Below, one piece after another: positions 1 to 64,000 of a stretch of DNA of 64,000 nt. Positions within the stretch are counted from its first letter, which is position 1, and each line of letters starts with the position of its first letter. The stretch comes from Scenedesmus sp. PABB004. Taxonomy: Eukaryota. A model generated the notes under the pieces. That model did no database searches. It was not told the origin of the DNA and worked only from the letters and a program-made list of their open reading frames with translations. The DNA lies in contig JABVCE010000005.1 of assembly GCA_014905635.1 (NCBI GenBank), positions 1,426,001 through 1,490,000 of the forward strand, written 5' to 3'. The translations under genes were made by a program, and so were the position numbers.

Positions 1-3000
1 TCGGCCAGCGCGCCGCGCAGCTGCTCCGCCGCCGCCGACGCCGCGCCGCGCTCGCTGGTGAGCGAGAGCTGCAGCGCCGCCAGGTCGGCCTGCAGCTGCG
101 CGCGGCGCGGCAGGCGGGGCGTCAGCGCGCGTGCGAGCTGCCGCGGCGCGCCCGCGCGCGGCCGTGCGCTCAGCGGCCCCCACCTGCTTCACCGCGCCCT
201 CGCCGCTCGCGACCGTGGCGGCCGCCTCCGCGCGCGCCTCCTCCGCACGCGCCGCGCGCGCCTGCCAATCCAGCGCCGCGCCCTCCGCCTCCCGCAGCGC
301 GCCGCCCAGCAGCAGCAGCTGCGAGTCCAGCTCAGCGGCGCGGTGCTCGGCGGCCGCCCCTTGGTCTGCGCGGGCGGCCGTGTGTGTGTGCGTGTGTGTG
401 GTGGTGGTGGTGGGGGGGGGGGGCTGGCGGCACAGAGCGGGCCCCGAGGAGCGGCGGCGGCGCACCTCGGCGGCCGCGAGCTGCGCCAGCAGCTCCTCGT
501 ACGCGCGCTCCGCGCCCTCCGCGCGGCGCGCGGCGTCGTCGGCGAGGCTGTGCAGCTCGGCCGACTGCCGCACCGCGCCGCGCAGCCGCGCGTCCGCCTC
601 GACCAGCGCCGCCTCGTAGCCCTGCGCCTGCCGGCCGGCCTCCTGCAGCTGCGCCTGCGGGCGCGGCGGCGCGGGGCGGGCGGCTGAGCCGCCGGCGGCG
701 CAGCCCCGCCTGCAGCGGGGAGGCGGCGGCCGCCACGCGGCCCCACCTGCAGCGTGGAGGCCGCGGTGCCCTGCTCCTCGGCGCGCCGCGCCGCGTGGTC
801 GGCCTCGCTCGTCGACGCGTCGAGCCGAGCCTCCAGGCCCTGCACGCGCGCCTCGAGCTGCTGCACGCGCCGCGCCGCGTCCGCCTCGCGCGCCGCCGCG
901 TCCTTGAGCTGCGCCGCCGCCGCCGCCGCCGCCGCGCCCGCGGCGTCCAGCGCCTCCTGCTTCTCCTCCAGCGCCGCCCGCAGCGCGCCCTCGCTGCGCA
1001 CCCAGCGCGCCTGCTCCGCGGTGAGGCCGTCGAGCCGCGCCGTCGCCGCGGCGAGCTGCTCCTGCAGGCCCGCGCGCGCGCCCGCGGCCGCCTCGAGCCC
1101 CGCCTGCGCGTCGCGCAGCTGGCGCTCGAGGCTGAACGCCGCCTGCGTCGCCTCCTCGGCGCGCGCGGCGGCCGCGCCGCGCTCGTCCGCGAGCGCCTCT
1201 GCGTCGGCGAGCGCGCGCTGCAGCAGGCCGTCCTTCTCGGCGACCTGCGCCTGCAGCGCCGCCAGCTCAAGGTGGAAGCCGTGCACCTCCGACCGCAGCC
1301 GCTCCAGCTCTGCAGTCGGGTGCGCGCGGCGGGGCGCGTGAGGTGCACGTCGCGCGCGGCAGCCCGGCGGGCGAGCGCGTGGAGCTGCGGCCGGCGGCGC
1401 CGCGCTCACCGTCTGTGGCAGCCGCCACCGCCTCCTCCGCGCTGCCCCGCACGACAATGCTGCCGCGCGAGCGAAGGCCGCCGCCGCGGCCCGGGCTGTA
1501 GCAGGCGGCGCGCAGCGCGGCTGCCGCGGCGTGCGGGCCACCCCCGCCCCCGCCCCAGGCCCCCGGGCTGCCGGGCCCCCTGCTGCTGCGCGGCCCGCCG
1601 GCCGGGCCGAGCTGCAGCAGGCGCTGCAGCTGCGACAGCTCGGTGTGCAGCTCCAGGACCTGGGCCTGGCCTGCCGCGAGCGCGTCGTCGCGCTCCTGCA
1701 GCTTCACCTTGAAGGCGCGCACCGCCTCCTTGTACTTGCGGCTGCTCGCCTCCTTGGCCGCCGCGCGGTGCTGCACCACCTCCAGCTGCTGCGACAGCTC
1801 CGCCACCTGCTGCTGCAACCGGGCGGGCGCCTCGCGCCGCCGCCCCTCTGCAGGCGACGCGCGGCGAGCGCGCGCGCGGGCGGGCGGGCGGGCGGGCGGG
1901 CGGGCGTGAGCAGCGGCGGCGGCAGCGGCGCGCCGCGCCCCGACGGCCCGCGCACCGCACCGGCCTGCCCCAGCTGCTCGCGCAGCTGCTCGAGCTGCTG
2001 CAGCAGCTGCCGCTCGTTGCCCGCTGCGTCCGCCAGCCGCGCGTCCTTCTCAGCCGCCAGCGCCCTGAGCTGCGCCAGCTCACGCTGCAGGCCGCTGTGC
2101 TGCACCTGGGCGGTGGCAAGCTCTGCGCACAGCGCGCGTGAGGTGGCGTGAGCGCGGCGCGCCGCGCCGCGCCGCGCCTGCCGTCCGGCGCGGGGCGCGC
2201 CAGCGGCGCCCCGCCCACCTTGCTGCAGCGCACGCAGGCGCGCCTCGCCGGCCGCGCCCTCCTGCCCCACGGCGCGCCGCGCGGCGTCCAGCTGGCGCGC
2301 CTGGTCAGACATGGCCTCCGACTGTGAGGCGACCTGCGCAGCGGTGTCGGCGCGCGGCGGCGACGGCCGGCGGCGTCGGCAGGTGCCTGCAGTGCCGCTG
2401 CGCTGCGCGCTCGCACGGGCCGCGCCGCGGCCCCGCGCACCGTCGAGTGCGCGTCTGCGAGCGCTGCCTCCAGCGCCTGCGCGCGGCCGTGCGCCGCGGA
2501 CAGCTGCGCGCCCGCCTCCTCCTGCGCCGCGGCGGCCTGGCGGTTGGCAGCCTCCTGCGTGGGCGCGGCGCGGGCGTGAGAGGCTCGCCGCACGGGTCGG
2601 CCGCTCGCCGGCCGCGCCCCTGGTGCACGCGCCGCGCCGCGTGCGCACCAGCGCGCGCTGCTTGCTGGCGAGCGCCTCCTCCAGCTGGCCGATGGCGCGG
2701 TCCTTGCTGTCCAGCGCCGTCTCCCAGTTCGCGCGCGCCTCCTGGCTGCGCGCCTGCGTAGAGACGGCGGCCGCGCGGCGCGCGTGGGCGGCTCGGCGCC
2801 GCGCGCGCGGCGGGCGCGGCCGTGCGGCGCCCCACGCGGCGGCGCGCACGAACCACGAGCGCCATGTGCTGCTCGCGCAGCTCTATGAGCTCCATCTCCT
2901 TCTCGTTGAGCGCGGCCTTGAGCCGGATGACCTGCCGCGCGGGCGCGCGGTCAGCGGCACGGCGCGCGCCGGCCGCCGCCGCGTCTGCGCCGTGCCGCAC

Positions 3001-3066
3001 CTCATCCTGCTTCCCCGCGCCCTCCAGCACGCTGGCCGGGCTCAGCGGGTAGAGCAGCGGCTCCAT
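1..3066 (-). CDS. Multi-exon long coiled-coil protein of unknown function; 3' end runs off the window start
   Basis: ATG at 3066 (MEPLLYPLSP...). Exons encode heptad-rich segments (IRLKAALNEKEMELIELREQH; WETALDSKDRAIGQLEEALASKQRAL; ELERLRSEVHGFHLELAALQAQVAEKD) separated by GT..CAG introns. Confidence 0.75.
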
Positions 3067-3518
3067 CGGCGCGGCGCGTTCAAGCGGGCGCGGGCCGCTG
3101 CTGTGCGCCGCCGCGGCGCAGGCTCAGGCCCCGGCGCCGCCGGAGGGACGCGCCGACTCCGCGTCCATCCAAGCGACAGGGCCCACTCGCTGCGCGGCGA
3201 CGGCGCGGCGCTGCGGCTGCGCGGCGGTCGGCGGTCGGCGGCGCTGTCGTGTTTGCGGCGGCGGCGTGGGCGGCGAGAGGTGCGACTGGGCGCGGTCTCG
3301 TCTCGCGGTGCGAGCGGCGGCGGCTGAGCAGCGTACCCCAACAGCCGTCTTTTGACGGCGCCCTGCACCGCAGGCCCTGCGCAGGCCCTGCCCGTCCTAA
3401 GGCGTCCGCACCCGCCACCGCCGCCACATCTTCCGCCCACCGCGCGGCGCCGCGCGACAGCCAGCCGCTGCTTGCGGCCGCACATCAGTCGCCTCGCTCG
3501 CGCCACCGCGCGGCCGCG

Positions 3519-4847
3519 ATGGCCCAGGACGGCGAGCGCGTGGAGGTGGCGACGGCGGAGGAGCTGCCGGTCGTGGACGTGAGCTGCTTCGCAGACGCGG
3601 GCGACGGCGCGGCCGGCAGCGGTGCAAAAAAAGCAGCAGCAGCGGCGCTGCGACGCGCGTGCGAGCACACCGGCTTCTTCTACGTCACCGGGGCCGGCAT
3701 CACGCCGGACGCGGGGCCGCTCTTCGAAGCGATGCACGTGCGGCGCGCCGCCGCCGCAGCCGCAGCGCCCGCCGCGGGCGCAGACCCCCGCGCGCGCCCG
3801 TGCATGCAGGCGCTGTTCGCGCTCCCCGACGGCACCAAGCGCGCGCTCGCGGCGAGCCTCAGCCCGCTGCGGCGCGGCTGGACGGGCGTCGGCGGCGCGC
3901 ACAACTGCGTCCCCGCCGAGGCGTGCGAGGCGGGGCCGGATGTCAAGGAGTCCTTCCTGCTGGGTGCGCGCGCGAGCGCTGGCGGGCGGGCGGCGAGCGC
4001 CGGCGGGCGGGCGGCTGACGGCCGGCCGCGCGCCGCGCCGCAGGCGCCGAGGGCGACGCGTCGCCGATGCACGGCGCCAACACCTGGCCGTCGCCGGACG
4101 ACCTCCCCGGCTGGGCCGGCGTCGTGCGCGGCCACTGCGCCGGCATGCTGCGCCTCAGCCGCGCGGTGTCGCGCGGCCTGGCGCTGTCCCTGGGCCTGCA
4201 CGAGGAGTTTTTCGTGGAGCGCATGGCCGACCCGGTCGCGCAGCTGCTGCTGCTCAAATACCCGCCGCCGCCGGCCGGCGCGGGCGGGGCGGCGGCGCAG
4301 GCGGCGGCGCAGCGGGCGCCGGCGGGCAGGCACGTGGGCTGCGGCGCGCACACCGACTGCGGGTTCCTCACCATCCTGGCGCAGGTGAGTGCGCGCGGGC
4401 GCAGCGACGCAGCCAGCAGCGGCGCCGGGGCTGCGCGCCGCGCGCGCTGCAGCCGCGCGACCGCCGCGCCGCCGGCCGCAGGACGACGTGCCGGGGCTGC
4501 AGGTCAGGCTCGGCGACAAGTGGGTCGTCGCGCCGCCCATCGCGGGCGCGTACCTGGTCAACCTGGGCGACCTCGCGGCGGTGTGGTCGGGCGGGCGCTA
4601 CCGCTCGACGCTGCACCGCGTGACCAACGCCTCGGACCGCCCCCGCTACTCTGCGCCGTACTTTTGCAACTGCGACTTCTCCGCGCGCGTCGAGCCCGCG
4701 GCCGTGAGCGCCGCGGCGGGCGGCGGCGGCGGCGCCGCCGTGGGGGGCGACGGCGCGCAGGAGCCGGGCGCGCCGGCGGTGAGCGCGGGGCAGTTCATCA
4801 TGGCGAAGCTGGGCATCATGTTTGACGACCCCAGCGCAGCAGCGTGA
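3519..4847 (+). CDS. 2-oxoglutarate/Fe(II)-dependent dioxygenase (DIOX_N + 2OG-FeII_Oxy, IPNS-like), 4 exons
   Basis: Motifs LPVVDVS, ACEHTGFFYV, DVKESF, HGANTWP, the HxD motif GAHTDCGFLTIL, distal His STLHRV and RxS RYSAPYF. Three GT-AG introns restore the frame. Confidence 0.92.
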
Positions 4848-5382
4848 GCAGCGGCAGCGGCAGCGGCAGCAGCAGCAGGAGGTGGAGAGCGCGGGATTCG
4901 GGCGCCCTGCTGACGGCGGAGGGAGGCGGGCAGGAGAGCCGCAGGCAGAGCTGCGAGACTGCAGGAGCGCGAGCGGCGGGGCGCGGGCGGGCACGCGAGC
5001 CGTATTGAGCGGCCGTTGCCAGAGGGAGCGAGGGCGCGCAGGCGGGAGAGAGGGAGAGCGCAGCGTGCGGCACAGATTTAGCGGCGCGGCGCCGCGGCGC
5101 TGGGGCGCCGGGCGCCGCGGCCGGCGGAAACGGACAAAACAGGGGTGCGCGAGCGCGAGACGCAGGCAGCCATCGCCGCCTGGGCAGTGCACACACGGGC
5201 GGCGCGACTGGAGTCCCGCCTCACGACCGACAACACGCTGCCAAAACTCGGACGAGCGCGCGCACGCCGTGCCCCGCAGGCCGGCGCGCGCGGCACGCCG
5301 CCGCCGCGGCGCGGCGCCCCGGCCCGGCCCGGCCCCAAGAAGAGGCGGGGCGCGCAGCGCTGCGAGCCGCGCGGGGCGCGGC

Positions 5383-6506
5383 TCACTCGTTGTACGCGTC
5401 GCGGCGCCTCTCGCCGCCGTAGCCGCCGCCGCCACCGCGCCCGCGGCCGCCGCCGCGGCCGCCGCCCCGGCCGCCGCCGCCGCGGCCGCGCCCGCCGCCG
5501 CCGCCGTACTCGCGGCGGCCCTCGCCGCCGCCGCCGCCGCCGTACTCGCGCCGCCGGCCCTCGCCGTCGCCGCCGCCCTCGGCGCGGCGCGCCTCGCGGC
5601 GCTCGCGCCACATCTCGCGCACCTCCGCCGCCACCTCCTCCGCGCCATCGTACACCGCCTGGCGGTCGGCCATGAAGTCGCCGGGGCTGCGCTCGAGGCG
5701 CTTCGTGGAGAGCGTGATGCGGCCCTCGTCCCTGCGCGCGCCGCGAGCGCCGCGTGAGCAGCGCCGGGCGCCGGCGCCGCGTGCGCGCCGCGGTGCGGCG
5801 GGGCGGCCGGCGCGCGCGGCCGCGCGAGGGCGCGGCGGCGGCGCCGGCGCTGTGCGTGCCTGTCGACGCGCAGGACGATGCAGCGGATCTGCTCGCCCAT
5901 CTGGAAGACGTCGTCGACGCTCTGCACGTACTCGGAGCTGATCTGGCTGATGTGCAGCAGCCCCGTCGTGCTGCTGCCCGCGAGCGTGACAAACGCGCCG
6001 TAGGGCTTGAGGCCCGAGATCACGCCGTCCACGACGTCGCCCGTGCGCACGTCCGCCTCGGGCGCCTCCGCCTCCTCCTCCTGCGCCGCGCGAGACGGCG
6101 GGCGGCGGCGGGCGGGCGGCGGCGGGCGGGCGGCGGCGGGCGGCGGGCGGGCGCCGCTCAGCGCTGGCCCGGGCCGCCCCGCTGCGACCGGGCCGGGCGG
6201 GCAGGCGCAGCGGCGGCCACGCCGCGCGGCGGCGCTCCGGCTGCTGCGCTGGCGGCCGCCGCGCCGCGCAGGGGGCCCCCAGACGGCGCGGGGCGGCCGG
6301 CGCACCTGCTCGTAATCCTGAGCGGCCGCGCGGAGCTTGGACGCGGTGCGGGGCGCGAAGGCGAAGGCGCGCGCGGGCGCCGCGACGGCCGGCTGCGCCG
6401 CGCTGCTCCCGCGCCGCTGGGGCGCCGCGGGCCGCGCGGCCGCGCTCGACGGACGGCCGCGGGTCACGAGGCCCGCGGGCGCCGCGCGCCTCAGGGCCAG
6501 CTGCAT
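5383..6506 (-). CDS. Probably plastid-targeted S1 RNA-binding domain protein (ribosomal S1-like) with Gly/Arg-rich tail, 3 exons
   Basis: Arg/Ala-rich transit-like N-terminus. S1 domain GDVVDGVISGLKPYGAFV..GLLHISQIS..RITLSTKRLERSPGD. Tail rich in RGG/EYGGGG. Second intron 5732-5859 is GC-AG. Confidence 0.85.
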
Positions 6507-6795
6507 CGCGCTGCTGCCGAGGAGCGTGGGATGCGCTGGTGTGGCTGCGGTGCGGCGCGAGCGTGAGGCCGTGGGGCGTGTGGCGCGGGGCGTGTGGCGC
6601 ATTTCGGGGCGCGCCAATGAGCAAGCGGGCCCAAGTTTTTGTCAGGGCTCGCTGAACCACGCCGCTGTCCGCTGCTATCGCCGCCGCGCCGCCGCTGATC
6701 GATCACAAAGGCGCCCGCCGCGTCCGCCCGACACCCGCCGACACAAACAGCGGCTGCTGCCAGCGCCCGCGGCGCCGCTCGCTCGCTCGCCGCCG

Positions 6796-8769
6796 ATGGA
6801 GCAGCAGCCTGTCCTCGTCGCCGGCGCGGGGCCGGTCGGGCTGACCGCGGCGCTGTTCCTGGCGGCCGGCGGCGTGCCAGTGCGCGTGCTGGACGCCGCC
6901 GCGGCGCCGAGCGGGCAGAGCCGCGCGCTCGTGCTGTGGCGGCGCAGCCTGCAGACCCTGGACGCCGTCGTGCCGCTGGAGCGCTGGCTCGACCGCGGCA
7001 CGCCGCTCACGGCGGGCTTCTTCGGCGACGCCGGGGCCATCGCCGCGTCACTGGACTTTGATGAGCCGCCCGGGCACGCGCTGCCGGCGGCCGTCCTGGT
7101 GTCTCAGGCCGACGTCGAGGCGGAGCTCACTGCCGCGCTGCGCGCGCGCGGCGTGGCCGTGGAGCGCGGCGTGCGCGTCACGGGCGTGAAATTGGATGCC
7201 GGCGGCGCGGCCGTGCGCTGCGCGCTGCGCCGCGACGGCGGCGGGGCGGCCGGGGCCGAGGAGGAGGCGGCGGTCGCGGCGTTTGTCGTCGCCGCCGACG
7301 GCGCCCACAGCGCCGTGCGCAAGGCGCTCGCGCTGCCCTTTGCGGGCACGACGCTGCCGCGGCAGCGCTGGCTGCTCGTCGACTGTGAGTTTGAGGCGCG
7401 CGGCGCACCCGACGCCCGCGCCGAGGGCGCCCGCAGCCCCGCCGCCGCTGCGGCCGCCGCCGAGCGGACGCCGCCGACCACCGCCATGGCCCTCTTCACC
7501 TCCGCGGTGGGGACCATCGGCCTGCTGCCCATCGGCGGGCGGCCGGGGCTCGTCCGCCTGATCTGGAACGCAGGTGTGGCGGCGGCAGGCGGCGGGGAAG
7601 GGGGGCGGCGGGGCGCGGCCCGACGCACGGCTCCCGCCGCGTCACGCCGCCGCAACGCCGCCGCCGCCCCGCGCGCAGACGCGTCGGCCCCGCCAGGCGA
7701 GGCGAGCCTGGCTGACTGGCAGGCGCTGCTCGACCGCCACACGCGGCAGCAGATCACGCTCACGCGGGTGCTCTGGAGCAGCGAGTTCTCGGTCAGCGAG
7801 CGCCAGGTTGAGAGCTACGTCACGTGCGGCGGGCGCGTGCTGCTCGCCGGCGACGCGGCGCACGTTCACACGCCGGCGGGCGGTCAGGGCCTCAACACCG
7901 GCGTGCAGGACGCCACCAACCTGGCATGGAAGGTTGCGCTGCAGGTCAAGAAGGGCCTCTCGGGACCGGCGCTCCTGCAAACGTACCACGAGGAGCGCTG
8001 GCCTGTCGCGGCGGGCGTGATTCGTCTGTCAGGTGCGCGCCGCGCTGGACGCCGGCGGCGACGGCTGCGGCGGCAGCTCGCGCTTGCACGTCCGCGACCG
8101 CTGCTCTGCCGGCGCCGCCGCAGGCGCGCTGATCCGCGCCAACCGCATGCGCGCCTGGCCGCTGCGCCTGCTGCGTCGTGTCGCGCTGCGCTGCGCCCTG
8201 GCGCTGCCCGCCGTGCGGCACCGCGCCGTGGCGGCACTCGCGGAGGACGCCGTGACGTACGAGGCCGGCAGCCTCGCCGGCGGCGGCGCGGCAGGCCCCG
8301 CCGTGGCGGCGCCGCCGCCGCCGGCGGGCGCGAGCGCGGCCGCACGCGCGGTGTGGGGCTCGTGCCGCGCCGGGCGCGCCTGGCCGGACGTGAGGATCCT
8401 GCTGGACGGTCAGGACGCGCCCGCCACGGCGCTGCTGCGCCCACCGGCGGGCGCGGCCTGCTTCGGCAGCCTCGTGCTGCTGGGCGACGGCGGCGGCGGC
8501 GGCGGCGGCGCGGACGCCGATGCCGACGCCTGGGCGGCGGCGACCAGCGCGTGGCCGTGGCCGCTGCACGTCGCGCGCGTGCGGCCGGCGGCGGCGGGCG
8601 GCGGCGGCGACGGCGGCGCGCTTGGCGCGCAGGACGCGTGGGGTCTGCTCGAGGCCGCGCTCGGGGGCGGGCCGACGGCGTGGGCGTGCTGGTGCGGCCC
8701 GACGGCTACGTCGCGGCCGTGGGCGGCCCGGCGGAGGCCGCCGCCTGGCTGAGCCGCGTCGTGAGCTGA
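6796..8769 (+). CDS. Group A FAD-dependent monooxygenase (aromatic hydroxylase type); apparent 1-nt frameshift near 8663-8667
   Basis: Motifs VLVAGAGPVGL, AADGAHSAVRK, GRVLLAGDAAHVHTPAGGQGLNTGVQDATNLAWK and C-terminal VLVRPDGYVA. Two GT-AG introns. Confidence 0.9.
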   Translation: MEQQPVLVAGAGPVGLTAALFLAAGGVPVRVLDAAAAPSGQSRALVLWRRSLQTLDAVVPLERWLDRGTPLTAGFFGDAGAIAASLDFDEPPGHALPAAVLVSQADVEAELTAALRARGVAVERGVRVTGVKLDAGGAAVRCALRRDGGGAAGAEEEAAVAAFVVAADGAHSAVRKALALPFAGTTLPRQRWLLVDCEFEARGAPDARAEGARSPAAAAAAAERTPPTTAMALFTSAVGTIGLLPIGGRPGLVRLIWNAGVAAAGGGEGGRRGAARRTAPAASRRRNAAAAPRADASAPPGEASLADWQALLDRHTRQQITLTRVLWSSEFSVSERQVESYVTCGGRVLLAGDAAHVHTPAGGQGLNTGVQDATNLAWKVALQVKKGLSGPALLQTYHEERWPVAAGVIRLSGARRAGRRRRRLRRQLALARPRPLLCRRRRRRADPRQPHARLAAAPAASCRAALRPGAARRAAPRRGGTRGGRRDVRGRQPRRRRRGRPRRGGAAAAGGRERGRTRGVGLVPRRARLAGREDPAGRSGRARHGAAAPTGGRGLLRQPRAAGRRRRRRRRRGRRCRRLGGGDQRVAVAAARRARAAGGGGRRRRRRRAWRAGRVGSARGRARGRADGVGVLVRPDGYVAAVGGPAEAAAWLSRVVS

Positions 8770-8968
8770 CGTTCGTTGAACGCCTGGCTGAACCGCGTGT
8801 GTGTTCAAGCGCGCGTGTGCCGCGAGCTGTGCTGCCGCCGCACACGCCACTGGCACGCGGCATACATGTAGGGCGGCTCGCGCTGCCGACCGCTTCTGGG
8901 CCGCCGCTGGAGCGCCCGCGGCCGCCGCAGCAGCTGCGCCGGTCGCGCCGCGGCGCGGCCCCGCCGCG

Positions 8969-9580
8969 ATGTCCACGCTCACCAGCCTGCCCCGCGAGGT
9001 GCTCAAGTGGCTGCTGAGCCTGGACCTGAGCTACGCCGTGCGCAACATCAAGCGGTGCGCGCACGCAACGGCGCCGGCGGTCTTCGGCGAGACGCGCCCG
9101 CTGACCCTGACCGCCCGGGCGCGCGTGAGGCGGCAGGGACTTCTCGAATGGCTTCCTCTTCGCCGAAATTCTGTCTCGCTACTATCCGGGAGACATCTGC
9201 ATGCACTCGTTTGAGAACGTGATCAGCGTGGAGCGCAAGCGCGCCAACTGGGTCGTCCTGGAGCGTCTGTTCAGGGTGCGGCACGCCCCCGGCTCCCGTG
9301 CACGAGCCGCCGAGCGCCGCCGAGCGCCGCCGAGCGCCCGCCGGCCGCGCGCGCAGAAGCGGGACATGCCGATTGACCCGGCCCAGGTGGAGGCGATCAT
9401 CAACGCCGAGGGCGAGGCGGCCAGCGAGGTGCTGCAGACCCTCTACGCCTTCATCAACAGCGACGCGTTCAGGCGCGCCGGGGCACCACCGCGCGCCGCC
9501 GCGCGCCGCCGCGCAGCGCGGCACCCGACCGCGCCGCCGCCGCCGCCGCCGCACAGGGAGTCGCTCAACCCGGAGCAACC

Positions 9581-9648
<68 letters not shown>

Positions 9649-11162
9649 TCCAGCAGCAGCCGGACGCGCAGCAGTACTACGCTGCGCTCGGCGGCCAGCT
9701 CGGCGGCGGCGCGCGCGCGCGGGGGCCGGCCAGCCGGTCGCAGAGCACGGGGCGCTCCAGGTCCAACGGCCGCGGCGCAGAGGCGCCCCCCGGGGGGCAG
9801 GGCTACTGCTACGGTGCGCCGGCGCGGCCCGCGCAGGGGTGCCGGCGGGCGCCCCGCCGCCGCCTCGTCACGCGCGCGCCCTCGTCACGCGCGCGCCGCA
9901 CCGTGCCGCGCCCAGGCTCCGACGGCCAGCTGTACCCCGCGGCGTTTAGCGCGCAGCCGGACGCGCAGCAGCAGGCAGCGCTGTGGCAGGCCGCGCTGGC
10001 GCAGCAGGCCGCGCTCGCGGGCGGCGGCGGCGCGCAGCAGCAGCACCACCACCACCAGCACCACCAGCAGCAGCACCACCAGCAACACCAGCAGCAGCAC
10101 CACCAGCAGCAGCAGCAGCTGGCGGCGTACGCCGAGATGATGGCCGCGCTGGGCGTCGCGCCGGATGGCTCGCTGCTCGGCGGTGCGCCGCCGCCCCGGC
10201 GGGCGCCCGCGCTCGCAGCGCGCGCGGCGCCCCGCCGACGCGCCACCCGCCCGCCTCGCCGCAGGCCCGGCGCAGGGCGGCGCTGCCGGCAGCAGCAGCG
10301 CGCTGGACGAGCTCGCGTTCAACAAGAAGCCACGACCCGTCGAGTTTGAGCCCTACAGCCAGGTCCGCCGCGCCGCAGCCCGCGCGGGCGCGCCCGCCCC
10401 GCAAAGCCGCGGCGGCGAGCTGGCGTGCCGCAGCGCCACACGCGGCTGCCCGCGCCGCGCCGCCCGCGCCCGCCGCGTGCCGGCGCGCAGTCGGACTACG
10501 AGGCGCGCAACTTTGATGCCAAGAAGGCGGCCGGCTACTGGCAGCTGGGGCGTCTGGGGCCGCAGGAGAGCGCCGACGTGCTGGCCAAGGTGCGCGACCA
10601 CGCGCGGCCGGGCGGGCGGCCAGGCTGGGCGGCCGGGTTGCGCGCGCAGACGTCGACGGCGCGCGCGGCCGCCGCCCGCCGCCCGCCGCGCGCCGCAGCG
10701 CGAGGCCAAGGCGCGCGTGCGCGAGCTCAGCCGGCGCATCGGGGCGGAGAACGCGGAGCGCCTCGCCGCGGCGCAGCCGGCGCGGGCGCGGCCCGCCGCG
10801 CCGTCCGCGCGGCAGCGCGCCGTCGCGTACGCCAAGTCGAGCGTGCCGCGCCCCGACCTGCTGCGCCAGCGCAGCAGCGCTGGCGGCGGCGCGCGGCGCG
10901 GGGGCGGCAGCGGCAGCGGCAGCGGCAGCTCTGAGGTGAGCAAGCTCGCGGCGCGGCGGGGCCGCGGCCGGCCGCGGCGGCTGCGGCCGGCGGGCTGACC
11001 CCCGCGCGCCGGCCGGCCGCCGCCGTGCAGGGCGGCTCGGCGTCGGGCGGCGACGAGCTGGAGGCCCTGACCGCGCAGCACGAGGCGTTTGCGGCGCAGG
11101 TGGAGGCGATCCGCGAGCAGCTGTCGCGCTCGCTCGCCGGCGGCGGGGTACAGGCGTCGTAG
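8969..11162 (+). CDS. SPATA4/SPEF1-like calponin-homology flagellar protein with polyQ/H linker and Jhy-like C-terminal segment
   Basis: Spliced N-terminus [57 protein letters not shown]. C-terminal KKPRPVEFEPYSQSDY..YWQLGRLGP. TAG at 11160-11162. Confidence 0.8.
9582..9647 (+). repeat. (CAG)n microsatellite encoding polyQ
   Basis: Perfect CAG run within an exon of the SPATA4-like gene. Confidence 0.95.
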
Positions 11163-11389
11163 CGGCGGCGGCGGACGCTCAGCCCGCGTGCGCCCAGGCC
11201 GCAACCGGTCCCGCCGCCGCAGCCGCCGCGCGAGCAGACGCTCGCGCTCGCTCGCGCCGCTCGCTCCGCGCGTCCGCGCGCTCGCGCCGCCAGCGCCGCC
11301 GCGCCTCCAGCGCCGCGCGGAGGGATGTCCCAGTCTCGATCGTGACGCCCGGACACGCGCGCAGCGGCGCTGCAGACGCGGCGGCGCCG

Positions 11390-14300
11390 ATGGCGGACGG
11401 CGGCGGCGCGCCGGCGCAGCAGGCGGTGCCTGATCCGCCCGCCGCGGCCACTCACTCAGACCAGCCCGTGTTCCACCTGTACGACCCGAGCGGCTGGGTG
11501 CGCCCGCCGCCGCGCAGCCGCCGCCGCGCTGCCCCGCTGCCCTGCTGCCGCGCGCCGCCACGGCCGCTCAAGCGCACGGCGTGCCGCGCGGGGCCGGCCA
11601 CAGGTCAACGACCCGAACGGACCCCTCCTGGTGCGGCGGGGCGACCAGAACACTTACCACATGTGCGGGCGCTCGCCCGCGCGCGCGCCCGGCGCAGCGC
11701 TGCCGCCGGCCAGCCTGCCGACCAACCGCTCCAACCGCCGCGCGAGCGCCAGGTTCTTCCAGAACGTCGCCGACACCACCACCTGGACGTGGGGGCTGCA
11801 GTGGGGCCACGCGGTGAGCACCGACCTGCTGCGCTGGCGCCACCTCCCTCCCGCGCTCGTGCCGTCGCCCGGCGGCGCCGACGCCGACGGCTGCTTCAGC
11901 GGCTGCGCCACGGTCGACGCGAGCGGCGTGCCTGCCATCCTCTACACGGGTGCGGCTGCGGCCCCGCGGGCGGCGGCGTGCGCAGCCGCGCTCGCGAGGC
12001 ACGCGCGCGCACCCACCTCGAGGCTCGCGCCCGCTGCGTGCGCACGCAGGCGTCGTCAAGCGCCCCGACGCGGGCGAGCGCGAGGGCATGTGAGCGGCGC
12101 GCCCACGCGCCGCAGCGCGTGGCGGCCGGGCGACGCCCCAGCCGCGCGCACACCCGCCCGCCGCAGGCCCCTGACCGTGAACAAGCTCTGCAACGAGCGC
12201 CAGCTGCTGGCGCGCCCCGCCGACCCGGGTGCGGCCGCGCCGCCGCCCGCGCCCTGCTGCGGCCGCGCCGCCGGCCACGCCCCGCCGTGCGCGCGCGCCG
12301 CCACGCCCCTCCCCGCGCGCGCGCCACCAGGCCCGCGCGCGCCCGCTGAGCGCGCCCCCCTGCCGCGGCCGCGCCGGCGCCGCCACGGGCGCAGGCGACC
12401 CCGACCTGGCGGTGTGGGACAAGGCCGAGGCGCCCTTCCTGCCCGACCCGCTGACCCCGCTGCCGCTGAACTGCTTCCGTGACCCCTTCATCCTGGAGCG
12501 CCCGGCCGCGGCCAACGGGCACACGTGGCGGGTCATGGTCGGCGCCAACCTCGACGTCGCGGAGCTGCAGCGCCAGCAGCTCGCTGCCGGCCTGCGCGGC
12601 GCCGGCGACGGCGGCGCGCCGGGCTCGCCGCCGCCGCGCGCGGCGCCGGCGGAGGCGGGCGGGGGCGGTGAGACGCTCGGCACGGCCCTCGTGTACCGCA
12701 GCCGCACCGCGGAGCTCGAGGGAGGTGCGGCGCGGCGGCGGTGCTTGAGCGCGGGCCGCGCGGCGGCCGGCTGGCGCGCGGGGCTGACGCGCTGACGCAC
12801 TGACGTCGCGCTCCCGTCCCGCGCCGCAGGCTGGGCGTTTGACGGCCTGCTGTGCGTCGCGCGGCCGGGCGAGGGCGCGATCTGGGTGCGGCGCGCGCGC
12901 GGCGGCCGGCCGACGTCGCGCCAGGCGGGGCTGACCCGCGCCCCCACGCCCTTGATTGACTCGGCCCGCAGGAGTGCCCAATCATCGCCCCGCTCGCACC
13001 GCTCAGCGGCGGCAGCGCGCAGCACGCCCCCGGGCGGCGCCGTCGCCCGCGCCGCCCGCGCCGCCGCCCTCGTCGCCAGCGGGGGCGGGCGCCGCGCCGG
13101 CGGCGCGTCGCGGCGCGGCGGCGGCGGCGGCGGCCGCGGCGGAGGACCTGGAGCGCGCCATGTCGGGCTGCCTGGGCCTGTGGCCCCAGGAGCCGCTGGG
13201 TGGCGTGGAGCAGGCCGGCGGCGGCGCGGCGGCACCGGCGGCGGTGACAGCGCGGCGCGTGGACGCCGCCTCACAGCTGCCGGCGCCGGCGTCGTCGCCT
13301 GCGCGGGCGCCGGCGCCGCCAAGCCACGTCTTCAGCGTGAGCTGCGGCGTGTGCCCCGCCATCTGCTGGCTCGGGCGATACTCCGACGGCCGCTTCGTGC
13401 CGGCCGACGGCCCCGACGGCGGGCCGCTCCCGCTGGACCTCGGCGACTGCTATTACGCGCCCAACCTGCTCGAGGACGCGCAGGTGGGCGCGCCGCGCCG
13501 CGTCGGGCAGTGCGCGCACGCGCGCACTCGCGGCGCCGCGCCAGCGACGCGCGCGCTTGAGCAGCACCCCGCGCACGGCGGCGGCTGCGGCGGCGCAGGG
13601 GCGCCAGGTCATCTGGGCGTGGCTGCAGGAGCACCCGAGCCCCTTCTCTCACGACTACGCCGGCTGCATCAGCCTGCCGCGCCAGCTCGCGCTCGGCGTG
13701 CGGCGGCGCCCGCGCAATGCAGCCAGCGGCGGCGCGCGGCGCAGCGCCGAGAGCGCGCGCAGCGGCGGCGGCGACGGCGGCGGCGGCGACGGCGGCGACA
13801 TCTGGGCGGGCAGCGACAGCGACGGCGGCGGCAGCAGCAGCGACGGCGGCGGCGGCCCGCTGGAATATTACCTCCACCAAAGCCCCCTTCCCGAGCTGGA
13901 GCAGCTGCGCTCGGGGCGCGGGCTGCGGCTGCGCGGCATCCGACTGCCGCCAGGCAAGCCCTGGTGCGTGCCGGGCGGCGGCTGGGCGGGCTCCCGCGCG
14001 CCTGCAGCGGCCGACCGCCGCGGTTCGTGGCGCCGGCGTGGCTCCCGCCGACGCACGCCGCCGTCGCCGCACGCGCGCGGTGTCGCAGGAGCGTGCCGAG
14101 CCAGGTGTCGGCCAGCCACCTCGACCTGCTGCTCTCCGTGCGCCCCACGCCCGGCGCCGCGCGGTTCCAGCTGCTGCTGGGGCCGCTGCGCCAGGCAGAG
14201 GGGGAGCAGGGCGCCGGCGGCGCCGTCGCGGGCGCCGGCGGCATCGGCCTCGTGCCCGTGGGCGCCCCGGCGGCGCCGCCGGCGCCGGGGGCGCCCGCGT

Positions 14301-16645
14301 CGCTCGGCGGCGCGCCCGCCGCCAGCCTGCCGGACAGCCCCATTGCCGGCGGCGAGGCGCGCGCGGTGCTGCCGCTGCTGCCACTGCTGCCGCGCGCGGT
14401 GGCCGGCCCCGGCAGCGGCGGCAGCTCTGGCGGCGGCGGCGGCGAGGAGCCTGACGGCGGCCGGGGGCAGCTGTTGGGTCCGGACGGCGGCCCTGCCGCG
14501 GCCGTGCACGTGGCAGCGGCGGTGGAGGCGGTCGCGGCGGAGCACCACCAGGCGGCCAGCATCACCTACGACTTTGACACGTCACAGCTGCAGGTCCTGG
14601 TCGGCCCGCCGGCCGCGGTGCTGCGCCTGCTCAAGCAGCAGGCGGACGAGCTCGCGGCGTCGGGCTCCGGCGGCGACGCAGCCGGCGCTGCCGCCGCGCA
14701 CCACGTGCGGCACAGCAGCCGCACCGGAATGCCCACCGCCGACGTGCTCGGCTATGAGCCGCCCGCGCTGCCGGCCGCACCGCCGGGGGCGCTCGCGGGC
14801 AGCGTGCACGTGGCCGCGGCCGAGGCCGCCGGCGTGCGCGCGCTGAGCGCGCAGCTGCGGGCGCCGGCGCCGGGCGAGCCACTGGCGCTGCGCGTCCTGC
14901 TGGACTACAGCTGCCTGGAGCTTTTTGCCGCCACAGGCGAGGCGCTGACAACGCGAGTTTACCGGGGCGCGCCGACCGCGCGCGCGGCCGAGGTCGCGCG
15001 CCGGGCCGCCGCGGCGCACGCCGCGAGCGAGGCCGAGGCCGCGGGCCTCAGCGACGGCGGCGGCAGCCTCGCCGACCACCTGGGGCTGCTGGTGCAGCAG
15101 CAGCTCCTCGCGCGCACGGGCAGCGGGCGGCTGCTGAGCGGCCTCGCGCGCGGCCTGTCGAGCAGCCTCGGCAGCCTGGGCAGCCCAGCCTCGCAGTCGA
15201 CGCCGGCGGAGAGCCCGCGCGGCGGGGGCGGCGGCCGCGCCCCGCACGCACCCGGCGACGCCCGACAGCGCGGCGGCGGGGGCCCGCTGCTGGGCGGCGG
15301 CGCCGCCGTGGCGCTCAGCCCCGCCACCGCGCTGGAGGGCGGGGGCTACGCGCAGTACTTCAGCCCCGCGCGCGGCAGCCTCAGCGTGCGCGCCGGCCCC
15401 GCGCCCGGCGCGCCGCACGCGGCGTCGGCGCTGCCGCAGCTGTCAGGCATGCCCCTCGCCGCGGCGGCGCCCTGCCCGGGCGACGCCGTCAGCGGCGCGG
15501 CGGCGGCGCTCCTCGGCCTCGCCGGCGGCAGCGACGCGATGGCCGCGCGCTCCGCCGAGGCCGAGGCCGCCGGCGGCACGTCGCTCCGGCGCGGGCGGCG
15601 CCAGGTGTTCGAGGAGGCGCCCGACGACGACGCTGGTGCCCTGCCCGGCGCCGCCGCCGGCAGCCCCGACCGCCCGCCGCCGGCGGCCGATTCTTTTCCG
15701 GGCTTCAGCCCGCACAGGCCGCCGCGGAGCTCCCTCGACCTGGCGCCCAGCCGCGGCGCCGGCGCGCCGACTGTGGCGGCGCGCGCCGCCACGGAGCGCG
15801 CCGACAGCGCCGGCAGCGGCCACGGCAGCGACGGCGGCAGCAGCGCGGGCGCAAAGCTGGCGTCCTGGTTCCAGCGCGCGCGGAGCAGGGCCAAGGCCGC
15901 CCTGGCTGTCGTGCCGCCCACTTTCGGCGTGCCCGTGCCGCCGCAGGTCGGGCCGCAGCCGTCGCCGCCGCCACTGCCGCCGCCGCCGCCAAGCGGCGGC
16001 AGCGCGGCGGAGGGCGGCGGCGCCGACGACGACGCGGCGGCGCCGCGCGACAAGCCCCGCCGCCGCGGCGCCTCGCTGGACGTGCCCAAGCGCGGCCTGC
16101 AGCTCAAGGTCCCGCACCGCCCCGGCGCGCTGCCGCCCGCGCCGGCGCCCCAGCGCGGGCTGCAGCCGCCCCCCGCGGCCGCAAGCGGCCCCGGCAGCCC
16201 CACCTCGCCACCGGCGGGCGCCGGCGCGGACGACGGCGGCGTGCACTCGCCGCGCTCGCCGCCGTCGGGCCCGGGCAGCCGCGGCAGCGGGGGCAGCCCC
16301 TTCACCGCGGTCGGCCGCTCCCCGCGCCGCAACTGGCGCGCGGCCTTTTCCACCTTTTCCGCCACCTTTTCCGGCGACGCGGAGGGCGACGACGAGGGCG
16401 GCGGGCAGGGCCGCGCGGCCGGCGGCGGCGGCGTGTGGGGCGCCGCGGCGCCCGACCCCACCCAGCACCTCGGCCTGTACGCGGGAGCCCTCGCGCCGCG
16501 CGGCGGCGGCCCTCGCGGCAGCGGGCACGCCGGCGAGGGCGGCTCGATGCGCGAGCTGACCCTCGTCGCGCTGGGCGGCGGCGGCGTGGTGCTGCGCCTC
16601 GAGGCGCACGAGATGGGCAGCATGTGGGACGCGCCCGCCGCGTGA
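11390..16645 (+). CDS. Glycoside hydrolase family 32 (beta-fructofuranosidase/invertase-like) with large low-complexity insertions
   Basis: All three catalytic motifs appear after splicing: W|VNDPNG, CFRDP, W|ECP. Also [20 protein letters not shown] and the C-terminal beta-sandwich [20 protein letters not shown]. The frame break at ~13030-13240 is a frameshift or an unrecognised intron. Confidence 0.9.
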
Positions 16646-16732
16646 CGGGGGTGGGGCCGCGCGCGCGGGCGCGGCGGGGCCGCTGCGCAGCGGGCCCGGC
16701 GGCTGGCCGTTTGTGCGTTGCAACCAATTGCG

Positions 16733-18010
16733 CTACCGACCAGCCGCGCCGCCCACCGCGACCGCCGCAGCCGCGGCTGGCGACCCGGCCTGCTGCGGGC
16801 TCCCTCGTCGCGGCTGCGGCCCCGGCTCCCCAGCACCACCATCAGCCAACAGCTGCTGCTGCTGCTGCTGCTGGTCCGGCAGCTGCTGCTCCGGCGGCAG
16901 CTGCTGCTGCTCCAGCAGCTGCTGCTCCGGCGGCTGCTGCTCCGGCGGCTGCTGCTCCGGCTGCTGGCCACCGCAGCCCGCGTCCTGCTGCCGCTGCCCG
17001 CAGCTCGCGCTCTGCCGCGCGTCCGCGTCGCAGCTGCAGCCGCCGTCCGCGCCGCCGCCGGCGCCGAGGCTGGGGCCCGGCGGTGCCGCCGCCGCCGCCG
17101 CGCTGCCCTCCAGCCACTCCCAGACGTCGCTCATGCGCTCCAGGCGGGCGCGCTTGTGCTTGCCGCCGTCGCTGACCGCAAACCCCGGCCGGCCGAGCTG
17201 CTGCTCCACCGCCAGCTGCTCCACCTGCGGCGGCGGCGTGCAGCGCGGCGCGCGCGTCGGCCGCGCGGCCGCGCCGGGCCCGCCGCCGCCGCACAGCGCA
17301 GCGCGCGCGGACCTGCGCGGCCTGCAGCTCGTGCTGCTGCAGCAGCGCCGCCGCCAGCGCATGGGGCTGCACGCCCAGGATGGTTCGCACGTCGGCCTCA
17401 AACTGCCGCGCCAGCGCCGCGCGCTGCTCGTCCGCGCCGGCGATCTGCTGTTTGATGCTCTGCGGCCGGGCGGGGCGTCGGGGCGGGCGCACGATACGCG
17501 CACCCGCGGCGCGACGCGGCCGCGCTCGCGCGCGGCGAGGCGCCCCGCCGCACCAGCAGCTGCGCCCGCAGGTCGTCGAGCTCGGCCTGCTCGCAGCCTT
17601 GCAGCTCCTGCAGCTGCGCCGAAATGTGCTCCTGCTGCTCCTCCGCCGCCCGCTGCTGCGCGGCCAGCTGCGGCGCGCGGCGCGGCGCGGCGGGCGGGCG
17701 GGCGGCGTCGGCGGCCGAGGGTCTCGGCCGGCGCGGCGCGGTGTGCGCGACACGCAGCGGGGGGCAGCCCCGGCGCGCACCGCCAGCTGCGCCGCCGCGA
17801 GCTCCGCCCGCTTCAGCGCCAGGGCCTGCGACCTGGCGGCGACCGGCAGGGGCGGCGTGAGCAAGCGAGCGGCGCTTGCGTCGGGCGCCGCGCGCCCGCT
17901 GCTCACTGTGCGTCGAGCGGCGCGCGCGGCGTGGAGGACTCGGTTGCCTCCGTTCCCGCGTCCGACACGGCATCGGAGGAGCGCTTGCGCTTGCCCCCGG
18001 GGCCGTGCAT
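16733..18010 (-). CDS. Hypothetical Q-rich/coiled-coil protein, about 5 exons, with a possible NLS (KRKR)
   Basis: ATG at 18010 (MHGPGGKRKRSSD). Exons with GT..CAG borders encode QQRAAEEQQEHISAQLQELQ, SIKQQIAGADEQRAALARQFEADV and QQPPE repeats. Confidence 0.6.
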
Positions 18011-18350
18011 GGCGGCGCGGCGGCGTGCCCGCCCGCCCGCTGCAGCAGCGCAGCGGCAGCGGCAGTGCGCGGCGTCGTGCGCGTGGCTGGCGGGGGCGCC
18101 AGATCGCCGTCGTAAGCGAGGCGGAATGCTGAGCCGGGGAACGGCGGTGGCGCAGTGCCGCCGCCGCGCGACGACGGCAACACGCCGCGGCCGACCGCCT
18201 TCGCCTTCCGCGCCAGCGACGGCCCGCCCTGTCGGCCCCCGTCCCTCCTGCCCCTGCCCCCACTTCTCCGCCACCGTCCGGCCGCCCCGCCACTGCGATC
18301 GCGCGCGGCGCGGCGCTGCAGCGCCGCCCGCAACCGCCGCGCTGCCGGCG

Positions 18351-19967
18351 ATGGCAGCAGCACCGCCGAGCTGCAGCGTGCGGCTGCTGTGGCCCGAGGG
18401 CCTGCTGCAGGCGCTGGCGGCCGCCGCGCAGCCGGCGCTGCTGGTGGGGCTGCTGGCGCGCTGCGACGACGCGTCGGGACGGCAGCAGCTCGTCGCGGGC
18501 GTGCTCGGCGCGGCGCACGCCGGCGCCGACCCGCGCGCGCTCGCCGCGGCGCTGGCCGCCTGCGCCGCGCTGCGCGTGGGCGACGGCCCGCTGGAGGCGC
18601 GCCTGGCGGTGCTGGGCGCCTGGAGCGCGGCGGCCGGCGAGGCGGCGGCGGCGCCGGCCGGCGGCCAGCCCGACCGCGGCGGCGGCGCGGTCTGGCTGGC
18701 GCTGGCGGGGCAGCAGCGCCTCGGCGGCGCGCTGCCGGGCGGCGGCTGGCGGCGGCGCCGCGCCTGGCTCGTGCCCTGCGTCGACCTGGCGCGCTGCCGC
18801 CTGCCGGCCGGCGCGGCGTCGCTGCAGGTCCGCGGCGCCGCCGCAGCGTGGCTGGCGCCCCCGCGCGCCACGTGCAGCTGCGCGGCGCGCGCGCGCCCCT
18901 GACCGCCCGCCGCCCGCCACAGGTCTTCCTGTATCAACTGCCGGTCGCGCCGCACGCCTGCTGCGCGCTGGCGCCAGCGCCACCCGTGCCGGCGCACCCG
19001 CCGTGGGTGGTGCGCGAGCCAGGTGCGCGCGGCGGCGGCGGCGGCGGCGGCGGCGCCGCGGCCAGCAGCGCGGCGCGCCGCCAGTGCTCCAAGCCCGGCC
19101 CGCCCACCCGTCCACGCGCCGCAGGCACGGCGTCGCTGGCTGCGCTGCTGGCGGCGCTCCGGCAGGCGCAGGGCCTGCTGGCGCCCCCGCAGCAGCAGCA
19201 GCAGCAGCACGAGCAGCAGCCGGCGCCCTGGCAGGGCGTGCGCAGCCCGCTGGCGTGGCCAGCCTGCAGCGCCCGCAGCGGCGGCGGCTGGCACGGCGGC
19301 AGCGATCGCGGCGGCGTGCTGCGCTGCCGGCGGCCCTGGCAGCGCTCGGCGGGCAGCAGCAACGCCCCCGCGCGCCTGCCGGGCGTGCTGCAGCACCTGC
19401 TGGGGCTGGCGGCCGCCGCGCTGCTGCTGCGCCACCGCGCCGCGCTGCTGGCGGCGGCGGCGGACGCGGGCTGGCGGCTGCAGCACGGCGTGGTGCAGCC
19501 GCACATCGACTGGCTGGCCGCGGGCAAGCCCGGCGGCGTGAAGCTCCACCTCGAGCTCAGCCTGCTGCTGGGCGAGGCCGCGAGCGCGGCGCTGCGCCTC
19601 GCGGCGGCGTGCTACGCGGCCGCGTGGCCCGCGCTGGGCGCCGCGGCGCTGTGCGGCGTGGCGGGCGTGGCGGGCGTGGCCGGCGTCGTCGCCGGCTGCG
19701 CGGCCGCCGCCGACGCGCTGCTGCTCCTGGCCGCGCCGCTCGCGGCGGCGCACGCGGCCGCCGCGGCGGCGCACAAGCTGCAGCTGCGGTGCCTGCGCGC
19801 GACGTGGCGCCTCATTCGCGGCAAGCAGAAGGTGAGGGGCAAGGGGCATCCGGGGGGCAGGCAGCGGCCAACGCGCGCGGCGCGGCCGAGGCTGGCGGGC
19901 ACGGGCGCTGACGCCGCCGCACTCGCCCCCGCAGGTGCGGCGCTTCAGCGAGCGCTGGCGGCAGCGC

Positions 19968-20029
<62 letters not shown>

Positions 20030-20630
20030 GGGCGGCCCCGCGCGCGGCGAGCCGCCGCCGGCGCCAGCGGCCCCGCCGGCGCCGGGCGCGGAGGACGAGG
20101 TGTCGGTGGAGCAGCTCATCGTCGGCGTGCTGCTCTTCACGCCCCTCGCCGGCCTGCTGCCCACGAGCGCCGTGTGGTATGCGCACGCATGCGCCGCGCA
20201 CGTCGCAGTGCTGGGCGCGCGGCTCGCGCTCGTCGCGCTCGGCCGCCTGCTGCGCCTGCGCGCGGCGCACCTGCTCGCGAGCCGCTGCGCGGCGCCGCGG
20301 CGCTTCCCGGGCGCGCTGCTGGTGCTGCCGCTCGCGCGCGAGGGGGGCCCAGACAGCGACGGCGGCGCGGGCGGTGGCGGCGCGCGGGCGCAGCAGCAGC
20401 AGCAGCAGCAGGCGCTGGCGGTGCACTTCTACCGCGCCTGCGTCGAGCCCATGCCCGCCGGCGAGGTGCTGCGCCTGTGCTGGGGCCCGCCGGGCGCGGG
20501 GCCGCGCGGCGGCTGGGGCGCCGCGCTGCGCCGCGGCGCGGCGGCGGTCGTCGCGGGCGAGCGCTGGGGGCTGGGGCTCTTCCTGCCAGCTGCTGTCGCT
20601 GCGCCGCCGCCGAGGCACGTCCAGTGGTAA
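18351..20630 (+). CDS. PIGQ: GPI-GlcNAc transferase subunit Q (PIG-Q/GPI1)
   Basis: Gpi1 domain signatures HIDWLAAGKPGGVKLHLELSLLLG, LRATWRLIRGK and VEQLIVGVLLFTPLAGLLPT. Confidence 0.82.
19965..20028 (+). repeat. (CAG)n microsatellite encoding polyQ in PIG-Q
   Basis: CAG run in an exon. Confidence 0.9.
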
Positions 20631-21166
20631 ACGAGGGAGGCCTCGGGCTGGAGGGTTGCCTTCGCCCGCCCACCACAGCCAGCCTGACCCCCCCCCCCAC
20701 CACCACACCACACACACGCACGTCTCGCTGCCACACCGCCAGTGCGGGCCCGTCGCCGCACCCCACCCCCGTACGCCTAGGCAGACGGGCGGTCGAGCGC
20801 TTGCACCGCCTATAGATACCAAGTCCCGCAAGGACCACCTTTATTGCCGCCCGAGGCACATTGTAGCAGCCAGAAGATGCGACGGTGTCGCACACAAACA
20901 CACAACAACACACAGTGCTCCTCCCTCCAGCGCGCACGCGGATGCAAGGTGACAAGGCGATTGGGTTGGTTGGCTCTCACAGCACGCCGGCCGGTCGTCT
21001 CACAGCCCCAGCACACAACGATCAGCGCGCACCGCGCTCCAACACACAGCTCTGCAAGTGATGCGAGGCTCCGAGAGCCCCGCGGGGTTGGGTTGCGCCG
21101 CAGCCGATACACTGTCCACGACTCAACACCCCCCCCCCCGCCCCAACCCTCCCTCCCTGCCCCCTC

Positions 21167-24100
21167 TCACGCGGCGTGGTGCTCGCCGTGCTGCTCCGTG
21201 ACGGGCTCCAGCCCCGCCTCGGCGCCAGGCTCGCCCGCAGGCGCAGGCTCAGCCGCGGCGCGCGCCGCGGCGCGCGCCTTACCGCGCCGCTGCACGGCGC
21301 GCCCGGGGGCGTCGACGGCACCAAGGCGGCGCCGCCCGCCGCACGCGCGCGCGAGGCGCGCCGAGAGCGGCGCGTCGACGGCGAGGCAGGCCGGCGTGGC
21401 GGCCTCGAGGGCGGCCAGCAGGGGGCGCACCAGCGGCATGAGCAGCGGGTCGACCAGCGCCTTCTCAACCTCAACAATGATGAAGACGGCCGCCATGCAC
21501 ACGGCGATGCGGCCGGCCTGCACGCCGCTGACGGCCGACATGCCGAAAAAGGCGTTCAGCCCGGGCGTGAAGGTCAGCAGCACCTGCGGCGGGGCCACCA
21601 CGTGCGGCGGCGGCGGCGGCGGCGGCGGCGCGCCCGTGACGTGTCGGCGGCGGCGGCAGGCGGCGTGGCGCTGCGCGAGGTGGCGGTGCAGCGGCGTGGC
21701 GCGGCGCGGCACGGCGTGCACCATGAGCGCGAGCGTGGCGGGCACTGAGACGTAGACCATGCGGTTGCCGCGCAGCACGCGGGGGTGGAGGCAGGAGGCC
21801 TTCAGGAAGCGGCAGTTGACAAAGTAGGCGACCTGGGCAGCAGCGCACAGAACCGCACAGCAGGGTGGAGGCAGGGTGGAGTGAGGACACACAGGGTTTG
21901 CTTGACGGGGGTGGTTGAGTCGGGGCAGGGGGCGCGCGGCGCGGCGCGGCGGAGCGCGGCAGCCGGCTCGCCTGCGCGCCGACGAGGACGTTGAACGCCT
22001 CGGCGCGCGCCTGGGGCAGTGGCAGGCTGCGGCCGGCCCAGTAGAACATGCCGATCACGAGCACCACCTGCGCGAGCGGGCCCCAGGGCAGGTGAGCGCA
22101 GCGGCGGGCGGGCCAGCAGGGGGCGGGCGGGCCCGCGCGCGGCGGCGGCGGCGGCGGGCGGGCCCGCGCGCGCGCGCGCGCCCCGCGCTGTGCCCCGCGC
22201 ACCACGAGGTGGCAGACGAGCAGGCAACGCCAGAGAAGCATCTTGCCGACGAGGCGCTTGCCCTGGCGGCGCGGCGGGCGGGTCATGATGTCAGCCTCGG
22301 CCGGCTCTGGGGGGCGGGCGGCGGGGCGGGGCGCGGGGCGGCGGGGCGACAGGTCGGCCGGCGAGCACAGCGGCCGCCGGCGGGCCCCACCACGCGCGCG
22401 CCGCGTGCGCGCCGCGCCGCGCCGCACCCGCCGCGAGCGCGAGGCCGAGCGTGACGCTGGTGACGAGGTTGACCAGCAGGACCTGCAGCGCGGTCAGCGG
22501 CGCGGCGGGGAGGCCGAGCGCAAACGACCAGAGGATGCTCGTGCCCTGGGCGAGGTTGACGGGGAGGTTGAAAATGAGGATCTGTGTGGTTTGGTTTGGT
22601 TGGGGAGACGCGGGGCGCGGGCGGCAGCGAGGGACGCGCGGGCGGGCGGGCGGGCGGGCGGGCGGGCGTGGGAGGGCGCAGCGACGGGGGCTGCGCGGGC
22701 GCGGCGAGCGCGCGCGTGCATGCGCGGCGCGCCGCGCGCCTTGCGGATGTTGTCCCAGACGCGCCGGCCCTCGCGCACGGCTGCGACGATGCTCGCAAAG
22801 TTGTCGTCCGCCAGCACCATCTTGGCGGCCTCCTTGGACACGTCGGTCCCAGTGATGCCCATCGCGACGCCCACGTCGGCGGCCTGCGCGAGGGGGCGAG
22901 GCGGCAGCAGGCGGCGAGCGGGGGCAGGGTGAGCGCGCAGCCCGCGCGTCGGCGCGCGGGCTGCGGCGCGCGGGGTGCTGCCGCGCGCCTTGAGCGCGGG
23001 CGCGTCGTTCACGCCGTCGCCGGTCATCGCGACCGTGTGGCGCAGCTCCTGCAGCGCGCGCACGATGCGCAGCTTGTTCTCAGGCGACGCGCGCGCAAAG
23101 ATGGAGCACTCGCCCACGAGCGCGCGCAGAGCGGCGTCGCTCGTGCGGTCGACCTCCGGGCCGGTGAACACCACGCCGCGGCCCCCGGCCGGCGCGATGC
23201 CGAGCATGCGCCCGATGGCCAGCGCGGTCAGCGCGTGGTCGCCTGGCGCGCACGCGGCGCGCGGCGCGGGGTCGGCGGGCGGCGGGCGGCGGGGCGGCCG
23301 CCCCGCGGCGGCGGCGGGCGGCGGCGGCGCTGCGCGGCGGGCGGCCGCGACGGCATCGGCGGCGCGCACCGGTGATCATTTTGACGGAGATGCCCGCCGC
23401 GTGCGCGACGCGGATGGCCTCGATCGCCTCCGGGCGGGGCGGGTCCAGGATCGCAGCGAGCAGCACCATGGACAGCAGCGGCCGCGACGACAGCAGCGAC
23501 GCGGCGGTGAGGCCGGACAGGTCGAAGTCGGCGGGCAGCTCCGCCCTGCGCGGCGCGGTGCACGGCGCGGCGGTGGTGTGGGTGGCATGCTGGCGGCGGC
23601 GGCGGCGGCGACGTGGGCGGCGCGCGTCGCCGGCCGGCCGGCGCACCGGCAGAGGGCGAGCACGCGCAGGCCGCGCGAGGAGAGCTCCGCCTGCGCGGCC
23701 GTCCAGAAGCCCGCGTCCAGCGGCACGGGCGCGGCGCGCAGGTCGTCGCCCGCGACCTGCGAGCTGCACAGTGGCAGCAGGCGCTCCGGCGCGCCCTGCG
23801 CGGCGGCGCGGCGCGGCGCGATGCGGGCGGGGGCGGGCTCGGCGGCCGCGCGGGAGCTCGCCAGCCGTCGGCCGCCGCGCCGCGCGGCGCGGGGCTGCGC
23901 CGCAAACGATACGCCCGTGCTCCCCCTAGCGCGCCGTGCTGCGCCGCGTCCGACCGCCGCGGCGCACCTTGACGTACAGAACGCGCCGCCCGCCCTCCTC
24001 CTCGTGCACCGTGGCCATGAACTTGTGCTCGCTCTCAAACGGCACCGACGCGACGCGGCGCGCGCCGCGCCTGACGTCATCGGCGCGCAGGCCCGCCTTC

Positions 24101-26542
24101 GCGCAGAGCGTGAGCAGCGAGACCTCGGTCGGCGCGCCCAGCGGGACGTACGTCACACGCGCGCCCGCGCCGCCGCCCCGGGCGCGCCGCCTCGACGTCG
24201 CCGGGCGGCGACGCGCCGGCGGGCGGCGGCGACGCGTCGGGGGACGCGGCCTTGAGCGCCGAGTCGTTGCAGAGGAGCGCACCGGCCAGCAGCGCCTGCA
24301 GCCGCGCGAGCGGCTCGCCCGCGAGCGGCGCGCCGTCGCGCGCGCCGTCGCCGTCGTCGCGCGTGATGGCGCCCGCCGGCGCGTAGCCGACGCCGCTGAC
24401 AGCGTAGGCCCCGCCGCCGTGCGCAGCGCCACGACCGTCATCTCGTTCTTGGTCAGCGTGCCGGTCTTGTCGCTGCAGATGATGGTCAGGCTGCCCAGCG
24501 TCTGCGCGGCGCGGCGCGGCGCGGCGCGCGGGGCGCGCGGGGAGCGTCGGCGGCGGCGGCGGTGCGCGCGGCGCCGCCACGCGGCGGCGGCGCGGGGGGC
24601 ACCACGCGGCGCGGCGCGGCTGCGCTGCGCGGCGCCGCACCTCGACCGCGGGCAGCTGGCGGATGATGGCGTTGTTGCGCGCCATGACTGTCCGCGGCGG
24701 CGGCGGGCCGGCAAGTCGGCCCGGCGCCGCGGCCGCCGACGGGCGCCGCCCCCTGGCCAGCCGCGGCGACGCGGCTGCCGCGGGCGGCGGCGCCCCGCAG
24801 CCCGCGCCCCGCACCCCGCGCCCCGCGCGCGCCGCACCTGTGGTCCCGATGGCGAGCACGATGGTCACCATGGCGGGCAGGCCCTCGGGGATGATGGCGA
24901 CCGCGATCGCGACGGCGCTCTCAAACGCCAGCTTGAACCCCAGGCGCGCGCGCAGCAGGGCGAGCAGGAACGCGACGAGCGCGATGATCGCGACGAGGAT
25001 GGCAAGCCAGCGGCCCAGGATCTCGAGCTGGCGCAGCAGGTTGTTCTGCACCGTGCTCACCTGCGGCGCGCCCGGGCACGCGGCGCGTCGAGCCGGGGCC
25101 GCGCCGCCGCCGCCGCCGTCGTCGTGATCGTGGCCGGTCTCATGCCCCCCCCCCCCCCCATCGCCCTCCCTGCACACACACTACACTCACCGTGGAGACC
25201 ATGCGGCTGATCTGGCCGATCTCGGCGCTGTCGCCGGTGCCGACCACGACGCCCGTCGCGGCGCCGCTCGTGACATTGGTCGCCGAGAAGACCATGCACC
25301 GCCGGTCGCCGAGCGACGCCGACGCGCGCGCCGGCGCGAGCGACTTGCTCACGGGCACGCTCTCGCCCGTGAGCATGGCCTCCTGGACCTGCGGCGGCGG
25401 CGGCACGGCGCGGCGCGGCGCGGCTCGGCGCTCCGCCGCCGCCGCCGCGCCCCCCGTCGCGCTGCCCACCTTCCCCACGCTGCCTGCCAGGGAACGACCG
25501 CGCGGCGGCGGCCTGCGCACCTGCAGGTTGGTCGCCGCGATGAGCCGCATGTCGGCGGGCACCTTGTCGCCGCTGCGCAGCTGCACGATGTCGCCCGGCA
25601 CGAGCGCGTCGGCGGGCAGGCTGAGTAGCTCCCCGCCGCGCAGCACGCGCGCGCTCTGGCTCAGCATGGCCTTGATCGCCTCCGCCGCGCGCTCCGCCTT
25701 GCCCTCCTGGATCAGCCCGATCGCTGCGCAGCGGAGGGGCGCGTCAGGCGGGCGCGCGAGAGATGCTGGCGCACGCGGGGCGGTCGCGCGCCGCAGGCCG
25801 CCGCAGGCCGCCGCAGGCGCGGCGCGGCGCGGCACGCCCACCCGTGTTGACCAGGATCACGCCCAGCACGAGCCCAAACTCCGCCCACGACTGCAGCGCG
25901 CCCTCCACGATCGCCGCCTGCGCGCCGCGCCGTGCGCGCGTGGGCCGCGGGTGAGTCGCGGCGGCCCGGGGCGGCGCCGCGCCGCGCGCCGGCAGAGCGC
26001 GCGCCGCGTGCGCTCTCAAGCGCGCGCGCGCGCGCGTGTTCGTCGGCCGCGCACCGCGGTGAGGATGAAGATGAGCACGTTGTTGAGCTGATCCCACACC
26101 TTGCGGAGCACGCCCGGCTTGTCAGGCGGGGTGAGGCGGTTCGGGCCGAAGTCGGTCAGCCGGCGCGCGGCCTCCGCGCCGCTCAGCCCCCGCTCCGCGT
26201 CGCTGGCCAGGTCCGCCACCACCTGCAGCGGCGGCGGGCGGGGACGGGTGGCGTCAGGAGGAGCGCAGCAACGCTTGCGTGAGCGGCGCCGGCGCAAAAC
26301 AACATACGCGAGCGGCGCGCAGCGGCGCCGCGCGCCTCTGCGGCCGTGTCCACGGCGTGCCAGGGGATCTCGTCGCCGTCGGCGTCAATCGCCACGGCGC
26401 CATCCACACTAGCGGCGAGTTGGCTGCGCTTGGCGAGCGAGATTATGGACGCCTTGTCGAGGGCCACAGGCGCGCTCTTCTTCGACAGCCGCGCCAGCCC
26501 GGTGCTGCGCTTGGACAGCCGGGCCAGCGGAGGCGTCGCCAT
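21167..26542 (-). CDS. Type II cation-transporting P-type ATPase (PacL/CtpF-like), about 17 exons
   Basis: Motifs TGES, PEGLP, phosphorylation site [44 protein letters not shown] and [10 protein letters not shown]. Two compensating frame breaks at ~24410 and ~24180. Four GC-AG introns. Confidence 0.95.
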
Positions 26543-27310
26543 GGCCGCAGAGAGCGCTGCAGCGCCGACGCTGCAGCGCTCGCCGCCGCTGCTGTGTGAC
26601 CGGGGGGGCGCTATCCGCGCGCTGCTACGTCTGACACACGTGTGGGAGGCAGGGCATAGTGTGAGCTGGAGTGCACGGCTAGAGCGAATGGGTGGCGCGC
26701 CGCGGGGTTTGAGGTTTGCCTCGCAGGCTACGCCGCGCGGCGCCGTGGCCTGGAAGCCGTGGCCTGGGCGGGCCAATTGCGTGGCGCGGGCCGGCCCCGC
26801 GCGCCGCCCGAGCGGCGGCAGCACGGGCGGCGCGGTCGACCGCGCAGCACGGCGCGCCAGCGGTCGCCCTTGCGCAGCGCGGGTGCGGCGACGGCTCACG
26901 GCGGCGTCTGGGCGCAGCGGGCGCGCCCACGCACACTGCGCCCGGTCGGAGAGAGAGGGGGGCGCCCGCCGCCGCGCGCGCCGCGCCGCGCTGCGCCGCG
27001 TCGCACGGGTTTGAACGCCACGCCGCTAGACCTAGACCGCGACGGCCGCGCCGCTCGTTCACCGCGCCCTCCGCGTCTCGGGGGCATCGCCCGGCACCGC
27101 GGAGCCCGCAGCGCACGCCCCGCCCCCCCCGCAGCCGATCATCCCCGCCCGCCCGCCCCGCCCGCCGCGCCGGGGCCCCGCCAGCCGCCCCGGCGCAGGC
27201 CAGCGCCTGGCGCCTGGGCCAGCGCCGGCCACGCGCCCGCCTGCCGCCCGCGCCGCGGGCGCGCCCGCCCGGCAGGGCAGCAGCGGCAGCAGCAGGCGAG
27301 CCGGGGCGCC

Positions 27311-30300
27311 ATGGGGAGCGTGGAGATCAACAAGGAGACCTTCGCGCGCCGCGTGAAGCTGCTCTACGACACATGGAAGGTCGGGGCCCGCCCGCCCGGC
27401 CCGGCGCGGCCACGCGGCCGCGCAGCAGCGCCGCGCAACCGCCGCGCCGCCGCCGCCGCCGCCGCCTCGCAGGCAAAGCGCGCGGAGCTCTGGGACGGCG
27501 CGACGTCGCTGGCGGTCATCGTGGGCGGCACGAGCGAGGACCTGCGGTACCTGAAGTCCATCTCGCTGCACCTCTGGCTCTTCGGCTACGAGCTGCCGGG
27601 TGCGCGCCGCGCGCGCAACTGCTGCTGCTGCAGCTGCAGCTGCGGCGGCGGCCTTGCTGCGGCAGCCGCATCACAGCGACATCAGGGGCGGCGCCCGGCG
27701 GGGCCCGGGGCGGCGCGGCGCGGGCAGGGCGGGCGGCGGCGGCGGCGGCGCGGGCGCGCGCCCGCCCGCCGCGGCGGCACAGCAGCGGCCCGGCCCGGCC
27801 TGGAGTACACACACACACACACACACACCCGCGCGGCGCCGCCACCGCCGCCGCTGCCGCGCAGACACGCTGATGGTGCTCACTGACAGCGCGATGCACA
27901 TCCTCACGAGCAGCAAGAAGGGTGCGGCGGCGGCGGCGGCGGCGGCGCGCCCGCGCGCCAGGGTCCCCCCTGCCCCGCGCACCGCACCGCGCCGCCGCCG
28001 CCACGCCGCCGCCACGCCGCCGACGCGCACCGCCCGGCCGCCCGCGCCCCCTGCGCGCGCAGCGTCGCTGCTGGAGCCGCTGAAGGAGGCCCTGTCGGGC
28101 GTGACCGGCGCCGAGCTGTGCCTCGTCGTGCGGGCCAAGGGCCAGGAGCAGGAGCAGCTGTCGGTGCTGCTCGACGCGGCGCGCGCCGCGGCGCCGCCGC
28201 GGCTCGGCACGCTGCCCAAGGAGGCGCACAGCGGGCAGCTCGCGCAGCTCTGGGCGGCCGCGCTCGCCGAGTCAGGGCTCGACACCGCCAACGTCACCGA
28301 CGGTGACCCGCCGCGCGCGGGGGGGGGGGGGGGGGGGGTGGGGGGGGCAGCCCGCGGCGCGGGGGCCCCTCCCGCGCGCCCGCGCCTGCGCCGCTCCTCC
28401 CAACAACCTCTGCCCCCCCCCCCTGCCCTCCCAAGGCTTTGCCGACCTGTTCTCGGTCAAGGACGAGGGCGAGGTGCTGTGCGTGAAGAAGGCCGCCTTC
28501 CTCGCGTCCAAGGTCATGGGCGGCTACGTGGTGGAAAAGATCGAGGACGCGATCGACAAGTCCAAAAAGGTCAAGCACACCCAGCTCAGCGGTGCGGCGC
28601 CCCGCGCGCGCCGCGCGCACGCCCGCCCGCCGCGAGGCTTGCCGCGGGCTCGCCGCGCTCGCCGCGGCGCTCTCACCGTGGCGCTCGCCGCGCCGGCGTG
28701 ACGCGCGCCGCGCTGCCGCGCCGCTAACCGCGCACCGCGCCGTGCCCCCCGGCAGAGATGACGGAGGCGGTCATCCTGGACCCGCCGCGCGCGGGCATCA
28801 AGCTCAAGGCCGACAACGTCGACATCGCCTTCCCGCCCCTCTTCCAGAGCGGCGGCGCGTACGACCTGCGCCTCAGCGCCTTCTGCGACGACGGCACGCT
28901 GCACGACGGTGCGCGTCGCACGGCACAGCGCCGCGGCGCGCGGCGCCGCGGGGCTGTCGGCGCGCGCACCGCGGGGCCGCGGGGCGAAGGGCTGCGCGCG
29001 CGGCGCGCGTGGCCAGGCACACGCGCCCCCTAATTCCTCCCTCCCACCTTCCCGCCTCCCCGGCCCCCGCCCGCCCGCGCGCCAGGCGTGATCGTGGTGA
29101 GCTTGGGCGCGCGGTACCAGAGCTACTGCGCGAGCGTGGGGCGCACGTACCTCATAAACCCCAGCAAGGAGCAGGAGGGGCAGTACGCCGCGCTGCTCGC
29201 CGCGCACGAGGCCGCGTGCGCCGCGCTCGTCGAGGGCGCGCCCGCAAAGGCCGCGATGGAGGCGGCGGTCGCGGTGCGTGCCCGCGCGCGCGTCCCGCGG
29301 CGCCTCGCGGCGCCGCCCGCCGCGCGCCGCGCGCCGCGCGCCGAGCGCCGCGCGCCGCGCGCCGCCCGCGCCCACGCCCCGGCGCCCGCCCGCCGCCGCG
29401 CCCGCCGCCGCCGCGCGCGCGCGCGCGCGCGCGCAGTCGCTGCGCGGCAGCGCGCACCCGGAGCTGGTGGAGAAGCTGAGCAAGACCGTGGGCTTTGGCA
29501 TGGGCCTGGAGTTCAGGGAGGGTGCGCTGCCGCCGCCGCCGCCGCCGCCGCCAGCAGCCGCTGCGCGTCCGGGCCGCCGCTCCCCGCCCGGCCCCTCAAG
29601 CGCCGCCGCCGCCCCTTGCCCCTCTGCTGCCTAAACCCTGCCCCCTAAACCCTAAACCCTGAACCCTGCCCCCGCCGCCCCTCCAGGCATGAACGTGCTC
29701 AACACCAAGAACGCCCACCCGCTGCGGCCAGGGCAGGTGTTCAACGTCGTGCTCGGCGTCAGCGGCCTGGCGCGCGACGACGCGCCGGACCCGCGCGGCC
29801 GCGTGTACGCGCTGCAGGTGCGCGCGCGGCGCGCGCGCCGGCGCGGCCCGGGCGGGCGCCCGGCCGCCGGCCCGCGAGGGGCTGCTGGCTGCGGCACGCG
29901 CGGCACACGCGTGGCACACGCGTGGCACACGCGTCACGCGCATCGCCACGCGTCACGCGCGCCGCAGATCGCCGACACGGTCGTGGTTAAGCCGGGCGGC
30001 GCGCCGCCCGAGAACCTGTGCGGCGCGGCGACCAAGGCGTGGGACAAGGTCAGCTACGTCCTCAACGACGACCAGGAGGTGCGCCGCGCCGCCTGCGACC
30101 CGCCTGTCCGCTGGCCGGGGCGGGCCGTGCGCGTGCTGGGGCGGGGGGAGGGGGGGGGGCTCGGCCTGCCGGCGCCGCCCACACGCGCCGCGCCGGGTCG
30201 CCCACGCGCGCCGCGCCGCGTCGCTGGCTGCTGCCGCGCCACACGTCGCCGCCGCCGCGGCTTGCAGGAGGACGCGCCGGACGCGCTGGAGGAGGTGACC

Positions 30301-33300
30301 AACCAGGCGGGGCTGCTCGGGCCCAAGAAGCTGCGCAGCGACGACCCAAACTTCAAGTCCAGCGAGCAGATCAGGCGCGCGCGCGGCCCGGCCCGGGCGC
30401 CGCCCGCCGCACCGCGCCGCGCCGCGCTGTCGCCCGCCCGCCTCGCCGCCGCGCCGCGCCGACGCCCGCCCGTCCGCCGGCGGCGTGCCGCGCGTGCGGC
30501 GCAGGCGTGAGAAGCAGGAGGACCTGCTGAAGCAGAAGAACGAGGAGACGCTGCGCCGCCTCACCGCGCAGGCGGCGGGCGCGGCAGAGGCGGCCGAGGC
30601 GGGCAAGGGGCGGCTCGTCAGCCAGGTGTGTGTGCGCGCGCGCGGGGGCGAGGAGGGCGAGGAGGGGCACTGCGCGGCGCGGCAGGGCGCCGCCGACCCA
30701 CGGCCCGCACGGCCCCTGCCCGTCCGCCCTCGCCCCGCAGGTCCAGGCGTACCGCAGCGTCGCGGACCTGCCGGCAGCGCGCGACCTGCAGGTGCGCGCC
30801 GCGCCCCGGCCGCCGCCGCGCCGCGCCGCGCCCCGCCGCGCCCGCCAGCCCTCACCTCCGGGCGTCGCCGCGCGCGCGGCCGCGTCGCTGTGCCGGGCAG
30901 GTCGTGGTGGACAGCCGCGCGGAGGCGCTGCTGGTGCCCATCTACGGCGTCATGGTCCCCCTGCACATCACCGCCGTGCGCAACGTCTCGCACACCGCCG
31001 AGCAGGAGAGCAACGGCGCGATCATCCGCATCTCACTCAACTTTGGGTGCGCCGCCGCCGCGCGTCGCGTCGCGCGGGCGCGCGTGCAGGAGCTTGTGTG
31101 TGTGTTGGTGCCGAGCGCGGCGTGCGGCGCGCGTGGGCGCCCGCCCGCGCGTCCGTCCTCTGCGCCGCCCACACGCTCGTCCGCGTCCGCCGCCGCCGCC
31201 GCCGCCGCCGCGCCCCGCCGCCGCGCCGCTGTTCGTGCGCAGCACCACGTACGAGCCCGCCCAGAAGTTCCCGTCGCTGGTGTTCCTCAAGGAGCTCTCC
31301 TTCCGCACCAGCGACGCAAAGCACGCGCAGCGCGTCGTCCAGGCGCGCGCGGCGCGGCACGCCCGCGCGGGGGGCCGGGCCGCCGTGCAGGGGCCAGCGC
31401 GGCGCGGCAGGGGCCCCCTCCCCCCGCGCTGTGCGCCCGCCGGCCCGCCCGCCGTGCCCGCTAACCGGCCGTCCGCCGCCGCCACGGCTGCGGCCGCTGG
31501 TGCCGCGCGCAGGAGGCCAAGACGCTGCGCAGCACGGTGCTGCACCGCGACAAGGAGCGCGCGGAGCGCGCGACGCTCGTGGCGCAGGAGAAGCTTGTGC
31601 GGGGCAAGGTGCGGCGCGGCGCCCGGCGCGGCGCAGGGGCGCGCGGGGGCGGCGCGGCGGCGCGCGGGGCGACGCGGCGAGCTTGCGGCGCCCGGCCCTG
31701 CCCCGGCCGGGCCCCGTCTAGAACCCCCCTCGTGCGCTCTCGCTTGCTGACCCCCCCCCCCCAATCCCCGCCCGCGCAGCGCGTGTTCCGCCTGCCCGAC
31801 CTCTGGGTGCGCCCGGGGCTGGGCGGCAAGGGCCGCAAGATGCCCGGCACGCTCGAGGCGCACCACAACGGCTTCAGGCGCGTGCCGTGCACGCCGCGCC
31901 GCCGCCCCCTCTCCCCTCTCTCCCTCCCTCCCTCCCTCCCTCCCTCCCTCTCTCTCCCCCTCTCTCACTTTCTCCCTCCCTCTCCCACACGCCCCCCGCC
32001 CCCGCCCCTCCCTGCCGCCCCACGCCCCCCCTGCCCCCACCCACCTCGCGCTCTCATCCCAACCCTCTCTCCTAAACCCAGGTACACCAACCCCAAGGGC
32101 GAGGGCCTGGACGTGATGTACCGCAACGTGCGCTACGCGTTCTTCCAGCCCGCCGACAACGACATGATCACCCTCCTCCACTTCCACCTCCACCACCCGA
32201 TCATGCTCGGCAACAAAAAGACCAAGGACGTCCAGTTCTACGCAGAGGTGCGGCGCCGCCGGCTGGCCGAGTGCTGGGAGGCCGGGCTGGCCGAGCTCAG
32301 AAACAAGCGAAAGCCCGGCGGCCGGCGGGGCGCGGCGCGTGCGGCCAGGCGGCCCGCCGCGCAGCGCGGGCCTCACGCGCCTCACCCGCCTCACGCCCCG
32401 CCCCGCCCCCGCCCCGCCGCCAACGCGCCACGCGCCGCGCCGCGGCCAGGTGGTGGACCTGGTGCAGACGCTGGACGGCGGGCGGCGCAACATGTACGAC
32501 CCGGACGAGATCGAGGAGGAGCAGCGGGAGCGGGAGAAGCGCAACAAGATCAACGCCGACTTCAACCAGTTTGTGCGCCGCGTCCAGGTGCGTGGGTCTG
32601 GGTGTGCGCGTGTGTGCGTGTGTGTGTGCGTGTGCGTGTGCGTGTGCGTGTGCGTGTGCGTGTGCGTGTGCGTGTGCGTGTGTGTGTGTGTGGGGGGGGG
32701 GGGGGTTCCTGGTGTCGTGTCGCGGCGTCGTGCCGCGGAGCGGAGCGGGCGAGCGTGACGCCGCCGGCCCGCCGCGACCAACTCCCGCCGCTGCGCCGCG
32801 CGCGCGCGTCCAGGAGCACTGGGAGCGCGAGTTCCCCGACCTGCAGCTGGAGTTTGACATCCCCTTCAGGCGCGCAGCCGCACGACCACCCCGCCCCGCC
32901 GCCGCACGCGCCGCGCGCCGCGCAGCACACGCAGCACGCGACGCGCTCGCTCCCCCGCCCGCCGCGCGCCGCGCGCGCGCGCCCCGCGCGCCGCGCAGGG
33001 AGCTCGGCTTTGAGGGCGTGCCCAACCGCGAGACGGTGATGGTGCTGCCGACGGTCAACTGCCTCGTCGAGCTGAGCGTGATGCCCTTCACCGTCGTCCC
33101 GCTCAGCGACATCGAGATCATCAACCTCGAGCGCGTGGGGTTCAACCTCAAAAACTTCGACATGGCCATCGTCTTCAAGGCGCGCCGCCGCGCCGCGCGG
33201 GGGGGGGGGGGGGCGGGGGGCCGCGCGCTGCTGCCGCCGCAGAGCGGCGCGGCTCAGCGTGAGCGCGCCGCCGGCGGCCGGCGTCCTGTCTCACGGCCGC

Positions 33301-34419
33301 GCGCCTGCCGCCGCGCGCCACCCCGCCGCCCCCGCCGCCCGCGCCCCCGCGCCGCGCCGCGCCCGGCGCCGCGCAGGACTTTAGCCGCGACGTGCTGCGC
33401 ATCGACGCGGTGCCGAGCAAGAAGCTGGACACGATCAAGGAGTGGCTGACGAGCGTGAAGATCAAGTACTACGAGTCCAAGATGAACCTCGCGTGGAAGC
33501 CCATCCTCAAGCACATCCTGGAGGACCCGCAAGCCTTCATCGACGAGGCGCGTTTGCGGGGGGCGCAGCGCGGGGCGCGGGGCGCGGGGAGCGGGGCGCG
33601 GGCGGCGCGGCGCGGGGAGCGGGCGGGGGGGGGGGGGGGAGCAGGAGCGGGAGCGGGGAACGAGAGCGGGAGCGGGAGCGGGAAGAGGAGGGACGGGAGG
33701 GCGGCAAGAGGGAGGGCGGGGCGCGGAGGGCGGTGGCGAGGTGGTGGTGCTGGTCTGAGCGCGCGCCGCCGCCCGCCTGCGCCGCGCGCGCCTGCCTCCC
33801 GCGCAGGGCGGCTGGGCGTTCCTGGACCTGGAAAAGTCGGACGGCGAGGACGACGAGGAGGAGGCGAGCAGCGAGGGGTTCAACCCCGGCAGCGCCGCCG
33901 AGGAGGAGGAGGAGTCGAGCGACGACATCAGCGACGAGGTGACCGCGCAGCGGCCTGCCTGCGGCGCCGCGGTCGCCCGCACCCCCGCGCGCCGCCGCGC
34001 CGCTCCACCCGCCCCCGCCCACGCTCCTCCTGCTGCCCGCCCACGCGCGCGCGCGCGCCCGCCGCCGCGCTCCCGCCGCCGCGGCGGCGCAGGACGCGTC
34101 GGTGGTGGACAGCGACGACCTGGACGAGGAGGGGGAGGGCGAGGAGGAGGACGAGTCGGAGGGCCTCACCTGGGAGGAGCTGGAGAAGGAGGCCATGCGG
34201 TGCGCCGCGGCGCACGGGGCGCGGCGGGCGGGCGGCCGGGCGGGCGCGGGCGGCGGGCGAGAAGCGGCGGCGGCGGCCGGCCGGCGGCGCGGCGGGGAGG
34301 GCATGTGCGGGGCGCGCCGCGGAGCCCGACCTCCGCGCGCCGCGCGCCGCGCGCAGGGAGGACAAGCGGCGCGCGGAGCAGGAGGACAGCGACGACGAGC
34401 GGCCGCGCAAGAAGAGCAA

Positions 34420-34458
<39 letters not shown>

Positions 34459-34471
34459 GAAGCGGCGGTGA
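27311..34471 (+). CDS. SPT16: FACT complex subunit SPT16, about 25 exons
   Basis: Segments YLKSISLHLWLFGYELPDT, SLGARYQSYC, LVPIYGVMVPLH, GTLEAHHNGFRY, KKTKDVQFYAEV, LERVGFNLKNFDMAIVFKDF, LAWKPILKHILEDP and the acidic tail GLTWEELEKEA. Confidence 0.97.
29630..29668 (+). repeat. Short interstitial telomere-like (CCCTAAA)n tract in an SPT16 intron
   Basis: Sequence CCTAAACCCTG-CCCCCTAAACCCTAAACCCTGAACCCTG. Confidence 0.75.
32609..32691 (+). repeat. (GTGTGC)n/(GT)n microsatellite in an SPT16 intron
   Basis: Visible tandem hexamer array. Confidence 0.9.
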
Positions 34472-34936
34472 GCGCCGTCACAGCACGCGGCGCGCGCGGT
34501 CGGCGCGCGGCTGTTCCCCCTGTACATTGGGCGGGGTGGGCAGCGGGCGGGAGTTGGCGGGTTGGACGCGGCGGGAGGCTGCTGTTCAGCCGCGCGCGGG
34601 GCGGCGGCGCGGCGACGGCGCCGGCGTGCAAACCCCCGCGGCGCAGCTTCCCGAGCCCCGCGCAGCTCCCCCAAGCAGCCAGGTGACCTCGCCAGCCCGG
34701 CGGCGGGCGTGTGCAGGCCTCGCCGCGCGGCCGCAGAGCAGCAGCTGCCACCGCGCGGAGCACGCGGCCCTGCGGCCTTTCCCTCGGCTCGAAAAAGCAC
34801 CTAGGAGCTTTTCGCGGAGCGGCCAGCAGCTGGACGCGCCCCAACAGCGCCCGGCGAGCACTACGCGCACGCGAACGGGCGCCGTGGCCCCATGGCACGC
34901 GCAGGAGCCGGGGCGAGCTCAGCTCAGTAACGAGGC

Positions 34937-35542
34937 ATGCCGCCGCGCGTCCAGGACGCGCAGCGGCCGCGCGCGCGCACGCCGCCGGCCGGCGGCGCAG
35001 CAGCAGCGCCAGCCAGCGGGCCGCGCGTGCGGGAGCTGCCGCGCGGCACGACGGTGGTCAACCTGCTCGGCACGGCCGTCGTGGAGAAGCCGCCGGGCGC
35101 GAGCAAATCATGGATTGGCTGGTGGGAGGCGCACGCGCGCCAGCAGCGCACGGCGTGCGCGGCGGAGGGCTGCGGCCGCACCGACGCGCTGTCGGGCGGG
35201 CACGTCAAGGTCGCGGCGTCGCCGGCGACCGCCGCGCTGTTCCACACGGCCTGGTGGATCGTGCCGGCGTGCCCGGTCCACAACCGGGGGTCGAGCTGCA
35301 AGACCTTCCGCGTGCGCAGCGTGACCGCGGTCGAGGCGCCGCCGCGGCTCGGCGACCGCGTGAAGAGCTGGCGCGCCGACATCACCAAGCTCGGCCGCGC
35401 GCTCGCGGGCGGCGGTGACGCCCGGGCCGCCCGCTGCGCAGCAGCTGCTGCGCCGCGGGGCGGCGCGGCCGCTGGCGGCGCGCGGGCGCGCGCCCGCAGG
35501 CGGGCGGCGCCCGCGTCGCGTGGTGCGGCTGCGGGGGTATAA
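34937..35542 (+). CDS. Apparently intronless small Cys/His protein, HNH/Zn-finger-nuclease-like
   Basis: Compact non-repetitive core VVNLLGT..SWIGWWE..CAAEGC..GGHVK..WWIVPACPVHN with coding-like codon usage. Confidence 0.65.
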   Translation: MPPRVQDAQRPRARTPPAGGAAAAPASGPRVRELPRGTTVVNLLGTAVVEKPPGASKSWIGWWEAHARQQRTACAAEGCGRTDALSGGHVKVAASPATAALFHTAWWIVPACPVHNRGSSCKTFRVRSVTAVEAPPRLGDRVKSWRADITKLGRALAGGGDARAARCAAAAAPRGGAAAGGARARARRRAAPASRGAAAGV

Positions 35543-35671
35543 TGTGCGTGTGAAAGGTGATGATGAGTGCGTGATGATGAGTCGTGCGACGGCTGCCTCG
35601 CACGACGGGGTGACTGGCCCCTCGCGAGCGCCGGCATGGCAGCAAACGCGTCTCCGAGCGCCCGACGCTGC

Positions 35672-36005
35672 TCAGCTGGCGCCGTCCACGCGGCGCAGCT
35701 CGCCAAAGAGCTCCCCGCAGGCTTTGCACTTGCCGCCGGTGGCCTGCCTCATCGCGCAGCGCCGGCAGAGCGTGGAGTGGCCGCTGCGGGCGGGCGTGCG
35801 GGGGGGCAGCGGGCGCGTTGGAGCGGGAGCAGCGCTTTGCGCCGCCGCAGGCTCCTGCAGCACCCCCTTGACCCTCGCACCAGGGCACGCAGGCGTAGGC
35901 GATCGGCGCCGTCTTGCACGCGGCGCACGCGGCGCCGCTGTCGACGCTGCTGCTGCCGGCGCCGCCCTGCGGGCTGCTGGCTGCCGGGGCGCTGCCAGGC
36001 TCCAT
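35672..36005 (-). CDS. Small RING-HC (C3HC4) zinc-finger protein, 2 exons
   Basis: Spliced sequence CAAC-x11-CGHSTLCRRC-x9-CKAC. One GT-AG intron splits the third Cys codon. Confidence 0.85.
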
Positions 36006-36187
36006 GTTCGCTCTCTCCACCGCCGCCGCGAGAGTGGGCGGGCGGAGAAATTAGAAACGCGGCTCTAGCGGCGCAGCTGCAGCGGCGGCACCGGTCTCGT
36101 GACTGCTCCGTCGCCGCGGTCCGCCCGCCAGAATTCAGCAATTGAAATCCAGCGGCGCCCGTGCAGCGCGCCGCTTCAAGATTCACG

Positions 36188-38026
36188 ATGGCTCGCGCCG
36201 CCGCGGGGAAGCCGCCGCCCGCGGCGGCGGCGGCGGCAGCCGCCGTTCGCAGCGCCGACGCCAGCTGCGGCGTCGCCTGCGGCATGCAGGCCTTTGCGAA
36301 GGTGCGGCGGCCAGGCGCACACTGCGCCAGCCGGCAGCAACGCGCGGCCGCCGCGGCGCTGCGCCGAGCCGCCCGCCGCGGCCCCGCAGGCGGCGGCGCT
36401 GCACCGCGCCGGCTGCCTGGCGGAAGCAGAGGTGGCCTACCGTGAGCTGCTGCGCGCGCAGCCCGCGCACGCGGACGCGCTGTGCAACCTGGGCGCGCTG
36501 CTGGTGCAGCGCGGGGCGGCCGGCGCGGGCGCGGCCGAGGCTGAGCGGCTCGTGCGGGCGGCCGTGCAGCTCGCGCCCGGCAGCGCGCGCTTCCGGCACA
36601 GCCTGGGCGTGGTGCTCGAGGCGCGGCGCGACTGGACGGCGGCGGCCGAGGCGTACGAGCACGCGGCGGAGAAGGCCCCCGGCGACGCGCGGGCGGGCAT
36701 GTGCCTGGCGCGCGCGCTCGCGCGCGGCCGCCGCCCGCCGCGCCGTCGACGCGTACCGGCGCGTGCTGGCGGCGCAGCCGGACCACCGCCAGGCGCACCT
36801 GAAGCTCGCGGCGGTGCTGCGCCGCCTGGGGCGCCTCGACGAGGCGGCCGCCGAGTACGGCGCGCAGCTGGCGCTCGACCCGGCCAACGCGACCGCGGCC
36901 TTCTGGCGCGCGGCGCTCGAGCGCGGCGGGCGGCGGCGGCGCGGCCGGCGCGGCCGTGCCGGCCTGCCCCGAGGGCCTCGTGGCGCGCCTGTTTGATGCC
37001 TACGCTGACAAGTTTGATGCCCACCTGGTGCACCAGCTGCAGTACCAAACTCCTTCAGCCCTCATGTGGGTTGTTGGGCCGGATGCCCCGCGCGCGCGGG
37101 GCGGCCGTGCGAGCGCGGGCGCGCGCGCGCGTGCTCGCAGGGCCCCGGGCCGCGCCAGACCGCCGCCCGGCGCCCGCCGGCGCAGGGAGTGCATCCTGGA
37201 GGCGGCCGCGCCCGGCGGCGGCGGCGGCGCCGCCGCGCCGGCGTGGGCGCGGTGCGCAGACCTCGGCTGCGGCACGGGGCTGATGGGCCCCCTGCTGCGG
37301 CCGCACTGCTCGGGGCGCCTCTGCGGTGTCGATCTGTCCTCGGGGATGGTCGAGCGGGCGCAGCAGCGGGGCTGCTACAACGACCTGGCCGTCGCGGAGC
37401 TGCTGTCCTGGCTGCGGCAGCAGCACGCGGGTGGGTGCGCGCCGCGCACGGCGGCGACCGCGCCACAGCGCGCCGCGCATCCAGGCGACCCCGACCCCTC
37501 CGCCCGCGCCCGCGCCCGGGCCGCGCAGCTGGCGTGCAGCTGTTTGATCTGCTCGTGGCAGCAGACGTGTTTGTGTACATCGGCGACCTCTCGCCCGTGT
37601 TTACCGCGGCCGCCGACGTCGCGGCGGACGGGTGCGCTCGCGCGGGCGGGCGCGGCATGCCGCCGACAGGCCCGGCCTCGGCCGCCGCCGCCCATCAGGC
37701 GCCCACCAGCCCCGCGCAATGCCGCCGGGGCCCCGCGCAGGGCGCTGTTTGCGTTCTCCACGGAGCTGCTGGGCTCTGCGGACGGCGCCGGCGGTGAGGC
37801 GGCGGTCGGCGCAGTTGGTGCGGCCGGCGCAGCGGCGCCGGGGTTTGAGCTGCAGACGACCGGGCGCTTCGCGCACTCGCCGGCCTGGCTCCGCGCCGCC
37901 GCCGCCGGCGCGGGCTGGGAGGAGGTGCTCCTGCGCACAGCTCAAATCAGGATGAACGGGGGCGTGCCGATCCTGGGCAACCTCGTCGTGCTGCGCCGGC
38001 GCCGGCGGGGAGGCGCTGCCGGCTGA
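36188..38026 (+). CDS. TPR-repeat plus class I SAM-dependent methyltransferase (COG4976-like); two apparent frameshifts at ~36730 and ~36930
   Basis: TPR segments (AQPAHADALCNLG, QPDHRQAHLKLA, LDPANATA), then LFDAYADKFDAHLVHQLQYQTP, DLGCGTG, GVDLSSGM, AADVFVYIGDL and GRFAHS. Confidence 0.88.
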
Positions 38027-38160
38027 GGGGCGACGCGGCGGCGCCGGCGAGGAGGCGCTGTTTGCTGAGGGGCGACGCGGCGCCGGCGGGCAGGCGCTGC
38101 CGGCTGAGGGGCGACGCGGCGCCGGCGGCGAGGCGCTGCCGGCTGAGGGTGACGCGCCGG
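38010..38160. repeat. Minisatellite, about 4 copies of a 39-42 bp unit, overlapping the methyltransferase stop codon
   Basis: Unit GAGGCGCTGCCGGCTGAGGGGCGACGCGGCGCCGGCGGC repeated head-to-tail. Confidence 0.9.
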
Positions 38161-38616
38161 TGTCCACCTCCCTTCCCCGCCCGCCCCGGCCGTGCCCATG
38201 CTCTGTCCGCGCCCGCGTCGATCGTATTAGCTGCCCCAGGTGCGCGCAGGAGCCCGCGGTGGACCGCGCGTGCGCCGAGCAGCTGCGCAGGGATTCGCGC
38301 CGTCTGTCCGACCCATCAGGTGCGACGCGCGCGCGTGGGGCAGGCGCAGCCTGCTTCATGCACGAGGCTTGCGTTTGGAAAGCCTTAGGCGGAATTTTCG
38401 GCAGCATCGAGGGCGCCCTCGGCGGGGGCAGCCGGGGCTGCGCGGGAAAGGGGCTGCCGGGCGGCGCCCGCGTCGTGTACAGCGCCATCACGTTTGCGCT
38501 TACTCAAAATACCTCCCGCGACGAGCGCGCAGGCTGCGAGCGTGCGGTGGCGGGCGGGCGGCGGCGGGCGGCGGAAGCAGCAGCAGCAGCGAGCAGCCAG
38601 CAGCGCCGGCGGTGTG

Positions 38617-41600
38617 ATGCTGCTGCGCCGGCGGCCGCAGTTGGCGGCGGCCGCGCTGGCGCTGCTGCTGGCGGCCCTGGCTCAGCCCATGGCGAGCGCG
38701 CAGGGCGGCGGCGGCGGAGCGGAGGTCATACCAGGGCCGCCAGCGCCGGCGGCCGACGCGTGCGGCGCGGAGCAGCAGCTCGTCATGTGCTCCGACATCC
38801 CGCCCGGCCCCGCGACGGCGGCCGCGCGCGCGGCCTGCTGCGCCGCGCACGCGCCGGCGGCGCTGCCCGCCGACGTGCGCGCCGCGGCGGCGACCGCCGA
38901 CGCGGCGCAGCAGGCGGTCGCCGCGTCGACGCCGCGCGGCGACCTCGCCGGCGACCTCGCGTGGCCGCCGCGCTACTACTTTGGCTCCTGCACCAGCCAG
39001 CTCTCGGCGCAGGTGCCCGTCTTTGACGGCGCGTCGCGCAGCGTGTGGGTCAAGGCGTTCCCCGTGCCGGCGCTGCCGGGGGACCTCATCCAGCGCGTCA
39101 AGGCCAAGGTCTACGCCGGCCTGCCCCAGGCGGTGCGCGACGACATCGGCCGCATGCGGACCTACAGCGCCGCCAGCGGCTTCCAGGTGTGTGTGGTGTG
39201 CGCGCACGCGCGCTGCGCCGAGGCCGCGCGTCCCCGCGGGCGGCGCCTGGCGGCGGCGGCGCCGAGCGCGCCGCGCCCGCCGCGCCGCGCCGCGCAGCAC
39301 CCCGTGGCGGGGCCGGGGCCAGTGGAGCTGGCGGTCATGCGCTACCGCCTGGCCGCGGGCGGCCGCGTCGCGGTCGCGGCGCGCGACAGTCTGCTCACGG
39401 GCGCGGGTGTGCGCCCGAAGGTGCGCGTCAACCCCGACGGCAGCACCTGGGCGCCGCCGACGTCCACGCCCGGCGACGGCTACTTCGGCCCGCTGCCGAT
39501 GCCCAAGGCCGCGATGCGCTGGGGCGGCGCCGACGCGGCGCCGGGCACGTGCCCGCCCAACTACCCCGCCCGCGCGCCGGCCGGCGCCTGCGGCCACGTG
39601 TCGGTGCGCGCGGCGCGGGCGCTGCCGCCGCTGCGCGCTGCGCAGGGGCCCGCCGGCTCGCCTCATGGCCGAGCCGCGGCACTCACGGCCGCGCCGGCGG
39701 CGCTGGCAGTTTGTGGAGCTGGATGCTCAGATGGCGTACAAGCTCGCCCTTGCGTGGCACGCAACCGGCGACGACCGGCACGCGCGCAAGGCGTTCCAGA
39801 TCCTGGACGCCTGGGCAGGCGCCAACCGCGAGTGGGGCGTGCGGTGCGACCGCGCGGCACGCCACGGGAGGGCGCGCGCGGCGCGCGCGGCGGGCGGGCG
39901 CTGACCGGCCGCCCCTGCCGCGGCCGCGCGCGCGTCCGCAGCTGGGAGAACGGCCCGCTGGAGGCGGGGGTGAGCCGGCGGCGGGAGCGGGCGGGCCGCG
40001 CGCGCACGCCACGCGCACCCGCAGCGCGGCGCCGCCCACCTGCCGCCGCCGCGCGCCGGGCGCAGTGGGGCGTGGCCGCGATGGCGCGCGCGCTGGAGCT
40101 GCTGCGCCACAAGGCACCGTCGGGGCTGGTCGCCAAGTTTGTGGGCTGGGTCAACGCCGTGCCCATGAAGGTGCGGCGCCCGGGCGCTGGGCGCCCTGGC
40201 CGCGCGGGCGCGCCGCGTCGTGCCCAGCGCGCTGCGCCTGACGCGCACACAAAAACACGCCCCGCAACGGCCGTCTCACACTCGCGGCCCGGCCTGCTGC
40301 TGGCGGCGGCCAGGACATGGACTACTATGTGGACGTCGTGTCCGCGCAGTCGGTGCCAAACCTCTGGGGCAACTGGTGCGCCGGCGCTCAGCGCCACGCA
40401 GCGCCACGCAGCGCAGGGGCCGCTGCCGCGGCCGCCGCTGAGCCGCCGCCACGTGCACCGCGCGCGCGCCCGCCCGCCCCCGCAGGCACAGCACCGTCGC
40501 GGAGGCGTTCATGGCGGTGCGGCGGGCGGGCGCGCGGGGGCGGCTCGCGCCACGCGGAGCGCGCGCGCAGCTGCAGGGGCACCCGGGGCGCACAGCGCGC
40601 GCGCACCGAGCGCGCGCTGCGCCCGCCGCTGCGGGCAGGTCGGCATCCTCGCCGACGACCGCGGCCGCTACGCCAAGGGCGTGCGCGTGTTCCAGGCCAC
40701 CGTGGCCGACTACCTCAAGTGGGGCAAGGGCGCGTACGCGAGTGGCCGCATCCTGGGTGCGGCGCCGCGCGCCGCGCGCCGCGCGCCTGTGCGTGGGCCG
40801 GCCGCGCCGCCGCCGTGCCCCCGCCGGCGCGCGCGCCGACCCACCGGCCCGCCGTTGCGCAGGCGAGAGCTCCGAGACCATGCGCGACATGTGAGCGCGG
40901 CGGGGCCGGCCGCGGATGCGCCGTGCCGGCGCGCGCGCCTTGCGTCGAGGCGCGCGGGGCGGGCGCGAGCCGCCGCCCTCCGCGCCGCGCCGCCCTCCGC
41001 CGCATGCTGCCGCGTGCGCGCTGCCGCGCAGGTACCACGCACAGTTCGGGCTCGGCGGGCTGCTGCAGGCGGCGGAGCTGGCGTGGCAGCAGAACGAGGA
41101 CCTGTACGCCGCGGGCGGCCACGCGCTCGCGGCCGCGATGGAGCTGCACGCGCGCGTGACCAACGCCTGGCTCGACGGCTCGAACGCCGCGGCACTGCCG
41201 CCCGGGTACCGCTTCTTCGACGGCGGCATGCCCCAGGCGCCGGCGGGCGCGCGCTGGCAGTTTGACGTGCGCAAGCAGCTCTGGACCGCGGTGCGCAGCA
41301 GCGACGGCGCGTGGGTGTCCGACCTGCGCGACGGCGTCAAGTACATGCTCGGCAACGGGTGCGCCACGCTCGCAGGGCGGCGCGCCGCGCTCGCAGGACG
41401 GCGCGCCGCGCTCGCAGGACAGCTCGCAGGACGGCGCGCGCGACGGCGCGCGCGACGCCCCGCCGGCTGGCCGAGCACGCAGCGCCCCGTCGTTGCTGCG
41501 CGCGCGCAGGTTCCTGCCCACGGGCTGGGAGGTGGGCTACAACCACTACGCCGGCCGGCTCGGCGTGCAGCTCCCCGAGACCGCGCGCATGCTCGCGCGC

Positions 41601-42077
41601 AGCTGGCCCGAGTGGCAGGTGCGCGGTGGGGTTGCCCCGCGCTTGCTGTTGTTTTGTGTTGCGCGGCGCTCGCCACGCGCACGGCCAGGCGGCCGCCGCG
41701 CCGCTCACGCCCCCCGCGCCGCCCGGCCGCAGGAGTTCCACTGGGGCCTCGGCACGCTCACGCACGCGGGCACCGCGCAGGCGCTCTGGCGCGACGGCGT
41801 CAAGGACTACACGCTGTGCGGCGCGCGGCGCCGCAGCACGCGCGGCGCCGCTGCGGCGGCCGTGGGCGAGGCCGGCTGGGCGCGCGACCCGCTGGAGCTC
41901 GCGGCGCTGTACGCCAACAGCACGGCCGAGATGCCGCACGCGCTGCTCATGGGCGAGGCTGCCGGCGGCGGCGGCGCCGGCGCGGACGCGGGCGCCGAGG
42001 TCGCGGGCGCCGAGGTCGTGGGCGCCCCGCTGACCGAGGCGGCGCTGATCGCCGCGCGCGCCGCGGCGGCCGCGTGA
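38617..42077 (+). CDS. Secreted alginate-lyase-like (PF05426/PL5-like) polysaccharide lyase, about 12 exons
   Basis: Signal peptide MLLRRRPQLAAAALALLLAALAQPMASA. Segments DAQMAYKLALAW..AFQILDAWA, GNWH, GESSETMRDMYHAQFGLGGLLQAAELAWQQNEDLY, WEVGYNHY and WGLGTLTH. Confidence 0.78.
41367..41440 (+). repeat. 21-bp tandem repeat in a lyase intron
   Basis: CGCTCGCAGGACGGCGCGCCG, about 3.5 copies. Confidence 0.8.
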
Positions 42078-42483
42078 GCGCGCGGGCGCCTGCCGTCGCG
42101 CGCGGCACCCGCAATAAACGGCGTTTCCCAACGCGGCAGCGCGGTCGTCAAACCCAAACCTCGTCGAGAGCAATCGCATGGATGCGTTGAGAATGAGAAT
42201 AAGACGGCGCGGCGGGTTGTTGTTGCACATGCGCATGGTGTGGTGGTGCGGTTCGAGGTGCACGCCGCACAGGTGCGGGCGCGGGGCTTGCGCTCCGTTG
42301 AACCGCGCGCGCGCTCGAATCGCGCCGCCGCACGGTTCACGCCCGTGCGGCCCGCCCCCGCTTCGCGGCACTGCCCCGCTCTCGGTCGCCATCGCGCAGC
42401 GGAGCCGGGCAGACATGCGCGCCGCGGCGTCGCCGCTGCGCGCGCCGCCGCTGTCGGCCTGATCCCGGACCGCGCGCGCCGCC

Positions 42484-45400
42484 ATGTGGCCCCAGGGCCC
42501 GCCAGCGCGCGACCAAGCGCACGGGCCGCAAGCCCCGTCCGGCGCAGCGACCGCCTGGCCTGCGGCGCAGCCGGGGCAGCGCGCGCTGCTGCTGCAGGCG
42601 CCGCCGAGCCATGCCACCTGGCCTGGCGCGCAGCAGCATCCGGGGCACCACCCTTACCAGCAGCACCACCAGCAGCAGCAGGCCCCCTACGTGCCGCCCT
42701 ACTCTGCGCCGGCGCCGCACCTGGCGGCGGCCGGGCGCCTCGCGCCCGACAACCCGTCCGCTGCCGAGTACGCGCTGAAGGCCGTGCGCGACCTGCCGGC
42801 CGCCTTCCAGCCGCTCTTCCCCTTCAGCTACTTCAACCCAGTGCAGTCAGAGTGCTTCGACGTGGCCGCACGCTCCGACGCCAACATGGTGCGCGCGGGC
42901 AGGCCGGCGCCGCCGCCCCTCTAGAGGGGCAGATCTGCGGCGCCGCCCTGCACACGCCTCAGCGGCGCGCAAACACACGCGCGCACCCCGTGCGCAGGTC
43001 GTGTCGGCGCCCACGGGCGCGGGCAAGACTGGCGTGATGGAGCTGGCCGTGCTGCGCGTGCTCGCGCGCCACCTCGCGCCCGGCGGCGCGTCGCTGGCGC
43101 CGCCGCGGGGCCGCGCCAAGGTGGTGTACCTGGGCCCGATCAAGGCGCTGGTGCAGGAGCGCCAGGCCGACTGGGCGCGCCGCTTCGGCGGCCTGGGGCT
43201 GTCGGTCGTGCAGCTCACGGGCGACGTCGACGACGACGGCGTGGAGGCGCAGGTCGAGGCCGCCGACGTCATCTGCTCCACGCCCGAGAAGTTTGACCAG
43301 GTCACGCGCGTGGTCAAGGAGCGGGGCGCGATGGGCTTCTGCGCCGACGTGCGGCGCGCCGGGGCCGGGGCGGCGCGGCCGGGCGCACGCCCGGCGGCCG
43401 GCCGCCAGCGCCTGCACCACCCGCACGCCCTGCGCCGCCCGCACGCCAGATCTGCCTGGTGCTCATCGACGAGGTTCACCTGCTGAACGAGGCCGGCCGC
43501 GGCAGCGCGCTCGAGGCGGGCTGCGTGTGCCGCATCAAGGCGCTCGCCGCGCTGCCGGAGCTCGCACAGGCGCGCGCCGCGGCGCGGCGCGCGCTTGCAG
43601 GACGCCCGCCGCGCAGCGCTGCGCGCCGCCCCGCCGTGCGCGACCGCGCGCGCGCCGCCGCGCGCCCACAGGCACCCATCGCGCGCGCGCGCTTTGTCGC
43701 CGTCTCCGCCACCATCCCCAACATCACCGACATCGCCGCCTGGCTGTGCGTGCCACCGGGCGGCGTGCTGCAGTACGGCGAGGAGGTGCGTGCGCCGCGT
43801 GGGCGGCGGCAGCGCCGCGCCCCTCCCGGCCGCCGCCCGAGCCGCCGCCACCCCGCCGCCGTCGCAGCTGCGCCCCTGCAAGCTCACCACGCACGGTACG
43901 CAGCACGTGCAGCGCGCAGCGCGCAGCGCGCAGCGCGCAGCGCGCAGCACGTTGCGCCCGTCGCCCGCCGCCGACGGGCGCGGCCCCACGGCCGCCCCAT
44001 GCCGCCGCCCGGCGGCCGCAGTCAAGGGCTACGCGCCTGCCAAGAACGACTTCCTGTTTGAGCGCCGCCTGAACGACTACCTCTACGCGATGGTGTCGGG
44101 CTACAGCAGCGGCCGCCCCGCGCTCGTCTTCTGCAAGTGCGGCAGGAGGGGGAGCGGGGCTCGCCGGCAGCGATCGGCGCGCGCGTGCCGCGCGCGCGCT
44201 TGCAGGACGCGCCGGCGCGTCGGCGCCTGAGCGTCCCGCCGCCGCTGCCGCCGCGCCGCGCAGCTCGCGCAAGGGCGCCATGGACGCGGCGGCCGTGCTG
44301 GCCAAGGCGGCCGAGGCCGCCGCCCGCGGCGCCGGCCCGGGCGCCGGCGCGCTCGGCCGGCCGGGCCTCCCGCCCGGCGGCGGCGGCGGCGGCGGCGGCG
44401 CGCCCGGCGCCGCCACGGGCAGCGCGCTCGTCAAGACGGCGGCGCAGCTGGCGCGCCTGCAGGCCGCGGCGGCGCGCGCGCAGGCCAAGGCGCTGGGCGC
44501 CGCGCTCGTGTGCGGCGTGGGCTTCCACCACGCGGCGATGGAGCCGACGGACCGCGAGCTCGTGGAGGGGCTGTTCAAGGCCAACGAGCTCGCGGTGCGC
44601 CGTGCAGCGCGGGCAGGGCCTGCCGCGGTCGCGCCGCGCGCCAGGGCGCGCCGCCGGGCTGACCCGCCGCGCCGTGACGGCCCGCGCGCGCAGGTGCTGT
44701 GCACGACGTCCACGCTCGCCATGGGCGTCAACCTGCCGGCGCACCTCGTGATCATTAAGGGCACGACGCGCTACGCGGGCGACGGCGAGGCGGGGCGCGG
44801 CGAGCCCGCCGGCTACAAGGAGTACACACAGACCGAGGTGCGGGCGTGCGTGTGGGAGGGGGGCGAAGGACGAGGAGGGCGCCGCTGCGCAGAGCCCTGC
44901 AGGACGGGCGCGATGCGGCCACCGCGCCGCCGCCGCCGCCGCCGCGTGCGCAGGTGCTGCAGATGGTGGGCCGCGCGGGGCGGCCCCAGTTTGACACCGA
45001 GGGCGTCGCGGTGATCATGACCAGCCGCGACAGCACCGCGCGCTACCAGCAGCTCCTGGAGGGCCAGGCGCGGCGCAGCGGGGCGCGCGGCGGTGCGTGG
45101 CGCTGCGCCGCAGCCGATCCCCAACCACCCGCCCCCGCGTGCGCGCGGCAGGCGGTGGAGAGCTGCCTCGCGTCGACGCTCGCGGAGCAGCTGCTGGCCG
45201 AGGTCGTGCTGGGCACGGTGCGCGACGTGCCCGGCGCAATCGCGTGGCTCAAGAGCACCTTCCTCTACGTCCGCGTGCGCAGCAACCCCGGGCACTACGG
45301 GTGCGGCCCCGCGCGCCGTGCCGCGCCCGCCAACGCGCCCGCAGTCCAGCCCAGGCGCGGCTCGGCTCGCCACCGTCGCCGCGCGCAGGCTGCGGCTGCG

Positions 45401-47201
45401 GGCGGGCATGTCGGAGGCCGAGCTGGACGGCGTGCTGAAGCAGGCGCTGATGATGGAGCCCGTGCAGGAGCTGCTGAAGTACGGCCTCATCGCCACGGGT
45501 GCGCCCCGCACGGGCGTCCACGCGTCGACGGCCGCACGGCCGCCGCGCGGCGCCGCCGCCCCGTCGGCCTGAACGAGTCGCGCACACGCCGCGGCACGCC
45601 GCACCCGTGCGCGCGAGCTCCGCCCCCCCCCCCTCTCTGCCACCCCGCCCCCGCAGACGAGGACAGCTACGGCCTGGGTGCGACGGCCCCGGGGCGGCTC
45701 ATGGCTGCCCACTTCCTCAAGCTCCGCACCATGGCCGGCATTGTCGGCCTCGGCGAGCGCCCGAGCGTGCCCAGCCTGCTGCGCGTCATCTGCGGCGCCG
45801 AGGAGTTCCGCGCCACCAGCCTGCGCAGGTGTGCACGGCGGCGGCGGCGGCCCGCGCGCCCGCCCGCCCGCTCACCGACGCGCCCGCGCGCGCCCGCGCC
45901 TGCGCGCGCCAGGTGTGAGCGCAAGGTCCTGAACGCGATCAACCACGCCGCCAACCCGGCCGCGCTGCGGCACAGCGTCATGGCCGCGCCGCCGGACGGC
46001 CCCGGCGCGCCGCCGAGCGCCAAGGTCAAGGAGCGCATCACCTCGGCCCAGGAGAAGCTCTTCATACTGGTGCGCACGGGCTGGTGGTGTCCCCGCGCTG
46101 TGACACTGCCGCCGCCAGGCCGGCGCTGGCGCACGCTGTGTGCACCGCGGGCGGCTGCGGCGGCTGCGGCGCCGGCCTGGCCCGCTGGCGGGCCGGGCCC
46201 CTGACGGCCCCGCCGGCGGCCGCGCCGGCGCCGTGTCGCCGCGCGCAGCTGAACGACGGCCTCGCGGACAAGCCGTCCGAGGCGCTCGACTACAGCCTCA
46301 AGCAGGAGCAGGAGCGCGTGCTGGTGGTGGGGCAGCGCATCGCCAAGTGCATGGCCAGGTCGGCGCGGGCCCGGGGCGCCGCTGCAGCGCCCTGCCGGCG
46401 CCGCGGGCCAGCAGCTGCCATGAGCCAGCCGCTCGGCTGCCGCCGCGCTCTCAGCAGCAGCCCGCGCCGCACCGCGCGGCGCGGCCCGCAGGTACTACGT
46501 GCTGCGAGACTCATTTTCAGCCGCCGGGCGCTCGCTGCTGCTCGCGCGCTCGCTGCGCGCCAAGCTGTGGGACGACAGCGGCGTGACCGTGCGCCAGCTG
46601 CCGGCGGTGGGCAGGCTGCTCGGCGCGCGCCTCGCGGTGGCGGGGCTCGGCACGCTGCGCGCGCTGGCGGCGTGCGGGGACGCGCACCAGATCGAGGTGG
46701 CGGCGCAGAAGTGAGCGGGATCGGGCAGGCCAGCGGCTCATCGGCAGCGCGCCCGGCGGGGAACGCTCAGAGGCTGCCGCGCCCGCAGGCCGTACCCGTG
46801 GGGCTCGGAGCTGCTCGCCAACCTGCGCGCCATCACGCCGCCGGCCGTCAGCATGGACCTGGAGGTGCTGGAGCAGCTGCCCACGGGCGTGCTCGCCTGC
46901 CGGCTCACGCTCACGCGCACGGCGCCGCCGGTCGCCGCCGCCGGCGGGCCCTGGCAGCAGGGCGGCAGCGGCCAGCCGCGCGGCGAAGCCGCGGCCGGCG
47001 CCAGCGGCCGGGCGCTCACCACCTTCACGCCCTGCAAGCTCCTGTGCGGCTGCAGCACCACCGACCAGCTGCTGCTCCTGCGGGGGCTGGTGCTGGAGAC
47101 GTTCGAGTCGCCGCTGCAGGTGCGCACGGGGCGCGGCCGCGCTGCGGCAGGCGGGGCAGGCAGGCAGGCAGGCAGCACCATCTATCTGCTGCTGTGCGCG
47201 C

Positions 47202-47233
<32 letters not shown>

Positions 47234-49316
47234 CTGGCGTTGCCGCTGCCCGTGTGCCGCGCAGCTGAGCTTCAGGGTTGACCCGCCGGCCGACCCCAAC
47301 CAGCCCACCGCCATTGCGGCGAGGCTCATCCTGGAGCGCGTGGTGGGGCTGGACGAGACGGCGCGGCTTGAGGTGCCGCCCAGGGGCGGCCGCGCGCCAG
47401 GCCGTGGCAGCTGGCAGCGCGGCACCGCGGCAGCGGATGGGCCTGCAGGCGAGGCCGGCTGGGAGGACAGCGAGCCAGACGAGGAGGGGCTGGACGGGGG
47501 GGCGCGGCAGGCTGCGCCCCAGAAGGGCGGGGCAGCGGCGGCAGGCACGCCGCGGCGCCCACGCGCAGCCAAGCGCGCGCTCGCCGCTGACGGCGGCGGC
47601 GGCGCGGCGGCCAAGCAGCCGTGCGGCCCGCGCCGCCAGCGGCAGCAGCAGGTGCTGCCGGGGCCAGCGCCAGGCGGCAGCGCACACTGCGCGGCCGGCG
47701 TGTCGCCGCCCGGGGAGGCGCAGGCGCAGCTGGGCGGCACCGCCGACGGAGGCGGCTCGGGCGCCGGCGTGCCCAACACCGCCCTGGCCACCCGCTACCA
47801 GCGCATGCTGCACTCTGGCGGCGCCGCCGCTGCCGCTCAGCAGGCCTGCCCGACGGAGCAGCCAGCGTCGGAGGCGGAGCCGGCGGAGCCGGCGGCACCC
47901 GCCAGGCCAGCCGCGGTGGCGGCGCTGGACGCGGCCGGGCTGCAGGTCACGCCCGACCACGCCCGGCTGTCAGGCGGCAGTGACACGCCCCCGGCAGCGC
48001 GGCAGGACGGCGCGGCCGCTCCCCTGCCGCGGACGTCCGCGCGGCAGGCGGCGCTGGCGGCCAGCCAGGCAGGGGGCAGCCAGGCGGGCGCGGGCGGCGC
48101 CGGCCTGAGCATCTCTGCGATGTTTGACATGCTGGCGGATGAGCTCGCGGGAGAGCAGCAGGCGGGCCCGCAGTCGCCGCGGCGCGTGGCGCCCGCGCCG
48201 GAGGCCCCCGCCGCGCCGGCGGCCGCCGCGGCGAGCAGCCGGGCGAGCGAGGCCGCCGGGGCGCCGTGGAGCAGCGGGGCGCCGCGCGGGCTGGGCGGCA
48301 GCGTGTTTGGTGCCGCCGTGCTGCAGCGGCTCAGGGCCAGCGGCGGCATGGGCTCCTCGCAGCGCAGCCTCGGCAGCAGCGCCACCGTCCTGGCCGCGCC
48401 ACCGGCACTGCCCAGCCAACAGCTGTCGCAAGGTCACGCGGGAGCCGAGGACGCCGGCCAGGAGCTCTTCACGCCGCCACGCCAGATCCTGCGGGCGAGC
48501 CGCGGCTTTGCGGCTGCCGAGACGGCTGCAGAGGGGCCAGCCGCCATTGGCAGCTGGGTGGCCGGAGGCGGCGGCGCCGCCGCACGGCGAGCGCCAGGCA
48601 CGCTGCCCGGCTGGGGCGGCCTGCGGCGCGGCGCGCCGTTGCCGCCGCGCGCCGCGGAGGCCGACCCCGGCGAGGCGCCGCCAGTGCGAGTGGCTGCACC
48701 GCCCAACCTGCAGCAGTTTGCGTTTGGCGCGCCCGGCGCACCCAGCCCGGCTCCGCCCGAGGCGGGGGGCTTCCGGCCGTCACAGAACGCGCTGCTCTTC
48801 AAGCGCGGCGCGGCGCCGCAGCGACCCCCGGTCGCCGCGGGCGGCGGCGCCCAGCCCGGGAGCGGCGCCCGGCCGCTCGGCACGGGCTGGGCGCTGCCGC
48901 GCGGGCAGGCGCCGCAGGCACCGCTGCCGCTGCCGGGCGGCGTGGAGTGGGGCGGCTTCGTCGAGCAGCAGCGCGCGCCCGACCCGGGCCGGCAGCAGGC
49001 CGTGCGCCGCGCCAAGGCCGCCTGGGGCGCCGCCGCGCCGGCGCCGCGCGCCTCGACCTGGCAGCGGCCGCCGGCCGTGCTGCCTGCGCTGCCTGCGCTG
49101 CCCGCGCCGGCGCAGCCGCCCGAGCCCGACTGGGGCGGCGGCAGCATGGAGGGCCTCGCAAGCCTGCTGGGCGACGAGCCGCCGGCCGGCGGGGCCGCGG
49201 CGGCGCCCCGCGGCGCCGCCGCAGTGGCCGCGCCGGCGGCAGCGGCGCCGCCGGTGCCGGCAGTCGACGACGACGACGGCCTGGACCTGGGCGCCATCTT
49301 CGACTTCATGAACTGA
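42484..49316 (+). CDS. MER3: Meiotic DExH helicase MER3/HFM1 with Sec63 domain and long disordered C-terminus, about 17 exons
   Basis: Motifs FSYFNPVQSECF, SAPTGAGKT, STPEKFD, LIDEVHLL, VSATIPN, KNDFLFERRL, GVGFHHAAM, TSTLAMGVNLPAHLVIIKGT, QMVGRAGRPQFDTEG and WLKSTFLYVR. Confidence 0.93.
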
Positions 49317-49706
49317 CGGGCCCGAGAGAGGGGGGCGTGAGATCGGCCAGCTCGGCTGCCCCTCGCGCCCCGCGGGCGCTGCGGCGGCCGGGCGCGGCGC
49401 GGTCAAGGTTCGCGCCGCCGGCCGTCCGCGGCCGCGCGCGCTGCCCCGCGCGCGCTGCCCCGCGACCGCCGCACCGCGGATGTGACACCACTGCATCCTC
49501 ACCTCCATCCGCGTTCGCAAGCCCCTAGAACAACCCGCAACGTGCTTGCAGCAGCGGCCGCGCAAGCAGCGACAAAACGCCGCCGTGGCGCGAGCCCGTG
49601 CCACCCCAGCTGCCCGCCCCACAACTCCTGGCGACCGCGCTGCAGCGCTGCAGGGCCGCGGCGCTGCTGCAGCGTGCGCCGTGCCGCCGCCGCGCTGCGG
49701 ACCGCC

Positions 49707-51714
49707 ATGGCGGCCCAGCACAACCACCTCATCCACCAGCTCTACGTCCGCCAGGTGCGTGGGCGTGGGTGTGCCTGGCCCGGCACGGGGCTGCGCCGCG
49801 CCCGAAGCCGCAGCTCAGGCACGCCGCGCGCAGCAATTCGATGAGTGCGGCGCGCTCATCGACCGCGTGCTGGCCGAGAGCGCCGGATCCAGCGAGTACG
49901 CGGTGTACGTCAAGGCCCTCATCGCACGGCAGCGCGGTGCGCTTGCTCGGGGGCACAGCCGCGGCGCGCAGCGCGCAGCGCGCGCGGCCAGCTCTGGCCG
50001 GGCAGCTCACCCGACCTCACCGCGCGGCGCGCGCCGCGCCAGGGCGCATCTCGGAGTCGCTGCGGCTCTTCCAGCAGGCCGCCGCGCTCAACCCGAGCAG
50101 CGTGGCCAACCTGAAGCAGGTCGGGCGCAGCCTCTTCCTGCTCGGCAAGCACCGCGGCGCGGCGGAGGTGTACGACGAGGCCCTGCGCCTCGACGGTCGC
50201 GACTGGGAGCTCTGGCTCAGCAGGGGCCAGTGCGCGGCGGCGGCCGAGGACTGGGACAGGCGCGCGCGCGCGCTGCGCTGGGTGCGCCTGGCCGCGCGCG
50301 CCGCTTCTTTGCCGACGAAGCGGCTGGCCGCCGCGCGCGCGCCGCGCAGGGCGCTCGAGTGCTTTGCGTCCGCCAACGCCATCCAGCCGCACGATGCGAC
50401 CTTCCTGGCCATTGGTGCGGCGCACGCGGAGCGCGGCCGGCTCGACGCCGCACTCGCGGCGTACGGCGAGGGCCTGGAGCACAGCCCCGACAGCCCCGAG
50501 CTCCTCACCACGCTGGGCATCACCTTCCTGCGGTGCGGTGCACGCAGCAGGGGCGGCGCCAGGGAGGCGGCCCGCGGCGGCGCGGTGATGCAGGACGACC
50601 CGCGTCCGCGCGCCTGCACCCCGCGCGCAGGCTCGGCAACAACCAGCGCGCGTTTGAGCACCTCGGCGCCTCGATGCTGCACGACCCGCGCAACCCGCGC
50701 ACTATCCTGGCGGCGGGATCCATCATCCAGGCGCGCCCGCGCGCCCGCCCGCCCGGGCCGCGCGCCGCGCGCCAGCGAGCTGCCGCCGCCGCCGCCGCCG
50801 CTGGCGCCGCGGGTACCCCGCAGGACCACGGCGACGCGGACGTCGCGCTGGTCAAGTACCGCGTCGCCGCGGCGGCCTGCCCCGGCAGCCCGCAGCTGTG
50901 GAACAACGTCGGCATGTGCTTCTACGCCAAGCAGGCGCGGCGGCGACCGCCCGCGCGTGCACTGCTGCCAGCGCTGGCGCCGCCGGGGCGCCCCGCGCCG
51001 GCGGCCCACGGGCGCACGCGGGCGCACAGAGCTCACACGTGTGCACGCCGCGCGCGCGCAGCGCTACATCGCGGCCATCGCGTGCCTCAAGCGCGCGCTG
51101 TACCTGGGCCCGCTCGAGTGGCTGACCGCGCACAACCTGGGGCTCGTGCACCTCGCGACGGGGCAGGCGGCGAGCGCGTTCCACTACCTCAGCGCCGCGG
51201 TCAACCTGCGGCCAGACTTTGCGCACAGGTGCGGCGCCGCTCCGCCCATGCGCTTGCGGCGGCCGGCCGCTGACCGGGCAGAGAGCCAGAGCGCTGCCCT
51301 GCCTCACGCCTGCCCGCTCCCCGCGCGCGCGCGCCACAGCTACTCCTACCTGGGCATCGCCCTCGCGCGCCTGGACGACCCCGACAACGCCGCCGCGGCG
51401 CACGCCAAGGCCGTCGGCCTCGCGCCGGGCGAGCCGCTGCTGCACCTCAACTACGGCGAGCCGCGCAGTGCCGCGCTGGGCCGCCGGGCCGGGCCGGCGC
51501 GGCCTGCTCAGCGCCCCCGCCGCGCCCGCCCCGCCGCGCAGCGATCCTGCTGCACAACCGCGGCGACGCGCGCGCCGCGCGGGCGCGGCTCGACGAGTTC
51601 CGCCGCGCGCTCGGCGGCGCCGACGGCGCGGCGTCCGCCGAGCCCGAGATGCTGGAGGCGGCGGCGGCGCTGGCGGCGGCGCTGGACGGCGCCGGCGCGG
51701 GCGGCGGCGCGTGA
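49707..51714 (+). CDS. BBS4: Bardet-Biedl syndrome 4 protein (BBSome TPR subunit), 9 exons
   Basis: Segments [85 protein letters not shown] and [12 protein letters not shown]. Confidence 0.93.
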
Positions 51715-52083
51715 GCAGCGGGCGCGGGCGGGTGACGCCGGCGGCGTGCGGTGAGGTGAGGGGGCACGCAGGTGCTGGTGGTGACCTCACGGCCGCTGCT
51801 GCTGGCGGCACCGCCGCCAGCGCAGCGCAGCCCGAGTCGCGCCCAGACGAACCCCGTCGTGACGCTGCGCCGCCGTCGCTCGATCAGCGCGGGATCAGCC
51901 GCCCCAGCAGTGCAGGTGGTGTCGACGTCACTTGGAGAGACGGGGTAGGCAGCATGGGGGCGCCGTCGTCCGCCTGACCAGTAGCAGGGCTGTCGCGCGC
52001 CGCCGCACCATCAACCAGTGCGCACGCCCAACCGTTGCGGCGGCGCCCGGGCCCCCCGGCCGGCGCGGCCGTCATAGTCATCG

Positions 52084-54348
52084 ATGATCCTTCGGGCGCT
52101 CGCCGCGGTCGCGGCGCTTGCGGCGCTGCGCGGCGCGGCAGCGGCAGCGGCACCGGTGCCGACGCGCGGCGGCGGCGGTCGGCGCCTGCAGCAGGCGCTG
52201 CTGCCGCCGCTGCCCCTGGACACGGGCGGCCTGCCCATCACCATACCGCTGCCCTTCGGGACGCCGGGCACGCCCGCAGCGCCGGCGCGGCGCGGCGCGC
52301 CGTCGGCGCCGGACTGCGCCAACCCGAAGCCGACGCTCGTGCTGATCCCAGGTGCGCTGCCGGGGGGGGGGGGGGGGGGGCAGCCCTCCTGCCTCACCCC
52401 TCCCCCTCCCCCCTGGCCTCCCCCCTCACGCGCCGCCGCGCCGCGCCCGCGCAGGCATCAGCGGCAGCCAGCTCGACGGCACCCAGACGGGCGAGGGCCC
52501 GGGGTGCCCGTCCTTCTCGGCCCCGCGCGCGGTGTGGGCCGACGTGTCGTGGATGCGCAACCTGGCCTGCTTCGCGCACATGATGTCGGTGCGCTACGAC
52601 GCCGCATCGCGGCGCTTCGCCAACTCGACCGGCACCGCCCTCTGGCCGCACGAGGGCGGCTGGCCGGACGGCACGGCCTATCTGCTCTGGCGGCTCTACT
52701 ACAACCCACTGTGGCGCGCGCTGGTGCGGGGGCAGGGCTACCGCCTCGGCGTCGACCTCTTCGCCGCGCCCTACGACTGGCGCCTCGGCTTCGACGGCCT
52801 CGAGCAGGCGCGCGGCGCGGCGCCGCCGGGAGGGGCGGCAGGAGGGGCGGCGGGAGGGGCGAGGGGACGGGCGAGCCTCCCGTGCGCGTCGCCGGCGCGT
52901 CACGCCGCCGCGTCCGCGGCGGCGCCGCGCAGGTGGGGGCGTTTGACCAGATGGCGGCGCGCGTCGAGGCGGCGGTGCGGCAGAACTGCGGGCAGCGCGC
53001 GGTGATCATCAGTCACTCCATGGGCGTCAACGTCGCGCTGCGCCTGCTGCGCCACCCGCGCCTCGGCGCCTGGCGGTGCGCGCGCGCGCACGCTGCGCCT
53101 GCGCACGCCCGCGCAGCCCGCGCGCGCGCGGCCCACGCCGAGCCCCGCGCGCGCGCACGCACGCGCAGGCGCGCCAACGTGCGTGGCCTGGTGCAGATCG
53201 GCGGCGCGTTTGCGGGCGCGTCGGCGACGCTGTGGGAGACCAAGCTGTCAGGCACGCTCAACCCCTACCCCGCCTTCCTCAACGCGCTGCCCCCGCAGGC
53301 GCGGCGGCGGCCGCAGCCGCGCGGGCGCGCCGCGCCCGCGCCCGCGGCGGCGCGGCGGCGCGGCGCGCCAACGAGGGCCGCGCCGCGCGCGCGCGCAGCT
53401 TGTCGCAGCGCTGCCGACGTTCCCGCTCGAGGCCGCGGTCTACGAGTTCAGTCTGGGCATGCCGAGCGGGCTGGTGCTGCTGCCCACGGGCATGGCGGAG
53501 GGGCGGGACCACGTCGTCGTCGCGACGCGGCGCCGGAACTACACCGTCGCGCAGCAGGGACAGCTGCTGCGGGACATGGGCGACGAGCAGTCGGTGCGGC
53601 GCCCGCCCGCGCTCGCCCGGCCCCTGGCCCCCCTGCCGCCGGGCACCGCGTGAGACGTGTGGCCGCCGCCGCGGCCCGCCGCCGCCCGGCGCCGCAGGCG
53701 CTGCTGCTCGACGCGTCGCTCGCGGCGAACCGCGAGCTGCTGGCCGCGGGGCCGGTGCCGGGCGTGGAGACGTTCTGCGTGTACGGCACCGCCGTGCCCA
53801 CACCGCTGACGCTGGTGTACGACGTGGACGCCCTCCCGCGGCGCGCGCCGCTGCGGCGCCCGGCGGCCAAGGTGCTCGGCCCCGGCGACGGATCGATGTC
53901 CCTCGCGACGCTGCGCCTCTGCAGCATGTGAGCGCGACCGCGCGGCGGGAGGCTAGGACCGCCGCCGCCGCCGCCGCCGCCGCCGCGCCCGGCGGCCTGG
54001 CCGGCGCGCGCCGCCGACCCGCGGGCGCCGCGCCGCCGTGCCCGCCGCCGCAGGCTCGCACCGGTGGATCACCTGGTTGAGATCACCGACCCCACGGTCG
54101 ACCACGCGGGCGTGGTGAGCCAGCCCAACGGCCTCGCGGTGCTGCTGTCGGTGCTGGGCAAGTTCTGGGCCGCGCCCGACACTGGGCCGGCGGCGGCGGG
54201 GCCCGGCGCGCGAGGGCCTCAGCAGCAGGCACAGCAGCAGCAGCAGCAGCAGCAGCAGCCGCAGCAGCAGCCGCGTCGAAGTGGCTGGGTGGTGGGCGGC
54301 AAGGGCGGCAAAAATCACGTGGTGTTTGCGGCGGCGGACGGGCGGTGA
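52084..54348 (+). CDS. Secreted LCAT/lysosomal phospholipase A2 (group XV)-like acyltransferase, 7 exons
   Basis: Signal peptide, then PTLVLIPGISGSQL, DLFAAPYDWRL, nucleophile IISHSMG, FCVYGT, GDGSM and DHAGVV. Confidence 0.88.
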
Positions 54349-54816
54349 TGTGGGAGGGGCTGGGGGCAGCCGCGATGCTGCATGGACCGCAACCGGACAC
54401 GACGGAACAGATGTCAGGCTAGGGGGTGGCAGACCAGGCTGGGGGAGTGGCGCCGAGGGCGCCCGCCGTGGGCACGTGTGCAGCGACGAATCAGAGGGCG
54501 ACTGTGCGTGGGCAATCCTGAGCTCTGTGGGGGGGGGAGGTGAGGCTGACCTGCATCCCCACTTGTGCCGCGGCTGCAAGCGCCGCGCGCACGCGCGTGT
54601 GTGGGAGGTCCAGGGTTGTGCTGTCAGTGCCCAGCCAGCTGCACATTCGCGGCCGGGCACCGCCAGCATCCCTGTGGCAGGCCTGCTGTGAATTTGCAGG
54701 CAGGCGGATGCCTGTCCCCGCAACGGGCGGGCTGTGCGCGGATGCTCCAGGGAGTCGGCGGGGTCGTGTTGCACAGCGACGCCCGCTCACGCCGACAGTG
54801 TCGCTCAGCGACTGTG

Positions 54817-54841
54817 ACTGAGCTGAGCTGAGCTGAGCTGC
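54817..54841. repeat. (CTGAG)n pentanucleotide repeat just downstream of the AEP gene stop
   Basis: Sequence ctgagctgagctgagctgagctg. Confidence 0.8.
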
Positions 54842-54842
54842 C

Positions 54843-57236
54843 TCACTGCTGCTGCGCCGCCCCCGGCCGCGCGAGCCCTGGCCGCGCGAGCGCGGACGGC
54901 GCCGCCCTGCCCGGCAGCGTGCCAGCCGCCGCCTGCAGCTTGGCCAGCGCCGCGGCCTTCTTGCGCTGCCGCTCCGCCTCGGCCGCCGCGGCGGCACGCT
55001 CCTCCTGCTGTGCCCGCTCCGCGGCCGCCTCGCGCGCGCGCGCCTTGTCCTCGCGCCGCTGCTGCGCCGCGCCGCCTGGCCGCTGCTGAGCGTCGCCCGC
55101 TGCCGCCGCCTGCTGCGCGGCCGCTCCGCTACCCGCCTGCGGGGCTCCGCCGTCGCCCTGCTGCTGCGCCTGCAGGCGCGCGATCTCCCTGTTGATGGCC
55201 CGCACGCTGCGCTTGACCGCCAGCAACTGCTCGCGCGCGTCCACGGCCTGGGGCGGCCGGGCGGCGGGCGGCGTCAGCGCCGCGCTGGCGCGCGGCGCGC
55301 GGCGCGTGCTGGGCGGGGTCGCCCGCCGCCGGCGCGTGCGGCGCAGCAGCAGCAGGCCCGGCCGCCCCGCCCCACCTGGTAGGAGGCCTCCAGGAAGTCG
55401 GGGCTCTGCTCAAACACGCGCAGCTCGGTGGCGGTGAGCAGGATGCTGCACCGCGCGACCGCGGCAAAGCTGAGCGGCTGGCGCTCCCAGACCCCGTCGC
55501 GCAGCAGCACCGCCTCGCTGTAGCACTTTTCCTGCACCCACTCGGGGTCGCTGTCCATCCAGGGCGCCTTGCAGCTGCCCAGCAGGCGCAGGCTGCCGTG
55601 GGGGAAGTCAACGATCGACTCCCAGTCCAGCGCCTCCGCGCCGGGCAGCACCCCTGACTGCTGCTGCTGCGCCTGCTGCTGCTGCTGCTGCTCCGCCTGC
55701 TGCTGCTGCTGCTCCGCCTGCGGCTGCTGCTGCTCCGCCTGCGGCTGCTCGCCGCCGCCCTGCGCGCCGCCGACGGGCTGCAGCCCGACTGCGAGCAGCT
55801 GCTGCGCGGCGCCACCGACGGCCTGGCCCGCGCCCTCCAGCTCTGCGACCACAGCCTGCAGCCGCCGCAGCGCCTCCTGCGCCTCTGCCACCTGCGGCGG
55901 CGGCGACGCGCGCCGAGGGGCGGCGGTCAGCCCGCCGTGCCGTGTCGCGCTCCGCACCCCGCCCTTGCTGCACTGCGGTCCCCGCCGCCGTCGCCTCCGC
56001 GCCGCGCGCGCACCTGCGCCGCGAGCGCCGCCTCCTCGCGCAGCATGGCCAGCGGCGGCAGCCCCGACAGCTCCGCGCGGCAGCGGTTGACCACGGCGCG
56101 CCGCACCGCGCGCGCGGTCGCCTCGACGGTGAAGAGCGCCGGGAAGTTCAGGTGCACCTTGAACAGCGTGCGCATCGACACGACCGGCGCCGCCGCGGCC
56201 GCCGCCGCGCTGCCGCGCAGCCCGTGCGCCGCGGCGGCCTCCTCCGTCACGATCGACACCACGCGCGGCACGAGCGCGGCGAGGAGGGCCGGGTCCAGGG
56301 ACCAGGGGAAGTCGAGCTCCTGGAAGTACCTGGCCGGTGAGCCGTGGCGCCGCGGTGCGGCGGCGGCGGGCGGGCGGGCGCAGGGGGTCGGGCGCGGGCG
56401 CGGGCGCGGGGCACGCGCGGCGGGGGCTGGGCGGGCACCGCGCGCCGCCGCCGGCGCCCCCGCCGCCGCGGCTCACTTGTAGGGCTGCCCGTTGTAGCAC
56501 TCTGCGAGGAAGAGCTTGCGGCGCGTGTGGTGCGCGGTGTTGAAGTAGGGGCGCAGGAAGGCCTCCAGCCGCGACGGCGGCACCTGGTACTTGCCGCCGT
56601 GCGGGTCGAGGCTGCCCAGGAAGCTCACGTAGTTGTAGGGCGCGCCCCTGGGCGCGGGGAAGTGCTGCAGGAAGCTGGGCGGGCGGTAGCGCGACCGCGA
56701 CCAGTACGGCCGCCGCCGCTCGGCGCCGCCGGGCGCGCCGGCCGCGGGCTCGGCCGGCGCGCCCGGCGGCGGCGCGGCCTGCACCGGCACGGGCCCGGGC
56801 CGCTGCTCCAGGGTCCAACTGAACATCACGAAGGGCTGCGCTGCGCCCTGCTCCCCGCGCGCGCGTCCGGCTGCTGCGGCTGCGGCTGCTCCGCCGCCGG
56901 CGCGTCCGGCTGCGCGGCCTCGCCGCGGCGCTCGCTGCCAGCGACGTGCGCGTCCGCGCTGCCGCCAGCCGCCACGCCAGCGGGCAGCCCCTGGCTCAGC
57001 CCTGGCTGCTCCTCAGCCAGCCGTGCCGGCGCCGCCGCCGGCGCATCTGCGGCCGCTGCTGCTGCTGCCGCGTCGCGCGGCGCCGCGCCCGTGCGGCCGC
57101 GCCGCAGCCGCTGCCGCCGCGGCTGGAGCGGCAAGCCGGGCCGCTGTGTCGCCCGGGGCAGGGCGCACGGGGCCCGCACGCCGCGCCTGCACGCGGGCGC
57201 GCGGGCCCGCGACGCCAGCTCCCGCGCAGCGAGCAT
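54843..57236 (-). CDS. NCLDV-type archaeo-eukaryotic primase (AEP/PrimPol-like) domain protein with probable transit peptide and C-terminal coiled coil. Exons ~57236-56477 (frame break at 56853-56856), 56329-56014, 55891-55376, 55247-54843.
   Basis: Segments GGKYQVP..FLRPY..KLFLAE..YKYFQELDF (motif I), KVHLNFP (motif II) and WESIVD..SLRLLGSCK (motif III). Three canonical GT-AG introns. Confidence 0.72.
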
Positions 57237-57756
57237 GGCGCGCCGCGAGCCACCGAGGAAGAACGACGATACGATCTCCGCGATCGTCTGCGCCAGGCCA
57301 GGCAGCAGTTGGCAATGCGACCAGGCGCCTGGAGCTGCTGCCGCGCTGCCGCCGCGCGTCGCTGCTGCCGGAGCAGGGGGCGGGCGCTGGGGCGGGTGTG
57401 GGGGGTGCCTAAGGGCAGCTCCTCGCCTCGGCTCCCCACCCGCGGCGGCGCGGCGCCCGACTCGTCGGGGCGCGGCGCAGCGGCGGCGGCGCGGCGCGGC
57501 GCGGCGGTGGCGCTCGCCGCTGCCCGCCCGGCGCACAGATGCGCCCGCGGTCCTGCAGACGCCCACGCCAACACCAGACGCCGCGACCAGCACGCCCCCG
57601 CAGCTCGCGTCGCCCCGCAGCTGCTGCCGCTCCCTGGCCCCCCCTCCCGTGCAGGCGCCCGGGCTGCGTGGGGCCGGGCTGCGACGCGCCCGGCCGCAGG
57701 CGCCCGGGCTGGCTGCCTGCCGGGGCTAGGCGCGGGGACGCTGCGCGCCGGCCGGC

Positions 57757-58757
57757 ATGGCGCTGGACATACTCATCGCGGGCAAATACCGCCTGGGGCG
57801 CAAGCTCGGGGGCGGCTCCTTTGGTGAAATCTTTCTGGGAACGAACCTGCAGACCGGCGAGGAGGTCGGCATCAAGCTGGTGCGCCCCCGCGCTCTCGGC
57901 GCGCGCCGGGGCGCCGCCCCGCCCGCCCCCGACCGCCTCGGCGCCCCGGCCGGCCGGGCGCGGAGCGGCGCCGGCGGCGGCGGCGCGGCGGGGCCGCGGG
58001 GCGCCGCCGACGCCCGCGGTCGCGCGCCCGCCGCCGCTGCTGCTGCCGCACGCGCGCTCGCAGGAGTCGGTCAAAGCCCGGCACCCGCAGCTGCTGTACG
58101 AGTCCAAGCTCTACAAGATCCTCCAGGGCGGCGGTGCGGCGGCGGGCGCGCGCGGCGCCCGCGCGATGCCGGCGGCAGCGGCAGCAGCCCGCAGCGCGCA
58201 CGCCCGCCGCCGCGCCGGCGCGCCGCCGACCCGCGCCGGCCCGGCCCGCGCCGCGCAGCGGGCATCCCCAACCTGCGCTGGTATGGCATCGAGGGCGAGT
58301 ACAACGTGATGGTCATCGACCTGCTCGGGCCCAGCCTGGAGGACCTGTTCAACTTTTGCAGCCGCAAGCTCACCGTCAAGAGCGTGCTCATGCTCGCAGA
58401 CCAGATGGTGCGCGCGCCGCGCCGCGCCGCGCCGCGCCGCGCCGCGCCGCGCCGCGCCGCAGGGCCACGAGCGGCGGCGGCTCACGCGCCGCCGGCCGCG
58501 GCCGACCGCGCCGCCGCCGCCGCGCAGATTGCGCGCGTGGAGTACGTTCACTCGCGCAGCTTCATCCACCGCGACATCAAGCCCGACAACTTCCTCATGG
58601 GGCTCGGCAAGCGCGCCAACCAGGCGCGCAGAGCGCGGCGCGGCGCGGGCGATGGATGGATGGTGCCGCGGCGGCGGTGGCGGCAGCAGGCTGCGGGAGC
58701 AGCGGCAGGGACGGCGGCGAGAGCAGCAGCACCAGGCGCAGGCGCAGCAGCAGCAGC

Positions 58758-58791
<34 letters not shown>

Positions 58792-60425
58792 TCAGCAGCA
58801 GCAGCCGAGAGCAGGCGCACCTGCGTCGGACCGACCGCTGACGCCGCGCCGCGCGTCGCGCGTCGCGTCCCCCCGCGCAGGTCAACATCATCGACTTTGG
58901 TCTGGCCAAGAAGTACCGCGACCCCAAGACGCACGTGCACATCCCCTACTGCGAGAACAAAAACCTCACCGGCACCGCGCGCTACGCGAGCGTCAACACG
59001 CACCTCGGCATCGAGCAGTCGCGCCGCGACGACCTCGAGTCGCTCGGCTACGTGCTCATGTACTTCCTGCGCGGCTCGCTGCCCTGGCAGGGCCTGCAGG
59101 CGGCGACGAAGAAGCAAAAGTACGAGAAGATCAGCGAGAAGAAGATGAAGACGAGCTTTGAGTCCCTCTGCAAGGGCTTCCCGATGGAGTTTGTCACGTA
59201 CTTCCAATACGTGCGGTGCGTGCCACGCCGCGCGCGCCGCGCGCGCGGCCGCCGGGGCAGGAGGGGCGCGCGCGGCGGGAGTGGGCAGGCGGCGCCGGCG
59301 CGGCGTCGGCGCGGCGAGCGCGGCGCGCGCGCGTGGCGGGTGTGCGCGCAGGTCGCTGCGCTTTGAGGACAAGCCGGACTACTCCTTCCTGCGCCGCATG
59401 TTCCGCGACCTCTTCGCCAAAGAGGGTGAGGCACCCCTGCGCCGCACCGCCGCGCTGCGATGCCCGCCCGACGGCGCGGGGCGGCCAGCGGGGCGGCCAG
59501 CGGCTACTCCGGCGGCCGCGGCGCCCAGCGCGTGGCTCCGTGCTCACGCGCCGCGCTCACGCGCCGCGCCGCGCCGCGCCGCGCCGCGCCGCGCGCCGCC
59601 CAGGGTGGAACTGGGACTACGTGTTTGACTGGACCATCCTCAAGTACCAGCGCTCCAACGGCGTCGAGCGGCCGGTCGCGGTCGCCAACGCGCCCGCGGC
59701 GCTGCCCGCGGCCGGCGCCGGCGGCGCCGGCATGGCGAGCGCGGCGGCGGCGGCGGCCGCGGCGGCGACGCAGCAGCAGGCCGCGGCGGCGGCGCTGGGC
59801 AGCGACCCCAGCAAAGGCGCGCGGGGCGACACGAGCGGGCAGGCCTACAAGCAGTACCGCAGCAGCAGACCGTGAGGCCCGCGCACGGGGGGGGGGGGGG
59901 GCGCGCAGCCGCGCCGCGCGCGCGACGGGGGCGCCGGCCGGCCCTGGGGCGCGCTGCGCCCCCACCGCGCCCCGCGCCGACCCCCCGCCCGCCGCCGCCG
60001 CGCCGCCCGCCGCGCGGGCCGCAGGGAGCCGCAGCAGCAGAGCGGCGGCGACGCGGGGCAGAGCTCCAGCCGGCAGCGCAGCGCTGACGCGGCGGCGGCG
60101 GCTGGCCGGTCCGGCGCGGCGGAGCAGAGCCGCGCGGCGGCGACGGCGGCGCAGCAGCAGCAGGCGACGGCGGCGCAGGCAGCAGCCGCGGCGGCGGGGG
60201 CGTCGCAGGCAGCGGCGCCGCCGACCAAGGAGGAGAAGTCGCGCAAGGTGCGGCGCGGCGGCGGCGGCAGCGGCGGCGGCGCCAGGGCTGCGCGGCGGCG
60301 GCAGGGCTGTGGGCGTCGTCGCTGGGCGCCGCGCGCCTGACACAGCCCCCCCCCCCCTCTCCCCGGGCCTGCCCGGGCGCCCCGCGCAGAGCCTGTGGGC
60401 CAACTTCCTCCACAAAAAGACGTAG
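57757..60425 (+). CDS. CK1: Casein kinase I (delta/epsilon-like), 9 exons
   Basis: Segments [70 protein letters not shown] and [13 protein letters not shown]. Confidence 0.97.
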
Positions 60426-60909
60426 CGGCCGGCGCGCGCAGCAGCCGCTCTCGGCTGCGGGACGGCGCCGCCGTGCCCGCGCCCGCGCCTATGATTGCGT
60501 GTCCCCGCCTGGGTATGGCGAGGGGCAGCAGCCGCTGCAGCTGCAGCTGTTTTGAGGGCGGGCGTTGTCGTGCGGCGCGGCGCGCTGAGGGGAGGAGGCC
60601 CCTTCGCGCCGCGCCGGTTCGTGCCGGGGATGGCGGGCGCACTGTCTCAACACTTGGCGGGGCCTGCACACAGCTCAGTCGGCGGCGGCTTCTCCGCCGC
60701 GCTCGACCAGTGTACCTGTGTTCCTGTTGCATGCACACGCGCGTGTGCGTTTCTGTTTGATGGGTGCGCCCGGCGGCGGCCGATGACGAGTCTTGCCGGC
60801 GCGCGCAGCTGCCGTCGCTCGGCGGCGCGACCGCTGCTGCGCTCGCGGTAACACGCTCGCGAGGCGAGGCGAGGCACCCCGCCCCGCCCGGCCACGCCGC
60901 CACCCGCCG

Positions 60910-61691
60910 CTACTTGGCCGCGCCGAGCGGCGCCTTGCAGAGCTGCAGCTTCTTGAACAGCGCCGCGCCCTGCGAGCGCCGGCAGGGCTTGGTGGCGAGG
61001 CAGGTCGGGTAGTTCTCCGGCTGCTCCACCCACAGCTTGTGCGGCAGCCCCGCCTCGCGCAGCTTGGCGGCGAGGTTGACCAGCTGCTGCTCCGACTTGA
61101 CCTCCAGCACGACCTGCGCGCGCGCGGCCGCGCGCTCAGCACGCGCGGCGCGCGGCAGCCGGCGCCGCCGCCGCCGCCGACCGGCCGCCGCAAGCGGCGC
61201 CTGCAGCCGGCGCTGCCGCCACCGGTGCTCGCGCGCGTGGCGGGCAGCGGCCAGCCGGCGCGGCGTGCCTTGTGCATGTGGTCTAGGTTGGCCGGCGCCG
61301 TGTATTCCTGGGTCAGCGGGTCGGACAGGCTCTCGACCATCGCCGCCGTGGACGCGTGGCAGGCCTGCGCGATCACGGGCCCCAGCGGCCAGCCGATGTC
61401 GGTCCACAGGTCCCGCCGCAGCACCACCCACTGCACGATCGGGTCGGGCGCCGCGCCGCCGCAGCAGTCTGGCGCTGCCGCTGCCGCTGCTGCTGCTGCC
61501 GCCGCCCCGGCCGCGCCCGCGTCCGGCGCCGGGCCGCCGCCGCCGCCCGCGGCCGCCGACGACATGCGTGCTCGTCGGGCTGCTTGCCAGGGCCCTGGCT
61601 GCTGCGGACTGGGGCGCCTGGCGGCGGCGGCGGCAGCGGCAGCGGTGCGCAGCGACGACGGGCCGGACAGGGCGCGCTGCGCGCAGCGCAT
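60910..61691 (-). CDS. PTRHD1: Peptidyl-tRNA hydrolase PTH2-family protein (PTRHD1-like), 2 exons, probably organelle-targeted
   Basis: IVQWVVLRRDL..WPLGPVIAQACHA..LDHMHK|VVLEV..HKLWVEQPENYPTCLATKP, with a GC-AG intron (donor 61268). Confidence 0.88.
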
Positions 61692-61865
61692 TGAGGGCGG
61701 CGGGCGGTGCGGTTCGGCGGCGGTGCACGACAGCGGAGTGGTGCGGTCTGGCCGCAGCCGTCGGCGCCCGCGACACCCGGCGGAGCCAGCGCGGCGCAGG
61801 CGCCGCGTTTTTGCGCCGCCGCAGCCGCTCAGCGTCTTGAGTGCCGACCCCGACGATCCCGAGCC

Positions 61866-63916
61866 ATGCTTCGGTCTCTGGCGACCATGAACGCTGCAAG
61901 GGCACGCTCGCCGGAGGCCCCGGCAGAGCGGCGGGGGGGCGAGATGCAGCCGGCGACGCCGCCGCAGTCTCCCGTCGCGCTCGTCGTGCAGCGCGGCGGC
62001 GAGCTGCACTTTCTGATTACGCCTGCTACCGACGCCTGCGCCAGCCTGCACCTGGAGCTGCCGGTCAGCTCGGCGGGCGACTGGCGCCCCGGGTGCGCCG
62101 CCGCTGCTGCTGCCGCCAGCATGCTGCTGTCGCCAGCATGCTTGCTGCTGCACCGCACGGCGCCGCCTGTCGGCGGTGACCGGGGCTCGTGGCGCCCGGC
62201 TGACGCCCAGGCGCGCCGCGCCGCCGCCTGCAGGGGCCCGTGCGCGCTGATGCGCGCGTGGGCGTGCGCCGCGCCGCCGGCGCCGGGCGCGGCGCGCTGC
62301 TCGCGGCACTGGGCCGCGCCGCTGCTGCTGTACGCGCGCGACGGCTGGCCGGCGGCGCTCGCGGCGACGTGCGAGCAGGCGGCGGCGCTGCTGGGCGTGC
62401 CGGCCGTGGCGGTGTGCGACGCGGTGACGCGCGAGCCGCTGGACTGGCCGCCGCCGGCGCGCGCGGCGGAGGCCATGGACGTGGACGGCGCGGCGGCCGC
62501 GGCGCTGGCACGCGCGGCCCTGGGCGGGGGCGCGCCCGGCGCAGCGGCGCCGGCGGGCGCGCCGCCGCCGGGCGACGGCCCCGACCCCGGCGGCGCGCTC
62601 GTGCTGCGCGTGCCGCGCCCGGTCGGCAACTGGTACAACACCCCCTGCGCCGCGCTCTACCTGCTGCTGGCGCTGCCCACGGCAGACGCGTTTGTGCGCG
62701 GCGCGCGCTGCGGCGTCGAGCAGGCGGCGCGCTGCGGCAACGAGGGCGGCAACCGCGCGTTCTGCTCGCGGCACCGCGAGGCGCGCGTGACGCTGCTCGC
62801 GCGCGACGGCGGCGTCGCCGCGACGGCGGCGACGCTGCGCGAGGTGCGCGCGCTGCTGGGCGTGCAGCGGCTGCGGCTGGAGCACGAGCTGCCAGACCTC
62901 GCGTCCAAGCTGGCGCCCGGCGAGGAGGCGGACGTGCTGGGCACCGGCACGCCGCCGCCGGCGGGCGCCGAGCCCGCGCTGCAGCCGCTGGCAACACTCG
63001 TGCTGCATCCGAGCGGCGAGGAGTCGCCGGAGCGGGCGGCCGGCCGGCGCCGCAGCGGAAGCGGCTCCAGCCAGGAGTGTGGCGTGAAGCGGCCGGCCGA
63101 GCTGGAGCTGCGCGGCAGCGGCAGCAGCGCCCGGCTGGCGGGCGCGGCGCCGGCGGCCGCGCCCGCCGGGGCCGCGCCGGCGCTGCTGCGGCTGCTGCTG
63201 AGCCCGGAGCAGGCCGAGCGGGCGCTGCAGCAGGACGCCGCGCGGGAGCCGCCGCCGCGGGCGCTCGGCGGCCTCGCGCGCGACGGCGCCGACCAGCCGG
63301 CCGCGATCGCGCGGCGCGCGGCGCTGGCGCATGGCTACATCGACGTGCCCCTGGGCACGGTCGTCGGCGTGGTTCAGAGCAGCTGCCTGGGCCTCTGCCT
63401 GCAGCTGGACGTGGCGGACGGCCAGGAGCTGGCGGCGTGCGGGTGCGGGGCCGGCAGGGGCGGCCGGCGGGCTCCTGTGCGCGCCAGCATCGCTGCCGCA
63501 GCGCCCTCTGAGCTGCGCAATTGCTGCCGTCCCGTCCGCCGCCGCCGCCGCCTCGCAGGGGGCCCGTCCCGGTCATGGGCGGACGGCGCTGCGGCAACGT
63601 CGGCGGCACGCGGCGCCGCTGCAAGCAGCACCGCGCCGCCCTGGTGGCGCTCGTGGGCCGCGCGGGCGCCGAGCTCCCCGGCGCTGCTCACCTACAGGCG
63701 CTCGCGGCCGTGCTCAAGGTCGCGGGCGCCGAGGTGCTGGACAGCGCGAGCGAGCAGGCGCTGCCAGACTACCTCGCGCCGCCCACGGTGCCGACGTGGC
63801 AGCTCGGCCCCGGGAGCTCGCTGTTCCGCGTGCTGCTGCCGCGCGCCGAGGGCGCGTGCTGGGGCCTGGACATCACCACCAAGCGCCACCAGGGCGAGGC
63901 GCACGCCCTGGGGTGA
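61866..63916 (+). CDS. Hypothetical protein with repeated Cys/His motifs; exons ~61866-63442 and 63559-63916
   Basis: Long open frame from ATG 61866, absent from the ORF track probably because the unspliced frame reaches the window end without a stop. The GT-AG intron joins in phase to the 63521-63916 frame. Confidence 0.6.
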
Positions 63917-64000
63917 GCCGCGGCGTGGCGCGGCGCGGCCGCGGCCGCGGCCTGCCTCTGGCGGCGCCGGGGGCGGCGCGCTCGTCCGTGACGCCGCCGC

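Follow-up and report, generated by a model that had tools for sequence, protein, structure and literature searches.

The window analysed here, a 64-kb stretch of DNA from Scenedesmus sp. PABB004, has a G+C content of 79% (77-82% in every 4-kb bin), and the genome G+C of this strain is given as 78.5% in a published table (PMC12571836). From left to right it carries an S1-domain gene, a SPATA4-like (CH_2) gene, and genes for a P-type ATPase, SPT16, MER3/HFM1, BBS4, an LCAT-like protein, casein kinase 1 (CK1) and PTRHD1 of the PTH2 family. The window belongs to the nuclear genome of a green alga of the Sphaeropleales, and two deposited proteins that bear the name Scenedesmus sp. PABB004 matched its exons at 100% identity. 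Introns begin with GT almost universally, and the initial annotation had placed 22 donors of these genes at GC instead; at all 22 positions GC does follow directly on the proposed exon end.

In such DNA a GC beside a junction could arise by chance, the real donor being a nearby GT or the junction being misplaced. In the window GC outnumbers GT sixfold (dinucleotide share 0.214 versus 0.036), and the motif G/GCG[CA]G (slash, end of exon) occurs 1135 times on the two strands and AG/GCG[CA]G 95 times. Furthermore, an ab initio gene finder called GC donors 69 times and the decoys CG, CA and CC just as frequently (73, 70 and 57 times), so only homology-fixed junctions were counted. For each of these, every frame-preserving donor/acceptor pair was scored against independent homologues with the dinucleotides ignored, and the margin was taken as the alignment score of the GC-AG solution minus that of the best GT-AG solution, in BLOSUM units, as the mean over references. 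Spliced-alignment dynamic programming (DP) served as a second approach for SPT16, BBS4 and MER3. Splicing at GC donors was inferred throughout from protein homology alone. SPT16, the ATPase and BBS4 make up a verified set of 48 introns, with 34 GT and 14 GC donors; after removal of all 48 introns each gene formed one open frame that aligned over its full length, and at 48/48 junctions the solution ending in AG began with GT or GC and with nothing else.

The six GC donors of SPT16, on the plus strand, were strongly confirmed with 11-12 references each and margins of +12.5 to +48.8, and were reproduced by DP. The first of these introns (30375..30504, 130 nt, cag/GCGCGC) had a margin of +27.4 over 12 references and lay in the signal-blind top set for 9/12, and the second (31343..31512, 170 nt) had +19.8 with 12 references and 12/12. 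The intron at 31878..32081 (204 nt, a multiple of three) showed the smallest margin, +12.5 over 11 references (top set 10/11); an in-frame GT lies nearby at 31887, with C at -1 and a donor matrix score of -5.0. The remaining three, each with 12 references, were 32870..32998 (129 nt, a multiple of three; +48.8, 12/12), 33180..33376 (197 nt; +27.3, 12/12) and 33548..33806 (259 nt; +25.2, 4/12), and no in-frame GT was found within 60 nt of the donor at 33548.

The four GC donors of the P-type ATPase, on the minus strand, were placed by 8-14 references, with margins of +25.6 to +58. Its introns span 26223..26335 (113 nt; 8 references, +25.6, top set 8/8), 22884..22988 (105 nt, a multiple of three; 14 references, +58, 14/14), 22582..22739 (158 nt; 14 references, +28, 14/14) and 21833..21971 (139 nt, cag/GCGAGC; 14 references, +27.2, 8/14). 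All four are used in the deposited protein P0121, to which the gene minus its introns was identical at 1024/1024 residues. In BBS4, on the plus strand, four GC donors were fixed by 9-15 references with margins of +18 upwards: 50260..50349 (90 nt; 14 references, +22.3, top set 11/14), 50731..50823 (93 nt; 15 references, no GT-AG alternative found, 14/15), 50935..51061 (127 nt; 15 references, +27.9, 13/15) and 51456..51541 (86 nt, acg/GCGAGC; 9 references, +18, 9/9). The donor at 51456 is the least secure of the four; it is the only verified GC donor that lacks the exonic AG, and an in-frame GT stands 12 nt away at 51468, with A at -1 and a donor matrix score of -6.4.

Two further introns were located in MER3, also on the plus strand, where the references are distant and the intron structure is settled outside 44770-44953. 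The intron at 45068..45151 (84 nt, a multiple of three) was preferred over GT by 14/14 references (+21.5) and chosen by 8/8 references in DP; being one residue shorter than the references, it never appeared in the blind top set. At 43570..43671 (102 nt, a multiple of three) the acceptor is fixed, and GC is the dinucleotide of every in-frame donor option. This intron reached the blind top set for the closest reference (P0395) only, with the best GT worse by about 10-28 units, and DP chose 43570 with 2/8 references and 43540 with 3/8. Distant references also yielded false GC calls in DP, as the chance explanation would predict: the call at 43343 (4/8 references) was rejected in favour of a consensus GT at 43349, that at 44808 (5/8) was rejected as it lacks G at -1, and those at 43064, 43540, 43814, 44795 and 45335 (2-3 of 8 references each) were rejected as well. 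The single intron of this kind in CK1 (58624..58880, plus strand, 257 nt, holding a CAG repeat) was fixed to the residue by the structure PDB 3sv0_A, where the upstream exon aligned up to Q144 and the downstream exon from V145; across the junction the Pkinase profile ran over 111-131 and then 136-220.

Together, these 17 junctions (six in SPT16, four each in the ATPase and BBS4, two in MER3 and one in CK1) were strongly confirmed, and at each of them no G[TC]..AG solution other than GC-AG came at or close to the signal-blind optimum. Four more donors were supported, less firmly than these. In the LCAT-like gene, on the plus strand, the probable intron at 52808..52932 (125 nt) is bordered by an LCAT profile that matches up to position 97, six residues short of the exon end, and restarts at 105 on residue 4 of the next exon; the best GT pair scored -8.4, and a PDB comparison for this junction gave no informative match. 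For the probable intron at 53299..53398 (100 nt), Pfam and PDB searches of the flanking exons found no match, and the assignment follows sequence logic, the GC-AG pair being the top frame-compatible one and the best GT pair scoring -25.2. In the S1-domain gene (5732..5859, minus strand, 128 nt, cag/GCACGC) the end of the upstream exon falls at position 63 of the 74-position S1 profile, and the probable GC-AG intron was the top-ranked pair, with the best GT pair at -13.9. In PTRHD1 (61114..61268, minus strand, 155 nt, aag/GCACGC) the upstream exon comprises PTH2 profile 2-35 plus 18 residues and the first residue of the downstream exon is profile position 52, with no frame-compatible GT pair. 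Pfam coordinates were thus contiguous or compatible across the junctions at 5859, 61268 and 52808; none of the four lengths is a multiple of three, and ranking of donor/acceptor pairs found no usable frame-compatible GT at any of the four. The A at +3 in the S1 and PTRHD1 donors was seen in 0/48 verified donors. The last site, 9473 in the SPATA4-like gene, is a candidate: its CH_2 profile match covers the exon piece no further than residue 31, ahead of the donor, and its acceptor (9473..9556, plus strand) comes from the unreliable ab initio finder only.

Against chance neighbourhood, the best GT-AG solution at the 17 homology-fixed junctions either cost 12.5-58 units or was absent, and the CK1 junction was fixed to the residue. 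The summed DP score was highest with GC in both SPT16 (15349 versus 15132, 14350 and 14466) and BBS4 (5772 versus 5527, 4896 and 5131). On the donor matrix, in-frame GT competitors within 60 nt ranged from -22.7 to +0.6 bits and mostly lacked the invariant G at -1, whereas GC donors scored 5.8-10.0, the two GCACG sites scored 0.5 and 3.8, and verified GT donors had a median of 5.3 and a minimum of 0.2; the introns scored in this way also served to train the matrix. It is therefore highly improbable that the GC donors are neighbours of other, genuine junctions, and the high frequency of GC-AG introns in the window was confirmed.

The GC-AG share was 14/49 introns in the three fully resolved genes and 16/63 (25%, CI 15-38%) in the four homology-resolved genes with MER3 added; since these four were picked because they hold GC donors, 25-29% overestimates the window. 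Setting the 21 supported introns against the 154-190 predicted ab initio gave a window-wide floor of about 11%. In the window, GC-AG introns thus account for roughly one in every four to eight, and the claim that GC donors lie far above the usual rate was borne out (about 11-29% versus 1-2%). A very high nuclear G+C and a GC-AG share of at least 10%, the marks of a G+C-driven expansion, were both found, the share coming from an upward-biased sample and a floor.

Among the 21 supported introns with GC-AG termini, 14 are of a length not divisible by three, so that their removal is obligatory. For the other seven, frame alone does not exclude retention, and some of these stretches could be coding insertions, in frame and of low complexity, that the mRNA retains. 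Of the five such introns in the verified set, four contain no stop in any of the three frames and the fifth is open in at least one, and the BBS4 model P0198 reads two of the five (50260-50349 and 50731-50823) through as coding. However, the residues encoded there occur in no homologue (9-15 references), A/R/P/G make up 69-90% of the translated stretches in all frames, and their borders, G/GCGCG ... CAG, match those of the 14 GC-AG introns whose removal the frame demands. GT introns are divisible by three in a similar share (12/34). Retained coding insertions are therefore quite unlikely. For the other two BBS4 introns, P0198 uses a GT at 50908 (score -8.3) for the donor at 50935 and the GT at 51468 for that at 51456. 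The expectation that standard gene models would go wrong at these introns thus held for BBS4, whose model has none of the four GC-AG introns; ATPase model P0121 uses all of its own, so mis-modelling is not universal.

Donors of both classes in the verified set share G at -1 (48/48) and +3 (48/48), C at +4 (41/48) and G at +5 (45/48). The local 5' splice-site consensus is G/GYGCG, with G fixed or nearly fixed at -1, +1, +3 and +5 and either T or C at +2. As had been noted from the sequence, GT donors are of the GTGCG type (+4 C in 29 and +5 G in 31 of 34). The wording that nearly all GC donors read AG/GCGCG or AG/GCACG fits 18 and 2 of the 22, respectively; the other two read AG/GCGAG and CG/GCGAG. 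The strong exonic AG was also upheld: A stood at -2 in 13/14 GC donors versus 14/34 GT donors (Fisher p=0.0011), that is, 13 GC and 14 GT donors in AG/ context and 1 and 20 in other contexts. Matches to CAG/GTRAGT, which is the textbook consensus and not this alga's own U1, did not differ between GC and GT donors (5.79 versus 5.97, p=0.64). Compensatory signals at human GC donors have reportedly been examined in one study.

The same flanks bear on the possibility that the GC donors are in truth ordinary GT donors whose +2 T became C through mistakes in assembly or polishing. Regions of extreme G+C are difficult to sequence, but errors would have been needed exactly at +2 of at least 17 independent sites, corrupted GT donors would have kept GT-like flanks and not the -2 A excess above, and the deposited ATPase protein rests on the same four GC donors. 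Such errors are a most improbable source of the pattern.

The independently fixed GC...AG termini, a 5' splice site that otherwise matches the alga's own GT-type (major) consensus and flanks stronger than those of GT introns were as expected for U2-type GC-AG introns; minor U12-type introns (5' RTATCCTT) were rejected, with 14/14 verified GC donors reading GCGCG or GCGAG. We therefore consider it very probable, from sequence, that these are ordinary U2-type spliceosomal introns with a GC donor, accounting for at least about one-tenth of introns and a quarter in the best-resolved genes, in which C at +2 is offset by the exonic AG, with G+C pressure as the likely cause. C at +2 would be tolerated almost only where the exon ends in AG, the U1 snRNA pair lost at +2 would be replaced by one at -2 with total complementarity unchanged, and pressure in a 79% G+C genome may turn the obligatory +2 T into C where the surrounding site is strong enough.

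A different reading places the change in the splicing machinery (U1 snRNA 5' end, U6, U1C/LUC7 or PRP8): the spliceosome would now ignore +2, and GC donors would be designed-in, not tolerated mutations. This reading would fit the positions +4 and +6, where G/GYGCG differs from GTRAGT in GC and GT donors alike, the equal use of GC and GT in AG/ context (13 versus 14), and the CTRAY branch motif, which was present in only 7/48 verified introns. However, GC donors still need A at -2, consistent with ordinary U1 pairing rules, and standard spliceosomes already handle GC-AG introns. No snRNA was found within the 64-kb window. Altered machinery is an unlikely explanation, though one with some claim to consideration.

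Ordinary U2-type GC-AG introns share with those in the window their termini and the reliance on a stronger remaining consensus, although that consensus is G/GCGCG here and not GCAAGT-like. In animals, plants and fungi such introns make up about 1% of the total (PMC7072748), and ESTs of Chlamydomonas reinhardtii gave 532 GC-AG versus 25,053 GT-AG (2.1%; PMC2846911 Table 2), so the share tabulated for Chlamydomonas is exceeded here roughly 5- to 14-fold. In Emiliania huxleyi, 135/241 curated junctions were reported as GC-AG (56%), verified by ESTs with 13 checked by RT-PCR; the authors attributed them to 65% genomic G+C and noted that GT-biased gene prediction gave many wrong junctions (PMC4028052). 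Common to that report and ours are an algal nuclear genome rich in G+C, GC donors well in excess of 1%, acceptors that remain AG, and wrong GT-biased models. Unlike the GC majority reported there, GC donors are a minority here, in a green alga, with junctions from homology and, compared with that account, a marked exonic AG requirement. In the pelagophytes Aureococcus anophagefferens and Pelagomonas calceolata about 14-17% of introns were predicted as GC-AG and attributed to high G+C, versus 0.32% in a lower-G+C relative (10.1101/2024.10.30.620910). The share and proposed cause are comparable, whereas those algae are stramenopiles with, as reported, 0.1-0.9 introns per gene (here 8-24), and their junctions came from an annotation pipeline while ours were fixed by homology. 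The loci found in a metagenome scan (L001-L080) were all distant and intronless.

The authors of both reports proposed the same G+C cause, which agrees with our reading that G+C pressure is the likely evolutionary driver. The GC-AG share is no simple function of G+C, being 56% at 65% G+C in E. huxleyi as reported and about 11-29% at 79% here. A high share in G+C-rich algae is already known, and this green alga adds to them. GT-only gene models were shown here to read through in-frame GC-AG introns or to take poor GT sites, and, as the BBS4 case indicates, GC-AG introns make deposited gene models go wrong in a G+C-rich algal genome.

The closest homologues of the SPT16, P-type ATPase and BBS4 genes of the window were found in sphaeroplealean green algae (Tetradesmus, Scenedesmus, Monoraphidium, Raphidocelis), and two deposited proteins named by their source as Scenedesmus sp. 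PABB004, the ATPase P0121 ('ctpF') and P0198 ('BBS4'), showed 100% identity to the window exons. The genome of this alga was reported as 39.8 Mb with 78.5% G+C and 7,092 genes (PMC12571836). Every 4-kb bin of the intron-rich window contained 77-82% G+C, and an Rfam search of the window returned zero RNA families. At this composition all reading frames are open and GC makes up 21.4% of the dinucleotides against 3.6% for GT, so a GC beside a plausible exon end is uninformative alone. Motif counting was dropped as evidence because the GC-type motif is far too frequent by chance, with 1135 copies of G|GCG[CA]G and 95 of AG|GCG[CA]G on the two strands of the window. Given this abundance of GC, each donor needed evidence independent of splice signals.

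A signal-blind test was performed, in which all frame-preserving donor/acceptor pairs between neighbouring exon matches were enumerated with dinucleotides ignored, the spliced translations were scored against a reference protein, and the flanking dinucleotides were inspected only afterwards. Wherever GT-AG introns exist, the top-scoring set contained the GT-AG solution, and at the claimed sites the AG-ending member of the top set began with GC. For SPT16, the result was 17 GT and 6 GC introns (23 introns, each backed by at least 6 of 12 references). The GC introns were the same six proposed in the initial annotation, with a mean margin of +12.5 to +48.8 alignment units over the best GT-AG solution. 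Independent spliced-alignment dynamic programming (DP) with three intron phases allowed repeated this 17 + 6 result, and DP with the reference homologue P0001 revealed an extra 5-prime GT intron at 27380-27472. The ATPase contained 4 GC donors among 17 introns, with margins of +25.6 to +58 across 8-14 independent references, and BBS4 contained 4 among 8 (9-15 references, margins +18 upwards), with a GT-AG alternative absent at 50731. References with transcript-assembly names in the BBS4 set include P0200, P0209, P0210, P0223, P0226 and P0227. Removal of all 48 verified introns (34 GT, 14 GC) left one open frame per gene with full-length alignment, and the spliced ATPase matched P0121 at 1024 of 1024 residues. 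Decoy dinucleotides in DP occupied the same loci with lower scores, a comparison which shows the best-fitting dinucleotide and not a false-discovery rate. Alternatives backed by just 1-3 references in the SPT16, ATPase, BBS4 and MER3 runs were set aside as low support. When metagenomes were scanned with P0001, the 80 loci retained matched the protein from end to end within about 3 kb (41-55% identity); being intronless and distant, these were unusable for a GT-versus-GC comparison in relatives. Two SPT16 introns also carried repeats: a short stretch of CCCTAAA units resembling telomeric repeats at 29640-29686 (+), directly before the acceptor of intron 29522-29686, and a (GT)n microsatellite at 32600-32700 (+), within intron 32588-32813.

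The references for MER3/HFM1 were distant and the junction results were noisy. All 14 references picked intron 45068-45151 (+21.5), as did all 8 used in DP; its splicing gives a protein one residue short of every reference, and for this reason it never entered the blind top set. For the intron at 43570, whose acceptor is fixed, every donor that keeps the frame is a GC, and the closest reference backs 43570 exactly. DP also exposed the risk of false GC calls here: when GC was permitted, 4 of 8 references selected tgc|GCCGAC at 43343; with GC disallowed, the same references selected a perfect gac|GTGCGG at 43349. Seven MER3 GC-type solutions were discarded (43064, 43343, 43540, 43814, 44795, 44808 and 45335), and the gene was counted as 12 GT and 2 GC resolved introns with the stretch 44770-44953 left out. 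The CK1 junction was residue-exact against PDB chain 3sv0_A, with residue 144 the last matched by the upstream exon and 145 the first matched by the downstream exon. Extended repeats of the CAG/CTG type, which translate to poly-Q, poly-S or poly-L, were observed at 58697-58823, 9551-9684, 10034-10142, 19943-20028 and 55645-55750, within CK1 intron 58624-58880 as well as in sequence that looks coding.

Pfam searches with single exons placed a 2OG-Fe(II) oxygenase at 3519-4847 (+), an S1-domain protein at 5383-6506 (-), an FAD-dependent monooxygenase at 6796-8031 (+), a CH_2/SPATA4-like gene at 8933-10600 (+), GH32 at 11390-15000 (+), Gpi1 at 19127-20630 (+), a TPR + methyltransferase gene at 36390-37996 (+), an LCAT-like gene at 52084-54348 (+) and PTH2/PTRHD1 at 60910-61565 (-). 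Predicted exons at 39710-39841 (+) and 41033-41356 (+) matched PF05426 alginate lyase, an unexpected family in a green alga, at profile positions 58-92 (E 3e-6) and 227-268 (E 0.005), respectively. Matches were few among the 109 single predicted exons of other genes, and this set was dropped as an unbiased census for that reason; it sharpened only three of the claimed junctions, where Pfam coordinates were contiguous or compatible. At S1 5859 the upstream exon ended at profile position 63 of 74. At PTRHD1 61268 the upstream exon matched the PTH2 profile over 2-35 and continued for 18 residues, and residue 1 of the downstream exon corresponded to position 52. At LCAT 52808 the upstream exon reached profile position 97 plus 6 residues, and residue 4 of the downstream exon corresponded to position 105. 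LCAT 53299 was assigned by sequence logic alone, and a PDB search with the LCAT exons and the upstream PTRHD1 exon gave no useful matches. None of these four introns has a length divisible by three. At all four the claimed GC donor ranked first among frame-compatible pairs, the best GT pair being at -8.4 to -25.2 bits or nonexistent. The two GCACG donors (S1 5859 and PTRHD1 61268) have A at +3, which is absent from the verified donors, and are therefore somewhat weaker. Taken together, protein-level comparison confirmed 17 of the 22 GC donors predicted in the initial annotation, another 4 were supported, and none was refuted; the one left, SPATA4 9473, falls outside the conserved CH_2 domain. 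Judged at this level, the observation of frequent GC-AG introns was confirmed as real and far beyond chance.

GC-AG introns made up 14 of 49 in the three fully resolved genes (29%, CI 17-43%) and 16 of 63 when MER3 was included (25%, CI 15-38%; p against 2% about 1e-13), both shares being biased upwards because the genes had been flagged for GC donors. A floor of about 11-14% was given by the 21 supported GC introns over the 154-190 introns drawn in the window by an ab initio finder. The 16% share estimated by hand in the initial annotation lies between this floor and the upward-biased figures. In Chlamydomonas reinhardtii, by comparison, ESTs support 532 GC-AG and 25,053 GT-AG introns, a GC-AG share of 2.1% (PMC2846911 Table 2), and a kingdom-wide GT-AG share of about 98% was reported (PMC7072748). 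The finder, a generalised HMM trained on the verified intron set, regained 47 of the 48 verified introns and called 69 GC among 190 predicted introns. Because decoys swapped in for GC were called as often (CG 73, CA 70, CC 57, CT 48, GG 39, TC 29, GA 26, AC 26, TG 15), the census it produced was discarded as support for GC donors.

GC and GT donors shared a G|GYGCG core, with G at -1 and at +3 in 48/48, C at +4 in 41/48 and G at +5 in 45/48, and CAG acceptors were present in 46/48 introns of both classes. The difference lay at -2, where A occurred in 13/14 GC donors versus 14/34 GT donors (Fisher p=0.0011). Behind an exonic AG the two were used about equally (GC 13, GT 14); elsewhere there was 1 GC versus 20 GT. 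Errors of T to C at +2 in the assembly would leave GT-like flanks on the GC donors, but the flanks of the two classes differ at -2, which argues against such an origin. The two classes matched CAG|GTRAGT, the textbook consensus complementary to U1, to a similar extent (5.79 for GC versus 5.97 for GT, p=0.64), and the U1 pair lost at +2 would seemingly be regained at -2. Donor scores were 5.8-10.0 bits for GC donors of the GCGCG or GCGAG type and 0.2 or more for verified GT donors, compared with -22.7 to +0.6 bits for in-frame GT competitors within 60 nt.

The two classes were also alike in median length (130 and 140 nt) and in divisibility by three (5/14 GC, 12/34 GT). The CTRAY branch motif was equally rare in both (2/14 GC, 5/34 GT) and had no discriminating power. 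It was found 8-75 nt from the acceptor in 7/48 introns and in 0/21 at control positions 10-77 from the 5-prime end, and the branch signal seems degenerate in the PABB004 genome. Among introns of 3n length, 11/12 GT and 5/5 GC, including 50260-50349 and 50731-50823, were stop-free in at least one frame, a result of the scarcity of stop codons at 79% G+C; retention of such introns would often escape frame-based checks.

In the deposited BBS4 model, P0198, all six introns begin with GT, and four of them coincide with the GT introns found here. P0198 treats 50260-50349 and 50731-50823 as coding, two stop-free stretches that keep the reading frame and translate to 69-90% A/R/P/G whichever frame is used, and substitutes GT sites at 50908 (score -8.3) and 51468 (-6.4) for the other two GC donors. 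The model thus carries 61 translated-intron residues and two misplaced junctions. The ATPase model P0121 used all four GC-AG introns, indicating that the deposition pipeline took GC donors in some cases. Among deposited proteins of 103-2000 residues none turned up that contained SPT16 exon 33374-33547, the best match being 95% identical and from another source. The SPT16 gene at 27311-34470 (+) may be absent from, or merged in, the deposited annotation; our ab initio finder merged it with downstream genes (27311-42077). PABB004 annotations which prefer GT donors go wrong at such introns, and the case is a warning for annotation. As a speculation, the low gene count of 7,092 may partly be due to such problems.

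The interpretation offered in the initial annotation held up in part, for compensation by the exonic A at -2 and for mis-modelling, as in P0198, and its appeal to G+C pressure is plausible: composition pressure would convert T to C at +2. The same cause was proposed by the authors of work on Emiliania huxleyi and on pelagophytes. GC-AG was reported at 135/241 curated E. huxleyi junctions with RT-PCR checks, where GT-biased models mis-predicted, and this species has 56% GC donors at 65% G+C (PMC4028052), so the GC share is no simple function of G+C. For pelagophytes the reported shares of predicted GC-AG introns were about 14-17%, compared with 0.32% for a relative of lower G+C (preprint 10.1101/2024.10.30.620910), and a survey of 263 species placed E. 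huxleyi and Aureococcus among those rich in non-canonical introns (PMC11347168). The words 'splice' and 'intron' are absent from the comparative genome paper (PMC12571836), and among the open-access papers listed in our searches we found no report of abundant GC-AG introns in green algae, Sphaeropleales or Scenedesmus sp. PABB004. A high frequency of GC-AG introns is already on record for other G+C-rich algae, and the green-algal case is apparently unreported.

These results suggested that PABB004, a green alga whose nuclear genome ranks among the most G+C-rich recorded in eukaryotes, joins the small number of GC-AG-rich lineages as an extreme-G+C, intron-rich case with a clean compensation signal. 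The reported G+C range of Sphaeropleales, 56-79% (PMC12571836), offers a graded series for testing composition-driven GT-to-GC conversion and its compensation. A bolder reading, which we consider rather unlikely, is that the identity of +2 is nearly irrelevant to 5-prime splice-site choice after an exonic AG, with recognition through a G-only skeleton, G|GNGNG, and co-evolved changes in the U1 snRNA 5-prime end, the U6 ACAGAGA box or U1C/LUC7. If this reading were true, PABB004 and its relatives across that range would represent a natural experiment in re-tuning of the major spliceosome by base-composition pressure.
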